DNA of 64,000 nt from Candidatus Latescibacterota bacterium (GCA_965217865.1 CBDCJO010000002.1:5120001-5184000); one strand, 5' to 3'. Counted from the first letter of the stretch, positions 1-64,000 are shown. Translations and numbers: made by a program. The notes: generated by a model not told the origin, from the letters alone.

Positions 1-7
1 GGTTCGG

Positions 8-334
8 ATGGCTACAGAGAAATCGATGGTTCGGCTCAAGGCCGACGCAAAGATCGCGAGAATGGAGCTTGAGGAGATCATGGGGGAGGCGGACCCCAAC
101 CGGGAGGATGTGAAAGCGAAGCTGGCCGTGATCAATGCAGCGAGGAGCAAGATGCTCGAAAAGAGCGTAAACCTTCGCCTGGAGATGAAAAAGATCCTCA
201 CACCAGAGCAGCAGGAGAAGATGCGGCACATGATGATGTGGGGGAAGGGGAAGCACAAAAAGAAGGGGGATATGAGGATGCGGCGGGATTGGGGTGGACA
301 TGGGTGTGGAAAAGGTAAAAAGAAAGGTAATTAG
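8..334 (+). CDS. Spy/CpxP-like periplasmic protein, C-terminal part (probably runs off the left edge)
   Basis: Helical protein ending in the ILTPEQQ (LTxxQ) motif; Met/His/Lys-rich tail. Confidence 0.7.
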   Translation: MATEKSMVRLKADAKIARMELEEIMGEADPNREDVKAKLAVINAARSKMLEKSVNLRLEMKKILTPEQQEKMRHMMMWGKGKHKKKGDMRMRRDWGGHGCGKGKKKGN

Positions 335-1206
335 GAAGATATTGGTACCAGATTCACCAGATATGAAGCAATAATTGGGAAGAGATCCTCGTCTTCCTGG
401 TTGAATCTGAACTCTGTTTCCTTCAGGTATAAATGGAAATGATGTCGAGGGATTCCTCTGTATTGATATAGCCAATTTTTAGAAAAACTCCAGAAGCCTT
501 CGATGCCATTGATGTGATGTCGGCCTTTGCCTTTGGGCACCCCTTCTTCTTTTCGAACAACCACGTGGTCACCTTTGACTGACAGCCAAGTGTAGGCGTG
601 CCAGTCATCGGTGTAGTATAGACTGCCTGCTTTGGTGTGTGAGGTCACAAGCGGTGTAAGGGTGTTTCGACTTCGATCCGGAATGGGAAAGGTGAGGACT
701 TTTCCGTTCCTCTGATAAAGCCCGAAAACCAAGTGTTTTCCGGCTGCTCCCCATCCACGCTTACCCTTATGATGACCTCCATACATCGCCTCGTCCAACT
801 CGATCTCACCCCAAAGCACCTGGTCCGTAAAGCTATGATCGTAGATGGCCTGGCGAAACGTGGTATAAATCCGCTGAGCCGTTTTCAGCGATACGGACAG
901 GTAGTGCCTGGATCGGTAAGAGGGCACTCCCAATACAAACAGATAAAGTAAATGGGCAAGCTCGTCAAATGAAATTCGAAGCCTTTCAAGATAAGTGCCC
1001 GTGAAATCTTTAAACCGATATCCACACCGTGAACACCTGAACCGATCGTCTTTTAATAAGGGCAACCTGCGCTGATAATCGCAGCTTGGACATCGCCTTT
1101 TTCCACCCCAACGGGCTGCACGAAAATAGGCCCTACTTATCTTGCAGTCATTTGCTAACTTAAGTGGATTAATTACCAGCATATTATTAATATACGCTGG
1201 TGCCAA
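331..1206 (-). CDS. IS1595-family (ISXO2-like) DDE transposase
   Basis: CPSC/CSRC zinc ribbon, IELDEAMYGG, YTDDW, HINGIEGFW, YLKETEFRFN; the real start is probably downstream of 1206. Confidence 0.92.
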   Translation of the reverse strand: MAPAYINNMLVINPLKLANDCKISRAYFRAARWGGKRRCPSCDYQRRLPLLKDDRFRCSRCGYRFKDFTGTYLERLRISFDELAHLLYLFVLGVPSYRSRHYLSVSLKTAQRIYTTFRQAIYDHSFTDQVLWGEIELDEAMYGGHHKGKRGWGAAGKHLVFGLYQRNGKVLTFPIPDRSRNTLTPLVTSHTKAGSLYYTDDWHAYTWLSVKGDHVVVRKEEGVPKGKGRHHINGIEGFWSFSKNWLYQYRGIPRHHFHLYLKETEFRFNQEDEDLFPIIASYLVNLVPISS

Positions 1207-1211
1207 TATCT
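337..1211 (-). mobile_element. IS1595-family insertion sequence
   Basis: Terminal inverted repeats AGATATTGGTACCAG (337-351) and CTGGTGCCAATATCT (1197-1211), 14/15 match, enclosing the transposase; no target duplication seen. Confidence 0.8.
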
Positions 1212-1389
1212 ACTCAATCACCAAAAGAAAAGTGTAAAATAGAAGTTGAAAATTTTCCCTCTCCAGGGATCTTATGGGGATATGGGGACGGGTTGGTGGT
1301 TGGTGGTTGGGGGCGGGTAAGGGATAAAACGGTTTCCAAGAACTCGATTCTAAAAGGACATGCCTGTTAAAAGGTATGTCCTTCTCTTT

Positions 1390-1509
1390 TCCTGGCACCG
1401 ACCGCACCTAACCTTTCTCCCTCAACATATTGGATAACAGACGCAAATTGGGCAGGATATCGTCAATAATTAAAAGATCGTCCAGCAGCTCTTGATTGGT
1501 CGGGCTCAT
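1390..1509 (-). pseudogene. Response-regulator receiver N-terminal remnant
   Basis: Manual translation from ATG 1509: MSPTNQELLDDLLIIDDILPNLRLLSNMLREKG*VRSV; TAG at 1410-1408; rest missing, next to the IS1595. Confidence 0.7.
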
Positions 1510-1562
1510 CAAGCGCCCTTCTCCTTTTGCACCACATATGACAGCCTGCCCGCCGTCTGGTG

Positions 1563-3407
1563 TTATCCCCGATCGGTGAGTGCCATCATCTTATCAAACC
1601 GAAATTCGTCAAGCAACGTCCGAAATCCTTCCGCCACGGCATGGTGTTCTGCTTCGATCTCATCGATCAAATCGGAAACCCGTTCTAAATCTGCCTGGCT
1701 GGCCTCTTTGTGCAGCTTTGCTATCCATTCCGGAGGCAATGCCAGCAGAGCCTCCGGCGTCAACGCCTCCTGCAATGTAGCCGCATCCCGTTCCACGTCC
1801 TCCTCCTCATAAATAAAAGCGACACCCAGGTGTTCCGCCATCACATCGAACACCTCTGCCTCCCGAAACGGCTTCGGCACAAATCCGTCGCACCCCAACG
1901 CGAGGATCCGTTTTCGATCCTCCTCAAAGGCACTCGCCGTCAGCGCAATCACCGCCGTTTCCCGTCCCTTTTCCTGCGCCTTGATCCTCTGTGTGGCTTC
2001 ATACCCGTCCATCACCGGCATCCGCATGTCCATCCAGACCAGGTGTGGCTTCCATTCCTGCCAAACCTCGATCCCTTCCTGTCCGTTTACGGCCTCTCGA
2101 ACCTCAAACCCCAGCGGTCTCAGCAAATTTACCATCAACATCCGGTTCTCCAACTGGTCTTCCACCACCAGAATGCGATACGTGGGCTGATCGGGCGCCA
2201 GCCCCACCACCTTTCGGGTCGGTCCTTCCGTTTTCACCTCGGCTGCATCCACAGGTACAGCCGGAATATGGAACTTGAATATCGACCCCTTGTCCACAAA
2301 GCTGCTCACCGCAATTTCACCACCCATCAACTGCACGAACTGCTTGCTAATCGGCAGGCCCAGGCCGGTGCCCTCCTGGGTTCCCCGGCCGGAGGCCGTC
2401 TACGCAAACGCCTCGAAAAGCATCTCCACCTCATCCAGCGCAATGCCCATCCCCGTATCTTCTACTTCAAACACCAGCAAAACTTCCGGTCCTGCCTTCT
2501 TTCCAGAGTCAACCTCAGACACGCGTTCCCCACCTGCCCGGAGTGTCACCCCGCCCTCCCTGGTAAACTTAATCGCATTGCTCAACAAATTCATCAGCAC
2601 CTGCCGCAACTTTCCCCCGTCCGCCCGCACATATCGCGGCACTTCCGGCACACGTTCAAAAACCAGACCCAACCCCTTATCTATTGCACGCAACTTGAAC
2701 ATCTCCTCCAGCCCATCCAGAAGCCAGTATAGATCAAAACTCTCCTCGTTCAACACCGTCTGACCCGCCTCAATCTTGGACATCTCCAGCACATCGTTAA
2801 TCAGCCCCAGCAAATGCTCGCCGCTCCTGCCAATCACCCGTAAGTTTTCCCGCTGCTGATCGGCCAGTCCCTTATCCCGGTCCATCAACTGGCTGAATCC
2901 CAGAATCGCGTTCAGGGGCGTGCGCAGCTCGTGGCTCATGTTGGCGAGAAAAGCGCTCTTGGCTCGGTTCGCTTGCCCCGCGGCCTCCGCGGCTGCTTCG
3001 GCCTCCTGCCGCTCCGTCTGTGTCCGCTTCCGTTCCGTGATGTCCCGTATCGAAGCCGTGTAGAATCGTTCGCCTTCCACCACCAGAGATGTGAAGCGAA
3101 GCTCCAGTGGAAAGACCTCTCCGTCCTTTCGAAGACCTTCGAGTTCCAGGTATTTTCCGGATGTCCGAAGATCCTCTGTTGATACGGCCCTCGAAAACCC
3201 GGCGTGGTGACGAGCCCGGTATTTCTCAGGCATTAAGGCCTCAAGCGTCATCCCATAAAGATCATCTGGCTGATACCCGAAGATTCTCTCAGCTTCTTGA
3301 TTGACCAGCCGGATCACTTGCGAAGTATCCACTGTGATGATCGCATCTCCAACCGTGTTAAGAATCGCTTCGATGTGGGCAGAATTCCCAGAAAGACTCT
3401 TTGGCAT
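1563..3407 (-). pseudogene. PAS-HisKA-HATPase-REC hybrid histidine kinase with one in-frame TAG at 2402-2400
   Basis: FLANMSHELRTPLN and NLLSNAIKFT, then FEAFA*TASGRGTQEGTGLGLPISKQFVQLMGG in one frame, then receiver (VWMDMRMPVMDG, KPF). Confidence 0.9.
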
Positions 3408-4085
3408 TGAAGAACCAATCTAATGAAGTCCGTATGAAATTCATCGTTCATATATAACCGAATAATCGGCATTTTATGGAAATTTTATGCGATAGTCAAT
3501 ATAGAAAAAACAGGCCGGATTTCTGTGAAGAGAGTCGGCGGTTTTGGTTGAAGGTTTTGATGCGGCCCTCTACCAGCATAGAGGAGCCAATCGGCTCGGA
3601 TGCAAGGTGCAGTCGAAAACCGGCCTTTTGGACGCCCGATTGTACACAAATATGGACACTCGGCCAGGCTCTAGTTTTTTTACTGCGGTGAAAAAGTGTG
3701 ACAATGTTTGACATTTCGAAAATCTAAATGACGTAAATTATGATCAGGGGCGACATCGGGCCGACGCGGGGGCCAAAGGGATCGACGTGACCGGGTTCGC
3801 CGTGGAGGGCGGTCCGGAGATCAGCTTGTCGGTTTCCACCCTGTCGTTGGAGACCATCAAATCGGCGGGGCAGAAAGGCCGAAAATGCGGCGACGTGAGA
3901 ACGGTCGTTGATCCGATTCGTATTAATATAACGAACAAAATAATTTTCAGTTCCCCCCTTCCGCCACTCCCCCATTTCCGGATTCCGAGCATTAGACCGG
4001 TCGGCCGCTAAAAACCCAATTTGAGCTCCATCGACAGGCTTTCGCGCGGACGCTAAGATCGCACGAATCGAGCTGGAGGAGTCCA

Positions 4086-4484
4086 TGCACCGCGCACCAT
4101 CTGGACACAAACAAAGGAACGCTGGAGATCTTCCAGAATATCTCCTCGTTACCCCCGGACTTCGAAGGTGGCAACACCGCTCACATCGAGCTCCATCCCA
4201 ATGGCAAATGGATCTACGCCTCCAACCGCGGCCACGACAGCATTGTTGGCTTCAACATCACAGAGGATGGATCACTCAACCCGTTCGGTCACTTCTCCGT
4301 TCCGGCCAGTCCCAGATCATTCAATATCGATCCGACCGGGACTTACCTGTACTGCGCCGGAGAACAGGCGGATTCGATGAACGCCTATCGCGTCGATCCC
4401 TCCAACGGTCATCTGACGCAGTTCGACCGCTATGCGGTAGGGAAGTCACCCTTCTGGGTGATGGTGGTGAATCTGGGGAGTTAA
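4086..4484 (+). pseudogene. 6-phosphogluconolactonase/lactonase-family beta-propeller, C-terminal fragment without a start
   Basis: Manual translation: AHIELHPNGKWIYASNRGHDSI..PRSFNIDPTGTYLYCAGE..GKSPFWV*; not in the ORF track. Confidence 0.85.
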
Positions 4485-4662
4485 CGGGACAACGGAAGAA
4501 GTATGGGAAACGCGGGGTATTCCTCTCCCGTAAGACGGGAGAGGGTGGATTGCCCATGATGGGCAATCCGGGTGAGGGCCAGACAGCGCTTCGGCTTGCC
4601 ACCCTAACTGCGGTAATCGTTCCGCTCCGCCCGCATCGAATTGAGTTAACGGAGCATTCCTG

Positions 4663-4807
4663 ATGAAAAACGTAAAAATCGTCGGTCGGGATCGGAAGCG
4701 CCAGTTTTGGCCGCAAGACCCTCGGAGACATACTATCCCGACCCGAACTTTCCGGCAGCACGCTGTGTCTCGTGGACATTCGGCCTGAAGCGCTGTTGGA
4801 TTCGTAG
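4663..4807 (+). pseudogene. Glycoside hydrolase family 4 N-terminal remnant, frameshifted
   Basis: GGAG RBS, MKNVKIV then shifted frame VGIGSASFGRKTLGDILSRPELSGSTLCLVDIRPEAL, resembling the GH4 Rossmann start. Confidence 0.65.
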
Positions 4808-4937
4808 AAGCTGCGGCAACGTGGAAGGATTTGTGAGCGATCGCGAGTTGTCCTCATGTGCGCAAGCTGCCGTTCGAGACCGATGGGGACACATTCGTCC
4901 CGATCGCGCTCAAGGCGCCCTTCCTGGGTTTTGAACG

Positions 4938-5945
4938 ATGACTTTCCAGTTCAAACAGGCCCGCGATCATCCGGTCCTCAGCATCGTTCCCCTCGTCACA
5001 CGGATGGTGGCCGCGTATCGCGATCGAACGGACAAGGTGCATCTGTTCTGCGATGCGTATGATCCAAAGCGAGAGACCGTCTTCGACGATCCCCTTGACT
5101 CGTGGGAGGCCGAGGTTCGTTACCTGACGACCGCGGACTTCGAGCACTGGGAAGACCACGGATTCGCGATCACGAGGGGTACGTGGACGGGCGACGTCGC
5201 AACCTCCGATTATGACTGCGTCGGCGCGGGCAGCCCGGGCGTCACCGTGGCGGGTGACAACGTGCTCCACTTCTACGCAGGCAGAGGACCCACTGATCCA
5301 GGAGGCCCCTTCGTCAAATCGATGAACCGGGAAGACCTGCCGGGCCGCATCCAACTCGCCATCGCGCCGGCCGATGAAAATGGCGCACCGGCCGGTCCGT
5401 TCGTGAAGTGCGGCCCGATCACCGACTACGACGCCCCGTGGCGCTCCATCCGACACGACGACCCCTGCCCCATTGTCGTGGGAGACGAGATTCTCTTGTT
5501 CTACAAGGGTATCGGGCCAGGAACAACGCGCGACAACCGCGTCATCGCCCTCGCCAGGGCGCCGGTCGACCGGCCTGAAGGACAGTACGAAATCCATCCT
5601 GACCAGATCCTGGTCACCAAGCGTGGATCGGAATCGCCTCGCGTCTTTCGCACCGACGAGACGTGGCATATGTTTACGCTTCAGTACAGCTTCGAGCACG
5701 AAGATCTGGTCCGGCGCTACGTACACCTGAGCGGCACCGATCCCTTCCACTGGGACCTGGTCAACGACAAGCTGTTCCTGACCACGAGCAAGCGACCCCA
5801 CCACGGAACGGCGGACATGTGCCCGCTTTGGAATCCGTTCCGTGAAGGGCCGCCGGAGTTCGCCTTTAGCAACCGGCTCGACGACGGGACATTCGGAGAT
5901 GCCGGGCTCTACAAGCAGTGGTTGTTCGAGATTCTTCCCAAGTAG
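4938..5945 (+). CDS. Five-bladed beta-propeller glycoside hydrolase (GH43/GH117-like)
   Basis: Repeated blade motifs: GSPGVTVAGDNVLHFYAG, DDPCPIVVGDEILLFYKG, SESPRVFRTDETWHMF. Confidence 0.65.
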   Translation: MTFQFKQARDHPVLSIVPLVTRMVAAYRDRTDKVHLFCDAYDPKRETVFDDPLDSWEAEVRYLTTADFEHWEDHGFAITRGTWTGDVATSDYDCVGAGSPGVTVAGDNVLHFYAGRGPTDPGGPFVKSMNREDLPGRIQLAIAPADENGAPAGPFVKCGPITDYDAPWRSIRHDDPCPIVVGDEILLFYKGIGPGTTRDNRVIALARAPVDRPEGQYEIHPDQILVTKRGSESPRVFRTDETWHMFTLQYSFEHEDLVRRYVHLSGTDPFHWDLVNDKLFLTTSKRPHHGTADMCPLWNPFREGPPEFAFSNRLDDGTFGDAGLYKQWLFEILPK

Positions 5946-5977
5946 CATCGTCAGACGCAGGACTTATGGAGAAACGA

Positions 5978-6817
5978 ATGGATCCAGCCAGAGTCAAAGC
6001 GCTACGTGAACAGCTCATCAAAGACGGATACTGCCACGTTCCCAGCGTGGCGCCTCTCGACCTCACCGAAGAGATTCGTCGAACAGCCGACGCGGTTGCC
6101 GACGAACTGCCCGATGAGCTAAAGGAGCGGCACCGCCATCAGGGCTCACTTATCAGCGTCTACGATCACGAAGAGATGCTGCCCATCATAATGCTCCCGG
6201 CCGCACTCGGCGTCCTCCGCGATCTGGGGTACCCCAGCCCGAGGTTCTACAGCGGGTTCATCATCAGCAAACCGCCCGAAGTCGCGCCGCCCCTGTTCTG
6301 GCACCAGGACGGCATCATCTGGGACCAGCCCATGAGCTACACCGACACGCCCCATCAGTTCTTCCTGATGTACTACCTGATCGACACGAACCGACAGAAC
6401 GGGTGCCTGCGCGTCATCCCCGGGTCGCATCTCAACCGGCACCGCCTGCACGGGCTCCCTCCCGCACACACGGACGAAATACAGAAAGCCGACGAACACC
6501 ATCCCGCCCTTCAGAAGGATCCCGACGAGATCGACTTGCCCGTCAAGGCAGGCGATCTTGTGATCGGAGACGCCCGCCTGCTGCATTCTGCGCATCCCAA
6601 CCGCTCGAAACAACGCCGTACGGTCATCACGCTCTGGTTCTGCCCCACCTTCGACGACATGCCTGAGAACATCCAGGCTTTCTACAGTCGTGAAAGGGAG
6701 AAACCCCCCCACTGGAGCGATGAAGGCTGGGAGACGCTCGCATCCCTCCGCACATCCTATTCCGGCAACGCCCAACCCTCCGAAAGCAATCGGATTCCCG
6801 ATGCGCGCCTCGCGTGA
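5978..6817 (+). CDS. Phytanoyl-CoA dioxygenase (PhyH)-family Fe(II)/2OG dioxygenase
   Basis: WHQD, NGCLRVIPGSH, LHSAHPNRS..RR; GGAG RBS before ATG 5978. Confidence 0.9.
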   Translation: MDPARVKALREQLIKDGYCHVPSVAPLDLTEEIRRTADAVADELPDELKERHRHQGSLISVYDHEEMLPIIMLPAALGVLRDLGYPSPRFYSGFIISKPPEVAPPLFWHQDGIIWDQPMSYTDTPHQFFLMYYLIDTNRQNGCLRVIPGSHLNRHRLHGLPPAHTDEIQKADEHHPALQKDPDEIDLPVKAGDLVIGDARLLHSAHPNRSKQRRTVITLWFCPTFDDMPENIQAFYSREREKPPHWSDEGWETLASLRTSYSGNAQPSESNRIPDARLA

Positions 6818-6824
6818 TCCTTCT

Positions 6825-6995
6825 TTATCGTTGCCTCGTAGGCGACGAACTTTGAAAAGAGCCGAAATCGCCAAGCATCTCGCCGTGATCGATGGAGAAG
6901 ATGATATAGGTGTTGGAGCGAAGGTCGCGGTCACCCAGCACCTTCAGAATGTCGCCGATCTGATAGTCGATCTGCTCGATATGGGCACAGTACTG
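6825..6995 (-). pseudogene. Sulfatase internal fragment
   Basis: YCAHIEQIDYQIGDILKVL..NTYIIFSIDHGEMLGDFG, the sulfatase SDHG region; no flanking domains. Confidence 0.75.
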
Positions 6996-7118
6996 TCTCT
7001 GAGTCCGGAGGAGAAGGAACCGGAATTGAAGATGAAGCGGAGAATGCATCACAAAAAAGATGCGACCGGGTGGGATGAGGGGCGACGGGTGTCGGGGACG
7101 GGATTAAGAGCAGGAAAA

Positions 7119-7270
7119 CGGCAGACGGCAAACGTGAGACGGGAGAAGCAGCAGCAGTGGCAGGACAGGCAGGGGCCAGTGGCCGGAGGTCAGGGGTCGG
7201 GAGAGTCAAAACCGGCTCCTGAGCCCCTTAATCGCCCTGGATTACAGAAGTCAGGGGCCAGAAGTCAGGA
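7119..7270. repeat. Composite 6/7-mer tandem tract, dispersed family
   Basis: 7183-7215 matches 52972-53004 at 30/33; related blocks at 8672-8722, 54361-54450 and 58018-58070. Confidence 0.75.
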
Positions 7271-7317
7271 TAAGATCAAACCATAAAGATTGTTAGACCT
7301 GGTGGTCATCAAGCGGA

Positions 7318-7350
7318 AGGGCATGCCCGAGAAGGCATGCCCTTTTGTTT
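7318..7350. terminator. Intrinsic terminator-like hairpin
   Basis: AGGGCATGCC-cgagaa-GGCATGCCCT followed by TTTGTTTT. Confidence 0.6.
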
Positions 7351-7422
7351 TGCAATTATCGAAAGGGTTGTTACCAAGCCCAATGATAAGGGTTGCAGGC
7401 CGTGCTCGCTGCGAAAGGACCC

Positions 7423-8577
7423 TCAGCCTGCCCGGACTCGCCAGTCCGGCGAATCGCAGCCTAGAATCATCTCCTCCGTTATCTGCCCGTAGGCCAGCCT
7501 GGCAACGGCTTTCTCCCCTTCAAGACCGGTGCTGCTGTCCTGAATCGTGTTCCCCACCCACGTATACGCCGGGCCGGTCTTCATCGTATACACGATGTGG
7601 ATGACCCCTTCCGGGTCTTGAGTGGCTGAGGGATAGCAGATGAACCGGTCCCTGTCGAGCACGAGTTCCGCGCAGAAGGTGAGCCCGTCGTCTTCGGAAA
7701 GGGCGGCCGTGAGGTAGCTCCGCCCGACGTACTGGTCGGCCGGAGGTCTGTTCTTGTGTCCGGCCCGCGAGGCGAAAGTGGCATTGTTCAGAAGAAGGAC
7801 CCTTCCCGAGGCGAGCTTGAGCAGGAAAGGCTTGGTACCGGGGTTGGGGATTCCGGTCTCCCGAATGTCGTACCAGGACCCTCCCTCATCGTCTGATAAC
7901 CCCTCGAAGAGCCTCCCTCCGGTCGTGCGGTAAAGCGCCCAGAGCTTGCCGTCATCACGTTGAATGATGGTAGCCTCATCCAGGCCGCCGGGCACCTCGT
8001 CCGTTGTCCCGGGGTTCCGGTTCACCCAGGTCCTTCCATGGTCGACCGACGTGCGGGCATATTGCACAGGTCCGTCTTGAACGGGAGCCACCCACCTTCC
8101 GCTGGAGAGCACGATAGGCGGATTCGCCCCCCAGTGGGACCACGGTCTCACATCGCGGATCTTTATTTCATCTCCGTCCGCAGACACAATACCCTCGAAT
8201 ATCCGATCACCGCGAATTCGCTGCCGAAAGCCGGGGCAGTCATACTCTGCCCACTGCAGCCACACTTTTCCGTCGGGACGGGTCCACAGCACCGGACCAC
8301 CAGCCGCCCACCCGTCCTCAGGATCGATGACACACTCCAAGGCCGACCAGGAATGGCCGTTGTCGAAGGAGCGAGCCATTGCGACAACATTGTCGGGCTC
8401 GGGCTCGGCCCTGGGCCCACCCAGACAAGCAACGAGGAGCGTCCCTTTCGGGCTTCGCGCAATGGTCCCGACGTGAACGAACAGGCCCCACTTCTCCTCC
8501 AGGACCAGTCCCTTGGCCTCTCGGAATGGCGTATTTCGAAACAACTGCGTGTCGATCACGAAAAAGTCCTTCCACAA
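7423..8577 (-). CDS. BNR/Asp-box repeat sialidase-like beta-propeller
   Basis: Asp boxes SFDNGHSW, SVDHGRTW, SDDEGGSW, SEDDGLTF and YPSA; start uncertain (TTG next to a heptamer tract). Confidence 0.85.
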   Translation of the reverse strand: MWKDFFVIDTQLFRNTPFREAKGLVLEEKWGLFVHVGTIARSPKGTLLVACLGGPRAEPEPDNVVAMARSFDNGHSWSALECVIDPEDGWAAGGPVLWTRPDGKVWLQWAEYDCPGFRQRIRGDRIFEGIVSADGDEIKIRDVRPWSHWGANPPIVLSSGRWVAPVQDGPVQYARTSVDHGRTWVNRNPGTTDEVPGGLDEATIIQRDDGKLWALYRTTGGRLFEGLSDDEGGSWYDIRETGIPNPGTKPFLLKLASGRVLLLNNATFASRAGHKNRPPADQYVGRSYLTAALSEDDGLTFCAELVLDRDRFICYPSATQDPEGVIHIVYTMKTGPAYTWVGNTIQDSSTGLEGEKAVARLAYGQITEEMILGCDSPDWRVRAG

Positions 8578-8580
8578 TTC

Positions 8581-8825
8581 ATTGAATCTGAATATCGGAA
8601 AATTGAAGGTTTGAATAACTCAGGACTTTCTTGTGGACTTATTGATCTCTTTGATTTTCAATCTTCAATTTCCCCTGACCTCTGCCACTGCTACTGCTTC
8701 TCCCGTCTCACGTCTCACGGCTGAGTTGAATTTAGGTCTTCTTCTGACTCCTGTCTTCTGTATTCTCTATTCCGGTGGGTGTGGGCGGAAGGGTCTTCGT
8801 TTCACGTTTCACATCTCACGTTTGC
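8581..8825. repeat. Cluster of heptamer tandem tracts between the BNR gene and acoX
   Basis: ATTGAA(G/T) copies and their inverse TTCAATC, TCTCACG x2, TTCTGTA/TTCTCTA, TTTCACG-type x3. Confidence 0.75.
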
Positions 8826-9873
8826 CGACTTTCCCGACGAACACGCCTGCTCGTGCGGCGAGATCAATCGCCTTGCGTGCGTCTATCACCCTGGGGCCGT
8901 TGACATTAAGCCGCAATCGGACAGTGGCGCCTGGCCGGAGTTCGATTTCGCGCTCGCCATCGAGGGCAAGCACACAAGGCTTTTGGTGGCTGACTACGAC
9001 CTCCTCGCACGGCGCCAGCAGTCGGTACTCAGATACGCTTACCTGTCGGATGAGGCCAGGGGCAATGGGTGCCAGCACTTGCTGGCCGCCCGGCTCCAGG
9101 CTAAGATACAGCCCCTGTCCTCGACTGAGCGAAGTCGAAGGATCGGACGAGTGATTCCCGTCAAGAAAGTGGGCACCAATGGATGACAGTCCGATGTTGC
9201 CAGCTTCGGCGTGGGTCAAGATGACTTCCTTGATTTTTGACACATCCCAGATTGCCCGAGAGGCGATAAATCGCTCGTCATACACGGCTGCATCTACCAG
9301 AGCGATGTCGTCAGGCGCATCGGCTGCCCGGATGGCTGCATCGCTGCCGCCCTCAGCGGACTTGCCATAAAGGACGTCCAAGCGCGGCACGACCCCCACG
9401 GCCTCGTCGGCCAGCCCGCGCGCGACCAGCCCTGCGGCCATCCCGGCAATGGTGCCTTCGATCATCGTGGGAAAAACGTTGTTGGTGCCGGTGGAGATCG
9501 GCATGAGGGGGACGTCACCGCTGGACTTGGCCACAGCGCGGTTGGTGCCGTCACCACCCAGCGTGGCGATACAGCCGACGCGGTCCGCAGCCATGTGTCC
9601 CGCAGCACGCGTGGAGTCCTGCTGGGTGAATGTTGTAGGCAAGGACAGGACCGGGGCATCGAGCCCGAGCTGCAGCCCGTCAAGCGCCTTACGGCCGATG
9701 CCAAACGATTCGGGCATGATCAAAACGCGGTCCACGCCCACGGCATCCAGCCCCAGCAACACCCGACGGACGATGTTGACTTTTTCGTCGTTGTCGAACA
9801 CCGTGCCGTGGGCCACCAGTCGGCGGATATCTTTGCCCGATGCCGGGTTCGCGATGATGCCAACGGTGATCAT
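8809..9873 (-). CDS. acoX: ATP-NAD kinase-family acetoin catabolism protein
   Basis: GIIANPASGKDIRRLV, LGGDGTNR, STGTNNVFP, LALDGERE; located in the aco cluster. Confidence 0.88.
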   Translation of the reverse strand: MITVGIIANPASGKDIRRLVAHGTVFDNDEKVNIVRRVLLGLDAVGVDRVLIMPESFGIGRKALDGLQLGLDAPVLSLPTTFTQQDSTRAAGHMAADRVGCIATLGGDGTNRAVAKSSGDVPLMPISTGTNNVFPTMIEGTIAGMAAGLVARGLADEAVGVVPRLDVLYGKSAEGGSDAAIRAADAPDDIALVDAAVYDERFIASRAIWDVSKIKEVILTHAEAGNIGLSSIGAHFLDGNHSSDPSTSLSRGQGLYLSLEPGGQQVLAPIAPGLIRQVSVSEYRLLAPCEEVVVSHQKPCVLALDGEREIELRPGATVRLRLNVNGPRVIDARKAIDLAARAGVFVGKVGKREM

Positions 9874-11243
9874 TGGGCTGGAAGAACCTCACGCAGGAAG
9901 TCGAGCGTCAGGTCGGTCACCCGCCGGAAGCCGGGGCTGCCCGCTCTGACCCAGTCGAAGTGGCCCATGTCGGGCACGATCGACAACTGCCGCGGCTCGC
10001 CAGCGCGCGCGAACAAGCTACGCGATTCGTCAGCCGGAACCTGGCGATCGGCATTGCCGTGGATAAACAGCACAGGCCGTGGAGCAATGCGCTCAACCTG
10101 GTCTTCGGGCCGAAACTCGATCAACGCCTCTGCTGTCTCCAGCGACAAATCGCACTTCATCTGAGGGTACTCCTGATAGACACCCTCCAGGAAGCCCCTG
10201 GAGTCGGGATCGGGCACGACGATGTCCAGGGGATCCACACGAGCCGACTCTCCCGTCATCACTCGCTGCGAGCGATCCTGCACGAGCCGCTCCCGGAACT
10301 CCAGCCATTCGGGGTGGGGACGCAGGCTACGTAACCAGCGCTCCCCATCGCCCACGGCCTGGATAGCGACCACTGCGCCGACCCGCCGATCGACTGCCCC
10401 GGTTACGATTGCGTGCGATCCGCCCAGACTCACGCCGAGTACGGCCAAGCGTTCTGGATCGACCTGCGGCTGATTGGCCGCACACGTCAATGCTGCGCGA
10501 ACGTCATTTACTTGCTCCTGCGGGATGAGCCGCCAACGGGGCCCCTCGCTGTCACCGAACCCACGGTAATCAAATATCAAGGCGATGTACCCGGCTGCAT
10601 TCAGCGCCTTAGCGATGTCGGGCAAGGCAAGACCCTTGACGTAGGTGTAGCCCACGCACAGGACCACGGCAGGGCGTTTCTCATCGGGGTTAAGATCCCC
10701 GGGCGTGTATAACAGACCGTCCAGGCGGTGGCCTTCGCTGAAGAAGGTGATCTTTCGAATCGGCCGGATGACCGTCCCCAGGGCTCGCTCTACGTCTTTC
10801 CCGGTGATCGCCATACCCGGACCCGTTCCCTGTATCCCGGCCAGATCCAGGCCGTGCTCTTTGGCTATTCGCCGAGCGGCGGGCATGGCGCGGATGATGC
10901 CAGCCGGCGATGGCGCCGGCTGGGGAAGAGGACCCGACACCGGCGCACCCGCGCTCTCGTCAACAGGCGGTTCAGGCGGTGTGGTTACGTCGGGAAGGGG
11001 TTCGCCCGGCTCAGTGATCAGGGCTATGACCTGGCTGATCGGCACGTGGCTGCCAGCCGGCTGAAGGATCCGGGCCAGAATGCCGGAGGCCGGCGCTTCA
11101 ACCATAGAGACCATTTTCTCCGTCTCAACCTCCGCCAATGGTTCATCTTTTTCGACACGGTCGCCCTCCTGCTTGAGCCACTGGGCGATAAGGCCCTCCT
11201 GCATGCTCAGCCCCCACTTAGGCATAACGACCTCGAATGCCAT
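9870..11243 (-). CDS. acoC: AcoC-like E2 component: lipoyl domain, E3-binding domain and alpha/beta hydrolase
   Basis: MPKWGLSM..VETEK lipoyl domain, AMPAARRIAKEHGLDL..GTGPG, then FDYRGFGDSEG, GVSLGG and GHFD. Confidence 0.75.
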   Translation of the reverse strand: MAFEVVMPKWGLSMQEGLIAQWLKQEGDRVEKDEPLAEVETEKMVSMVEAPASGILARILQPAGSHVPISQVIALITEPGEPLPDVTTPPEPPVDESAGAPVSGPLPQPAPSPAGIIRAMPAARRIAKEHGLDLAGIQGTGPGMAITGKDVERALGTVIRPIRKITFFSEGHRLDGLLYTPGDLNPDEKRPAVVLCVGYTYVKGLALPDIAKALNAAGYIALIFDYRGFGDSEGPRWRLIPQEQVNDVRAALTCAANQPQVDPERLAVLGVSLGGSHAIVTGAVDRRVGAVVAIQAVGDGERWLRSLRPHPEWLEFRERLVQDRSQRVMTGESARVDPLDIVVPDPDSRGFLEGVYQEYPQMKCDLSLETAEALIEFRPEDQVERIAPRPVLFIHGNADRQVPADESRSLFARAGEPRQLSIVPDMGHFDWVRAGSPGFRRVTDLTLDFLREVLPAQ

Positions 11244-11258
11244 ACCATCTCCCTCAGC

Positions 11259-12275
11259 CTATATCATCGCTTCACGGACAGCTGTGACGATGCGCGCGGG
11301 CGAGGGGACGTAGGTGTCCTCCAGTCCCGGGCTGAACGGCACAGGCGTGTGTGGTGCGGTTACCAGTTTGACAGGCGCGTTCAGATATTCTATAGCTTGC
11401 GTGGCCGCAAGGGCGGCGATATCCGTTGCCACACTGCAGCGCGGGTTGTCCTCGTCCACGACGACCAGCCGGCCCGTCTTGCGGATCGAACTCAAAATGG
11501 TGTCGGCATCCAGCGGCACGAGGGTCCGAGGATCGACCACTTCAGCGCTAATGCCATCCTTTGCAAGCTCGTCGGCAGCTTGAAGCGAGAAGTCCACCAT
11601 GCGCGATACGGCGACGATGGTCACGTCCGAACCCTCACGCTTGATGTCCGCCTCGCCCAGAGGAATTACGAATTCCCCCTGGGGCACGGGCCCCTTGGTA
11701 TCGTACAGGAGCTTATGTTCGCAAAAAATGACCGGATCGTCGTCGCGAATTGACGCCAGCAGCAGGCCCTTGGCGTCGGCGGGCGTGGATGGGACGACGA
11801 CCTTCAACCCGGGGATGTGTACAAACATCGAGTAAACCGAGTCCGAGTGCTGCGCAGCGGCCCGGAGTCCGGCACCGATCATGGTTCGGATGACCAGTGG
11901 GATCTTGGCCTTGCCTCCGAACATATAGCGCATCTTGGCGGCCTGGTTGCTGATCTGGTCCAGGCATACCCCCATGAACCCGATGAACATCAGCTCGACC
12001 ACCGGCCGCAGGCCGCTCGCGGCCGCGCCCACGCCGGTTCCTATAAACGCCGACTCCGTGATGGGCGTGTCGCGCACGCGTTCGCGCCCGAACTTGTGGA
12101 TCAAGCCTTTAGTCACGCCGAGTGCGCCCCCCCACGTGTCGAGATGTGCCGGGTCATCGCTCTGAGGGGCACCTGAGATATCCTCGCCCATGACCACCAC
12201 CGTCGAATCGCGACCCATCTCCAGGTGCAAGGCCTCATTAAGGGCCTCACGATAGCTCAACGACCTTTCAGCCAT
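11259..12275 (-). CDS. acoB: Acetoin dehydrogenase-type E1 beta subunit
   Basis: DTPITESAFIG, NQAAKMRYMFGG, AAQHS, PVPFSP. Confidence 0.92.
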   Translation of the reverse strand: MAERSLSYREALNEALHLEMGRDSTVVVMGEDISGAPQSDDPAHLDTWGGALGVTKGLIHKFGRERVRDTPITESAFIGTGVGAAASGLRPVVELMFIGFMGVCLDQISNQAAKMRYMFGGKAKIPLVIRTMIGAGLRAAAQHSDSVYSMFVHIPGLKVVVPSTPADAKGLLLASIRDDDPVIFCEHKLLYDTKGPVPQGEFVIPLGEADIKREGSDVTIVAVSRMVDFSLQAADELAKDGISAEVVDPRTLVPLDADTILSSIRKTGRLVVVDEDNPRCSVATDIAALAATQAIEYLNAPVKLVTAPHTPVPFSPGLEDTYVPSPARIVTAVREAMI

Positions 12276-12279
12276 CGGG

Positions 12280-13296
12280 TTACCTCCTTATCTGGACCGC
12301 TGGCGTCTGGAACGGCCACAGCTCGGATTCAGGGAAGCCGACATAAACATCGGTCAGGGTTTCCGCCGGGTCGGGCTGGGGGCTCTCTTGGGCAAAACGG
12401 CAAGCCTCTTCTATGGCGTCCTTCGTCTCGAGGTCGATGGCATCCAGCTCGCTCTGGCTCAGTAGGCCCTGCTGCAGCACGGTTTTGCGGAAGAGATGGA
12501 TACAGTCCCTGGAGAGAAGGAATTCCTCTTCTTTTTCGGGCCGGTAGAGATCGGTATCGCCTTCGAAGTGACCATATTTGCGGTACGTCTGGGCCTCGAT
12601 GAAAGCCGGGCCTTCGCCACCCCGCGCGCGATCCACAGCCGCCCGCGTAGCTTCGTACACGGCGAACACATCCTGACCATCAAGGGCCATACCGGGCATG
12701 CCAAAACCACCCGCCCGCGCAGCGATATCGTTGCCTGATACAGAGTAAGCGGCGGCGGTCGTCTGGGCATACCGGTTGTTCTCGCAAACGAAGATGACGG
12801 GTAACTTCCAGACGCCGGCCAGGTTCATCGCCTCCAGGGTAGTACCCTGGTTGGAGGCACCGTCGCCGAAGAAGCAAACTGTCACCTGGTCTGTGCTTTT
12901 CACCTTGGCCGTAAGACCGGAACCACAGGCCAGAGGCGGCCCGCCACCGACGATACCGTTGGCGCCGAGCATCCCTTTCGACATATCGGCGATGTGCATT
13001 GAGCCGCCCTTACCTTTGCAGGCGCCGGTGGCCTTACCACAGATCTCAGCCACCATCAACTTGACATCTACGCCTTTGGCAATGCAATGGCCGTGGCCCC
13101 GGTGGGTGCTGGTGATGAAGTCATCATCCGTGAGATTAGCGCACACCCCCACTGCGACAGCTTCTTCACCGGCGTACAGGTGGACGAATCCGGGAATCTT
13201 TCCTGCAGCGAAATCCACATGAATGCGTTCCTCGAACTCCCGGATTAAACGCATGCGCTCGTACATCCAGAGTAGCTTGTCTTTCCCGATTTCCAT
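12280..13296 (-). CDS. acoA: Acetoin dehydrogenase-type E1 alpha subunit (C-terminal part of the 1442-aa ORF)
   Basis: GFVHLYAGEEA, STHRGHGH, GKGGSMH, TPP motif GDGASNQG..ENN; own GGAGGG RBS before ATG 13296. Confidence 0.92.
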   Translation of the reverse strand: MEIGKDKLLWMYERMRLIREFEERIHVDFAAGKIPGFVHLYAGEEAVAVGVCANLTDDDFITSTHRGHGHCIAKGVDVKLMVAEICGKATGACKGKGGSMHIADMSKGMLGANGIVGGGPPLACGSGLTAKVKSTDQVTVCFFGDGASNQGTTLEAMNLAGVWKLPVIFVCENNRYAQTTAAAYSVSGNDIAARAGGFGMPGMALDGQDVFAVYEATRAAVDRARGGEGPAFIEAQTYRKYGHFEGDTDLYRPEKEEEFLLSRDCIHLFRKTVLQQGLLSQSELDAIDLETKDAIEEACRFAQESPQPDPAETLTDVYVGFPESELWPFQTPAVQIRR

Positions 13297-16200
13297 TCGC
13301 AATCCCTCCCTGTGTCTATTTAACTTGACAAAAGTCGAGAAATCATTTAGGATTGTTTCGTTGAGTGCCTTTCTCCTTGCCCGTATTTCTTGACCCCTTT
13401 TCCACCTGGTGAGATCCCGGATGGCGGTGACCCTGACGGTCCGTCCCCGGTAGGGGACAGCCCTTCCTGTAACCTCGATGGGAAAAGTAGATCCGTCCTT
13501 TCTCAGGCCGACGACCTCATAGGGCCTTTTAGATCCGGATTGAATATTCTTGTAGATTGTTTCGTGGAATTCCGCGGGCGTAAGGTCCGCGGCCGTCTTC
13601 CCGATCATCTCCGAAGGCTCGTAACCAAACATCGATGCCAGCGATTGATTTGCATCCAGGATTTTACCCTCTTCGTGGAGGACGATACCCTCGAAGGCGG
13701 CCTCGGAGAGCCCTCGAAACCGCGCCTCGCTCTCTCGCATTGCCCGGCCCCTCCGGACGGCACGGGAACCCTGCCACACGATCAGCATCCCGGCGAGACA
13801 AAGCGCCAGGACCCCGAAGATCCGGTCATACGGCAGACGCACCTGGAGCGTTACAGTCGCGGGCTGTTCCGAGGGGACCAGGTCCCGGTCCACGGCCATG
13901 ACCTCGAACGTGTAGCTCCCTCTCGGAAGGTCCTGGTACTCCACCCTCCGGGTGTTTGTCGAGATCCAGCCCTCATCGTAGCCTTTCAGACGATATCGGA
14001 AGACCATCGCTTCCGCCCGTGTCTTGAAGCTCATTCCCGAAAATTCAAATGCGACAAGGTCCACAGTCGACGGGATCTCGATACCGGACACGGCCTCATA
14101 TCGTTTATCTGCAACCACGGCTTCGATGGAAACCCCCGGAGGAAACTTCGGGGGTTCACGATAGCGCGTGACACCCCTGACGGTTCCGATCCAGAGATCG
14201 CCCTCCCGGTCCTGGGTGATCGACGTGACCTGATTGCCGGCCAAACCATCCCGGTGGTCAATCGTCTGAAAGTTGACCCCATCGTATCGCGTTACGCCGC
14301 CGCCATAAGTGCCGAACAATAGATGGCCCCGTCGGTCCTGATAGATTGCCCGCACCACATTTTCGCCCAGGCCATCATCTTTTGTGATGGTCGTAAATCC
14401 TTTGCCGTCGAATCGACTCACGCCCCCACCCTCCGTGCCGAACCAGAGGATCCCCGCGCGATCTTCGAACATCGAAAAGACCACGTTGTGCGCCAATCCG
14501 TCTTCTGTGGTAAATGTCGTGAATCCCGGAGATTCCGGGCTTGGAGAGGGATCGAACCGGCTCACCCCGTCTCCCTGGGTGGCAAACCAGAGATATCCCT
14601 TCCGGTCCTGAAGAATGGACCACACTTTATAAGCAAGCCCATCCTGAATGTCGTATGTGGTCCACACCGGTCCGGATTTTCCTGAAGGATCGTATCGGCT
14701 CACCCCACCGCCAAAGGTCCCGAACCAGTATACGCCATCCCGATCCTGAAAAATGGACCATACCTCATCGTGGGCCAGGCCGTCTCCGGTTGAAAATGTC
14801 GTCCATGTCCGGCCATCATAGCGGGACACCCCTCCGCCCTTGGTCCCAAACCAGATGTGGCCCTCTCTATCCTGAAATACGGTGCGTACCTGAAGATTTC
14901 CGAGGCCGTCTTCCGGCGTGTAAGTCGCAAAGGTTCCATCACGATGATACCGGGTCGCCCCACCGTATGTGCCGAACCAGAGATCCCCGTGCCCATCTTC
15001 CAGGACCGAGAGCACCACATCGTGTCCGATCCCTTCCTCTGAGGTGAAAGAAATGAGGCTCTGGTCATAGCGGCTCACACCTCCGCCGGTACCGAACCAG
15101 AGATCCCCTTCTCGATCCTGAAATATCGACCCCACCCAGTTGCCCGCCAACCCGTCATCAGTGGTGATGGTTGTAAATCGTTTGAGACGGGGGTCAGCAG
15201 GCTTCTGTCCAGAGCTTATGGAGGGATCATACTTGCTCACACCTCCGCCCTGGCTTCCAAACCAGATATAGCCATCCCTATCCTGAAATATCGTGGATAC
15301 GCTATTGCTTCCAAGACCTTCTCGAGTTGTGAAGGTGATAAAGCGGTAGAAATTGTCGCTGCCGGTGGTTGAAGCCCCAACCTTCATCCTGTTCATGGGC
15401 TTTGATCCCAGGCCATACCGGGTTATCCCGCCATCTACGGTCCCAATCCAGAAATATCCTTCCCGATCCTGAAATACCGCCTGAACCAGATTGGCACCAA
15501 GGCCATCCTGGGTGGTGAATGTTGTCCAGGCTCTTTCAGCTCTTGCCAATGGATCATAAAGGCTCATCCCTGTCCCGGTAGCGAACCAGAAATGGCCCGC
15601 TCGATCCTGAACCATCGAAGTAACCTCCTCCCCGGCAAGACCATCCTGTGTACTAAACGTGATCCAGGCCTGTCCATCGAAACGGCTCACACCAGAGGTT
15701 GTCCCCACCCATAAAAGTCCGGATTGATCCAGGAACCAGGTCAAGGCGAGAATACCCTCCGGTTCGTCTTTAAAGTTGAAGACACTGGTGCGAAAAGTAT
15801 TTCCGCCTATTTTGAAGTCCATTGCGGGATGGGGTTCTGAAACTCCAACCCTTTTGTCCGATGGGGAGGGATCGAACCGGTTGAAACCGATTTCACTGCC
15901 CAACCATAGATTTCCCCCCGCATCTTGAAGAATCGTGCGGACTCTATTGGACAGCAGGCCGTTTTTCGTGGTGTAATTTGTCCAACGGAGCCCATCATAC
16001 CTGCTCAGACCATTTGACGTGCCAAACCAGATGTGTCCCTCTCGATCCTGTACAATCCCGTTCACGTTCACATTTACAAGCCCATCTGTCACATCGTAGG
16101 TGCGCCATTGACCTCTTCCGTGTTCAGCTGATATGGATTTTCCCGGACCAGAAGACACGATTTTCCCAGGCCCCGCAGGAGCGGTATATATACGGAATTC

Positions 16201-16608
16201 GTGTTGTATAAGGCCGGTTGGGAACGCAATTCCAAAGGCCGCACCCAGGCCGCGAAGGGCGGTGACCCATTCCGAATCGTTCTGTAAGGCTCTGTTTTTC
16301 TCCGCGATCTCGGATGGCGCGCTCACCTCAAACAGGCGGCTGAAGATGCCGTCGGGCCCGGGTCTCGGACGTTGAGTGGATTCCTTCAAGCCGTGTTTCG
16401 ACAAGATAGGCACGAGCTTCTCCGCATAGGAGGTCTCGAACTCTGCAATTCGATCGGGAGGGACCCAGAAAGAGAGGCGTGAAAGGGTGGGGGAGGGAGG
16501 GGAGGTGCGCGAAGCGGAGATACGATCGGAGGACCAGCCGTCGGAGAAGAAGAGGGAAATGCAAAATAAAAAGTGAAAAGTGAAAATTGTAAATTTGAGA
16601 AAAGTCAA
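13297..16608 (-). CDS. Membrane sensor: signal peptide, Reg_prop beta-propellers, Y_Y_Y domain, TM and PAS; no kinase domain, reads in frame into acoA
   Basis: Many DGL..V.SI.QDREG.LWFGT.GGVSRYD repeats; FRYRLKGYD..YTFEV; TM IFGVLALCLAGMLIVW; PAS RKDGSTFPIEV..RDLT. Confidence 0.85.
13325..13353 (+). promoter_or_regulatory. Sigma70-like promoter pointing antisense to the sensor gene
   Basis: TTGACA-N17-TAGGAT. Confidence 0.5.
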
Positions 16609-16657
16609 AATTGAGAACCCTCTGGTTTATTAATACTGATCAGTTTCCATCTGGGTT

Positions 16658-17915
16658 TCACATCTCCCGTTTCCTGACCATTTCGTGGCCTTCAAATAGG
16701 TCGTAGGCGATCGCTCCCTGGCTCTGCGCAGGAGGGGATGTGCCCAGAATGTGACAGAAGGTGGGTACGACGTCGGCTGCGTGGATGTATCCGAGTATAT
16801 TCACCGGCCGCTCGTAGATTCAAATAGTCGTAAAGATGCCAGTGACATATGAAGAAAGCGCATCCCTTCTCGTTGAGCATATAGTTCGCGACGTCAGCGA
16901 ACCAGAGGCCCTGGTACTCGCACTCCTCCAGGGCCGTGTTGAAGTCGGCCATGCGGGATGTGTAAGGGATCATGGAGGCGTGCTCCTGGTAAGGGCCGAA
17001 CCGTTCGATCAGCTCTTCGGCAAGGTCTTCCGGAACTGTAAATCCGTCCGCATAGGTGACCTGTGTGCGATAGAGTTTCATCTTTTCGCCGTCGGGAGAC
17101 AATTCAAGGAGCTTAAACCGAACCGAGGCGCGCTGGTCCTGTCCGTCGATCCGGAAGGACTCGATGGCCCAGTCGCTCCACTGACCCAATCCCGCATCCG
17201 CGATCCGGGTGGCACCATCCCTGCTGCGGCAGATGACGATCCTGTCGTAGCCCCCTCCATCACTGTCGAGCGCGAGGAGGTGAAGGCGGTTGACATCGCC
17301 TCCGAGGCGGGCGTGGATTTCGATATGCGTATCGAGAGGGGGGGCGTGACTCGAAGGCAGATTGGACCACCCTTCGGCGAGTCGTAGGGGGGGGATCTGA
17401 TCGATGCTGCGCCGCTCCGTGCGGACGGCCGTGCCGTCGTGCTCCATTTCGACGGCCACCTCCTCGCCCGAGGTGGTGTAGGCCTGACACATGGCCACCT
17501 CATAGTCGGTTTTGGAATGGCTTGGGTGACCGAAGCCGTCCACGACATAGCCCGATTGGACCCCTGAGGGATGGGCGGCCGGATAGTGGACCGCAACGCC
17601 TTTGAGCCCGGCCCGCTCCACGGCGTTCCAGATGCGCTCTGCATTCGGGGCGTGACCGTCGAAACTGTCGATCCGGTTTCCCGGGGAGGTCTCCACGTGC
17701 CACCGGGTGACGCCGTGGGTGCCGGTGTGGGCTCCGGTCGAGAGGGTCGCCCAGTTCGTGGGGGTCCAGACGGGAAAGGAGGGGAGGGTTTGATTCACGG
17801 TTCCCTCCTTCAACATCCGTTCGAAATTGGGCAGACAGCCTTCGGCAGCGAACTTTTTCACCATCGGGGTGATGAGGCCGTCCATTCCAAAGGCGTAGAT
17901 GTTTTTTTGAGACAT
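16658..17915 (-). pseudogene. Alkaline-phosphatase-superfamily phosphodiesterase with an internal deletion and frameshift near 16820
   Basis: FGMDG and PVWTPTNWATLSTGA; after HLYDYLN the C-terminus YERP..GYIHAADVVPTFCHILG..QSQG..* is in another frame, ending at 16658. Confidence 0.8.
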
Positions 17916-17977
17916 TAGAGCTCCTTGAAAGCAGAGGATCGTCGTGAAATAAATTGAAGATTGAAGATTGAATATTT

Positions 17978-19066
17978 AGGATCTTCCTGGTTCTTGATGG
18001 AAAACGAGGTTTTGTGAGGCGACATATCAGCGGGCCAACGGTCCGCGATCCGGATTAACCCACACATATTGTTCATCGTAGGACTAGATGAATCAGGATG
18101 CGGTCAGGGATTGGGGGATGTGAAATTATCGCGGCCCTTCAGGCCGCACAACGATATGGCTTTCCAAGGACCCAGGGCGCTGCCCTGGGTTGAGGGATAA
18201 CGCGCCGTTGGCGCTGAAAGAAGATCCTGACTTTAATCTCGGCTTTTCGATATGGAGATCTTCCTTGTTTTTTGTGCAACCGAAGTTCTGTAAGGCGACG
18301 CATCAGCGGGCCAACGGCCCGTGATTCCTTGGCCCAGCCCAACGGGCTGGGTTTGAATGTGAGCGAATCCAGCGGGCCAACGGTCCGCGATCCGGATTAA
18401 CCCACACATATTGTTCATCGTAGGGCTAGATGAATCAGGTTGGGGGATGTGAAATTATCGCGGCCCTTCAGGCCGCACGACGATATTGCTTTCCAAGGGA
18501 CCCAGGGCGGCTCGCCTGGGTTGAGGGATAACGCGCCGTTGGCGCTGAAAGAAGATCCTGACTTTAATCTCGGCTTTTCGATATGGAGATCTTCCTGGTT
18601 TTTTGTGCAACCGAAGTTCTGTAAGGCGACGCATCAGCGGGCCAACGGCCCGTGATTCCTTTGCCCAGTCCAACGGGCTGAGATTGAATGTGAGCGAATC
18701 CAGCGGGCCAACGGTCCGCGATCCGGATTAACCCACACATATTGTTCATCGTAGGGCTAGATGAATCAGGTTGGGGGATGTGAAATTATCGCGGCCCTTC
18801 AGGCCGCACGACGATATGGCTTTCCAAGGACCCAGGGCGCTGCCCTGGGTTGAGGGATAACGCGCCGTTGGCGCTGAAAGAAGATCCTGACTTTAATCTC
18901 GGCTTTTCGATATGGAGATCTTCCTTGTTTTTGTGCAACCGAAGTTCTGTAAGGCGACGCATCAGCGGGCCAACGGCCCGTGATTCCTTGGCCCAGCCCA
19001 ACGGGCTGGGTTTGAATGTGAGCGAATCCAGCGGGCCAACGGTCCGCGATCCGGATTAACCCACAC
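17978..19066. repeat. Tandem array of ~330-bp units built from REP-like hairpin modules
   Basis: TTGGGGGATG anchors at 18111, 18440 and 18771 (spacings 329 and 331); diverged partial copy from about 17978. Confidence 0.95.
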
Positions 19067-19225
19067 ACAGAAGCCCCTGAATTTTGTCTCGCCTTCTCGA
19101 TTTAGCTCGAAGGCCCGGTGTCAATCGCGAAGACAGGGTCCACTATATTCCACGGAAAGCCATATTTAAGATTGGAAGCGCATGAGAGGCAGGTAAACGC
19201 AAATCGGAAAGCGAAAACCGGAATA

Positions 19226-20466
19226 TCAAGATGAACTGTCTCGCTTGGTTGCTTGACGCTCGTAAACCAGTCTGCCTGACTTAAAGACCGATACTGGCTC
19301 CCTTAAGGCGTTTAGATCTTCAAGGGGATTTTCCTTCAATAAGGTGAGATCCGCACGATACCCCGGTTTGACCTCTCCCAGCTCAGACAGGCTCATGTAC
19401 TCTGCTCCAAGGCTGGTCAAGGTTCTCAAGGCCTCCTCGTTGGAAAGGCCGGCCCTGGTGTAAGCAAGGATCTCGTCCACGAGGGAGTCGAAGGGTGTGT
19501 CGGTCGCCCCGCAATCTGTTCCTCCTATGATCTTCATCCCGAGCCTATAGAAGTGTCCGGTGTTCGTAAGACGCCCCTCCAGCCGATCGACTGCCGCCAA
19601 ATCATTCGGATTGTGAGACGCGCCTGATTTGCGATACCGCGCAGCGGTTTGAAGCCCGCTGTAAGCGGTGGGGCTGACGACGATTCCGCGATCCCGAATG
19701 CGCAGGCTGATATCTTCGTCATAACGATACCGGCCGGGAGGCTCCACAAAATTGACGTGCTCGATCATGTCCAGGCCGGCTTCGATCGCTCGCTCGATGC
19801 TCTCCGTTGCGTGACAGTGGGCGGTGATCTGCACGCTGTTCGCGTGGGCGACCTCTGTGGCCGTTTTCATCAGTTCCAGGGGGAGGTCCGCTTCGTAGGG
19901 GATTGTTCCGGGTGTCAGCCCACCCCCCGAAGCCATCAGCTTCACGAACCCGGCGCCCTGTTCCAGGTGCCCTTCGCTCAGACGGCGGACCTCTTCTACT
20001 GTGCTGACCTCACCGCCCATAAAGTGAAGGTGACCCTTGGGACGCATGAGGGCGTGGCCGCAGCTGATGATGTGGGGGGCGGCCCCAGGACTTCCCCCCG
20101 TTCCACCTGGCGTTGAAAGGGAAACATCAGGCGAGCGGGTGCGGCGCAGTCCCGCATCGTGGTGATCCCGGCCTGGATCGCGATGCGGGCGTTATTCTTC
20201 GCGCATTCCATTTTCGCCCCGTCGTCGCTCTCGATGTAGCTGGTCCTGGGCGCGCCGCTTGCGTCCAGAAAGAAATGCGCGTGGCAGTCGATCAGGCCCG
20301 GGCAGATGTAGAGTCCCGCGGCGTCGATCGTTTGGCCGGAGCGTCCCGGTTGGGATTCTGTTACCGAGTCGATTCGGTCGCCCTTTAAAACCACGTCGCG
20401 GTTCTGGTGGATAAGGCCACGGGCAACGTCTACCACGTTGGCGTTGTGGATATGGAGAGGGTTCAT
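19226..20466 (-). pseudogene. Amidohydrolase-family metalloenzyme frameshifted at a C6 run (20074-20079)
   Basis: PGLIDCHAH in the upstream frame; HIISCGHAL..VKLMASGG, AHCH, IEH and GTDCG in the downstream frame. Confidence 0.85.
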
Positions 20467-20526
20467 AAGGGAAAATGAAAAGTGCAAAGTACAAAGTGAA
20501 AAGTGTAAAATGAAATCAAGGTAGTA

Positions 20527-23500
20527 TCATCCATCGAGTCGGAACAGATCTTCGACGTCCTCTTTGATAAGTACCTTGCCCAGGGCTTTGTCCACACCCA
20601 GGACGCCGTCCACAAGGTCGCGCTTCTTGCCCTGGAGCTCCAGGATCTTTTCCTCCACGGTCCCGCGGGTGATCAAGCGGTAGACAAACACGTTCCGGGT
20701 CTGTCCGATGCGATACGCCCTGTCCGTAGCCTGGTCTTCGACTGCCGGATTCCACCATGGATCATAGTGGATGACATAGTCCGCCCCCGTGAGGTTGATT
20801 CCCGTTCCCCCGGCCTTCAGGCTGATCAGGAAAAGGGGAATTTGATCTTCCCGATTGAATCGCTCGATACGGGCCTGCCGGTCGCGTGTGCGGCCGTCCA
20901 GGTATTCATATGGAATTTCCTCCGCATCCAGCCATTCCCGGATGAGCTTGAGCATGCTGACGAACTGGCTGAACAGCAACAGGCGATGACCTTCGCTGAC
21001 AATCTCGAGGACCTGTTCCTTGAGGGCGTCAAACTTTGCGGAGACGAGCAGCTTTTCAGGGACGGGGAGGCCGAGGAGTTTAGGATGGCAACAGACCTGG
21101 CGAAGCCGCAAGAGGGCGGAGAGGATCGAGATGTGACTTCTGCCGACACCCTTTCGGTCGATCTTTTCGAGCACCTCCTGGCGGACCGTTTCCAACACAT
21201 CGAGGTAAAGAGACCGTTGGTCGGGGAGAAGCGTGCAGTAGGTTGTTGTCTCTGTCTTATCCGGGAGGTCCTTTTCAACGTGCTGCTTCAAGCGCCTTAA
21301 GATGAAGGGGTGGATCCGTCTCCGCAGCCTGGCTTCGCAAGTTCGATCGCGTTCAACCTGGATGGGTTTTTCGAAGGTTTTCTGAAATTGAGGATAGCTG
21401 AGGAGAAATCCGGGCATTAAAAAGTGGAAGATCGACCATAGTTCGGAAAGACGGTTCTCAATCGGTGTGCCGGTCAGGACGAGCCGATTCTGCGCCTGGA
21501 GCTGCCGGCTCGCCCGGGCTGTTATCGAATCAGGGTTCTTGATGTTCTGGGCTTCATCCAGGATGGCGTAGCGAAAATCGAATGTTTTCAAAACCTTGAT
21601 ATCCCTGCGGAGCAAGGCATAGTTGGAGACGACCAGATCGCTTTCAGGGATCTGGTGAAATCGATCGTGTCGATCACCCCCGACCAGGGGGAGAACGGAT
21701 AGAGATGGCGTAAACCGGGCGGCTTCGGCCTGCCAGTTAAAGACCACGGACGCCGGTACGACGATAAGGGAGGGGAGGGGGCCGTCGGTCTCTTTCGCTT
21801 TCTGAATCAGGGTAAGGGCCTGGAGTGTTTTCCCGAGACCCATGTCGTCCGCGAGGATTCCCCCCAGGCCGAATTTTTGGAGGAAGTGGAGCCAGCGAAA
21901 TCCGGTAACCTGGTAGGGACGGAGGTTGGCCAAAATTCCCGCAGGGAGATCGATCTGTTCTATACCTGAAAACGATCTGAAACCTTCCATGAATTTTTGG
22001 AAAGGTTCATCCAGTTGGAGAGACCCCTCACCCTCAAGCGCGTCCAGCAGGGAGAGGGCATTGAACAGGGGAACCTTGAAGGAATTATCCTCGGAAGTCT
22101 TTGCGTCCAGATCCCTCACCGCTTCCCATACCCGCTGCACCCGTTCCTTCGGGATTTCGGCAAATGTCCCATCGTTGAGGCGGACATATTTCTTTCCCGA
22201 ACCAAGAAGCTGTGCCAGTGATTTTATGCCAAACGACTGTACCCCAGCCGCTCCCTCGGCTTCCATCGAAAACCAGTCGATCCCTTTCCCAAATCCGACG
22301 GAGACGTGAAATTCGAGCCGACTCGGCTCTAGTTTTTTCAGTCTCTCTACCCCGAAGAGGTCCCAGTCCCGGGACAGGACGGGGAGTTGGCCGCCGACAA
22401 AGTCGAGTGCGGCGTCTCCCTCGACGGACCAGGTTCCTTCCGGAGTAAGAAGAAATCCGCAGTCCTTCAGTCGATCGACAGCAGACCTTTCGGTTTCATC
22501 ATCCCGTTCTATCCAGACCGGTACGTTTCCCTCGCGAGTCGGGGGGCCGATATATGGGTTTGCGGTTTGGAAGTCGATTCGATTTCCCCCATAGTCGAAT
22601 TCAAGCCGCGCCGTAACATTGAGCCGCCGCACGTCCAGGGTGAGCACGCGCCTGGGGGTCAGGCGCCGGGATTCAACTCTTACATCTTCAGACAAGATGA
22701 CGTGCACGCCTAAAGGGGGATTTTTTATGAGATGAATTGCCAGGAGTGGAATTTCATCACCAGTCACTTCGATTTCCGATCGTCCTCCAATGCGAGCCGC
22801 CAGGCGAGCGGCATCGCGGCCGATCCTATAGAACGTGTCTTTTGTCCACGCCCAGGAAGTTCCGGACGGATAACTGGGAAAGACAGGCGTCGTCTCGAGC
22901 GGGAAATCGCCCCGGGTGCACCGCCAGGTAGGGTGCACGGCCAGTGTTCCAGGATCTTTCGGGTCCGTTTTAAGAACCAGGTGGAGGATTTCCTCGGAAA
23001 ATCCGATCGGGACCCCTGAACTCCCCATGATCACGGATTCCGACCAGCTTAACAGTTGGAGTAGAGGGCCGACTTTTTCGTGTCTTACAAAATGCCATTC
23101 CTTTTTCCCTTTCTGCCCCTCGTAATTCCGGTCGGCGTTGTTCAGGAGATAGCGCACAATGACCTCGTCATGACCTCCGATCTCCTGAACCGGGGGGTCC
23201 CCCAGGGAGTTGTAAGAGTGTTCCCAACCGATCAGGGACTGGAGGTTTTTTATGGGATTTTCCGAGGGAAGGGAAAGGACCGACACCCGCAGCCCATCCT
23301 GATCGGATTCCAGAGCATAGGAATAGCTATGCGTGTCTTGGTCTACAGGTTCCGTCTGATCCGGTTTGTTCACAAAGGAGGAAAGATCGAGGGAAAGGGG
23401 AGGGCTTGCCGGGGCGGGATAAGCGATGGGGTGCGAACTCGCATCACGCGAAAAAAGGGGATCTTGTGGAAAAGGTCCCAGAAATTCTATGGCCAGGGCA

Positions 23501-23814
23501 ACTGCGTGCTTGCACCAGACGGTATCGTGGGGACAATTGCATTCTATCTGGATTTTGCCGTCATCTTCCGGTTTGATCCGGACTTTATAAGGCTTTCCAC
23601 GGCTTCCTTGCACACGCCCTTCGACCCTTCCGTCCATTTCCTCGCAAGAGAGAACCGCACCTCCCTGATGAAAGGTGGTCCCTCGTTTAAGTACCAGATC
23701 CGGAACGTGACGATGAAGATAGGCGAATGTGATCTGTGGCATGCCTTCCAGGTTCGGAAAATTTAGGTTTTCAGTTAAGTCGCGAAAGATAGCAGAAAGG
23801 GACGATAGTGTCAA
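20527..23814 (-). CDS. SWIM zinc finger plus SNF2-family helicase
   Basis: CNCP..CKH, LADDMGLGKT, DEAQNIKN, TGTPIEN, QATDRAYRIGQ; start may be ATG 23742. Confidence 0.95.
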   Translation of the reverse strand: MTLSSLSAIFRDLTENLNFPNLEGMPQITFAYLHRHVPDLVLKRGTTFHQGGAVLSCEEMDGRVEGRVQGSRGKPYKVRIKPEDDGKIQIECNCPHDTVWCKHAVALAIEFLGPFPQDPLFSRDASSHPIAYPAPASPPLSLDLSSFVNKPDQTEPVDQDTHSYSYALESDQDGLRVSVLSLPSENPIKNLQSLIGWEHSYNSLGDPPVQEIGGHDEVIVRYLLNNADRNYEGQKGKKEWHFVRHEKVGPLLQLLSWSESVIMGSSGVPIGFSEEILHLVLKTDPKDPGTLAVHPTWRCTRGDFPLETTPVFPSYPSGTSWAWTKDTFYRIGRDAARLAARIGGRSEIEVTGDEIPLLAIHLIKNPPLGVHVILSEDVRVESRRLTPRRVLTLDVRRLNVTARLEFDYGGNRIDFQTANPYIGPPTREGNVPVWIERDDETERSAVDRLKDCGFLLTPEGTWSVEGDAALDFVGGQLPVLSRDWDLFGVERLKKLEPSRLEFHVSVGFGKGIDWFSMEAEGAAGVQSFGIKSLAQLLGSGKKYVRLNDGTFAEIPKERVQRVWEAVRDLDAKTSEDNSFKVPLFNALSLLDALEGEGSLQLDEPFQKFMEGFRSFSGIEQIDLPAGILANLRPYQVTGFRWLHFLQKFGLGGILADDMGLGKTLQALTLIQKAKETDGPLPSLIVVPASVVFNWQAEAARFTPSLSVLPLVGGDRHDRFHQIPESDLVVSNYALLRRDIKVLKTFDFRYAILDEAQNIKNPDSITARASRQLQAQNRLVLTGTPIENRLSELWSIFHFLMPGFLLSYPQFQKTFEKPIQVERDRTCEARLRRRIHPFILRRLKQHVEKDLPDKTETTTYCTLLPDQRSLYLDVLETVRQEVLEKIDRKGVGRSHISILSALLRLRQVCCHPKLLGLPVPEKLLVSAKFDALKEQVLEIVSEGHRLLLFSQFVSMLKLIREWLDAEEIPYEYLDGRTRDRQARIERFNREDQIPLFLISLKAGGTGINLTGADYVIHYDPWWNPAVEDQATDRAYRIGQTRNVFVYRLITRGTVEEKILELQGKKRDLVDGVLGVDKALGKVLIKEDVEDLFRLDG

Positions 23815-24407
23815 GTAGGGTCGGGGATGGATACACCCTGTTTATCCGCAAGATCGCAGAACTCCTCCCAGGTGGACAATTCCAGTGGAATTCCCTTCTT
23901 GAGCCGGATTTCCCGAATTCTCCTCGACCGTTCTCCCGGGACCAACACCTCTGAAAATCCGTCAGCCGGTCTGCTTTGTTTAACGTGTCTGATAAAATCG
24001 TCCAATTGATCCTGAAATGCTTCCAAGGGAAGGAAGAAATCTACGTTGATCGAAATCAAAATGTGACCCACACCCCCGGAACCCGGATGATCCCCGCGTT
24101 CTGCAAGGCCGCACAGGATTCCGAGCATCAGGGCCAATCCGGATCCTTTATGTCCTGAGAGGCTCCCTCCCAGGGGTTGGATCGCCCCTTTGTTGGCCGA
24201 GAGGTCCGTGAAAGGATCCGTCGTGGGGCGACCCTGTTCATCCAGCAGCCATCCTTCAGGGCACGCCTCTTGTTTGGACCGCTGAACCATGATTTTTCCC
24301 CAACCCGTCGAACTGACCGACATATCAAGTTCCGCGAGTTCCTCCCCGGGGGTGGGAACCGAGATGGCCAGGGCGTTCACGCAGATCCGACCATCGGAGC
24401 CCCCATA

Positions 24408-25935
24408 GCAGCCCGTTGAAGAACTACCTTTCAACGCACATAAACGGAAAAGACGCCTGGAGTGCGGGTCAGATAAATCAAGGTAAGGAGATTGAGCAGG
24501 AGACGCTGATAAGAGGTTAAAAAGGTAACCGAGGGCAGCAAACGTGATTGTAGGACGAGCAGTAGACGCTGCAAGGCCTTGGCCAGGTCCTGGAGGGCCT
24601 TCGGAGTACCTACGCCCATCACTTTGCGCATGAGCAGAGCCAGGTTGCAGCCCCCGATGTGGATCAGCAAACGCTTGAGGATATTGCCGCGGTCTCTCAA
24701 GTGCAACCTGCGCATGCCACCGGTATCATATGTGTGAGCGATGGTTCTTTCCACCCGTTCTGCACGACTTCGGCGCAAGGCCTTGCCGCGATCTCCCTTG
24801 ATCCGGCGTCGATTCGCATATACCGCGGCCTGCTCATCTCGTCGGCCGTTCCACTTGCGGCGTCCCCGATCCGGTTCTGAAATGTAACTCCGGATGCCGC
24901 CTTGCTTCAGACTGGTCAATACATCGTTGCTATGATATCCTTTGTCCGCAACCACCTCCCGTATACGCTGTCTGTGCAAACGTTTGGCAGCTTTTTCGTC
25001 CTTCGCGACCTGCTTGAGATTGAGCGGCGCCTCGAGCAGCGTCCAGGGCAACGACTCGGTATCTCCTTCATCTGCTCCCGACAACGCCACTGCCACAATG
25101 GCATTGGTGTCCAGATCCACCGCGTGCTCCACCTTGTGCGCCATGTGCGTGCGACCGTCCTTCATCTTAGCGATCTTGGCATCCGGGTCGTGCGGGTGCT
25201 CCCAGTCCTGGTTCGATCCCTTCTTCGGTCGCTTCTTATCGATCTTGGACAAGTCCTCGCGGGTAGGCGTTTCAATGCCCGAGGCCTTGGCCAGATTCTC
25301 AAGGAATGCCTGGTAGCCTTCACCCGTGTCACGGCGTACAATGCTGCGCATCGCGGCGTTGGCCTCCAGTGTCGTAGCATCCACGCCCAACGTCTTCCCC
25401 TTCACCAGACCCGCTTTGCACAAGACCCTCAGGATCCACTTGAAAACCGCTTCGTGAACTTCCAAGGGAAGCCGATGCCGGATGCGAGACAGGCTGGAAT
25501 GATCCGGGGTCTGTTCGTCAAGGGCATACCCCAAAAACCGGCGCAACGTCAGCGAGTCAGATACACGCCATTCGATCCCACGTTCCGAATCAAGTCCCTC
25601 GAAATACCCAATCAAAAGCATCCGAAAATAAACCCCGGGCGGAATGCCCTTGCGACCCATATGAGGAGCGTAATACCGCTGGCAAAGCCCCTCGACGAAC
25701 TCGTCGAAGCCGTTCGCCCCCAATACCTGATTCAGCTTCTCGTAGAACGGATGACCCGGAGATTTCACCAAAGTGTTCGATGCGATGAACAGGTTTTCCT
25801 GTCTCTGTCGGCCTCGTTTTCCCATTGCCATTTGCTCGTCCTCCCTTCTCAGTTTGAACCTGATATATCATAGGACCAAACCACAAGGAAAGACAACAGT
25901 CATCTTGGCATAAACGCACTTTTTCAACAGGCTGC
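24408..25935 (-). mobile_element. IS1182/IS5-like insertion sequence, 1528 bp
   Basis: TIRs GCAGCCCGTTGAAGAA (24408-24423) and TTTTTCAACAGGCTGC (25920-25935); TA duplication at 24406-7 and 25936-7. Confidence 0.92.
24431..25831 (-). CDS. IS1182-like DDE transposase
   Basis: GRKGIPP..PDHSSLSR (DUF772-like), VDATTLEANA, VADKGY, RVERTIAH. Confidence 0.9.
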   Translation of the reverse strand: MAMGKRGRQRQENLFIASNTLVKSPGHPFYEKLNQVLGANGFDEFVEGLCQRYYAPHMGRKGIPPGVYFRMLLIGYFEGLDSERGIEWRVSDSLTLRRFLGYALDEQTPDHSSLSRIRHRLPLEVHEAVFKWILRVLCKAGLVKGKTLGVDATTLEANAAMRSIVRRDTGEGYQAFLENLAKASGIETPTREDLSKIDKKRPKKGSNQDWEHPHDPDAKIAKMKDGRTHMAHKVEHAVDLDTNAIVAVALSGADEGDTESLPWTLLEAPLNLKQVAKDEKAAKRLHRQRIREVVADKGYHSNDVLTSLKQGGIRSYISEPDRGRRKWNGRRDEQAAVYANRRRIKGDRGKALRRSRAERVERTIAHTYDTGGMRRLHLRDRGNILKRLLIHIGGCNLALLMRKVMGVGTPKALQDLAKALQRLLLVLQSRLLPSVTFLTSYQRLLLNLLTLIYLTRTPGVFSVYVR

Positions 25936-26439
25936 TAGGGGGCTACCTTTCCGCGTCGACCTCCCAGGAGGACGATCCCGATTCTACCCCGATTTGCGGC
26001 CATCGCTGAGTAATAGGCAAGTCGTCCTGTATGTCCACAATTTGTGATTGTGACAATTCCGATCGGGTTCTGAATCGATTTTTCAATTGCACGATTCATC
26101 CCTTCAGACATCACCACCTGCCCGAAGCCCCGGTTTCCATCCATTTTCGCAGAAGAATCGGTTTCGTTATAGACCTTGATCCCGGCACCCGGGACAAGGT
26201 TGCCACGACGGATTTCTTTCACGTAGGGGGGGACCCGGAGGACCCCGTGGGAGTCGTGGCCGGCCAGGTTGGCCTCAACCAGGCAATCCGCCACGGTTTC
26301 CGCCTCGGAGCGGGGTGCACCCGCGGCGACGAAGACGTCGCTTGTGAATTTTTTGAGGTTTCCTGCTTTGATCCTTGGCATTGTGGAAATGAGAAGACTC
26401 TTTTAATGTCCCTTCAACATCCACCTTTGTCCTTCGCAG

Positions 26440-27618
26440 CTATTTCTTCCAGGCCATATGTATTTCACGTCTGACCTCTTCGACTTCGTCTTCCTCACGA
26501 CTTACAAATACAGCCGCGAATATCCTGTCGTTTTTAAAATATCTGGCGACAAAGGTATCCTCTGAGAGCTTTCCAGTAAAATCGACCCGATCGGGTTGAT
26601 GGTCGAAATCCCCAAGAAATTCAAACTCCAGATCGAAAAGGTCGCTGAAAAAGTAGGGTATCTCCCGGTATTCGACGCGTTTTTCGGCCATATTGGCCCC
26701 AGCGGCTTCGCCGTGTCCCTTTGCCGTTTCAAAATGTTCCACCCTGCGGCGTTTATCGAAGATCGTATCCTGATACCAGGCAATGTCCCCCGCAGCATAT
26801 ATCCCAGGGATCTCGGTTTCCAGATACTCGTTCACGGGGATCCCGTTATCCCCTTCAAGCCGCGTGCCTTCGACCAGGGTAAGATCCGGGCGAACGCCTA
26901 TTCCAAGGGCAACCATATCGGAATTCAATTCCTCTCCGGATTTGAGGACGCTCTTCTCCACTTTTCCACCCCCGCGAAATTCCGCCACCTGAGCACGGTT
27001 CTTCAGGGAAATCCCTTTTTTACGATAATAGTTTTCCAGCCAGCTCGAAATTTCCGGACTCAACATCCGATCCCACACGGCATTCTCCATGTAGACAAGT
27101 GTCACCTCCAGACCCCGTTGCTGAAATGCGGAGGCGAGTTCGAGTCCGATAAATCCCCCTCCCACAACTGTGACGCGCTTAGCTGTCCGGCTGGCTTCAA
27201 TCAGATTTTCGGAATCGGGTATCGTCCGAAGATAGTAGATCCCCTCCAAATCCGAACCGGGAACCTCGAGCCGGATTATATTGGCGCCGGTAGCCAAAAG
27301 AAGCTTTTCGCATTCGACGGTTTCCCCGGAGGTTAGGGTTACTTTTCGGCCGAGATCCAGGGTGGTGGCTCCGATCCCCTTGAGAATTGAGACATCGTTT
27401 TCATCGTACCAGTCCGCCTCGTGATGAACGATGTCCGAAGCCTCCCAATCTCCCTCGATCAGATATTTTTTTGAAAGGGGCGGCCTGTGGTATGGATAAT
27501 ATGGCTCACTGCTGACGATTTGGATAGAACCCTGCTGATCGTGTTCACGGATGCTCTGGGCGGCACTGGCCGCTGCCAACCCACCTCCTATGATAAGATA
27601 CTGGACCTTCTGATCCAT
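26440..27618 (-). CDS. FAD-dependent pyridine nucleotide-disulfide oxidoreductase (ferredoxin-reductase-like)
   Basis: GGGLAA, YHRPPLSK, GGGFIGLE, YAAGD, RVEH, PYFFSD. Confidence 0.9.
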   Translation of the reverse strand: MDQKVQYLIIGGGLAAASAAQSIREHDQQGSIQIVSSEPYYPYHRPPLSKKYLIEGDWEASDIVHHEADWYDENDVSILKGIGATTLDLGRKVTLTSGETVECEKLLLATGANIIRLEVPGSDLEGIYYLRTIPDSENLIEASRTAKRVTVVGGGFIGLELASAFQQRGLEVTLVYMENAVWDRMLSPEISSWLENYYRKKGISLKNRAQVAEFRGGGKVEKSVLKSGEELNSDMVALGIGVRPDLTLVEGTRLEGDNGIPVNEYLETEIPGIYAAGDIAWYQDTIFDKRRRVEHFETAKGHGEAAGANMAEKRVEYREIPYFFSDLFDLEFEFLGDFDHQPDRVDFTGKLSEDTFVARYFKNDRIFAAVFVSREEDEVEEVRREIHMAWKK

Positions 27619-27645
27619 ATCACCTCCGGTCTGTGGATTGATCCT

Positions 27646-28401
27646 TTACTTTGCCAAATAACCGCCGTCCACGACCATTGTCTCGCCTGTCATAAATGAA
27701 GACGCATCTGAGCACAACCATACGGCGGCGTTTGCGATCTCCTCGGGATTTCCTATCCGCCCGATCGGCTGCCGGTTCAGGACCCGTTCCCTGTTCTCCG
27801 GATCCTCCAGGGCTTTCTGATTCATCGGCGTGAGGACATAACCAGGACACAAGGCGTTAATCCGGATCCCCATTGGGCCGTATTCGATAGCTGCGGCCCT
27901 GGTCAAACCGACCACACCGTGTTTGCTCGCGGTATAGGCCGAAAAATTCTGAAGACCGGCGATTCCCCCCACGGATGCGTTGTTGACGATAACGCCTCCA
28001 CCGGCTTTCAAAACCTGGGGGATCTCATACTTCATACACCGCCAGACGCCTTTAAGATTGATCTCGATTGTGTTGTCCCAATCCTCTTCAGTACACTCCG
28101 CCGTGGGCATACCACGGCTTATGACCCCCGCGTTGTTGAAGGCGCAATCCAGACGTCCGTATGTTTCCACGGCACGATCGACCAATCCTTTCACATCGGC
28201 TTCCACCGTGACATCCCCCCTCACGAAGACCGCGTCGCCACCTTCGGTTTTGATCAGAGCCGAGGTCTCCCGACCCTCTTGATCCCTCCGGGCAGAAACC
28301 ACGACTTTGGCGCCTTCCCTTCCAAAAGCAAGTGCGGAAGCCCTTCCAATACCTGAGCTTCCACCCGTCACCAGGATGACTTTCCCCTCTAAACATCCCA
28401 T
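27646..28401 (-). CDS. Classical short-chain dehydrogenase/reductase
   Basis: TGGSSGIG, NNAG, YTASKH. Confidence 0.93.
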   Translation of the reverse strand: MGCLEGKVILVTGGSSGIGRASALAFGREGAKVVVSARRDQEGRETSALIKTEGGDAVFVRGDVTVEADVKGLVDRAVETYGRLDCAFNNAGVISRGMPTAECTEEDWDNTIEINLKGVWRCMKYEIPQVLKAGGGVIVNNASVGGIAGLQNFSAYTASKHGVVGLTRAAAIEYGPMGIRINALCPGYVLTPMNQKALEDPENRERVLNRQPIGRIGNPEEIANAAVWLCSDASSFMTGETMVVDGGYLAK

Positions 28402-28503
28402 CGCATTTCCACCCTATGCCGATATCAAGCTTGTGAGCACGGCCCACTGCACCCATACCCAAGGGGCAGTCTTTTCTACCAGACGATCGAGGCAATGCCC
28501 TCG

Positions 28504-29466
28504 CTATTCGTAACGCCCGGGATTTTGCTTTAGTTCGTTCAGGAAATCGTCAACGATTCGCGCTTGATCGTACTCTGGCTCCCAGCCCCATTCCCCCCTC
28601 GCGTTGCTGTCGTCTATGGGTAGAATCAGTTTATCCAGAATATCCTGTATCTCCGGATCCGGTTTGAAATCGATCCGCGCATCGGGCAGCCTGGCCCTCA
28701 CCATCTCTGACAATTCCGCCGCACTCGCCACGGGCGGTGCACCCGAAACCAGATAGTTGACGGTACGGATCTTTTCGACGGGCGCTTTCCCCAGCGTTAC
28801 GATCGCCCGTGCCGCATCTTTCACGTATATCACAGGGATTCTTGTGTCCGGCCTCACCCACACGGTGAATGGATTCCCTTTCGAGCTCTCCTCGATGACC
28901 CAGCTGTTGTACTGGGCAACTCCCCGCGTCTTCACCCCGGGTCCGACGATGGATGGATATCGAATGCCCCTGAAATCGAGGCCGAATTTCTTCTTGAAAA
29001 AAAGTCCCATATGCTCTCCAAATAATTTCGTGGCCCCGTAAATCAATTGGGGACGCTGGAGGGTGTAATCGTTGACAGATTCCTCCCGAATATCGAGTCC
29101 GTAGGTGGCGTGGGTGCTCGAGAAGAGGACTTTCTGAACCCCGAATTGTCTGGCGGCTTCCAAAACGTGAAAAGTTCCCAGGGCGTTCGTTCGGATTGCG
29201 GCAACGTGATCGGCATCCGAGGGCACGGAGAGCATACCGCCCAGATGATAGATCACCCTGGGCCGGATATGTTTCACAAGATCCAATACCCCATCGAAGT
29301 TCCCTAAATCCCCCTGAACGATTTCTAAGTGATTCGAGGAATCAACGAGCCTTTTTGTCGAGGGGTTGAGGTCAAACAGAACCAGCTTTTCCTCTCCCTG
29401 TTCCATCAAGAGGTGAACCACTTCGGCCCCGGTAAACCCTGTGCCTCCAGTGATCAGCGTGGCCAT
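28504..29466 (-). CDS. NAD-dependent epimerase/dehydratase (extended SDR, L-threonine-dehydrogenase-like)
   Basis: TGGTGFTG, YGATK, DFRGIRYP; GGAG RBS before ATG 29466. Confidence 0.85.
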   Translation of the reverse strand: MATLITGGTGFTGAEVVHLLMEQGEEKLVLFDLNPSTKRLVDSSNHLEIVQGDLGNFDGVLDLVKHIRPRVIYHLGGMLSVPSDADHVAAIRTNALGTFHVLEAARQFGVQKVLFSSTHATYGLDIREESVNDYTLQRPQLIYGATKLFGEHMGLFFKKKFGLDFRGIRYPSIVGPGVKTRGVAQYNSWVIEESSKGNPFTVWVRPDTRIPVIYVKDAARAIVTLGKAPVEKIRTVNYLVSGAPPVASAAELSEMVRARLPDARIDFKPDPEIQDILDKLILPIDDSNARGEWGWEPEYDQARIVDDFLNELKQNPGRYE

Positions 29467-29885
29467 CGTCATCTCCGGGTCAGTAAAAGACCAAAGTGGG
29501 CTCGGTTTTGAAGTTCCGAACTCGGCGACATAGAAACAAAAGCAAGAAGCATCCAACGATTTCCAATTCGACCAAACGTATGAAAAATACTTTCATCCAC
29601 AGAAAGGCACCGGGAAATGTACCGCCTCTTTTTTGGGGAATTCATGGCGGGCACCGAATTTGCGGGGATATGAGTGAAGTCTCATTAATGTATTGAAAGA
29701 CGAGAGGGGAGCTTTTAAGAATTCGCGAAGTTCAGGGAAGAAGGAACCCGGTCAAGAAGGAAGAAAGTCGATCTGCACTCAAAAGGGAGACGATGAAAAG
29801 CTACAATGTATTCTCAGAGCCTGAAATTAATTCTTTTCCTGACATTTTCTTTTGCTTTGCACACTTTTTGGAATGTCGTCTTGCT

Positions 29886-29940
29886 CCCTCACCCCGCCTC
29901 GCAAGCTCGGCACCCCTCTCCCGTGTGCCGGGAGAGGGGA
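29886..29940 (+). repeat. REP-like element CCCTCACCCC..CTCTCCC..GGGAGAGGGG
   Basis: Near-identical copy at 41920-41974; inverted relative at 30012-30080. Confidence 0.8.
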
Positions 29941-30011
29941 AGATCGAATGATCTAATCTAATTGTTTTGAAGGAAAAGAAGAGATCCTCAATATATTGAA
30001 AATGAATGCCG

Positions 30012-30080
30012 TCCCCTTCTTCTGCGGAGCCTGTCCTGAGCTCGTCGAAGGACGGGAGAAGGGGATACAGGGGATGAGGG
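30012..30080 (-). repeat. REP hairpin with a second element nested in its loop
   Basis: CCCCTTCT..[CTGTCCTGAGCTCGTCGAAGGA 30031-30052]..AGAAGGGG..GGGGATGAGGG. Confidence 0.75.
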
Positions 30081-30177
30081 CGTTAAAACTGACATCCTTC
30101 GCTTGAAAGCAGTACCAAATTCAAGGTTAATTCTGTAACACCCACTTAAAAGGGAGACGATGAAAAGTGTTGTTCCG

Positions 30178-31314
30178 TCACTTCTTCGGGATCTCTTTTT
30201 TTCTTTTCTTGAAGGCCTTAAAAGTATCATTCATATTGTCCAAGAGCTCACCGCGCCGGTCGTAGAGCCGTTTAAGGGGCCGATTTCCCCGACGGGTAAG
30301 GGCATAAGCGGTGAGGATCGGGAGAGCGATGGTGGAGTCACAGTAACATACGATGCTGTCGGGGAGGGAGGAGGGTTCGACCTTTCCCCAGCTGACGGCC
30401 TCATCGGGCGTGGCCCCTGAGAGGCCCCCCGTATCGGGTCGGGCATCCGTGATCTGTGCAAAGTAATCGAATCCCTCATCCGAAAAGCCCAGGACTTCCT
30501 GAATATAAGGCTCGGTTTGGAGCAGGAAATTCTTTGGGGAACCGCCACCCAGGATGAAGGCTGCGCTTTTACCTCCGGAGTCCTTCGCATCCAGGACGAT
30601 GGCGGATGTTTCATTGACATCGACGGAGGGATCGAACTGAAGCTTGTTACCTTCGAGGGCTTTTTCAGAGACGTTCATGCCTATGGAGGAATCCCCGGGG
30701 CTGGAGGTATAGACAGGTACGCCGCACCGATAGGTGGCTGAGAGAAAACTCTTTTGCTCCAGTCCGAGCGCGCGTTCCCGTTCGGCCACATAACGGCCGA
30801 AAAGATGGTGGAATTCCGCGGTGCCCATCGTCTTCTGGAACTCCGGAGCGGTAATGACCTCCTGATAGAAGATATCCGTCGAGACCAGGACCTGGTTGTC
30901 GAACAGAATATCGTATATGCGGATTATCTTTTCTTTCCTCAACTCAACGTCGTCCTGGAAGGGACTTCCCTGGTGCATGGACATCCCGAGGCCGAAGTGG
31001 GTGTCGTGGTAGAGGTTGGCTCCGGTGCTGACGATCCAGTCGATCATCCCGGATTCGATCAGCGGGATTAGACAGCTCATGCCTAGGCCCGCGGGAGAGA
31101 GGGCTCCCGAAAGGCTCAGGCCAACGGTGACGTCCTCCGCAAGCATTTTATCCGTGAAAAGCCGGCATATCTCACGGAGACGTCCCGCGTTATAGGCCAG
31201 GAAGGTCTGATCAACCAGATCGGGAACCGTCGTCCCCAGGCCGATGGGTTGCGGTTGAATGGGATCTCCGTTTAAAAAAGGCCTGGATTCCGTTTTGCGA
31301 TCGTGGTTTTTCAT
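30178..31314 (-). CDS. Deoxyhypusine synthase-like protein (possible homospermidine synthase)
   Basis: [45 protein letters not shown]; start at ATG 31314 in a TGATG overlap. Confidence 0.9.
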
Positions 31315-32291
31315 CAGGACTCCTTTGAGACCGCCTTGAATTCTTTGAAAGAGAGATGGGCTTTCCAGAAATAGACCAGTCCGATGGCCGTAATCGGGAT
31401 GTAGCCGGCGACGTGCAGGACGATCGAAAAGCTCAGCGCCGTGCTCTGAGGGATCCCGAAAAGGGACAGGGCGAGGATGCACGCCGCCTGAAAGACCCCC
31501 ACAAAGCCTGGGGAGGAGGGGAGAGTAACCCCCAGGGCGATGATCGCTATGATGGTAAAGGGCGCGTAGGCCGGCAGACTGAGATGGAAGGCTTCGACAA
31601 TGCACTGAACAGAGGCGACATTGAAGAGCCAGAGGATGAGGGTATAGGCGGAGGTGGATAACATTCTACGACCCTGAGAAAGCACGTGCAACCCGGAGGC
31701 AAAGCTTTCAAACAGATTGATGATTTTGTCCGATATCCGAACCGGCAAAGGCCTGAGGATAAATTTGATCCAGGCGAGGGATGAATCCGTTCGGATGTGG
31801 AGCAGATAGAGGAAGAGGATAAGGACGAGGTAAAGCCCCATCGCAGCCGTGCCGCCATGCCTGATCCAATCCGGAAAGGTGGGGAGGGCGAGAGTGCTTG
31901 CTAGAAAAAGGACAAGAATCATCCCGTCGAACAGCCTCTCAATGACAATGGTGGCGAAAGCCGAACTTCGGTTGACCGAGGAAAGCCTCCCGATTGCGTC
32001 CGCCCGGATGAACTCTCCAAGACGGGCCGGCAAAACATTGTTGGCCATGAAACCGATCATGGTGGCAGCGAAGAGAATTTTGGTCGGGATCCACTTAACC
32101 GGAGCCAACAGGATCTGCCATCGATAGGCCCTGACCCAGAACGAGGAGATTAGAAGGATGGCAGATGGTAGGACGAGGAGATAGTTGGCCTGGTCCAGGG
32201 CAGTCTTCATCTCGTTCAGATCGACCTTACGGACCGATAGATAGAGAAAGACCGCGCTCACCAGGATGCCGATCCAGGCTTTCCAGCGCAT
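31314..32291 (-). CDS. Lysylphosphatidylglycerol-synthase TM domain / flippase-like protein
   Basis: [29 protein letters not shown]; multiple TM helices. Confidence 0.88.
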
Positions 32292-32451
32292 AGGATGTTG
32301 GATGAAGCGTTGCCGTTATGAAAAAAACAAGAACCTTATGATGGGGGAGTCGTCGATCTGTTTCTTGTACGGATTATATCCATTCACCGTGGGGCACCAA
32401 AAAAAGGCTTACCAATATAACTTGAACCGATTTTAAAGACAACTTCAATTT

Positions 32452-33204
32452 ATGATTAACGGGGTGATTCAAAACCTCTCCAAGGCCTTAATAGGGTTGG
32501 GATCGTCGTTGGTGGATCTGGCCTTCCCGCCGGTATGTTCCGGCTGCAGCGTCGGGCTGGAGGAGGGGGAGCGGATTGTTTGCGAGGGGTGCTGGTCCGG
32601 GGTGAACCTCCTTTCCGGTCCACGATGCCCGAAGTGTGGGGCCGCCCTTCAAGATCCGGTGGGGGAGTGTCCGTGCTGCTCGGGGCGTAGCTATCGGTTC
32701 AGCCGGGCATGCGTGTTGACCTCATATGATGAGAGCACCCAACAGCTGATCCATCTTTTAAAATACCGGGAAAAGACCAGTGTTGGGGTGCGGTTGGGTC
32801 GAATGCTGGCAGAGGCGATGGCGACGGATCCCGAGTTTGCGGAGGTGGATCTGATCGTGCCGGTTCCACTTCATCATAGCCGGGCTCGTGAACGAGGATA
32901 TAATCAGAGCGCTCTGATCGCGAGGGGAGTGGGACAGACGTTGAACATACGGGTGGATAAGCGGACCCTAGTGCGGAGGAAGGCGACGCGGACACAGACC
33001 GAACTCTCCGCTGAAGAACGGATCGACAATGTGGCAACGGCGTTTGGGGTCCGGCGTCCGGAACGGGTGGCGGGCCTTCAGCTATTACTGGTGGACGATG
33101 TGTTTACAACGGGTGCCACGGTCGACGCCTGCGCTGCAGTTTTGTTGGATTCCGGGGCGAAAGTGGTTTTTGTGGGAGCGATAGCGAGTGCGTTCAAGGG
33201 ATAA
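32452..33204 (+). CDS. comF: ComF-family amidophosphoribosyltransferase
   Basis: Double zinc ribbon, PVPLH..RGYNQS, LVDDVFTTGAT. Confidence 0.92.
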   Translation: MINGVIQNLSKALIGLGSSLVDLAFPPVCSGCSVGLEEGERIVCEGCWSGVNLLSGPRCPKCGAALQDPVGECPCCSGRSYRFSRACVLTSYDESTQQLIHLLKYREKTSVGVRLGRMLAEAMATDPEFAEVDLIVPVPLHHSRARERGYNQSALIARGVGQTLNIRVDKRTLVRRKATRTQTELSAEERIDNVATAFGVRRPERVAGLQLLLVDDVFTTGATVDACAAVLLDSGAKVVFVGAIASAFKG

Positions 33205-33275
33205 GCGTTCCAGAAAGGGGGTACCATCGGGATGACGGGTAGGTACCCGGCAGGAGAGGCGGACCGGGCAGTCGC

Positions 33276-34673
33276 TTATATGTGAATCCCTCTGCCTGCG
33301 ACTGCAAGCGCGGCCTCTTTGATGGCCTCGGGTAGTGTGGGATGGGCGTGTACCGATCGGGCGATGTCTTCAGAGCTGGCCGAAAACTCGATCGCCACCG
33401 CACCTTCTGCGATGATCTCCGAGGCCCGAACACCCAGGATATGCATCCCAAGGAGGCGATCGGTCCTGGAATGGCTGATCACCTTGACCAGGCCTTCGGT
33501 GGACTCCAGGGCGTGGGCACGTCCGTTGGCGATAAATGGAAACTTTCCCACCCGCATCTGGATGCCTTTCTCTTTTGCGATTTCCTCGGTCATCCCGACC
33601 GAGGCCAATTCGGGGGATGTGTAGACCACGTTCGGAATGGCCTCGTAGTTCAAGTGGCCTCCCTTTCCGGCCATGAGTTCAACAGCGGCAATTCCCTCTT
33701 CCTCGGCCTTGTGTGCCAGCATCGGACCGGGGATCACGTCTCCGATCGCGTAGACTCCGGCCAGATTGGTCTCGTAGTTTTCATTGACCATGACGCGGCC
33801 CTTTTCGTCCATATCCACCCCCACCTGCTCAACCCCCAATCCCTCGGTATGGGGACGCCGTCCCACCGCGACCAGGACATGATCGCAACTTTCATCCCGG
33901 GTTTCCGAACCGTGTTCCACGATCAGATGGAGCTTTCCTTTTCGCACGGCCGATGACTTTGCACGCGCGCCAAGCCGGAAAACCAGGCCTTGTTTTTCGA
34001 GAGATTTCTGCAACTGGCGCGTCATTTCGAGATCCATCCCGGGCAGAATGTGATCCATCAACTCGATCACCAGTACCTCAGAACCGAGTCTGCTCCAAAC
34101 GGAGCCCAGTTCCAGACCGATGGCCCCTGCGCCGATGACCACGAGGCGCTCTGGGGTTTTGGGAAGGGACAGGGCTTCGGTTGAACTGAGCACGTGGACT
34201 CCGTCAAACGGGAGATCGGGCAATTCGACCGGGGCGCTTCCGGTGGCGATCAATATCCGATCCCCTTTGACCGATTCCACACCCCCGTCCCTTTCCACCT
34301 CAACCGATCCCGGCCCCGTGAGCCGGGCGTTTCCCTCGATATGCTCAACCTTGTTCTTCCTGAACAAGCCCTTGACCCCTCGGTTCATGGTTTTCACGAT
34401 CCCTTCCTTGCGCTTCATCATCGCAGACAGGTCGTGGTCGACGGGGCCGGTTTTGATCCCGTGGCGTGGGAAGGTGGTGCGGGCTTGGTATAACAGTTCA
34501 CTGGACTCAAGGAGGGCTTTGCTGGGGATGCAACCCACATTCAGACAGGTTCCCCCCAGGGCTTCTTTTTCGATACAGGCGACGTGCATCCCCAGTTGGG
34601 CCGCACGAATGGCTGCGACATAACCTCCCGGCCCCGCCCCTATGACCAACAGGTCAAACTTTGTCTTGTTCAA
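33276..34673 (-). CDS. lpdA: Dihydrolipoyl dehydrogenase (E3)
   Basis: GGTCLNVGCIPSK, MLAHKA, HAHPT. Confidence 0.97.
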   Translation of the reverse strand: MNKTKFDLLVIGAGPGGYVAAIRAAQLGMHVACIEKEALGGTCLNVGCIPSKALLESSELLYQARTTFPRHGIKTGPVDHDLSAMMKRKEGIVKTMNRGVKGLFRKNKVEHIEGNARLTGPGSVEVERDGGVESVKGDRILIATGSAPVELPDLPFDGVHVLSSTEALSLPKTPERLVVIGAGAIGLELGSVWSRLGSEVLVIELMDHILPGMDLEMTRQLQKSLEKQGLVFRLGARAKSSAVRKGKLHLIVEHGSETRDESCDHVLVAVGRRPHTEGLGVEQVGVDMDEKGRVMVNENYETNLAGVYAIGDVIPGPMLAHKAEEEGIAAVELMAGKGGHLNYEAIPNVVYTSPELASVGMTEEIAKEKGIQMRVGKFPFIANGRAHALESTEGLVKVISHSRTDRLLGMHILGVRASEIIAEGAVAIEFSASSEDIARSVHAHPTLPEAIKEAALAVAGRGIHI

Positions 34674-34747
34674 GGTAACCTCTCTCGATGTTCATCCGAT
34701 TCCGTTAACGCAAGCCGGATCCGTATCGAGCCTGTGTTGGCGGCTTT

Positions 34748-35992
34748 CTAAATTCCCAACATCATCCTTGCAGGATCCTCGATCAACTCCTTGATACGGA
34801 CCAGGAAGGTGACGGAATTCCTCCCATCCACAAGCCGATGGTCATAGGTCAGTGCGAGATACATCATCGGACGGATTTCAACCCGGTCCCCGACGGCCAC
34901 GGGCCGTTTTTGAATGGTATGCATTCCAAGGATACCCGTCTGCGGGGGGTTCAGGATGGGTGTGGAAAGCAGGGATCCGAACACCCCCCCGTTGGTAATC
35001 GTAAAGGTCCCCCCGGAAAGCTCGTCGAGGCCCAATCTTCCTTCGCGAGCGGCCCCGGCAACCCGCTTGATCTCCGACTCGATTTTGGAAAAAGACATCG
35101 CCTCGGTGTTTCGCAGTACCGGCACCACCAGGCCACGATCCGTGCTGACCGCGATTCCCATGTTGACGTTTTGATGGTAGACGATATCCTTCCCCTCGAT
35201 ACTGGCGTTCACATCGGGGTGGGCATCCAGGGCGAGTACGCAGGCACGAACAAAGAAGGACATCAGCCCGAGAGAAACGCCGTGGGTTTCCTGGAAGCGG
35301 TCCTTGTAGCGCCCCCGAAGGGCCATCAAATTGGTCATGTCGACTTCGTTGAAGGTGGAAAGGAGTGCGGCGCCCTGCTGTGCGGCGACCAGACGTTCAG
35401 CGATCCGAGCCCGGATTCGGCTCATGGGTACGCGCCTTGTACCCGAATCGTCAAACGGAGTATCACTCTTTTCTTCGGGGACCGGCTTCTTCTCGACTTC
35501 GATTTTTTCGACAGGTGGCTCCTTTTCTTCGGGGGGTTCTTCTTTTTGGGCTTCCACGTAGTCCAGAACATCCTGTTTGATCAGGCGGCCTCCTCGGCCG
35601 GTCCCCTTGATGAGCGCCGGATCCAATTCGTGTTCCGTAACCAGTCTCCGAACGGCGGGGCTCAGTTCATCAGCAGCCACGTGTTCCCCCGGGCCCTCGA
35701 CCTCTCCGGCCTCGGGTTTTGCCCCTTCGGATACCGGTGTGGGGGGTGATTCGGAATCGGATTCCTCGATTCGCGCTATAGCCTCCCCGACCTGGATGGT
35801 GTCCCCGTCGTGTTTCAATGTCCGAAGGATTCCCGACGCCGGGGAGGGGAGTTCAACATCCGCTTTGTCGGTCTCGATGACGCAGATCGGGTCGTCGGTT
35901 TTGACCGAATCGCCGTCGGACTTCATCCACTCCACGAGTATCGCCTCTGTCACCGACTCGCCCAACTCCGGAATTTCGACAACGGTTGCCAT
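34748..35992 (-). CDS. sucB: 2-oxoglutarate dehydrogenase E2 succinyltransferase
   Basis: [33 protein letters not shown]. Confidence 0.96.
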
Positions 35993-35994
35993 GA

Positions 35995-38745
35995 TTATCT
36001 CCCGCTTCCGTTTAATGCCTGAGAGACCAATTTATCCTGTTCGGCCAGGTGTGCCTTGTGAACGCCCGTCGCGGTGCTAGCGGAAGGCCCCCGTCCTATG
36101 AAGGGCATCGCTCTTCCATCCTGAATGACTTGACGAAGCCTCGGCTCGATGAAATCCCACGCCCCCTGATTTTGAGGTTCCTCCTGAGCCCAGCAGATCT
36201 CCTTGGCCCGAGAGTATCGGGCAAGAAGCTTCTCAGCTTCCTTGAAGGCGAAGGGATAGAGCTGTTCGATTCGGATCAGAGCGACGTCGTCTTTTTGAGC
36301 CGCATCTCTCGCTTCCAGGAGGTCAAAGTAGATTTTCCCCGTGCAAAACACCAACCGGTTTACTTTTTGAGGTTGGGCGGCAGGGTCGTCGATAATTTCA
36401 CGGAACCGACCCTCCGCGAGTTCCGAAACATCTGAGGTGGCCTGCTTATGCCTCAGCAGGCTTTTGGGCATCATCAGGATGAGCGGCTTCCGGAAACTGC
36501 GGTGCATCTGTCGACGAAGCATGTGGAAGTATTGGGAAGGGATCGTGGGATAGCACACCTGGATGTTGTTCTCGGCGCAAAGCTGCAGGTAGCGCTCCAG
36601 GCGGGCGCTGGAATGTTCTGGGCCCTGACCCTCATACCCGTGGGGGAGAAGCAACACGATGCCGCTCATTCGTCCCCACTTTGCTTCACAGCTGGAGATG
36701 TACTGATCGATGATCGGCTGCGCCATGTTCGCGAAATCCCCGAACTGGGCTTCCCAGATGGTCAACCGCCACGGGTCAGCGGAGCTGATGCCGTACTCAA
36801 AGCCCAGCACGGCCAGTTCAGAGAGCATCGTGTTCATCAGGGTAAACTTCCCCTGCTTGTCCGACAGGTTGGCCAGGGGCCAATACGGCTTTCCCGTCTT
36901 TACATCGTGCCACACACCGTGTCGATGGCTGAAGGTTCCCCGTTGACTGTCCTGTCCGGTCAGGCGTATGGAGATGCCTTCCAACAGAAGGCTGCCCAGT
37001 GCGAGCATTTCGGCGCATCCCCAGTCGATCGGCAGCTTCCCTTCCACCATCTCAATTCTCGATTTCAGGAGACGCTGAAGTTTTCTGTAGACTGAAAAAT
37101 CGGGGGGGGCGGTCGTCGCCTTTTTCACGATCTTTGTGAGGATCGTTTTTTTCACCGCGGTATCCGCCCTCCCGTCCCCAGACGCACGGCCGAGACCTTT
37201 CCAGAACCCTTTCAGGGAGGACATCCTCGGCTGGGCGGACTGGTTGTGGACGACCTCGAGTGACTCGTCAAGGCGTCGTCGGGCATCACCCCGGATCTTA
37301 TCATATTCCCCCTGGTCAATCAGGTTGTGTTCCCGCAGGGACTTGAAATAGAGATCGCATACGGATGGATGTTTATCAATTTCACGGTAGCGGCCGGGTT
37401 GGGTAAAACTGGGATCATCCGCCTCGTTGTGGCCGTATTTTCGGTAACACCATAAGTCTATCACCACGTCCGCTTTGAAGGCCTGTCGAAAGGACATCGC
37501 GAGACGTCCGATCTGGACCACAGCCTCCGGGTCGTCCGCGTTGACGTGGAAGACAGGGGCCTGAATGATTTTTGCCGAATCCGACGGATATGAGGTGAAC
37601 CGGGTCTGTCTGGGGGTGGCCGTAAAACCGATCTGGTTGTTGATGATGATGTGAATGGTTCCCCCGGTATCGTATCCGTTCAACTGGCAGAGGTTAAGGG
37701 TCTCATCGACGATCCCCTGACCCGTAAACGATGCATCCCCGTGGATCAGGACGGGAACGACACGGCTGCGCTGCTGGTCGTTCCGATTTTCCTGCTTGGC
37801 ATAGACAATGCCTTCGATTATGGGGTTCACCAGTTCCAGGTGGCTTGGATTAGGACTGAGGGAAAGGTGTAATTTGTGTTCCTGTTGTGTGATGTAGTCG
37901 TGCGAATATCCCATGTGATACTTGACGTCCCCGGAACCCTCCGAACTCTCGTGAATGGCGGAACCCTCGAACTCAGAGAGGATCGATTCATAGGGTTTAT
38001 GCATCAAATGCGTCAGGACATTCAGACGGCCCCTATGGGCCATTCCCATGACGATCTCTTCGACCTCCAACGCAGCCCCGGTCTCGACCAGGTTGGTCAG
38101 AAGCGGGATCAGGGATTCTCCGCCTTCAATCGAAAAGCGTTTGTGGCCGACGTATTTCGTATGTAAAAACTGTTCGAACCCCTCCGTAGCGACCAGATGG
38201 GACAGGATGTTATGACATTGTGATTTCGAAAACTTCGGGCTGTTTAAAGTGGGTTCAATCCGTTTTTGAATCCAAAGGCGCTGACTCATGTACGGAATTT
38301 CAACGTACTCGTACCCGACGGTCCGACAGTAAGTCATACGAAGCTTTTCGATCAGATCCCGCAGTGTGCCATCCGTGGGTCCCAGGAAACCTCCCGAGCC
38401 GACTTTACGGTCAAGATCCTTTTCGGAAAATCCATATTCGGAAATCTCCAACAAGGGCTGGAGGGGTCGTTCGTAACCGAGGGGATCGAGCCTTGCCTCC
38501 AGATGGCCGAATCCACGATAGGCGTTGACCAGTCCGTGAGCGCCTTTGCCCATCCCGTTTTCGGCATCAAATTTGTGGGATTCATCCGCAGATGCGTCCT
38601 GTTGGGCCCCACCCGCCCCGAGCTCGAATCCTTTAAAAAAGGCAACCCAATCTTTATTCAGGGTACCTGGGTTGTTCCTGTAGCGTTCGTACATCTCCTC
38701 GATGTAGGCGACATTGGCGATATTGATCGGATCGAATGATTCCAT
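35995..38745 (-). CDS. sucA: 2-oxoglutarate dehydrogenase E1
   Basis: [41 protein letters not shown]. Confidence 0.97.
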
Positions 38746-38789
38746 ACCAGGAATAGCCTCTTGGTAAGTTGGATGGGTTAGTTAGTCCT

Positions 38790-39767
38790 TCAAGCCAACC
38801 GCTGTCTTGCAAGAACCGATGCCCCGAGCACGCTCGCGTCGTCTCCGAGTTCGGCCGGCACGATCTGTACGAGATTCCCGGTAAAAGGGAGCGCCTTTTT
38901 TTTGACGGTTTTTCGGACCGGGGGAATGATGTGGTCTCCAAATGCTTCCACAACGCCGCCCCCAAGGACGATCATCTCCGGATTCAGGATGTGAATGATG
39001 TTCACGGCCGCGATTCCGAGGGCTACAGCCGCACGCTTGACGATCTTTTCCACGTCCCTGTCACCCTGCTTCAGGGCTCTGGAGATGTCGCTGCTCTTTA
39101 TGGAAGCCGGGTCGCTGAGCCGTCGCTTGATTTGTTTGGATTTCTTCCCTTTCCCGATCGCGGCGGCTATGTCGCGGGAGATTGCGCTGCGGCTAGCGAT
39201 GGCTTCGAGGCATCCCCGGTTTCCGCAGCCGCACCTGGGGCCTCCGATCTCGACGATCATGTGGCCGATTTCACCCGCGGTCTTGTTCAATCCGCGATGC
39301 AGACGGCCGTCCATGATCACGCCGCCCCCTATGCCCGTCCCGACGAAGATACCGACAAGGTCCCTAACCCCTCTCCCCACCCCGAGGACGTGCTCGCCCA
39401 GGGTACCGACATTGACGTCGTTGTCGAGGAACACGGGCTTTTTCAGGGCTTTTTCAATGACGGCCTTAACCGGGACGTCCTTCCATCCTGGAAGATTCGG
39501 TGCGAATATGACCACGCCGTTGTCGGGGTCGAGAGGCCCGGGGGCGCCGATACCGACGCCTCGGATGTCGCCCATCCCAAGGCCACCCTTCTTCAGGGCC
39601 TCCCGGGCACAGGCAACCATCCGTTTCATGACATCACGGGGACCCTTTGCACCGGTCGGCAGCTTGGCCCTTCCTGTGATGCGCCCCTCCGGGCCCACGG
39701 TTGCGGCGAGAATTTTCGTGCCTCCGAGGTCGATGCCGATCACATACTTTGAGTTTTTACCTGCCAC
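38790..39767 (-). CDS. ROK-family sugar kinase
   Basis: DLGGTK, GTGIGGG, GEIGH, CGCGNRGCLE. Confidence 0.93.
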   Translation of the reverse strand: MAGKNSKYVIGIDLGGTKILAATVGPEGRITGRAKLPTGAKGPRDVMKRMVACAREALKKGGLGMGDIRGVGIGAPGPLDPDNGVVIFAPNLPGWKDVPVKAVIEKALKKPVFLDNDVNVGTLGEHVLGVGRGVRDLVGIFVGTGIGGGVIMDGRLHRGLNKTAGEIGHMIVEIGGPRCGCGNRGCLEAIASRSAISRDIAAAIGKGKKSKQIKRRLSDPASIKSSDISRALKQGDRDVEKIVKRAAVALGIAAVNIIHILNPEMIVLGGGVVEAFGDHIIPPVRKTVKKKALPFTGNLVQIVPAELGDDASVLGASVLARQRLA

Positions 39768-39823
39768 GAAGATCCTTCCAAAATAAAGATGAAGGATGAA
39801 ATCAAGGATATTCTTTTATCCAT

Positions 39824-40183
39824 TTACCAAGACTCGGTCTTCCGCTGAATTTCCTGGACGAGGCTGTGGATCTCTTTGATGTCTCTCAGCCTGCCTTTCT
39901 CCGGTTTCGTCTTGATCCCTCGAACCGACGACAGCAGTTTCTGAAGTGATTCCTCCCGGTTCTTTCCACCACTGTGTTCGCGGATCACCTCCTGAAGCTG
40001 TAGGATTCGTCCCTCGACTTTTGATGCGTATGCGTCGACGATATCCTTGAATACCGAACGGAGTCGGTTCAGCTCTGTCTCCATCGATTTTCGGGTTTTG
40101 CTCCCCATAACGATGCCGGGCTTTTTGCGCACAGGTGGGCGTGACGATGATCTCTTCGCTCTTTTTCGGGGTTCGTTTGGCAT
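39824..40183 (-). CDS. Hypothetical basic helical protein
   Basis: Fills the gap in a co-directional operon; no motif recognised. Confidence 0.7.
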   Translation of the reverse strand: MPNEPRKRAKRSSSRPPVRKKPGIVMGSKTRKSMETELNRLRSVFKDIVDAYASKVEGRILQLQEVIREHSGGKNREESLQKLLSSVRGIKTKPEKGRLRDIKEIHSLVQEIQRKTESW

Positions 40184-40198
40184 CAGGCTCAGACCTTT

Positions 40199-40876
40199 TT
40201 ATAGGATAGGTTCCACGAGGGCCTGGATGTTATTGGCAATCGTTCGTGTGGCGCGGTTTCCGTTGATGATGTCGAATCCGTAGACCTTCTGCATCCTCTT
40301 GAACTCACTCTGCATATAGCCCTGGTACTTCATGAAGCTGTCGAACATATCCCTCGAAATCCCGATGTCCATTCCGGATTCCCAGTGGTCGAGGGTTGCC
40401 TGTTTCTGGAAATTGCGCTCTACCAGTTGGCGTGGGCTGACCTGAAGGTAGAAAACGGTATCCGGAACGATGGCGATGCCGTAGAGGGATTCCAGCCAGG
40501 GACGGTCGGCACCCCGGACGACATCCCTGGCGATGAGCGTGTAGATGTAGCGGTCTGCAAGGACGACGAATCCTGCCTTGAGGGCAGGAATGATCCTGTT
40601 TTCCAGCTGGTCCGCGAAGTCCGTTGCGTAGAACAGGCTCAAGGTCGTCTTCGTGAGGATGTTTCCCTGTTTGGCCTCGCTGAGGGCATTGCTCACCAGC
40701 GTGGAGCGGTTCAATCCTACGTTGACGGTGGCGTGCCCTTTTCGCTCCAGCCATTCGGTCAGAAGCTCGGCCTGGGTGGACCGGCCAGAGCCGTCCGCTC
40801 CTTCGATCACGATGAGTTTTCCGATCAGGTTTTTCAGATCGACGCCCGGCAACCCATCTCCATAAAACCGTTTCAT
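40199..40876 (-). CDS. Thymidylate-kinase-like protein 2 (P-loop GADGSGRST)
   Basis: IEGADGSGRSTQ, LADRYIYT; GGAGG RBS before ATG 40876. Confidence 0.85.
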   Translation of the reverse strand: MKRFYGDGLPGVDLKNLIGKLIVIEGADGSGRSTQAELLTEWLERKGHATVNVGLNRSTLVSNALSEAKQGNILTKTTLSLFYATDFADQLENRIIPALKAGFVVLADRYIYTLIARDVVRGADRPWLESLYGIAIVPDTVFYLQVSPRQLVERNFQKQATLDHWESGMDIGISRDMFDSFMKYQGYMQSEFKRMQKVYGFDIINGNRATRTIANNIQALVEPIL

Positions 40877-40878
40877 GT

Positions 40879-41577
40879 CTACCTCCTCGTCCGCCATCGG
40901 AAGCTGGGCAGATCGATCCGGTCAGCGATGATGGATCGAACCATCTCCTGTTGGACGTCGATGCTCTTATTTGCGTCGATCACGGTAAATCCGAACTCCC
41001 GGGAGAGTTTTTGGTAGCCGGCATTGATCCGTTTCTGAAAGATGCTGAAGCTCTCATAGGGGTCTTGTGAGAGGCCGAGGTCCATCCCGGCCTCGTGATA
41101 TTTTAGGGAGGGACGCCCGTCGAGAATACGGTCGAGGGCGATGTTGAGCGGAACTTTAAAGAAAAAGGTGATATCGGGATCTACGGCGAAGCTGTAGAGA
41201 TTGTAGACCCATTTCCGGTTGCATCCGCGGACGATGTCACGGGCGAAAGCCGTGTAGATGTATCGATCCGCAAGGACGATATATCCTGCCTGGAGCAGGG
41301 GGAGGACTTGGCGCTCGTAGCGGTCTGCGAAATCCGTGCAGTGGATGAGGGAAAAGGTAGTCGGGGTGAGGAGCTGCTGCTTTTTGCCACGCTTGGTGAC
41401 GTTTTTTACGACGACGGAGGAATTCCATTCGGTGAAGTAGACCTTCAGGTTTTGAAGTTCCAGCCAGCGTTTTACCAGGTAGATTTGTGTGGACTTGCCC
41501 GATCCGTCCAAGCCTTCCACGGCTATGAGTCTCCCTGGAAATGGATGGCCTTTGCTCCGTTCCGGCATGGGCTTCAA
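40879..41577 (-). CDS. Thymidylate-kinase-like protein 1 (P-loop GLDGSGKST)
   Basis: VEGLDGSGKSTQ, LADRYIYT, PDITFF. Confidence 0.88.
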   Translation of the reverse strand: MKPMPERSKGHPFPGRLIAVEGLDGSGKSTQIYLVKRWLELQNLKVYFTEWNSSVVVKNVTKRGKKQQLLTPTTFSLIHCTDFADRYERQVLPLLQAGYIVLADRYIYTAFARDIVRGCNRKWVYNLYSFAVDPDITFFFKVPLNIALDRILDGRPSLKYHEAGMDLGLSQDPYESFSIFQKRINAGYQKLSREFGFTVIDANKSIDVQQEMVRSIIADRIDLPSFRWRTRR

Positions 41578-41714
41578 CTCTCGTTTGATTTTTTAAGTCA
41601 TTTTTAAGGACACTATTCATAACAATTTATGCGATTATTTGTCAACAGAAAAATAAGGGATCGTTGCCAGCGCAATGGGAATATTGGATTTGGTGATGGT
41701 CCTTCTTTTTGTTA

Positions 41715-41750
41715 CAACCCAATTTTCCACACGTGTGGAAAATTGGGTTG
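41715..41750. other. 36-bp perfect palindrome
   Basis: CAACCCAATTTTCCACACGTGTGGAAAATTGGGTTG equals its own reverse complement. Confidence 0.9.
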
Positions 41751-41919
41751 GATTCACTGCCGGATCCTAATGAGCTTTCAACTATATTAAATTCAACATA
41801 GTTACAAATATTCTGCGTTTCGGATTTGGAGGCGTGTTCGGGAATTGAAGGCTTGGGTTAGTCCGCATTTTCCGGGTTCGACTCGGGAGGGGGGTGATAT
41901 TTGGGCGGGCTATCGTGTT

Positions 41920-41974
41920 CCCTCACCCCACCTCGCGTTGCTCGGCACCCTCTCCCGGGTGCCGGGAGAGGGGA
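41920..41974 (+). repeat. Second copy of the CCCTCACCCC..GGGAGAGGGG element
   Basis: Matches 29886-29940. Confidence 0.8.
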
Positions 41975-42279
41975 AGTTCATGAAAGTATTTGAACTTGGA
42001 TACCCCTTCCTTTGGAAGGGGAGGAAAAGTTTAGCTTGCTGAGGGTAAGCTAAAAGGCTGTTTTGTCCGTACCGTAGTCGAAAAGGTAACTTCTAAAGTG
42101 ATCAGAGGATATATTCGGTTTCATCTTCAAGAGCAGAAAGGGCCCCTACAGTTGGATCTGTTTGGGGAGGGGAGTGGTTAATGCCCCGCCCTTTGGGCGG
42201 GGTGATTTACTAGGCTTTCCCAAAAAAAAAAATAATGGTAGGAGCCGCCTCCTGGCGGCGAATATGATAAAGGAGGTGA

Positions 42280-42575
42280 ATCTGTCGATTTTATGGCATC
42301 ATTATCAAAATGTATTTTGACGATCACCTTGCAGGGGAACTACCGTCCAGGGCATTAGGTCTTACTATCGAATGGGCGTCAGTTCATCAAGGTGAACTGA
42401 AAGACTTGTGGGAAAAAGCTCGAAATAATAAAAAGCTGGACAAGCTAGATCCTCTAGATTAGAAAAGTCTCCGAACAAACATTATCCATAATTCCGCAAT
42501 AACTGAAGCCAAAGTTGTTGCGGATTTTTATTTGAGGGTGGCCTGGACTGCGATTTTACACCAGACCGTTGGGCG
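42280..42575 (+). pseudogene. Degraded DUF4160/DUF2442-type toxin-antitoxin pair
   Basis: ICRFYGIIIKMYFDDH|LAGELPSRALGLTIEWASVHQGELKDLW..LDPLD* (42280-42462, HxH core missing), then an ITEAKVVADFYLRV fragment. Confidence 0.75.
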
Positions 42576-42588
42576 GACTTAAAGACCG

Positions 42589-44706
42589 TTACTGATAGAG
42601 CTCCAGGTTTGAGCTTTTTCTGGCCGGGCATGACTGAAAATCAGTATCCGGGATACCGACGCCGAGTTTCTTCCAGTCGATGTCCTGGAACATCAAGCGC
42701 AGAAAGCCTCTTTCCGCCTTCAACTTATATATACGGACATCATTGGCGGGCACCCCACAGTGCAGCGCACCGTCCTCGACGACCGCTTCCGAATGCCCAA
42801 GCCAGGCCTCAAAGGCTTCTATTGGGGCATCCTTGATCCGCAGCCGCCCTTCCCACTGCAGGTCGGGAGAATTGTTGCACAGGGTCACAATCAGTTCGTC
42901 TTCTCTGTCCGTCACATTGACCAGGTAGTAAATCGGCCGGCCTTCGACTTCCAACGGGTTGAGATTGTTCAACACGTCGCCTAAAACGTACTTGATTCCT
43001 TTCAGAAACTCGTGGCGTTTCTCGGTCCGTCCCCAGCATTTGACCGTGACCATAAAGAGTGTCCCATCACCGACGGAGTTCCGTATCACCAGGGGGTCAC
43101 CCTCGTCTGTTTCAAGCAGGACTTCACCCGTCGTCACCAGAGCCTTGTGGTATTCGAATGGGCCCTCGCGAAAGGTCCGGCCGTCCGCTGACCGGGACTC
43201 GCCGGCGTGACTTTGGACGGTCTCGGACACTTCGGCGCCGGCCACCTCGGGGGTGATTCCCGGCCACTGATCGACTGCTGCGATCACGATCCCGCCGTCC
43301 CGGAGGAAACCTGTCAAGTGCTCGGCACCGTCACTGGCGATCTGCTGTTCGCCCAGGAGCACCACGACCCGATACTTGTTCAGACAGGCCGAGGAGGCGT
43401 TGGAGAGAATCACTTCGAACATGTCGCCGAAAGGCGTGTTGGTAATGTAGCCGCGTTCATCGCGGTAGTAGCTGGCCTGTTCGTAGCCCGGATAGACCCA
43501 GCGGAAGAAGTTGTCGATCTGGTAATCACCCCTGGCATAAGGGATGTTGCCCCAGACGCGATCTCTCTCGGTCCGATAGTAATCCCCCGGGGGGTTCCAG
43601 CCGTGGTCGTGATCGAGCATAATGGCCAGTGGCATGTAGCACGTTCCTCGCACCGGATGTTCAGCCGCGAACTCCTGACATTGTACGTGAGCTCTGCCCC
43701 GGGGGGTTAGATTAGCTTCCAAAAGCCCATAGCCCGCCTCATTTGGGCCCCCAGCCATGATGAACGACTCATATTCTCCGCTGACCTTGCCCCCATATTT
43801 GACGTAAGGAAAAAGCCCTGCCGAGAAGGCAACAATGGAAGCCCCGTTCATGTAGGCAAGATACCACTCCCGCTTGTCCAATCCCTCGCTGGGACCGTAA
43901 TCAGGGCCCACGATGGCGTCCCCGGAGGTCACGTTTTGCCCGTCTCTGAAATACGGTCTCTGACCCCAACGGCTAACGGAAGAGATGGATGTCGTCATAA
44001 GCAAATCGTATTGTTTGGAGGCCCCGCGGCAAAATGACCAGAGAAGTGTGTCAGAGGGCAGTTGTTCCTCAGCCTCGATGCCGAGCATCCGGGTCTCGTG
44101 TTCGGCGGCGTAATGGCAGCCGTAGCCCAGAGAGCTTATCGACATGCCACGATGAAAGGCACGTCCATAGAACCAGTCCAATACTCGATCGTATTCCTGT
44201 CGCGCCTCGGCACGGGAACGCTGAGGTGACGGCACCCCTACCCTCCCCATCTCCTCGGCGTAGTGTCCGGTCCAGCACCAGCCGCCGGTGTACCCGCCGT
44301 CCAGCTCAGAATCCCCTTTCAGGCCGATAAACTTCTCTCCGAACGTGTCGAGCAAAAACTCGAAGTAGCCGCGCGTTTCTTCCTCGCCGTACCAGGTCAT
44401 ATTCACGTGGAAAATGTAGATTCCGGCACCGGCCAGCTTCCTCAAACTGTGCTGCCAACCATGCCACTCGGTTCCATCTTTTTCCTTGATCCAGTGGCGG
44501 GTGTAGAAGAACACGGCGGAGGCCATCTTGTATCGCAGAATGGCCTCCCAGCAGGCCTGCGAGTCCGGGTGTTTCATCATGAGGGCATTACGAAAGTCAC
44601 ACTTCATCTCTGCCCGTGTCATGGGCTTGGTCGCGCACTTCCTGTAATGCTCTCCCTCTTCAGGGATGACCGGGAGGTTGTAGATTGGTCTCATGTGCGC
44701 ACGCAC
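42589..44706 (-). CDS. Hypothetical protein, possibly glycoside-hydrolase-like with a GH42 trimerisation-type domain
   Basis: 705-aa ORF; LNKYRVVVLLG..LTGFLRDGGIV resembles a GATase-like domain. Confidence 0.65.
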   Translation of the reverse strand: MRAHMRPIYNLPVIPEEGEHYRKCATKPMTRAEMKCDFRNALMMKHPDSQACWEAILRYKMASAVFFYTRHWIKEKDGTEWHGWQHSLRKLAGAGIYIFHVNMTWYGEEETRGYFEFLLDTFGEKFIGLKGDSELDGGYTGGWCWTGHYAEEMGRVGVPSPQRSRAEARQEYDRVLDWFYGRAFHRGMSISSLGYGCHYAAEHETRMLGIEAEEQLPSDTLLWSFCRGASKQYDLLMTTSISSVSRWGQRPYFRDGQNVTSGDAIVGPDYGPSEGLDKREWYLAYMNGASIVAFSAGLFPYVKYGGKVSGEYESFIMAGGPNEAGYGLLEANLTPRGRAHVQCQEFAAEHPVRGTCYMPLAIMLDHDHGWNPPGDYYRTERDRVWGNIPYARGDYQIDNFFRWVYPGYEQASYYRDERGYITNTPFGDMFEVILSNASSACLNKYRVVVLLGEQQIASDGAEHLTGFLRDGGIVIAAVDQWPGITPEVAGAEVSETVQSHAGESRSADGRTFREGPFEYHKALVTTGEVLLETDEGDPLVIRNSVGDGTLFMVTVKCWGRTEKRHEFLKGIKYVLGDVLNNLNPLEVEGRPIYYLVNVTDREDELIVTLCNNSPDLQWEGRLRIKDAPIEAFEAWLGHSEAVVEDGALHCGVPANDVRIYKLKAERGFLRLMFQDIDWKKLGVGIPDTDFQSCPARKSSNLELYQ

Positions 44707-44789
44707 CCTTCCTGTGATCGAGAGGTTTCCCTAAAACACGAACCGGTCCGTCCTTAGTCGAGTTTTTATGCTACTTGTCATCAAAGCAA

Positions 44790-45683
44790 TCAGCCCACAC
44801 TTGCGGCGAGCCTTTCGGGCAGCCGTCCCACCTTGGGGATCGGGTTCTCCGAGTACTGTTTCCCCGGGAGCGGTTCGAACATGAAGACCCCCTGATAGTC
44901 GATATCGTTAAGGGCAGAGAAGATTTCCGTCCACGACATGTCGCCGCCCTCTTCAAAGGGAGCGAAATGATCGTGTCCGTAGGGCGACTTCGGTCCGATG
45001 GCGCTGCTGATCCAATCGTGAAGATGGAGGTGGTGCAGCCGATTTCCGATGCTCCCTATGATTCTGGCCGGTGCTCCGGGATGGATCATGAGGTTCTGTT
45101 TCTGGGTGTTGCACTCGTGGCCGACATCCAGGCAGATGCCGATCTGCGGATGCGAGATGGAGTCAACCCATTGGATGCAGGCCGAGACGTTCTGCTCCTC
45201 CCTTGGAGCGTTTTCGATAAGCAGGTGGATATCCTGGCCTTCGCAGTGTCTGGCCAATTCGCAGTAACTCTTTCTGGTCGCGTCCTGGATGATCGGAAGG
45301 TGCGTCACCCACGCTTTGCAACCGAGCGAGACGAAATAGTCGATGACGCGTTTGCATCGATCTACTTCCTTCAGTCGCTGAGTCTCGCCCCCCGTTTCCA
45401 GGCTGTTGCGGTCTGACCAGTTCAGGTGGCCACGCACGTCGAAGAACCTGGCGTGGAAGGATACGATCGACAGGCCCAGATCCTTACACGCCGAGACGAT
45501 CCACTCCATGGTCTGAGGATCGTCTTCCTTGAACTGATTGATGGGATGCTCCATGATCTCCAGATTGGGGATCCCCGCACGGCTGATGTCTTCCAAAGCC
45601 TTCAGGTCGAGTGGCCTGTTGGCCACCACGCCAGTAGAGATGCCCAGACGGGACCGCAGTTCCTCCACGCTATAGGGTAGCAT
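44790..45683 (-). CDS. Sugar-phosphate isomerase/epimerase (AP-endonuclease-2 TIM barrel)
   Basis: LIEN, CLDVGH, HLHLHD, DH..P, FMFE. Confidence 0.85.
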   Translation of the reverse strand: MLPYSVEELRSRLGISTGVVANRPLDLKALEDISRAGIPNLEIMEHPINQFKEDDPQTMEWIVSACKDLGLSIVSFHARFFDVRGHLNWSDRNSLETGGETQRLKEVDRCKRVIDYFVSLGCKAWVTHLPIIQDATRKSYCELARHCEGQDIHLLIENAPREEQNVSACIQWVDSISHPQIGICLDVGHECNTQKQNLMIHPGAPARIIGSIGNRLHHLHLHDWISSAIGPKSPYGHDHFAPFEEGGDMSWTEIFSALNDIDYQGVFMFEPLPGKQYSENPIPKVGRLPERLAASVG

Positions 45684-45813
45684 CGTCGCTCCTTGTTTTC
45701 GTTGCAGTGGATCTAATTCGCAACAGTCTGCTTTTGGTTATCTCGTTACAACCTGCAAAGTAGTTCCGTATCGCAATAACGGGCAAATGAATTCTCTCTG
45801 TAACAGCGATCGA

Positions 45814-46585
45814 TCAACAATACCTGTCTCGGAACTGGTCAACGACAATCCGGAGGTCTGATGTGAGAACCCGGATAACTTGCTGCTCCAGCTCAGCCGG
45901 TATACCTCCATAGAAGGCCTCCGGCACAGCCCCAGCGATACTTGCCATAGTATCCGCGTCACCCCCCCCCCAGCGAGATCGCGGTCCGGACTGCATCCTC
46001 AAAATCTTCGGACTCCAGGAATGAGATCAGCGACTCAGGTACCGACCCCTGACACGACACGTCGAATCCATACGTCTCGCGGATCTCGTCGGCACTCCGA
46101 CTCAGGTTGTATCCAAACCGCTGTTCAATCGTCTCACGAATCTCGGTCCGGGAAGCACCGTTCCGGGCCAAAAACACGGCCATCGAGGTTGCCTGGGCGC
46201 CTTTGACGCCTTCCGGGTGGTTGTGCGTGATCACTGCAGTATGTTCTGCTTCCTTCAGTACGCTTTCAACACTCTCGAAGGCCCACCCGACGGGGCTCAC
46301 GCGCATCGCCGAGCCGTTACCCCAACTGTTGTAAGGTGCTCCGCCGCCGGCACTCGCCCATTGGATGAAGTGGCCCCCGTAGCCCGCGTATGGAAATTTC
46401 ATGGCGTAATCACGCACCACAATCCTGTAGTCCGTCCCGTGCAAGATCGCATCCGCGATGGCCACGGTCAGGACTGTATCGTCGGTGAACCGAGACTGCT
46501 CGCAGATCAGGGGAAAGGACTTGTGCTTAATCGGGGACAGTTCGAAAACCGATCCGACGATGTCCCCCGCAATGGCCCCAAGCAA
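45814..46585 (-). pseudogene. ADP-ribosylglycohydrolase frameshifted in a G10 run (45962-45971)
   Basis: MLGAIAGDIVGS, TDDT, NSWGNGSAMR; GGDADTMASIAG is in a shifted frame. Confidence 0.88.
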
Positions 46586-46649
46586 AAGAAGATCTGTTCC
46601 CTATGTGTCTCGATGGAATTATCGATTCCCCCGTGTCGGAAAGGTGAGC

Positions 46650-47906
46650 CTAGCTCGCAAGCGCCGTGGCCGCTCCAAACTGACCCCGGTAATGTTTCCT
46701 GCCGAACTCGGAGAAGTCCTCTCTCAAGAAAAACATGCCCCCGCTGCGCAGACGCTTCCCGGCCTTTAGATGGTCCAGAAACGCCCGGCGCAGGGTCGTA
46801 TCTCTGGGTGCGGAGTCAGGGTCAACCTCGTGGCTGTCGAAAACGAAATAGAGGCCGTCCTTACCGTTCGAAGGCCGTGGAAAGAGATAGAGCTCTTCCT
46901 GGTATTTCACCAGATTGGAGTTTTCGTCCAGCATCTCGGCAAGCTGCGTGTTCAGAATCCAGGATATGCATTCGAAGCCGACAAAGAGATGCTCAGGGTA
47001 GTATCGAGGGAAAAAATCCAGCGCCTTAGCCATCGAATCCCGGCAGCAGTCCAGGCTCATGGCCTCGCCCTCGGGAATGTGCATGCCGAGAACCGTATCG
47101 CCCAATTGGAGCAAACAGTCCCAGGAATCTGTCCTCAGCGTCACGGGCCTTGGGAGGGCCTTTCCGGTCGGACAAACGGGAGTCCCGGTGACCCGATCTC
47201 CAACATCCGTCAGCACAGATGTCCACGAAGTGACACCATCCGACCACGCCACGAAGCCTTCCTTATCGTAGGCGATTCCGGGTTCCGACAGCGCAAGCAC
47301 CCGGCCTTCCAGGTGATGCCGGTAGGCCATGAGCTGACCTTGGAAGGGCCGGAAATGATATTGCATGCGCCCCAGCAGGTGAAGGTCGCCCGATCCGACC
47401 AGTCGGTACCAGGTCAATAGCCTTCTTTCGATTCCGGGTCTTCCGCCAGTTATGCGTCCGTACCGCGTGAGTCCGTTGCGGATGTCGGCCCCCGTCCCGC
47501 GCGTGACCGCCTCGGGGATGCCGCGCGCCCGGTGGGTTTCTCGAAGTCGGCCGAGGCCCGCCATCCCGAGTAGCAAATAAAAAACACCCCCCGACCCGTT
47601 CAGCGCGTGGTCCAGCTCGGGCCATGCATAGAACGATCGACTTTCGGCCGTTTGATAAGCGAGACGGTAGGTGTGCCAGGCCAGGTTGCGAAGCGATGAA
47701 CGCTTTTGAATGGTCTCCGCAGTCTTCTCAAGAAGCGGCTCAAGAGCTTTCGGCAGACCGGTCCAGGCCCGGTTCTCGAGAAAGACTTCCGGAGTCAGGA
47801 AGTCAAGCGAATCCGGACAGGTGGCGACCGAGATGTCCCAACCCGGCTCGAGAGCGTCGCGTCCACTGGTCTCACCCAGTTCATTCAGGACAGATGTTAA
47901 ATCCAT
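46650..47906 (-). CDS. Acyltransferase-domain (DUF5596-like) protein
   Basis: LGRMQY, LGMHIPEG, GFECISWIL..ENSNL; likely start ATG 47906, since the upstream extension overlaps another gene. Confidence 0.7.
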   Translation of the reverse strand: MDLTSVLNELGETSGRDALEPGWDISVATCPDSLDFLTPEVFLENRAWTGLPKALEPLLEKTAETIQKRSSLRNLAWHTYRLAYQTAESRSFYAWPELDHALNGSGGVFYLLLGMAGLGRLRETHRARGIPEAVTRGTGADIRNGLTRYGRITGGRPGIERRLLTWYRLVGSGDLHLLGRMQYHFRPFQGQLMAYRHHLEGRVLALSEPGIAYDKEGFVAWSDGVTSWTSVLTDVGDRVTGTPVCPTGKALPRPVTLRTDSWDCLLQLGDTVLGMHIPEGEAMSLDCCRDSMAKALDFFPRYYPEHLFVGFECISWILNTQLAEMLDENSNLVKYQEELYLFPRPSNGKDGLYFVFDSHEVDPDSAPRDTTLRRAFLDHLKAGKRLRSGGMFFLREDFSEFGRKHYRGQFGAATALAS

Positions 47907-47977
47907 TGGCCAGTCCGCGGTATCGCCCTCCTCAACCCCCTCCTGTATTGTGTGGCGACAACCATCGGCATTGTATA

Positions 47978-48448
47978 CTACGATGTCGGTTTGATTAGTC
48001 GGAAAAATATCATGAAGTGCGTAACCAAAAGCAACGGAACTAACATCGTCGGAATGTACCAAGTTGCTCCTAGGTTCGGCGCTATTTCGATATGGCGTAA
48101 TGCATTGAGCAGATCTACCGTACCGACGATGTTGAATAACCAGACCAATGCCAATGATCCAGCCCAATTTGCCCGCAAGGCAATGAGTGCCAACAACGCA
48201 AGGACACCAGTAGCTAAATCCCCGTAAGCCGCATAAGTCGCGAAATCTTCGGGCAACGGTTGCGCCAAGAGGCCAGGGACGAGGAACACCATGCCAACGT
48301 GGCGGAACGCATGTGGTAGAGCAAGCCAGAAGAGAGCTGTGTGATGCGGCTGCTTGTCCAACCAGGGCGTTAACGTCCACCTTGCGAGCAGGCCGATCAC
48401 AAGCAGACTTAGGAAAAACTGTAGTCCGAAAATGGCTTGAACGTCCAT
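47978..48448 (-). CDS. Hypothetical 4-5 TM membrane protein
   Basis: GGAGG RBS; hydrophobic helices; PHAFR..G..FLVPG, AYGD, FNIVG. Confidence 0.8.
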   Translation of the reverse strand: MDVQAIFGLQFFLSLLVIGLLARWTLTPWLDKQPHHTALFWLALPHAFRHVGMVFLVPGLLAQPLPEDFATYAAYGDLATGVLALLALIALRANWAGSLALVWLFNIVGTVDLLNALRHIEIAPNLGATWYIPTMLVPLLLVTHFMIFFRLIKPTS

Positions 48449-48515
48449 TGCATTACCTCCTGTTTTTTTCCACCTCCAGGGTGGGTATAAGGGTGGTTTC
48501 TTGGGTCTATGGGGC

Positions 48516-49860
48516 TTAATCGAACGACAACGGAAGTCCTAGAAGTACCCACAAACCCCACACGACGGCCAGGACCGAGATGCGGGCGATGGATTCGCGG
48601 AAGACCTGGACCCACCGGTCCGGTGGAACCCTCCACAGTCGGATAGTGATCACTAAGAGCATTAGCAATGTAACGATGTTCCAGCCTAAAACAGCGTAGC
48701 GGTTTGGAGTCAGACCAAGTTCAAAAGTCCGGCTTATGATCGCTGCCAAAGCATATACGTTGAGGAGCCAGGTTATCCCCCCCAATGTCAGGACGGCATA
48801 CCGCAGGATAGAATTCCGGCGAGGGGACTGTTCATCAGGGGCCGTCGCGGAAACGGTCAGTAAGACCAGGATGGCCAGAATAGTGGCGTTGTAGACAATA
48901 AGGACCTCCCGCTCCTGAAACGGTCGCCAGAAGTATAAGGGGATGAACACAAAGACATAGACGGCTAGTAGTCCAAGGGCCAAAGGCAGCATGAGCCGGG
49001 TTAGGATTCTGAGGATGCGGGCAAGGCCGGTCGTCCAGTTTTGCGCCACCGGCTCAAACGTGGGGTCGTATACACTGGCTATGGCGAGGATCGGAATGGC
49101 GCCAATGCCCCGATGCCGCAATGGTTCGAACTCCATCTTGGGGAAGCTTGATTCCTAGCACGGAGAATATGCCGTAGGTTAATCCCAGGAAGATTACGCC
49201 AGCACCGAAATAGATGCCGCCGGTCAGAATGGCTTCCACCGTCTTTATAAAAAATGCGTAGCATTGCCTGGCAGGATCAGGACGCCCCAGGGTTAGACCG
49301 ACTCCTACCGCTGCCCAGGCAACAAACGGAAGGTGGAAGGCGATTAGAGTCGCAATGTGGTCAGTCCTGTCCCAGGCTATCAGTGCCGAGTACACGGCAA
49401 TCAGTATGACAGCAACGGAGGGACCTCCGTACCGACGGATGCGCTCCGCTGTGCGCTCAACCGATCCTAAAAAGAAAAGGACGCCCAGGGCCGTCAGTGG
49501 ACCCCACCCGATCCAGAACAGAGGCCGGGCTTCACCGGGGTCCGGAACCGGGGGCTTGTCCCCGGCGAAAAGCGCATACAGAATTCCCAAAACAACGCTT
49601 GTCGCAACGGCCGTTCGCCAGTGCCGGGTCTGGCTCTCCTTGACAATTTGACCTTCCGACATCTCTGCGTCAGCTGGAGATTGGACGTTGAGCCGGCAAG
49701 CCCATGCCGAGAAGAGGATGTCCTCCGGGTGTTCCCCTGCACATTGTCCGATTACCTCTATGAAGGCTGGCTCATCTTCGGCGGCCACGGCCTGTCTGTA
49801 GAGCCGTTCCAGTCCGCCTGCATCACCCATTGCCCCTTCGATCTGACTTTTCAGGCTCAT
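48516..49860 (-). pseudogene. Multi-TM membrane protein (DUF4153-like) with a +1 frameshift near 49110
   Basis: Two overlapping hydrophobic ORFs join at TIAA/GIGAIP; ELGLTPNR motif. Confidence 0.75.
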
Positions 49861-49888
49861 GAACCACCCCCCGGATAGTGTATGTCAA

Positions 49889-50674
49889 TCAAAAAAACTC
49901 ATAGAGATCAACGAAAAATTGCAGCTCATCCTGCGAAACAGGCTTAGTACCATACCCCTGGAAAAAGGCTTGATGATCGGACTCACTCAAGTTTGGGACA
50001 GCATCTTTGTTTAACACCAAAGCCATGTCGTATCGGGGATCACCTACTGCTCCTCCGGACCAGTCTATAATCGAAACCTCCCCATCATCAGCCATCAGGA
50101 TGTTCTCAAGATTGAAATCGCCATGGATCAGTCGTGCTTGGACTGCGTCGGGGCGGTCAACCTTAAGTCGAGAAAGCAGTGCCTCATCCCCATCGACCTC
50201 GTAGTTTCGCAGATTAAATTCTGCTTCGGAGAGTGTGGCATCGAGCCAATCCATTGACGATTGGTGCTTCAACCCTAGGGGAATGGGGCATTGATGCAGC
50301 ATATGAAGTGTCGAGCCCATGATCTCGAACACTTGCTGTCGTTTTGACCCACGTATGTCAGGCAGAACATCTTCCACTTGCTGACCTGGTTTGAAGTCCA
50401 TTATCAGCCACGACGCACACCCCGCATCATCCACAATGAAACGATGGGGCCTGGGAACAGGCAGATCGGTTGCTGTCAATGCAGTTAGGACTTCATACTC
50501 CCGTCGTAGCCACTGTCGATATGGCTCTCTGCGACTGCGCTTGAGGACAAGATTTTTATTTGCTCCGTGAACGAGCGCAATATCAGAAGTACAGCCTTCC
50601 CCCAGTTCAGCCAGTGTATAGGTGTCTGGCAGGACTTCTGCCAGTTCAGGTGGAATGTCTGAGAGAGTGATCAT
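49889..50674 (-). CDS. Aminoglycoside phosphotransferase/choline-kinase-family protein
   Basis: LVLKR, PVPRP, IHGDFNLEN, IDWS..GDPRYD. Confidence 0.88.
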   Translation of the reverse strand: MITLSDIPPELAEVLPDTYTLAELGEGCTSDIALVHGANKNLVLKRSRREPYRQWLRREYEVLTALTATDLPVPRPHRFIVDDAGCASWLIMDFKPGQQVEDVLPDIRGSKRQQVFEIMGSTLHMLHQCPIPLGLKHQSSMDWLDATLSEAEFNLRNYEVDGDEALLSRLKVDRPDAVQARLIHGDFNLENILMADDGEVSIIDWSGGAVGDPRYDMALVLNKDAVPNLSESDHQAFFQGYGTKPVSQDELQFFVDLYEFF

Positions 50675-50825
50675 CCTGGCTTATCAATAACCTAAGTATT
50701 ACGACAAGGGGCGGTAACGTTTTTATGTCCCTGAACCGCGCAGCGGTTTGGCGAATAGCGAATGCCCGCAACCGGGAACGCTGCTGTTACTCGCTGTACG
50801 ATTCTTGTTAGCACCTTCGGACGAC

Positions 50826-51600
50826 CTAACTTGATTCGTTTAAGGCGTTAATCAGTCGTGATGCGACCAGGTGGTCATCGGAGCGCTTTAGGGTGGAAAC
50901 ACATTTATAAACATAGTTGCTACCAGAGCTGAATTCGATCGGAGGGTTCTGATTTCGACAGGCAGTCACGACGTTCACGTGAGTTGATTTCCGATCCGCG
51001 TCGAAAAGAATGCGGAGGCCAAAGTCGTCACCCCACCTTCCATGCTCTACAACTTCGAAGTCTAAATAAGGAAAGACAGAGAGTTTTTCACGAAGTTCCT
51101 TGATCCGGGACAGGAAATCTCTTTCAACGGATCGCTTATCCCGCTGAAGTAGCTCACGGATGGCGACATAAATACCCACAAACTCCTCTTTTCCTACTTT
51201 ACAGCTTAAACCTATGCCACCGTTCTGCCGGTCGTTGAGCTCACACGCTGCAATCAGGTCTTTTCGTCCGACTACGATTCCCGTAGATGCTGGTCCACAT
51301 ACAGCCTTGCCGCCGCTGAAAATTTCCAAATCTACTCCCATCTCTTGAGTGAAATACCAAAAATTCTCTTTGGGAGGAACCTCATATGCCGCGTCAACTA
51401 TGACAGGAATACCTCGCGCCCGGCCGACAGCAACCGCTATGTCCAAAGGAATCATTAGCTCTCTCGCAAATGAGCACATAAGGATGGCTGCCGTCCGGTC
51501 GGTTATTGCCCGCTCAAGTTCTGTTTCCATGTCCTTTCGATTGGCACCGCCAATTACGCGTACAGAAACACCCGTAGGGCGAATGGATACACGCTCATCC
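50826..51600 (-). pseudogene. SelA/DgaE-like PLP enzyme lacking its N-terminus, in frame with the upstream Ig-like fragment
   Basis: LERAITDRTAAI, PVIVDAA, FSGGKAVCGP..G...GRKDLI, KVGKEE. Confidence 0.75.
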
Positions 51601-52504
51601 CATCCGAGGGTTGTAACCGCCAGGTCACCGTCGCAGGCATCATTGGCAGTTGCGCCGGGATCGGTGTAAGTACCCCCGCACTCCACCTTCAGGGTGTCAC
51701 CGATCATTGTCACCACCGGATCTGTGGTGTCCTCGATCGTCACTTCCACCGAATCTGTGGCCGTGGCGATCCCATCGCTCACAATCAAATCGATCGTATG
51801 GGTTCCAAGCGGGAGGGTTATTGTAGGGCTTACCCCGGTGGCGGATCCTCCGCCTTCTGAAAAAGGACCGGTCCAGTTATAAGACAGGGGAGAGGGGCCG
51901 TTGTCCGGATCACTCGATCCGGAGCCGTCCATGGTAACGGAAGTCCCTGTGGGGGATATGCATTCCACCGCGTCGTCCCCGGTCTGGTCCGGTCCGGCGT
52001 CGGCTGATCGTCCCACCAAGTCGAGACGTAGAGATTGCCGTTGAAGACCTGGTTACGGTCAAACCGAATGCCCTCAGACCCTCTACCCAGGCTAACGAAA
52101 ACTGAGATTGGACCGTTTGGTTCATCGAGTCTTCTCACCGGGGCTGCGACGGTACTGTTGACGATAAACATACTGTTGTCAAAACCGAACTCGAGGTAGC
52201 CGAAATTTGGTGACAGTCCCGACGCAACTAATGTTCCCTTGTCGCCAGCCGGAAGACCTTCAGGAGGTACGCGGTAGATTGATCCGCCGGTCAGAAAATA
52301 ATAAACATCAGTCCCAAAATCGCCACCCTGTCCCACCGAAACGTCAGTAATATCTGCCCCAACGCCGGATACAATCGGCTGGATCTCCCAGTCCCCCGCC
52401 GCGATAACAGAAGGCTGTGTCACGGCCGACAAGGGGGCAAACAGGATCGAGACCAGCGCGATAGCTGACAACCCAAACCACTTGGATGTTGATAAGCTCA
52501 TCAT
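51601..52504 (-). pseudogene. Secreted protein remnant: signal peptide, propeller start, frameshift near 52010, PKD and DUF5011-like Ig domains
   Basis: GGAGG RBS; signal peptide; ADAGPDQT..DGSGSSDPD..LSYNW; VECGGTYTDPGATANDACDGDL. Confidence 0.7.
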
Positions 52505-52855
52505 TAGTTCCTCCTTAGTTTTTAGGCGTCCTCGATTTACTTTTTAAATCCTGAAAATCATTCTGACCGTTCGATCCCAATCCACAGGACGGACTGTAAA
52601 CCAAACGCCACACAAACAAATAGCCGCACCTGTAAGATGCGGCTCCTAAACCGTTTCCCCGACGGAATTGGTGTTGGCGTGCATTGGTTCCTCCCCGGAC
52701 CAAAAACACGTAAATCAATAACTTACTACCTTAGCCGATTGGCATTTCAAACAAAAAAACCAGACAAAGCATCCGCAGTCGAATGGCTGAGTCTGGCAAG
52801 TCCCTGACACTTACCGATACCAGAAATAGCATCTGGATTATATCTTTTTAATTAT
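52505..52855 (-). ncRNA. Candidate structured 5' leader with two terminator-like hairpins
   Basis: Hairpins at 52836-52820, 52796-52760 plus T7, TTGGT-CCGGGGAGGA-ACCAA, and 52644-52622 plus T-rich tail. Confidence 0.5.
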
Positions 52856-52859
52856 TCTC

Positions 52860-52888
52860 AATATACATCACGGCCAGGGGAAAGTCAA
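52860..52888 (-). promoter_or_regulatory. Sigma70-like promoter
   Basis: TTGACT-N17-TATATT. Confidence 0.65.
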
Positions 52889-53076
52889 TTGGTACAATTA
52901 CGCAATTTTAATAAAAAAATAACCTAATCTGGATAGGGTATATATACCTATTGAAAGACGGGGGCCAGAGGCCAGAGGTCAGGAGTCGGGATAGTCAAAA
53001 CCGGTGCCCAAAAGTAAGGAGCAAGAGGTGTAAGGGTCAGGTACTTACCCTTACACCTGGCTTCCGGCCCCTATTT

Positions 53077-53718
53077 CTATCCCAAAATCTCGAATCGTAT
53101 CTTTTCGCTGGTCTGGAGGATATCCGTGAAATCGGGAGGGAGGAGGATCTGGAGGAAGGGACTGATCGAGAAGGTATCCTCAATGACTTCCCTATTATCA
53201 TCGCAGACAATTCGGAATTTCCTATCGGAATCCTTCAGCTTTTTATTCCTTTCGATGAGGGACTCAGGAACCGTAAAGACCCTCACGTCACCCCATTCAT
53301 TCAGGACCAGCCAGGAGGTTGGCGAAAGGACCCGGATCCGGCTTGTCCCCGCGGTTGCAAGGGACTGTTTAGCCGGTATGGGTACTGGGACAACAGCCTG
53401 GGGTTTCGATGGCTGTTTCTTTCCGTGCTTCGAGCGTATCTTCCTGCCAGATCCCCTGGTGGGTCGGACATGCCGAGGCCTTGTAATGAGCCGGACATTG
53501 GCCGCGATGGCGAATATCAGGAAAAAGGCGAGGAGAACGGTTAAGACGCCTCCGGAATAACCCGGGAGATCCAACCCCAGCCGAAGCCCGCCGATCATCA
53601 CAGCCACCGTGTTTAGAAAGATGGCCGAACCCGCGAGGTGTGCCGTGGAGAGAAGATACAGTATCAGGAGCGGGGAGAGGATGGCGGTGGCGGAGATTGT
53701 AAATGCTGAGGAGTCCAC
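53077..53718 (-). CDS. Hypothetical protein with three N-terminal TM helices
   Basis: Hydrophobic N-terminus, basic linker, soluble C-terminus. Confidence 0.65.
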   Translation of the reverse strand: MDSSAFTISATAILSPLLILYLLSTAHLAGSAIFLNTVAVMIGGLRLGLDLPGYSGGVLTVLLAFFLIFAIAANVRLITRPRHVRPTRGSGRKIRSKHGKKQPSKPQAVVPVPIPAKQSLATAGTSRIRVLSPTSWLVLNEWGDVRVFTVPESLIERNKKLKDSDRKFRIVCDDNREVIEDTFSISPFLQILLPPDFTDILQTSEKIRFEILG

Positions 53719-53969
53719 GATATGCAGCTCTTAATCAGTGTTGAAGGGAATGGTTCTGGATAGAACGTGGGGATTTTTACTACTAGAATATATATAAATT
53801 AAAAATCAAAAACAAGAGAGAGATTTTTTTTGAGCCAGTTCCTGAGCCAGTTTAACAGGGGTTCTTCTTTTAGCTAATGGCCTTATTCCCCGACTGGAGT
53901 CGGGTCCCACAAGTCTAAGGGGTCATTTCATTCATCTAAATCCCTGGCTTCTGACCCATGACCCCCGTC

Positions 53970-54341
53970 CTAATCCCTTGGGGGGACGGCACAGAGAAAC
54001 CCGAAAGGCTCATCTCCGATGTTCTCGAATTGATGCTGTTCGTTGGGCGGAATGTAGACCACGTCTCCAACGCCGAGCTCCGCCACTTCCCATCCCATCA
54101 TCACCCGGGCTTTCCCCCTGAGGATGTAGACCCCATGGTCGTGGTCGTGTCGATCGAAAGAGGTCTGTCCACCTGAAGCGACTTCGTAATACCGAAGGCC
54201 GAAGTTCACCGCGCCATCCTGGCTGCCGATCAGAACGCTTTTTGTCCCTCCAACGGCTCCTCCTTCCTCGTATTTCTCGATCGAAACTCCCTCCCATTCA
54301 AAATCCCCTTTTTCCCCCTTGAATCTGTGCAGGACGCCCAT
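53970..54341 (-). CDS. Cupin-domain protein
   Basis: HDHDHGVYI..G, GDVVYIPPNEQHQF. Confidence 0.9.
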   Translation of the reverse strand: MGVLHRFKGEKGDFEWEGVSIEKYEEGGAVGGTKSVLIGSQDGAVNFGLRYYEVASGGQTSFDRHDHDHGVYILRGKARVMMGWEVAELGVGDVVYIPPNEQHQFENIGDEPFGFLCAVPPRD

Positions 54342-54360
54342 GGGTTTTCCTCATAAGAAG

Positions 54361-54506
54361 CCGTGAGACGTGAAACGTCAAACGTGAAACGGAAAAGCAG
54401 TAGCAAGTGGCAGTGGCAGGAAAAGCAGGGGTCAGAGGACCGAGGTCAGGGGTGGGAATGCGACCCTCCGCTTCACGCTTCACGCTTCACGAGATACGCT
54501 TCACGG
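54361..54506. repeat. Heptamer/hexamer tandem tracts filling the cupin-ferritin intergenic region
   Basis: CGTGA(G/A)A-type x4, CAGTGG-type hexamers, GCTTCAC x3+1. Confidence 0.85.
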
Positions 54507-54508
54507 TT

Positions 54509-55552
54509 TTACATAAAGTTTCGGACTCCGCTTCCGTGGAGCTCGGAGATCTTCTCAGCTGTTGGACCATCGAATCCCACCTGGATCAATTCGCGGACTC
54601 TCTTCTTGTGCATTGTATCATAGAGCTCGCGGACGCGTTCTTTTCCCCTCGCCAACCGGTCGGAATCCTCGCCGCCACCCGCCAATACCATCAGGGCTTT
54701 CTGCACAAAGGGACTCGCTCCCGAGGCCTGTTGAAGGAATGCAGTTCGTTTTTCAGTTGCCTGACTTAACTTTTGGACGACTTCGGGGTCGTGCTCGATG
54801 TGATATCCGATATGAGAAAGGCCGTATCCGACGTGCCGGCCCTCATCCTGTCTCGCCATCTTGAAGATCTGACGCGTTACGGGATCAGGGGCGGCTTCTT
54901 CCAGGAATTTAAGCAGTTCCATGAATGTCCCCTCCCCAAGTACGTGGAGGAGGAAGGATGCGTCGGTAAAGTCCTCCTGAGAGAGGAGGCTTTGCAGGGA
55001 CCATTCGGTGGCGGAAGAGACGTACTGCAGCCCTCCGCCGTTTGCGAGGGCTCGTTTCGTGAAGACTTCCACGTGCCTGGCTTCGTCCATCACCTGGCTG
55101 GAGAGGAACATCACGACTTCGGAGAAGCTGGGATCGATCCTGGAAAGAAACTTCGCCGGGATGTAGAGCGCCAGGTATTCGTTCTGGATCAGGAAAGTCA
55201 TAATCTGACAGACCGCCCGTTCCATGTCTTCGGGAAGCTCGGGAAGGTCGCGCCAGGGGATGTCCGTCGTCGCGTTCCACTGGCCTGATTTGGCCTGTTC
55301 GACAAGGTCCGCGATGTTGTCCGACTAGACATCGATCTTCCGCCTGATAGGAAAGCCGAAATCCGGGGTTTTGGGGTCCACCACCGCCCCCCGCTGGGCC
55401 AGCCCGAAATTGGGGGGGGCCGTGTCGGGTACGTCAGCCGAACGACCTACAAAACAGTCGATCAGGTTGATTCCCTTCTGATCCTTTGGGTTGATTTTGA
55501 TCCCCCAGTCCGGCTCTCCCCATCCGGAGGTATCCGGGAGTTCGATATCCAT
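54509..55552 (-). pseudogene. Ferritin-like diiron protein with an in-frame TAG at 55327-55325
   Basis: KIDV*SDNIADLVEQAKSGQW..DIPW continues in frame; QNE, DEARH, GEG, DEGRH diiron ligands. Confidence 0.85.
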
Positions 55553-55831
55553 GATATCGATATCCTTTCGAATCGTATGAATAGGCAACTATTATGAAAG
55601 TGGATGAAAAAATATAACGGAATACATAAATGGGAGAAAGGATAAAAAGGATTCAGAATGTCAATGATTCATGGGTCTGGAGTCGAGAGGTCAGAAAAGC
55701 AAGTGAAACGGCAAACGGAAAGTCGAAAGCTTAGCTATACGGGTAAGGTAATGAAGGAAATTTATTGATCAGAAAAGGTCACATTAGGTGAAGATCGCTG
55801 GAAATTAACTTGGATTCAATTCAAGTAAAGA

Positions 55832-55893
55832 GATCCTTCGCGCACAGAGTTCGGGGGAAGATCGAAGCTTCGGCGGGGGGGGCGCTCAGGATT
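55832..55893 (+). repeat. REP-like GATCCTTCG..CGCTCAGGAT element
   Basis: Same ends as 57046-57092. Confidence 0.65.
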
Positions 55894-55952
55894 ACATTTT
55901 TCACACATCGATTGTCGAAATGAGAAGCCTCCCTTTAAGCCCGAACGACAGA

Positions 55953-55983
55953 AAAGCCCGGCAGATCAAATCCGCCGGGCTTT
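55953..55983. terminator. Intrinsic terminator, potentially bidirectional
   Basis: AAAAGCCCGGC..GCCGGGCTTT just downstream of the gene ending at 56017. Confidence 0.8.
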
Positions 55984-56016
55984 GAAATCATTCAAAAAAG
56001 ATTGGAGTCCGTTCCC

Positions 56017-56907
56017 TTAACCCCTTCCCGGGAAGGTGAGCTCGGCAACGCCGGATTTATCGAGCTCCCCTTTGCCAAGCTCGATCATTCGATCGTACTG
56101 ATCCTTGGTCGCCTGGGCAAGCGGGAGGTTGAGTCCGGCGGCCTTTCCGAGTGCGAGAGCGATCCCGGAGTCTTTTGAGGCGTGCGCAGAAGAAAAATAG
56201 CATTCGTGGTCACGGTTCTGCATGTCCTCTCCGTCTGTCTCCAGCACGCGGGAATTGGCCCCTGTCTGAGAGAACACCTCCTGAAGCATCCCCAGGTCCA
56301 GTCCCAGGGAAGCCCCCAGTCCCAGCCCCTCGGCCAGGCCCGCTGTGTTGATATTCATCACCATGTTCACCAGCGCCTTTACCTGGGCAGCCTTTCCGGC
56401 TTCACCGATGTATGTCAGGCTCGTGCTCATCGAATCCAGAATGGGCTTCGCGTTATCGAATGTGACGCGCTTTCCCCCGCACATCAGATAGAGCGTGCCA
56501 TCCCTCGCCTGGGTGATGCTGCTGGCCATGCACCCTTCGAGGCTCTCCCCGCCGGCCTTTTCCGCAAGGGACTGGACATCGACGTGTACCTGAGGAGAGA
56601 TCGTGGCACAGTTGATGAAGACTTTCCCGCTTGCCCCCTGCAGGAGGCTGTCCCCATCTCCGGCGAAGATGTTCCGCATGGACTCGTCGTCCGTGACGAC
56701 CGTTATGATATAGTCGGCGGAATTCGTGACTCCGAGGAGGGAATCGGAAGCCTCGATCCCGAGCTCCGAGGCCAATTTCTTCGCGACTTCAGACCGGGTA
56801 TCGAAGACCGCTGTGATTGAAAAACCATCGTCTTTCAGGTGGCGTGCGATGTTGGCACCCATCCTGCCCACCCCAACAACCCCGATTTTATAGTCAGAAT
56901 TGGCCAT
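56017..56907 (-). CDS. Beta-hydroxyacid dehydrogenase family (3-hydroxyisobutyrate/6PGD-like)
   Basis: GVGRMG, INCATISP, G.A..VKALVN, KDSGIA; GGAGGG RBS before ATG 56907. Confidence 0.9.
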   Translation of the reverse strand: MANSDYKIGVVGVGRMGANIARHLKDDGFSITAVFDTRSEVAKKLASELGIEASDSLLGVTNSADYIITVVTDDESMRNIFAGDGDSLLQGASGKVFINCATISPQVHVDVQSLAEKAGGESLEGCMASSITQARDGTLYLMCGGKRVTFDNAKPILDSMSTSLTYIGEAGKAAQVKALVNMVMNINTAGLAEGLGLGASLGLDLGMLQEVFSQTGANSRVLETDGEDMQNRDHECYFSSAHASKDSGIALALGKAAGLNLPLAQATKDQYDRMIELGKGELDKSGVAELTFPGRG

Positions 56908-56976
56908 CTTTCCCTCCAATCGCGAGTTTCGCTTCGCCGCAGCCAAAAGAGATGTAAGTTTCTTACAGAGAAGCAT

Positions 56977-57092
56977 CGCGCGGGAATGAATTCCCGCGCT
57001 ACGAATATAAAGTCCGGCGCAACCGGACTACCTAGCCTATACCCGTCCTTCGACTGCGTTCCGCAACAAACGCGGAACTCCGCTCAGGATGT
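56977..57092. repeat. Cluster of REP-like hairpins
   Basis: GCGCGGGAAT-GA-ATTCCCGCGC-TAC, AGTCCGG..CCGGACT, CCTTCGAC..GCTCAGGAT. Confidence 0.7.
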
Positions 57093-57247
57093 CTTCATCA
57101 TGATTTATGACTCCCTTAACTATCGCAGGCTTCGAATCGCTCAGTCGCAACTAATATCGCCCCACGGGGACTCTACCCGAGGATTGAAGATGCCCAATTT
57201 AAACGGACCCATTATGTATGTCAAGGTTTTTGGAGGGGTACCAGACA

Positions 57248-58072
57248 CTATATCAAACGCAGCATAGCCAGGGTTGAAGCCTTCCGTTCGTCGAACCGGA
57301 CCAATCCGACTTCACGGGCAATTCGAAAGGCCTCTTCCAACTCATCTGTCGTAATGTGACGATTGATCTCCTGGTATTTCTCCCCGTTCACCTTTCCTGC
57401 CGGATAGTATTGCGCCATCAGATTGATATAGGTGTCCGGTGAAATATTTTCGGACAAAAATCGTACGATTTCCCGGGTTTCTTCCAGGCCGTCCGGCATG
57501 ACCAGGTGACGAACAAGCACTCCCCGTCTGGCCATCCCGTGCGAATCGAACCTCAGGTCACCCACCTGGCGATGCATTTCCCTGATGGCCGCCCGGGCTG
57601 CGGATGGGTATTTCGGGGACTTGACATATCTTTTGGCCTGATCCTCATGCCAGTACTTGAAATCCGGCATGTAGACGTCCACGATGCCTTCCAAATGGTA
57701 AAGGCTGTCGAGCGAGTCAAACGCGCTGGTGTTGTAAACGATGGGGAGATTAAGCCCGCTTTTTATGGCAAAGGGAAGGGCTTCGAGGATTTGGGGAACC
57801 ACGTGCTCGGGAGTAACCAAGTTGATGTTATGACAGCCCATCTCCTGAAGTTCAAGCATCATCTCTGCCAATTGTTCAGGTCCGACTTCCGTTCCAGCTT
57901 CCTGCTGGCTGATATCGTAGTTTTGACAGAAAACACATCGCAGGTTGCACCAGGCGAAGAAAATCGTGCCGCTGCCGTTCCAACCACGCAGGCAATCCTC
58001 CTCCCCGAAGTCGGAGGCCAGAGTCGGGGAAAAACGGTAGCAGTGGCAGTTGGCAGTGGCAGGAAAAAGCAT
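57248..58072 (-). pseudogene. PflX-like radical SAM protein whose N-terminus is replaced by a repeat tract
   Basis: FGEEDCL..GSGTIFF..CNLRCVFCQN, DVYMPDFKY, RHLVMP; upstream codons (FPATANCHCYRF) come from the CCACTG repeat family. Confidence 0.75.
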
Positions 58073-58093
58073 AGGCCTTCCACCACTGGAATT

Positions 58094-59281
58094 TCATGAT
58101 TCATGGATCTTTTGGTAACTCCTTTTTAGAAAATGATCCAGGACGAGGGAAAGGCATCCGACGAGCGCCGCGATAGCCAGCACTGCGTGGATCGTATCCG
58201 CAGAGCCCGCAAAGATATCATTCCGGCCCCGGACTTGGTCATAGATTTCCAGAAGCAGCAGCCCCTGTGGAAGGACGGCTATTCCGGCCAGCCGACCATA
58301 TGGATGGGCTTTGCCACCGACCAGCACCCCGCCCATCAATTTTCCCCCGATCATTGCGCATAGATAGATTGCAGCGATCGCCCAAACCTCGTTCGGTACG
58401 TCCGGGAGCCTTTCAACGGCGATCTGCATCCCGAACACACTCAGAAGAAGGACGCTCATTGCCTTTCCCGTGGGATCAAGGATCCTACTGAGCCTGGCCT
58501 GAACGTTCGCTCTCAATGATATAAGGAAACCGACCATCAAAGCGGTCAGGAGAAGATTGTGTCCAAGAGTGGCGGAAGTCCACTGCAGGAGGATGACCAT
58601 GCCGAAGAGCAGGACGAGCAGGGGAGTATCCCCTTTCAATGCGGACTCCACCCAAACCAAAGTTCCGAACCAGAAACCTGCGACTACAACCGCGAATCCT
58701 ATCCCCGATATAAATGCCGTTCCGGTTCCCAAATAGGTTGTGGTCAACCCATAAAGCAGGAGGCTGATCCCGCAGCATAACATTATCACCAGGCGGGTTT
58801 CGGGAAAACTTTTCGAGGATGCGAAGTTCAACATGGGAGCGGTCAACGAAGCGGCCACTCCCAAAGCCATCACAGCGGGGGTGGGAAGTTCGAAGAGGAC
58901 CTTTAGGAAGAGGACTGCAAAGAGACAGGGCAATAGGACGCAAAGACTCGCGAGGGGCAGGTGGGAGATCCGAAGGTGATTTCGAATCCTGCCGACCTCA
59001 AACCCAACGCTGAGGCCGACCCATCCGAGAGCGATAGAAACCAGGGGGTCCCCCACGGTGAGTAAATGGCTGGGAAGGACGCCCGAGCCCCTTGCGATCA
59101 CGCCAGCGGCGACGTAACCGACCTCAACGGGGAGTCCACAAATCTGCAGGAGCTTGCCCCCGAAATAAGACAGAACTATCAGGAAGCCGATATAAAAAAC
59201 GGGCTCGGTTACCGGTGAAGGCCCTTGCTGAATCCAATAGGAAAGGCCGATCACGCAAATGGGAAGGATCAGGTTTCTCAT
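58094..59281 (-). CDS. Cation:proton-antiporter-like membrane protein
   Basis: About 12 TM helices; IALGWVGLSVGFE, GKLMG, LPQG. Confidence 0.7.
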   Translation of the reverse strand: MRNLILPICVIGLSYWIQQGPSPVTEPVFYIGFLIVLSYFGGKLLQICGLPVEVGYVAAGVIARGSGVLPSHLLTVGDPLVSIALGWVGLSVGFEVGRIRNHLRISHLPLASLCVLLPCLFAVLFLKVLFELPTPAVMALGVAASLTAPMLNFASSKSFPETRLVIMLCCGISLLLYGLTTTYLGTGTAFISGIGFAVVVAGFWFGTLVWVESALKGDTPLLVLLFGMVILLQWTSATLGHNLLLTALMVGFLISLRANVQARLSRILDPTGKAMSVLLLSVFGMQIAVERLPDVPNEVWAIAAIYLCAMIGGKLMGGVLVGGKAHPYGRLAGIAVLPQGLLLLEIYDQVRGRNDIFAGSADTIHAVLAIAALVGCLSLVLDHFLKRSYQKIHES

Positions 59282-59285
59282 AAAT

Positions 59286-59348
59286 GAAGCAGAATACAGA
59301 ATATAGAATACAGAATGAAGTCAGAATCAAAGTCAGACTTCAGAATCA
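59286..59348. repeat. AGAATA(C/T) heptamer tract between the two transporter genes
   Basis: CAGAATACAGAATATAGAATACAGAAT. Confidence 0.85.
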
Positions 59349-59350
59349 GT

Positions 59351-60547
59351 CTATTCGGGGACGGATTGGCTTATGGGTCTTACGGTCGCGGTTGTGGCCT
59401 GGGTAAAGATTATGGCAAGTGCCATACCTCCAATAATCGTGACTGGTGGGATGGATCCGTTCGAGGCCAGGTAAAAGGGCTGCATACAGATGGCAATCGA
59501 CAGGGTGCCCAATGGAAAAAGACCCATCCCGATAAAATTAAAATCCCGCTGATACGGACGTATAAGTCGAAACAAGAGCCCGATCCCCAATGTCCTGAGT
59601 ACGGCGCGCGCAAGGAAGATCAACATGGCGAGGGATAGCATCCCCTGAATATTCAATTGGAGGGGAACCCAGACTCCGATCGTGATGCCGGCAACCCATA
59701 AAAACAGGCATTCTATTACGGGGGACAAACGATTGGAAACGGCCTGAACATCCTGTCTCCTGAGGGTAGTGTTGATCAACCAAACCCCGGCGATGAATCC
59801 TGAAAAAAGGGCCGGCAGATCCAGGGCCACACAGAGCCCCCCCGCGGCAGCGACCAAGGCGACGGCCAAATAAGATATTTTTTCCAGGGCTGGCTCAATG
59901 CGAAGGGCAATGTCCAGCAGGACTCCGGTGAAGAGGCCGATTAAAATCGAGATTAGAAGGGGATCGGTCTCTCCGACAAATAATCCGGTTGCAACGGAGA
60001 TCGGGGGGCGCGTTACAAGCAGTGTGGAGATACAACCAAACAGGATAAGACTGACGCTGTTGCCGAGCACGTGTTCCTTTAAACCAGAAGTCTTATCAAG
60101 GCCCCCATGTACTGCTATAGACGCTGCGGTGCTCAATGTCAGGGCCAGAACAGTCAGATTCTCCCCTAAATTTAGATCCTGGGAAATTTCGGGAAGGAGG
60201 ATGAAGATAACGATCAGGAGGAGTATGAAGGTAACGGCACTCTGAGTGATATCAAAAAGGATGGACCTGGGTGACAGTTTTCTCAGCATCCGAAATTCAA
60301 CGTTCACGCCGAGTTGAAGTCCGATCCATCCAATGAACAGGTTGGTCAGGGTCACCTGAATGTGTTGGAAAAACTGGCGGCCTTCGATCTCTGAGGAGAA
60401 TCCGAACCCGATGAGAAATCCCACGACGAGGTACTGAGTCTTTCCCTTGAAGAACAGGTTAAGGGGCTCGGGAAGGTGTCGACCCCTTGTCAGATGGAAC
60501 AACAGGGAGAAGGCGAGTAGAGAGATTCCCAGGACCAGCAGGGCCAT
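59351..60547 (-). CDS. Cation:proton-antiporter-like membrane protein
   Basis: About 12 TM helices; IGWIGLQLG, FSGFIAG. Confidence 0.68.
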   Translation of the reverse strand: MALLVLGISLLAFSLLFHLTRGRHLPEPLNLFFKGKTQYLVVGFLIGFGFSSEIEGRQFFQHIQVTLTNLFIGWIGLQLGVNVEFRMLRKLSPRSILFDITQSAVTFILLLIVIFILLPEISQDLNLGENLTVLALTLSTAASIAVHGGLDKTSGLKEHVLGNSVSLILFGCISTLLVTRPPISVATGLFVGETDPLLISILIGLFTGVLLDIALRIEPALEKISYLAVALVAAAGGLCVALDLPALFSGFIAGVWLINTTLRRQDVQAVSNRLSPVIECLFLWVAGITIGVWVPLQLNIQGMLSLAMLIFLARAVLRTLGIGLLFRLIRPYQRDFNFIGMGLFPLGTLSIAICMQPFYLASNGSIPPVTIIGGMALAIIFTQATTATVRPISQSVPE

Positions 60548-60668
60548 ATCAAATTCTTTCTACAAGAATTTTGGAATGTGTGCGTCCGTGCAGGACAGGA
60601 GGTTAGCAAAGAGGCGAAGCCGGTTGTCTGGCTTCGCCTCCGTGTGTTGAATGGTATTCGGGAAAAGT

Positions 60669-61100
60669 TTAGAAAGGGAGATCGTCGTCTTCTTTGCTTC
60701 CGGACGGTTCGAGTGCGGGAGACGTTACCTCGGATCTTCCTTCCCAGTCTTCTCGTGGGACGTCCCGCCCGTCGAGCATTTGCATATCACGGGCCACGAT
60801 TTCCGTGGTATAGCGTTTGTTCCCATCCTGTCCGTCCCACGATCTGGTCTGAAGACGGCCTTCGATATAAATTTTACTCCCCTTCTTCAGGTACTCGTTG
60901 CAGATTTCTGCCAGCTTACCCCATACCACGATCCGGTGCCACTCGGTTTTCTCCTGGCGTTCTCCCTTTCCGTCCACCCAACTTTCGTTGGTTGCAAGGT
61001 TGAAGTTGGTCACGGAGGAACCCGAAGGGGTGTACTTTAGCTCGGGATCTCCTCCGAGGTTGCCGATTAGGATGACCTTGTTAATTCCGCGACGACTCAT
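60669..61100 (-). CDS. ssb: Single-stranded DNA-binding protein
   Basis: [33 protein letters not shown] tail. Confidence 0.98.
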
Positions 61101-61174
61101 AAGATAACTCCTTATAAATAAAAGTTATATATAAACTATATTCGCCCGGACTTCAGCCAGAGCGCACCTGATAT

Positions 61175-61203
61175 AGTATACATATTTGCCCCTAATAAGT
61201 CAA
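61175..61203 (-). promoter_or_regulatory. Sigma70 promoter of ssb
   Basis: TTGACT-N17-TATACT. Confidence 0.75.
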
Positions 61204-61422
61204 GCGGAAAATAAATGATTATCATATTGTAATTAATTGACTTAACGAATATCCGTGATTAATTACGATGCGTAGATGCGTTTTTTGAGGATCGCACCGC
61301 GATCCTGAAGAAAATCAAAGACCAATATCGCTGGCATGCCAAGGATGTCAGGTGAATTATATGAAAAGGTGACGGGATTAGATGGGAGGGACGCCGGCCT
61401 CGGCGTCCACCACGAGGAACTT

Positions 61423-61646
61423 ATTGCAAACTGAAAATTGTAAAATGGAAAATGCAAATTTTAGGGTAGACAGGATACGCGACGGGTCTCCGATCCCCGA
61501 ACCACGAACCACGGATTTTTGAGGCCGCGAGCCCTCCCGGAAAAGGTCGATTCTAGACATGTCGCAGGTGGTCTTGTTTGCTCCCGCCGAAAACGCCGCC
61601 GAGGCCATGGAAATGGAAAATGAAAAATGCAAAATGGAAATTGCAA
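61423..61646. repeat. Paired AAAATG(G/C/A) heptamer tracts with an internal ACCACGA tract
   Basis: Tracts at 61423-61460, 61495-61514 and 61607-61646. Confidence 0.75.
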
Positions 61647-61739
61647 GGTCGCGCTCAAAAGCAATGGTTCAGGACCTGAGAATACAGTTTGACTTGATGA
61701 GGTTTTGCCTTATTGACACGACTCTTTGGGGGGGTTAAG

Positions 61740-62114
61740 TTATGATGGGTCGATCTCCGGGGAATTTTCAAGCAGGTTTGAAATCAGGGCGTCGAAGGCC
61801 TCCTTCCCCTGGGTTTCTCCACCGTGGAGAGACGCCAACTTTTCAAGGATTTCGGCCTTGAGGCGTGGCATAATATCCTCTGCTTTTTGAGTGATAACGG
61901 GATCGTCGAGGAGCCTGAAAGCATCGGTTGCATTAAGCTGGCTGGGATGCGTGTGGGCTCCCCCGAGGAGGACGCAGACCTGATATATCAGATCGAGGAA
62001 TTGTGTGTAGGTAGTGTTCGAGGCGAGATTCAAAAATTTATCTTCAGCAACGGGATCGTAATAGTTATCCTTGATGGCTACGATCAGCCGTTTCGTTTCA
62101 TAATCCAGGGACAT
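61740..62114 (-). CDS. Hypothetical helical protein
   Basis: ORF from ATG 62114, preceded directly by an ATTGAAG tract at 62118-62149. Confidence 0.65.
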   Translation of the reverse strand: MSLDYETKRLIVAIKDNYYDPVAEDKFLNLASNTTYTQFLDLIYQVCVLLGGAHTHPSQLNATDAFRLLDDPVITQKAEDIMPRLKAEILEKLASLHGGETQGKEAFDALISNLLENSPEIDPS

Positions 62115-62364
62115 AATATTGAAGATTGAAGATCGGAAGATTGAAGATTTCCCCTCAACACCCCACAAGAATACAGAATACAGGAGAAATCAAGTCATTC
62201 AGTCCACAGTCAGGAACCATTAGAAGATTGAATATTGACGATTGGCCGGAGTAAAAGGTTTTTGAGGATTTAAATCATTCCCGATAAAAATAATCAAGAT
62301 GATTAAGGATGACAAGTCCGAAAATTTTGGATGGGGGCGTCACAGGGTTTGGTTGACTCTATAA

Positions 62365-63150
62365 GTGGAGTCGCTATTCACCCTTGCGATTGGAGGAACC
62401 GTTTTGAGGTTATCTGAAGAACAAATTGGATTTTTTTACCACCGGGGATATCTTCCGGTCGAAGACCAATTTTCTTCAGCGCATACCTCGCGGTTGACTC
62501 AGAGGATCGAGGAGCTTTGCGAAGACTGGCGGGGGGATGCGGCGAGGGAGGTGGGAATCCTGCACGAACGGGAGGTGTTAGCGTCGTTAGGAAGAATAAC
62601 ACCTTCAAATGAGACGGTGGGAAGTATGGCCAACATCGCGGCTTCCGAGAGTCTCTTTCGAGATCACGCTGCGGACCCCGACCTGATTCGCATGGTCTCG
62701 GATCTGATCGGGGAACCCGTCCGACTTTTCTCGGACCGCATCGTTCTGAAACCACCCCGGCTCGGATCTGAAAAGCCTTTCCACCAGGACAATGCGTATT
62801 TCCACGTGCTGCCAGAGGATGCGTTCATCACCTGCTGGTGTGCCCTGGATGATGCCACGTTGGAGAACGGATGCCTGCACTATTTCCCGGGGTCCCACAC
62901 AAAGGGAACCATCGACCACGAGAAGATCCCGAAAACGCCACACTTGGTTCCGAGGGGCATTGATCCGAAAGGGTGCGTTCCCGTTTCCATACGATCCGGG
63001 GGTGTCATCTTCCATCACGGCTTGACGATTCACACCTCAGGCCCCAATCGATCTGAGCGATGGAGAAGGGCTTACATCTGTCACTATGTCCGAACGGACG
63101 CGGAGTATCCCCTCAAGCCCGGATATCCGGTTGATGTAAAAAGTAATTGA
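62365..63150 (+). CDS. PhyH-family Fe(II)/2OG dioxygenase
   Basis: FHQDNAY, ALDDATLENGCL..PGSH, HTSGPNRS.RWRR. Confidence 0.92.
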   Translation: MESLFTLAIGGTVLRLSEEQIGFFYHRGYLPVEDQFSSAHTSRLTQRIEELCEDWRGDAAREVGILHEREVLASLGRITPSNETVGSMANIAASESLFRDHAADPDLIRMVSDLIGEPVRLFSDRIVLKPPRLGSEKPFHQDNAYFHVLPEDAFITCWCALDDATLENGCLHYFPGSHTKGTIDHEKIPKTPHLVPRGIDPKGCVPVSIRSGGVIFHHGLTIHTSGPNRSERWRRAYICHYVRTDAEYPLKPGYPVDVKSN

Positions 63151-63787
63151 AGCTCCGGAATATGTGATTTTCGATCTTCCTGGTTTATAGTGGCGCGTAA
63201 TAGGATTATCCTTGCATTTAACAACGCTGGCCTGGGATGGATGTCCGGACATGAGTCGCGAGTCATCTTGTTTGCTCCCAACCCCGCCCCCAAGTTCGCC
63301 CTTTTTCTTGCTCATCCTAGAAAAAGGGCTGAAAAAGAAGGATGCCGCTCAAACGCCGCGGAGGCTGGGCGCGCCGAAGCCGAAGTGCAAGATGGCAATC
63401 AGGATTTTGTGTGGTCCCGAGAGGGCTTGTGGTTTTACCGTGCTTTGGGTGGAAGGTTAATAAGGAGGGACAGCGTCGCGCCCAAAAACCGATAATATGA
63501 CTCATGTACTGAGAGTACAGTTAGACTTCCGTAAATTGGAGAATCATCTTGTTTGATTCCAACAGATCCCCTAAAGTTGCCCTTTTTCTTGCTACCACCC
63601 CACTGTTTCTTGCTCAGAATATATCAAAGGTTTGGAGATCCACAATACCTGACTGAAAATAGCTGTAACCCGCATTTTGATCCTCCTTTCAGACTCACAA
63701 ATATTGCCCTGAAGGAAGAAGCTAAACTAATCCATCAAAAACCAGGAAGAACCGTGATTTTCGATTGCGTCGTGGACGGATGGCGTT

Positions 63788-64000
63788 ATGAGAGAAAAAT
63801 TGAAACATCCCACTCCTCAAATCGCTCTAGGCCGGGCAGATTGGGGCAACTTCGATAAGGCCGTTGCTAAAGAATGGCTGGTCACAAACGGAATAGGGGG
63901 GTTCGCTTCGGGGACCCTCTGCGGAGCCAATACCCGCCGTTATCACGGTTTGCTCGTGGCCGCCCTGCGTCCACCTCAAGAGCGGACCATGCTGGTTGCA
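63788..64000 (+). CDS. Glycogen debranching enzyme (amylo-alpha-1,6-glucosidase) N-terminus, runs off the right edge
   Basis: KEWLVTNGIGGFASGT..NTRRYHGLLVAAL.PP. Confidence 0.9.
   Translation, partial: MREKLKHPTPQIALGRADWGNFDKAVAKEWLVTNGIGGFASGTLCGANTRRYHGLLVAALRPPQERTMLVA

Follow-up and report, generated by a model that had tools for sequence, protein, structure and literature searches.

The period-7 tracts scattered over this stretch of a Candidatus Latescibacterota genome are pieces of a genome-wide, mix-and-match repeat mosaic. The repeat clusters belong to a known but unexplained class of repeats, and their main organising features are modular, co-oriented stacks and a strand polarity linked to replication. 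The window, that is, the whole stretch of DNA analysed, is 64,000 nucleotides long and derives from an assembly (G000) that is 96% complete with a listed contamination of 9.3%.

It had been claimed in an earlier note that 7-bp tandem tracts sit at gene junctions throughout the window, and all 13 of the stretches cited there were found at their positions. Identity at lag 7 was 63-100% for the short tracts and 36-57% for the long composites (8581-8670, 54361-54506, 59286-59348 and 61423-61646), whose scores as wholes are low because several tracts and linkers lie inside each; 8581-8670 is a hairpin with two short arms. The features of the window, with unit families designated by letters, are as follows.

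1291..1313, + strand: GGTTGGT tract, a singleton outside the dispersed families; a related strain has one unit fewer
7119..7270, + strand: co-oriented stack of E (CGTGAGA), H (GCAGTG) and D (CAGAGGT) with linker, then a CAGAAGT-type tract; purine strand on +, 3' of a PhyH gene (5978-6817); 68 blast hits genome-wide
8560..8827, - strand: composite between an acoX-like gene (8809-9873) and a BNR gene (7423-8559), reading on - as E tract, C module, E, H, D and A hairpin module; 162 blast hits
8578..8672, - strand: A module, a hairpin of ~95 nt with ATTGAAK arms and conserved loop; 59-70 genome copies
8720..8797, - strand: C module, a CAGAATA tract between fixed leader and fixed trailer; 40-58 copies
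16557..16612, + strand: solo arm of the B family (AAAAGTG/AAAATGC)
17953..17976, + strand: A-family arm, 8 letters shorter in run X7, at the head of a REP-like repeat array (18028-19067)
20467..20515, + strand: solo B-family arm filling the gap between an SNF2 helicase stop and an amidohydrolase start, both genes on -
52959..52991, + strand: D-family arm with linker, absent from the earlier list
54342..54508, - strand: ferritin-like/cupin junction of 167 nt, inverted E arms around D and H arms; fold z about -4
59282..59350, + strand: C-family arm in the 69-nt junction of two antiporter-like genes
61345..61700, + strand: mosaic upstream of ssb, in order a non-periodic repeat, B arm, inverted F arm, REP-like piece, B arm and B-linked module
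62118..62244, + strand: linker-joined A, C and A arms flanked by divergent genes

In the 8560..8827 composite, the E tract itself forms the end of the acoX-like reading frame, its final codons and stop included. The ORF 6852-7286 spanning the 7119..7270 stack may be spurious. The window had no match in Rfam.

Heptamer repeats of cyanobacteria go by the name STRR, and the two features of that intergenic class, an excess of period 7 and a mainly intergenic location, are both found here. The window holds 14 period-7 segments against none in each of 10 block shuffles, and 0-1 segments for each of the periods 5, 6, 8, 9, 10 and 11. Genome-wide there are 632 period-7 segments, 559 of them intergenic, compared with 7, 72, 31, 23, 14 and 14 segments at the same other periods, and intergenic DNA alone yielded 528 against 1, 1 and 9 in three shuffles. 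The period spectrum that the earlier note called for thus bears out an excess of period 7 at both scales. The repeats gather into 687 clusters (189 of them multi-family) that occupy roughly 48 kb in all.

The proposed enrichment at gene boundaries held for stops and failed for starts. Within 10 nt of a stop lay 129 of 558 intergenic tracts (null 71.6 +/- 7.2, maximum 100 in 1000 draws), with tract/stop overlap counts inflated by our own hexamer-score gene caller, which sometimes ended an ORF within a tract. Within 20 nt of a start lay 59 of 558 (null 77.4 +/- 7.1), which means that tracts mostly end before the ribosome-binding site. The arm nearest after a stop lay within 20 nt of it in 281 of 419 purine-rich cases as against 24 of 181 pyrimidine ones, and the 5' end of a stack lay a median of 7 nt past the stop (n=230). 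A purine strand near the 5' gene just after its stop, together with purine-first inverted pairs, is likewise a feature of the SSR/STRR class.

The period is conserved, as had been claimed, but the sequence is far from arbitrary, for the units form ~8 families of tens to ~200 tracts each, and single substitutions link 20 of the 33 common units, where shuffles link 5.5 on average and 19 at most. Direct or inverted pairing of tracts, also asserted earlier, describes a minority: neighbours are usually co-oriented stacks of different families (same orientation in 227 cases, opposite in 7) with no fixed family order, although same-family inverted pairs do occur, with the purine arm first in 54 and last in 2. 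Non-periodic linkers connect the families head to tail in dispersed modules of about 83% identity; A, C and F, with 70, 58 and 19 copies, have a mean identity of 81-84% and a nearest-neighbour identity of 91-95%. Local hopping of modules was ruled out, since the nearest copies are no closer along the genome than random pairs. An A core varies independently of its own upstream stack (rho 0.07), and no age difference between the 5' and 3' halves of stacks, which could have given a direction of growth, was seen (p=0.11). Direct repeats of 6 nt flank 88 of the 687 clusters (null mean 79, max 92), so that neither target duplication in general nor that of the MITE type was detected at cluster ends, which are fuzzy enough for short duplications to escape. 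In 60 relatives the modules gave 3 short tract-level matches only; in JGI metagenomes no close relative was confirmed with the antiporter, and the A-module motif was unmatched.

A further property of these arms is their orientation. Of the 1109 arms that were scored, leaving aside 79 ambiguous ones, 871 have their purine strand on the G-rich strand, with genes divided 2220:2058, and in 349 of 404 unpaired gaps (113 paired gaps set aside) the purine strand lies on the G-rich, inferred leading strand. Intact modules follow the same polarity (A 56:9, C 43:10, F 17:2), and since intact hairpins are polarised, an origin of the bias through loss of one arm is unlikely. Base composition as its source is ruled out by flat controls, namely a purine fraction of 50.2% in non-tract intergenic DNA and a ratio of 1808:1674 for purine-rich 28-mers. 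The polarity agrees in 55 of 59 bins of 100 kb, tract strand correlates with coding-only skew (rho 0.75), and at dnaA/parS skew and tract strand flip together, with 10 of 10 arms on - to the left and 9 of 9 on + to the right. The leading strand is here deduced from the G-over-C skew, and the genome is heavily rearranged; rplB agrees with the deduction, tRNAs divide 22:26 and the 16S gene lies in a zone of weak skew. Motif searches found neither a dif site nor a DnaA-box cluster. Taken together, the predominant orientation relative to the inferred direction of replication suggests copying at the replication fork.

Such polarity was not seen in three further genomes, with 49:39 and 13:9 in G004, 24:28 in Prevotella G066 and 24:23 in G065 against 177:32 here by the same method, as judged from 40+20, 20 and 20 regions of 15-20 kb, respectively, mostly around known tracts and with a local skew that may be stale in rearranged genomes.

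An association of 7-mer tracts with small four-helix-bundle and GxxExxY genes had been put forward in the earlier note, along with the absence of any such gene from the window. The four-helix-bundle part is supported: all four TIGR02436 loci of the genome lie outside the window, and 4/4 carry heptamer or hexamer arms, of families E, G, B and H, on both sides at the B, H and G loci and upstream only at the E locus. No GxxExxY gene was found in G000. The arms of each cassette match 5-66 other genomic loci, two of the four cassettes are broken, an intact four-helix-bundle protein is encoded at C2:3991550, and no parent cassette exists in this genome for families A, C, D and F. Period-7 arms also accompany 12 of 16 TIGR02436 loci in relatives, and across GTDB inverted ATTGAAK arm pairs 375-405 nt apart enclose a four-helix-bundle gene in 25 of 32 instances, a test confined to family A with an arm gap picked to fit the gene size. 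It is therefore likely that the arms of the repeat clusters began as arms of four-helix-bundle gene cassettes.

Orthologous junctions in relatives are short and tract-free or carry a different family, from which it follows that the tracts are insertions, in keeping with the gain at junctions anticipated earlier. The cargo predicted between tract pairs was not encountered: the ferritin/cupin junction measures 9, 32 and 103 nt in three syntenic relatives, with neither tract nor cargo in any, and no cargo lies at the antiporter pair in either of two same-family genomes. The antiporter junction bears the C family here, a B-family hairpin in G002 and no tract in G001, and hence represents independent gains at one junction; the acoX/BNR pairing is not syntenic in 3/3 relatives. 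Between strains, those of runs X7 and X10 being 97-98% identical, run X7 lacks 7 letters at 1291, one of two loci with unit-number changes (-7 and -8 nt), and runs X7 and X10 carry 213 other letters in place of 61286-61711; few loci could be compared, as strain contigs break at most tracts and 7000-8800 and 12300-16500 are poorly covered.

The account we favour, tentatively and at a little less than an even chance, is that cassette-derived arms were amplified in gene-less form, the copying taking place on the lagging-strand template while replication leaves it exposed. Four-helix-bundle cassettes would first arrive, each with a purine-rich arm on one side and the inverted copy of that arm on the other; the association is observed, and the ancestry is presumed. 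Gene-less arms and empty hairpins would then fuse with fixed linkers and REP-like pieces into modules, to be copied to distant loci and existing stacks in constant orientation and without target duplication. The fused, dispersed product is plainly present, and its most economical mechanism would be template switching or single-strand recombination in lagging-strand gaps, primed by heptamer homology and requiring no dedicated enzyme. Copying on that template would fix the purine strand on the leading-strand sequence while leaving module order free to change. Copies would survive where they abut a stop, replace it with an in-frame stop of their own or spare the ribosome-binding site, a filter to which the stack ends just past stops and the tract-supplied acoX stop lend support. 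Finally, slippage moves the unit number in steps of ~7 nt, as seen at the two strain loci. We infer the lagging-strand step from orientation, with neither a copying event nor an enzyme having been seen. Weighing against this account are the A module, which follows transcription in 8 cases against 3 where transcription and replication conflict, the families that have no parent cassette here and the lack of polarity in the other genomes. The tracts are probably passengers, selfish or neutral, and not RNA signals under selection.

A bolder form of this proposal, which we consider unlikely, treats the heptamer arms as homology handles by which modules are copied at the replication fork, in an undescribed way that needs no transposase. 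Through its 7-base repeats, a stalled lagging strand would pair with any other locus that bears arms, and the partner's module would be written in beside the gene end with polarity fixed. If true, such copying would also move four-helix-bundle cassettes among operons, rRNA and coding genes across phyla, and heptamer repeats would drive the turnover and inversion of intergenic DNA in this lineage.

Orientation, module shuffling and unduplicated ends leave, as mechanisms, events on single strands at the fork or selection there that depends on orientation. The alternative that holds up best, possible though not probable, keeps the seeds and modules but has them moved by a single-strand HUH transposase. 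This could be the IS200/IS605 TnpA that resides in the genome or a REP-associated one since lost, in line with what has been suggested for BIMEs. Insertion by HUH elements takes place at the lagging-strand template, and strand transfer has been put forward as the way in which BIMEs diversify (PMC3333891). The ends without target duplication would suit such an enzyme, as would 13 near-identical TnpA copies in the genome, the polarity of the REP-like 331-bp family (29:5) and, in G004, a tract fused to a GTAG-footed palindrome. However, no REP-associated transposase (NF047646) scored over cut-off in G000, 96% complete as it is, or in G004, the IS200 ends are themselves unpolarised (16:13 and 8:4), and the modules on inspection carry no copy of those ends. 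The TTCAT at the A module end acts as an insertion target, with an IS inserted there at C2:473650, and derivation of the A module from IS200 through the common TTCAT was rejected by inspection.

A route through RNA is improbable. In one form, a reverse transcriptase would jump from its template onto the ends of transcripts, possibly with the aid of the four-helix-bundle protein; in the other, the modules would be retained as RNase III stems that process polycistronic mRNA in the manner of rRNA intervening sequences. The A module is sense-oriented in 50 cases against 3, purine-rich arms favour the position just past stops, three reverse transcriptases are encoded, and the Coxiella intervening sequence, with heptamers in its 5' region, is excised by RNase III (PMC4990558). 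Nevertheless, G-U and A-C pairs on the sense strand of 54 hairpins number 78 and 89, which is no bias, all arms are unpaired in 330 of 418 co-directional gaps, the reverse transcriptases have no closely flanking tract, and where genes lie on the other strand the purine arm still follows replication in 73 of 92 gaps.

Slippage by the polymerase on the spot, with selection setting place and strand (for instance, purine arrays tolerated on one template strand), appears quite improbable as the origin. It accords with the strain differences of about 7 nt, the singleton at 1291 and the recurrence of related units in distant phyla. This reading is already weakened by non-periodic loops and linkers that dozens of copies have in common at the identity given above, which is beyond slippage, by the polarity of asymmetric two-arm hairpins and of the near-neutral REP-like family, and by purine-rich non-repeat DNA being unpolarised.

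The first suggestion, that an active site-specific system inserting and excising small cargo genes at gene boundaries uses the tract pairs as substrates or leaves them as footprints, is very improbable, for although armed cassettes exist in this genome and its relatives, junction content varies among relatives and strains, and the period-7 excess, post-stop enrichment, four-helix-bundle link and junction gain all stood, there was no cargo at orthologous junctions, no target duplication, no sign of precise excision, no integron integrase (TIGR02249) match over cut-off and only half of the cassettes unbroken, while 26 purine-then-pyrimidine arm pairs 200-1600 nt apart (30 in the control orientation) enclosed one four-helix-bundle remnant, two insertion-sequence transposases and ordinary genes, and no further cargo family was recognised in lists inspected by eye.

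Over-representation of heptamers in bacteria has been on record for decades with no mechanism to explain it (PMC4692102, PMC4679880), and no function is known for the four-helix-bundle IVS protein (PMC4990558). The handle provided by this genome is an orientation that goes with replication and reverses at the origin, modules that reshuffle independently and unduplicated ends; the tracts moreover rewrite gene ends, as at the acoX stop. The repeat class itself is already published and its polarity is not general, yet the orientation bias is a testable clue to the spread of long-unexplained repeats.

Among known systems, REP/BIME mosaics with their TnpA-REP (Ton-Hoang et al. 2012, PMC3333891; Quentin et al. 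2018, PMC6006769) resemble these clusters in comprising hundreds of intergenic mosaic repeats with linkers that serve as insertion-sequence targets; target duplication was not found here, and a single-strand mechanism is plausible. They differ in that tandem heptamer arms joined head to tail replace GTAG-footed palindromes in inverted doublets, no cognate transposase was found and there is no local amplification of copies. The REP/BIME unit, a palindrome of 20-40 nt whose 5' tetranucleotide is conserved and which comes in inverted doublets, was not observed here, though such a palindrome sits on tracts of G004.

The Coxiella S23p IVS, an ORF-bearing 23S rRNA intervening sequence (TIGR02436 / PF05635; PMC4990558), is similar in placing a four-helix-bundle gene between complementary arms, an arrangement found here at loci outside the window only, with heptamers upstream of the start and a strain-variable unit number. 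Unlike it, the cassettes of this genome lie between protein genes and none in the rRNA operon, where C2:2781000-2789500 (the sole 16S gene with the 5.9 kb that follow, the 23S gene not being mapped separately) held no tracts of period 6-8; nearly all copies are gene-less, most have no partner arm, and the G-U test gave no RNA-stem signature.

Within the heptamer class itself, simple-sequence repeats of period 7 lie between the genes of Xanthomonas and Nostoc (Rehm et al. 2015, PMC4692102, where heptanucleotides of Calothrix are also cited), and TAACTGA repeats in Beggiatoaceae (MacGregor 2015, PMC4679880). Period 7, intergenic position, variable unit number and convergent inverted pairs are held in common with these (PMC4692102, PMC4679880), as is the purine strand near the 5' neighbour just past stops (PMC4692102). 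Rehm et al. proposed G-quadruplexes for G-rich units (PMC4692102); most units here lack three consecutive G. Polarity, strong in this genome, is reported by Rehm et al. to be lacking in Xanthomonas, which has no leading/lagging preference (PMC4692102); this is a difference and not an exclusion from the class, and given its absence from the three other genomes as well, polarity cannot reflect the primary mechanism of all heptamer arrays. What else sets this genome apart from the published repeats is the presence of ~8 unit families in one genome, fused into common modules and co-oriented stacks, and apparently also a link to four-helix-bundle cassettes.

Tandem Repeats Finder and direct reading agreed on the tracts that the earlier note had placed across the window, where a period-specific detector found 14 period-7 segments vs 0 in ten shuffles. 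By the same detector, period 7 dominates the source genome, G000 (6.43 Mb, 2 contigs, 96% complete, contamination listed as 9.3%), with 632 segments, 559 of them intergenic, and far fewer at other periods. The tract system is a real, genome-wide feature of G000. The proposed enrichment at gene boundaries held at stops (129 of 558 tracts within 10 nt vs 71.6 +/- 7.2) and failed at starts, which were slightly depleted (59 within 20 nt vs 77.4 +/- 7.1); these counts are somewhat inexact because the genes were predicted by our own caller. Other features of the window are as follows.

331-1206, minus strand: transposase of the IS1595 family; the GGTTGGT tract lies 84 nt away
12280-16413, minus strand: single 1377-aa ORF combining a dehydrogenase E1 alpha domain with a sensor region (regulator propeller, Y_Y_Y, PAS), either an unusual fusion or a deletion product
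18028-19067: 3.1 tandem copies of a 331-bp unit of REP-like palindromes, dispersed to dozens of G000 places
19226-20466, minus strand: amidohydrolase split between two overlapping ORFs, one matching the N-terminal and the other the C-terminal part of a single family
50826-52016, minus strand: probable chimeric remnant in which a PKD-like N-terminus is fused to a PLP domain of SelA/DgaE-like type

Repeat units of G000 sort into about eight families, and for three of these a module, meaning arms (single tracts) with their non-periodic linkers, was delineated from alignments.

Family A: ATTGAAG; module a hairpin of ~95 nt, its loop conserved and one of its ends sharp
Family B: ATGGAAA/ATGCAAA
Family C: CAGAATA; module with fixed leader and trailer
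Family D: CAGAGGT
Family E: CGTGAAA
Family F: CGTGATT; module a hairpin
Family G: CCATAGA
Family H: GCAGTG, a hexamer

Stretches of the window, linkers included, resemble dozens of other G000 loci, and profile searches recovered 70 A, 58 C and 19 F module copies at an average identity of 81-84%. The genome holds 687 clusters spanning about 48 kb, 189 of which combine at least two families. Tract strands are asymmetric, the purine-rich strand averaging 71%, and the purine arm leads in 54 inverted pairs within one family vs 2 in reverse. Paired arms are a minority, since 330 of 418 arm-bearing co-directional gaps are unpaired; neighbouring arms of unlike families are co-oriented in 227 cases vs 7 inverted, in no fixed order. 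Unpaired stacks adjoin the neighbouring gene with their 5' end, a median of 7 nt past the stop (n=230), while non-periodic repeated DNA is commoner 3' of clusters (178 vs 63, of 579). In F hairpins of contig C2, such as that at 4645269-4645675, the F arms have grown into near-perfect AATCACG arrays of at least 200 nt.

Arm orientation in G000 tracks the inferred direction of replication. When skew was computed from third codon positions alone, 871 of 1109 scored arms had their purine strand on the G-rich strand (genes for comparison, 2220:2058), as did 349 of 404 unpaired gaps and 73 of the 92 unpaired gaps whose two genes both occupy the other strand. Intact modules behaved alike (A 56:9, C 43:10, F 17:2), the A module being additionally sense-biased (50 vs 3), and the REP-like 331-bp family was polarised likewise (29:5); controls were flat (50.2% purine; 1808:1674), and IS200 ends were without polarity (16:13). 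Consistency extended to 55 of 59 100-kb bins, and skew correlated with tract strand (rho 0.75, 87 50-kb bins). A perfect copy of the parS motif lies 3.5 kb from dnaA; at this point a negative skew becomes positive and the arms switch with it (left 10/10 on minus, right 9/9 on plus), and both reverse again near 2.29 Mb. Because skew and arms switch together at dnaA/parS, these data support reading the G-rich strand as leading, with which rplB orientation is consistent; tRNAs (22:26) and 16S, within a weak-skew zone, are uninformative on this. Genome-wide, skew changes sign more than 10 times and tracts follow, indicating many inversions or assembly joins. The opening 0.4 Mb of C2 (1-400000) carries two tract clusters only.

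The polarity is strong in G000 and was not seen in the 15-20 kb regions sampled from three other genomes. A 20-kb method gave 177:32 in G000, 49:39 and 13:9 in G004, 24:28 in the Prevotella genome G066 and 24:23 in G065; these counts, together with Rehm et al., who report no strand preference for Xanthomonas heptamer repeats (PMC4692102), speak against general validity. In G004 (loci L086, L091) GGGAGAC tracts are joined to a GTAG-footed palindrome, with 505 overlapping pattern matches, and in G030 (L088) unlike units are stacked as in G000.

Junctions in relatives differ in tract content. The ferritin-like/cupin gap measures 167 nt in G000 and is tract-free in G001 (9 nt), G038 (32 nt) and G028 (103 nt), two additional non-syntenic matches being set aside. 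The junction of the antiporter pair holds a C arm in G000 and nothing in G001; in G002 it holds a ~59-nt B hairpin, which lies directly ahead of the ribosome-binding site and shows no visible duplication. The acoX/BNR pairing was non-syntenic in 3/3 matches; the acoX stop codon in G000 is provided by an E tract. Contigs of a related strain (about 97-98% alike; runs X7 and X10) have shorter tracts at 1291 (by 7 nt) and 17953 (by 8 nt) in X7, and in both runs 213 other letters stand in place of 61286-61711. The module expansion is lineage-specific, because a search of 60 relatives returned nothing beyond three short tract-level matches.

As to mechanism, the nearest module copies in G000 are not local, the A core varies independently of the stack upstream, and clusters have no excess of flanking direct repeats. 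The main rival explanation is that HUH strand transfer, which is known to favour the lagging-strand template (PMC3333891, PMC6006769), moves the modules. No REP-associated transposase or integron integrase scored above cut-off; three reverse transcriptases and most of 13 IS200 copies lack arms of their own, and paired stems have no G-U bias on the transcript strand (78 vs 89). Some IS200 copies are themselves inserted into modules: the 13 near-identical IS200/IS605 copies all follow TTCAT (C2:473650, C2:2321228 and 11 others), one of them at the terminus of an A module, another within a stack. The arms of an A hairpin enclose a transposase gene, ISL3-like by eye, at C2:3037437-3038884. From co-oriented joining, absent duplications and fixed fork orientation, we infer homology-primed copying on the lagging-strand template, which would join unlike modules co-oriented, without duplications and in a fixed orientation to the fork.

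The earlier suggestion that such tracts flank four-helix-bundle or GxxExxY genes was right for the former; no GxxExxY gene was found in G000. All four TIGR02436 loci of G000, outside the window and two of them broken, carry arms. Families B and H each frame their gene as inverted arms, G forms hairpins to either side of its gene, and the E arm occurs only upstream; the replication polarity is shared by 4/4 cassettes, and each cassette's arms match 5-66 further loci. Among relatives, 12 of 16 such loci have period-7 arms, one has period-8 arms and three have none. When GTDB was scanned, blind to cargo, for A arms in inverted orientation at a spacing of 375-405 nt, which was selected to suit the gene, 32 loci emerged and 25 of them contained it. 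Cassettes also lie inside a putative DNA methyltransferase gene (by-eye label) at L022, L023, L024 and L026 (G001, G035, G012, G008), the host frame reading open through the cassette in three genomes; at L026 one additional 7-nt unit shifts that frame, which suggests phase variation.

Sources compared were PMC4679880, PMC4990558, PMC4692102 (Rehm, citing Mrazek 2007), PMC3333891 and PMC6006769. Titles and abstract openings searched, mostly outside subscription papers, describe neither heptamer arms on four-helix-bundle cassettes outside rRNA nor replication-polarised heptamer mosaics. The G000 system resembles BIME in its mosaic organisation yet falls outside that class, and its repeats are tied to cassettes of the rRNA intervening sequence (IVS) type. 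The heptamer-repeat class itself is known; the G000 version differs as a modular, IVS-cassette-linked and replication-polarised mosaic.
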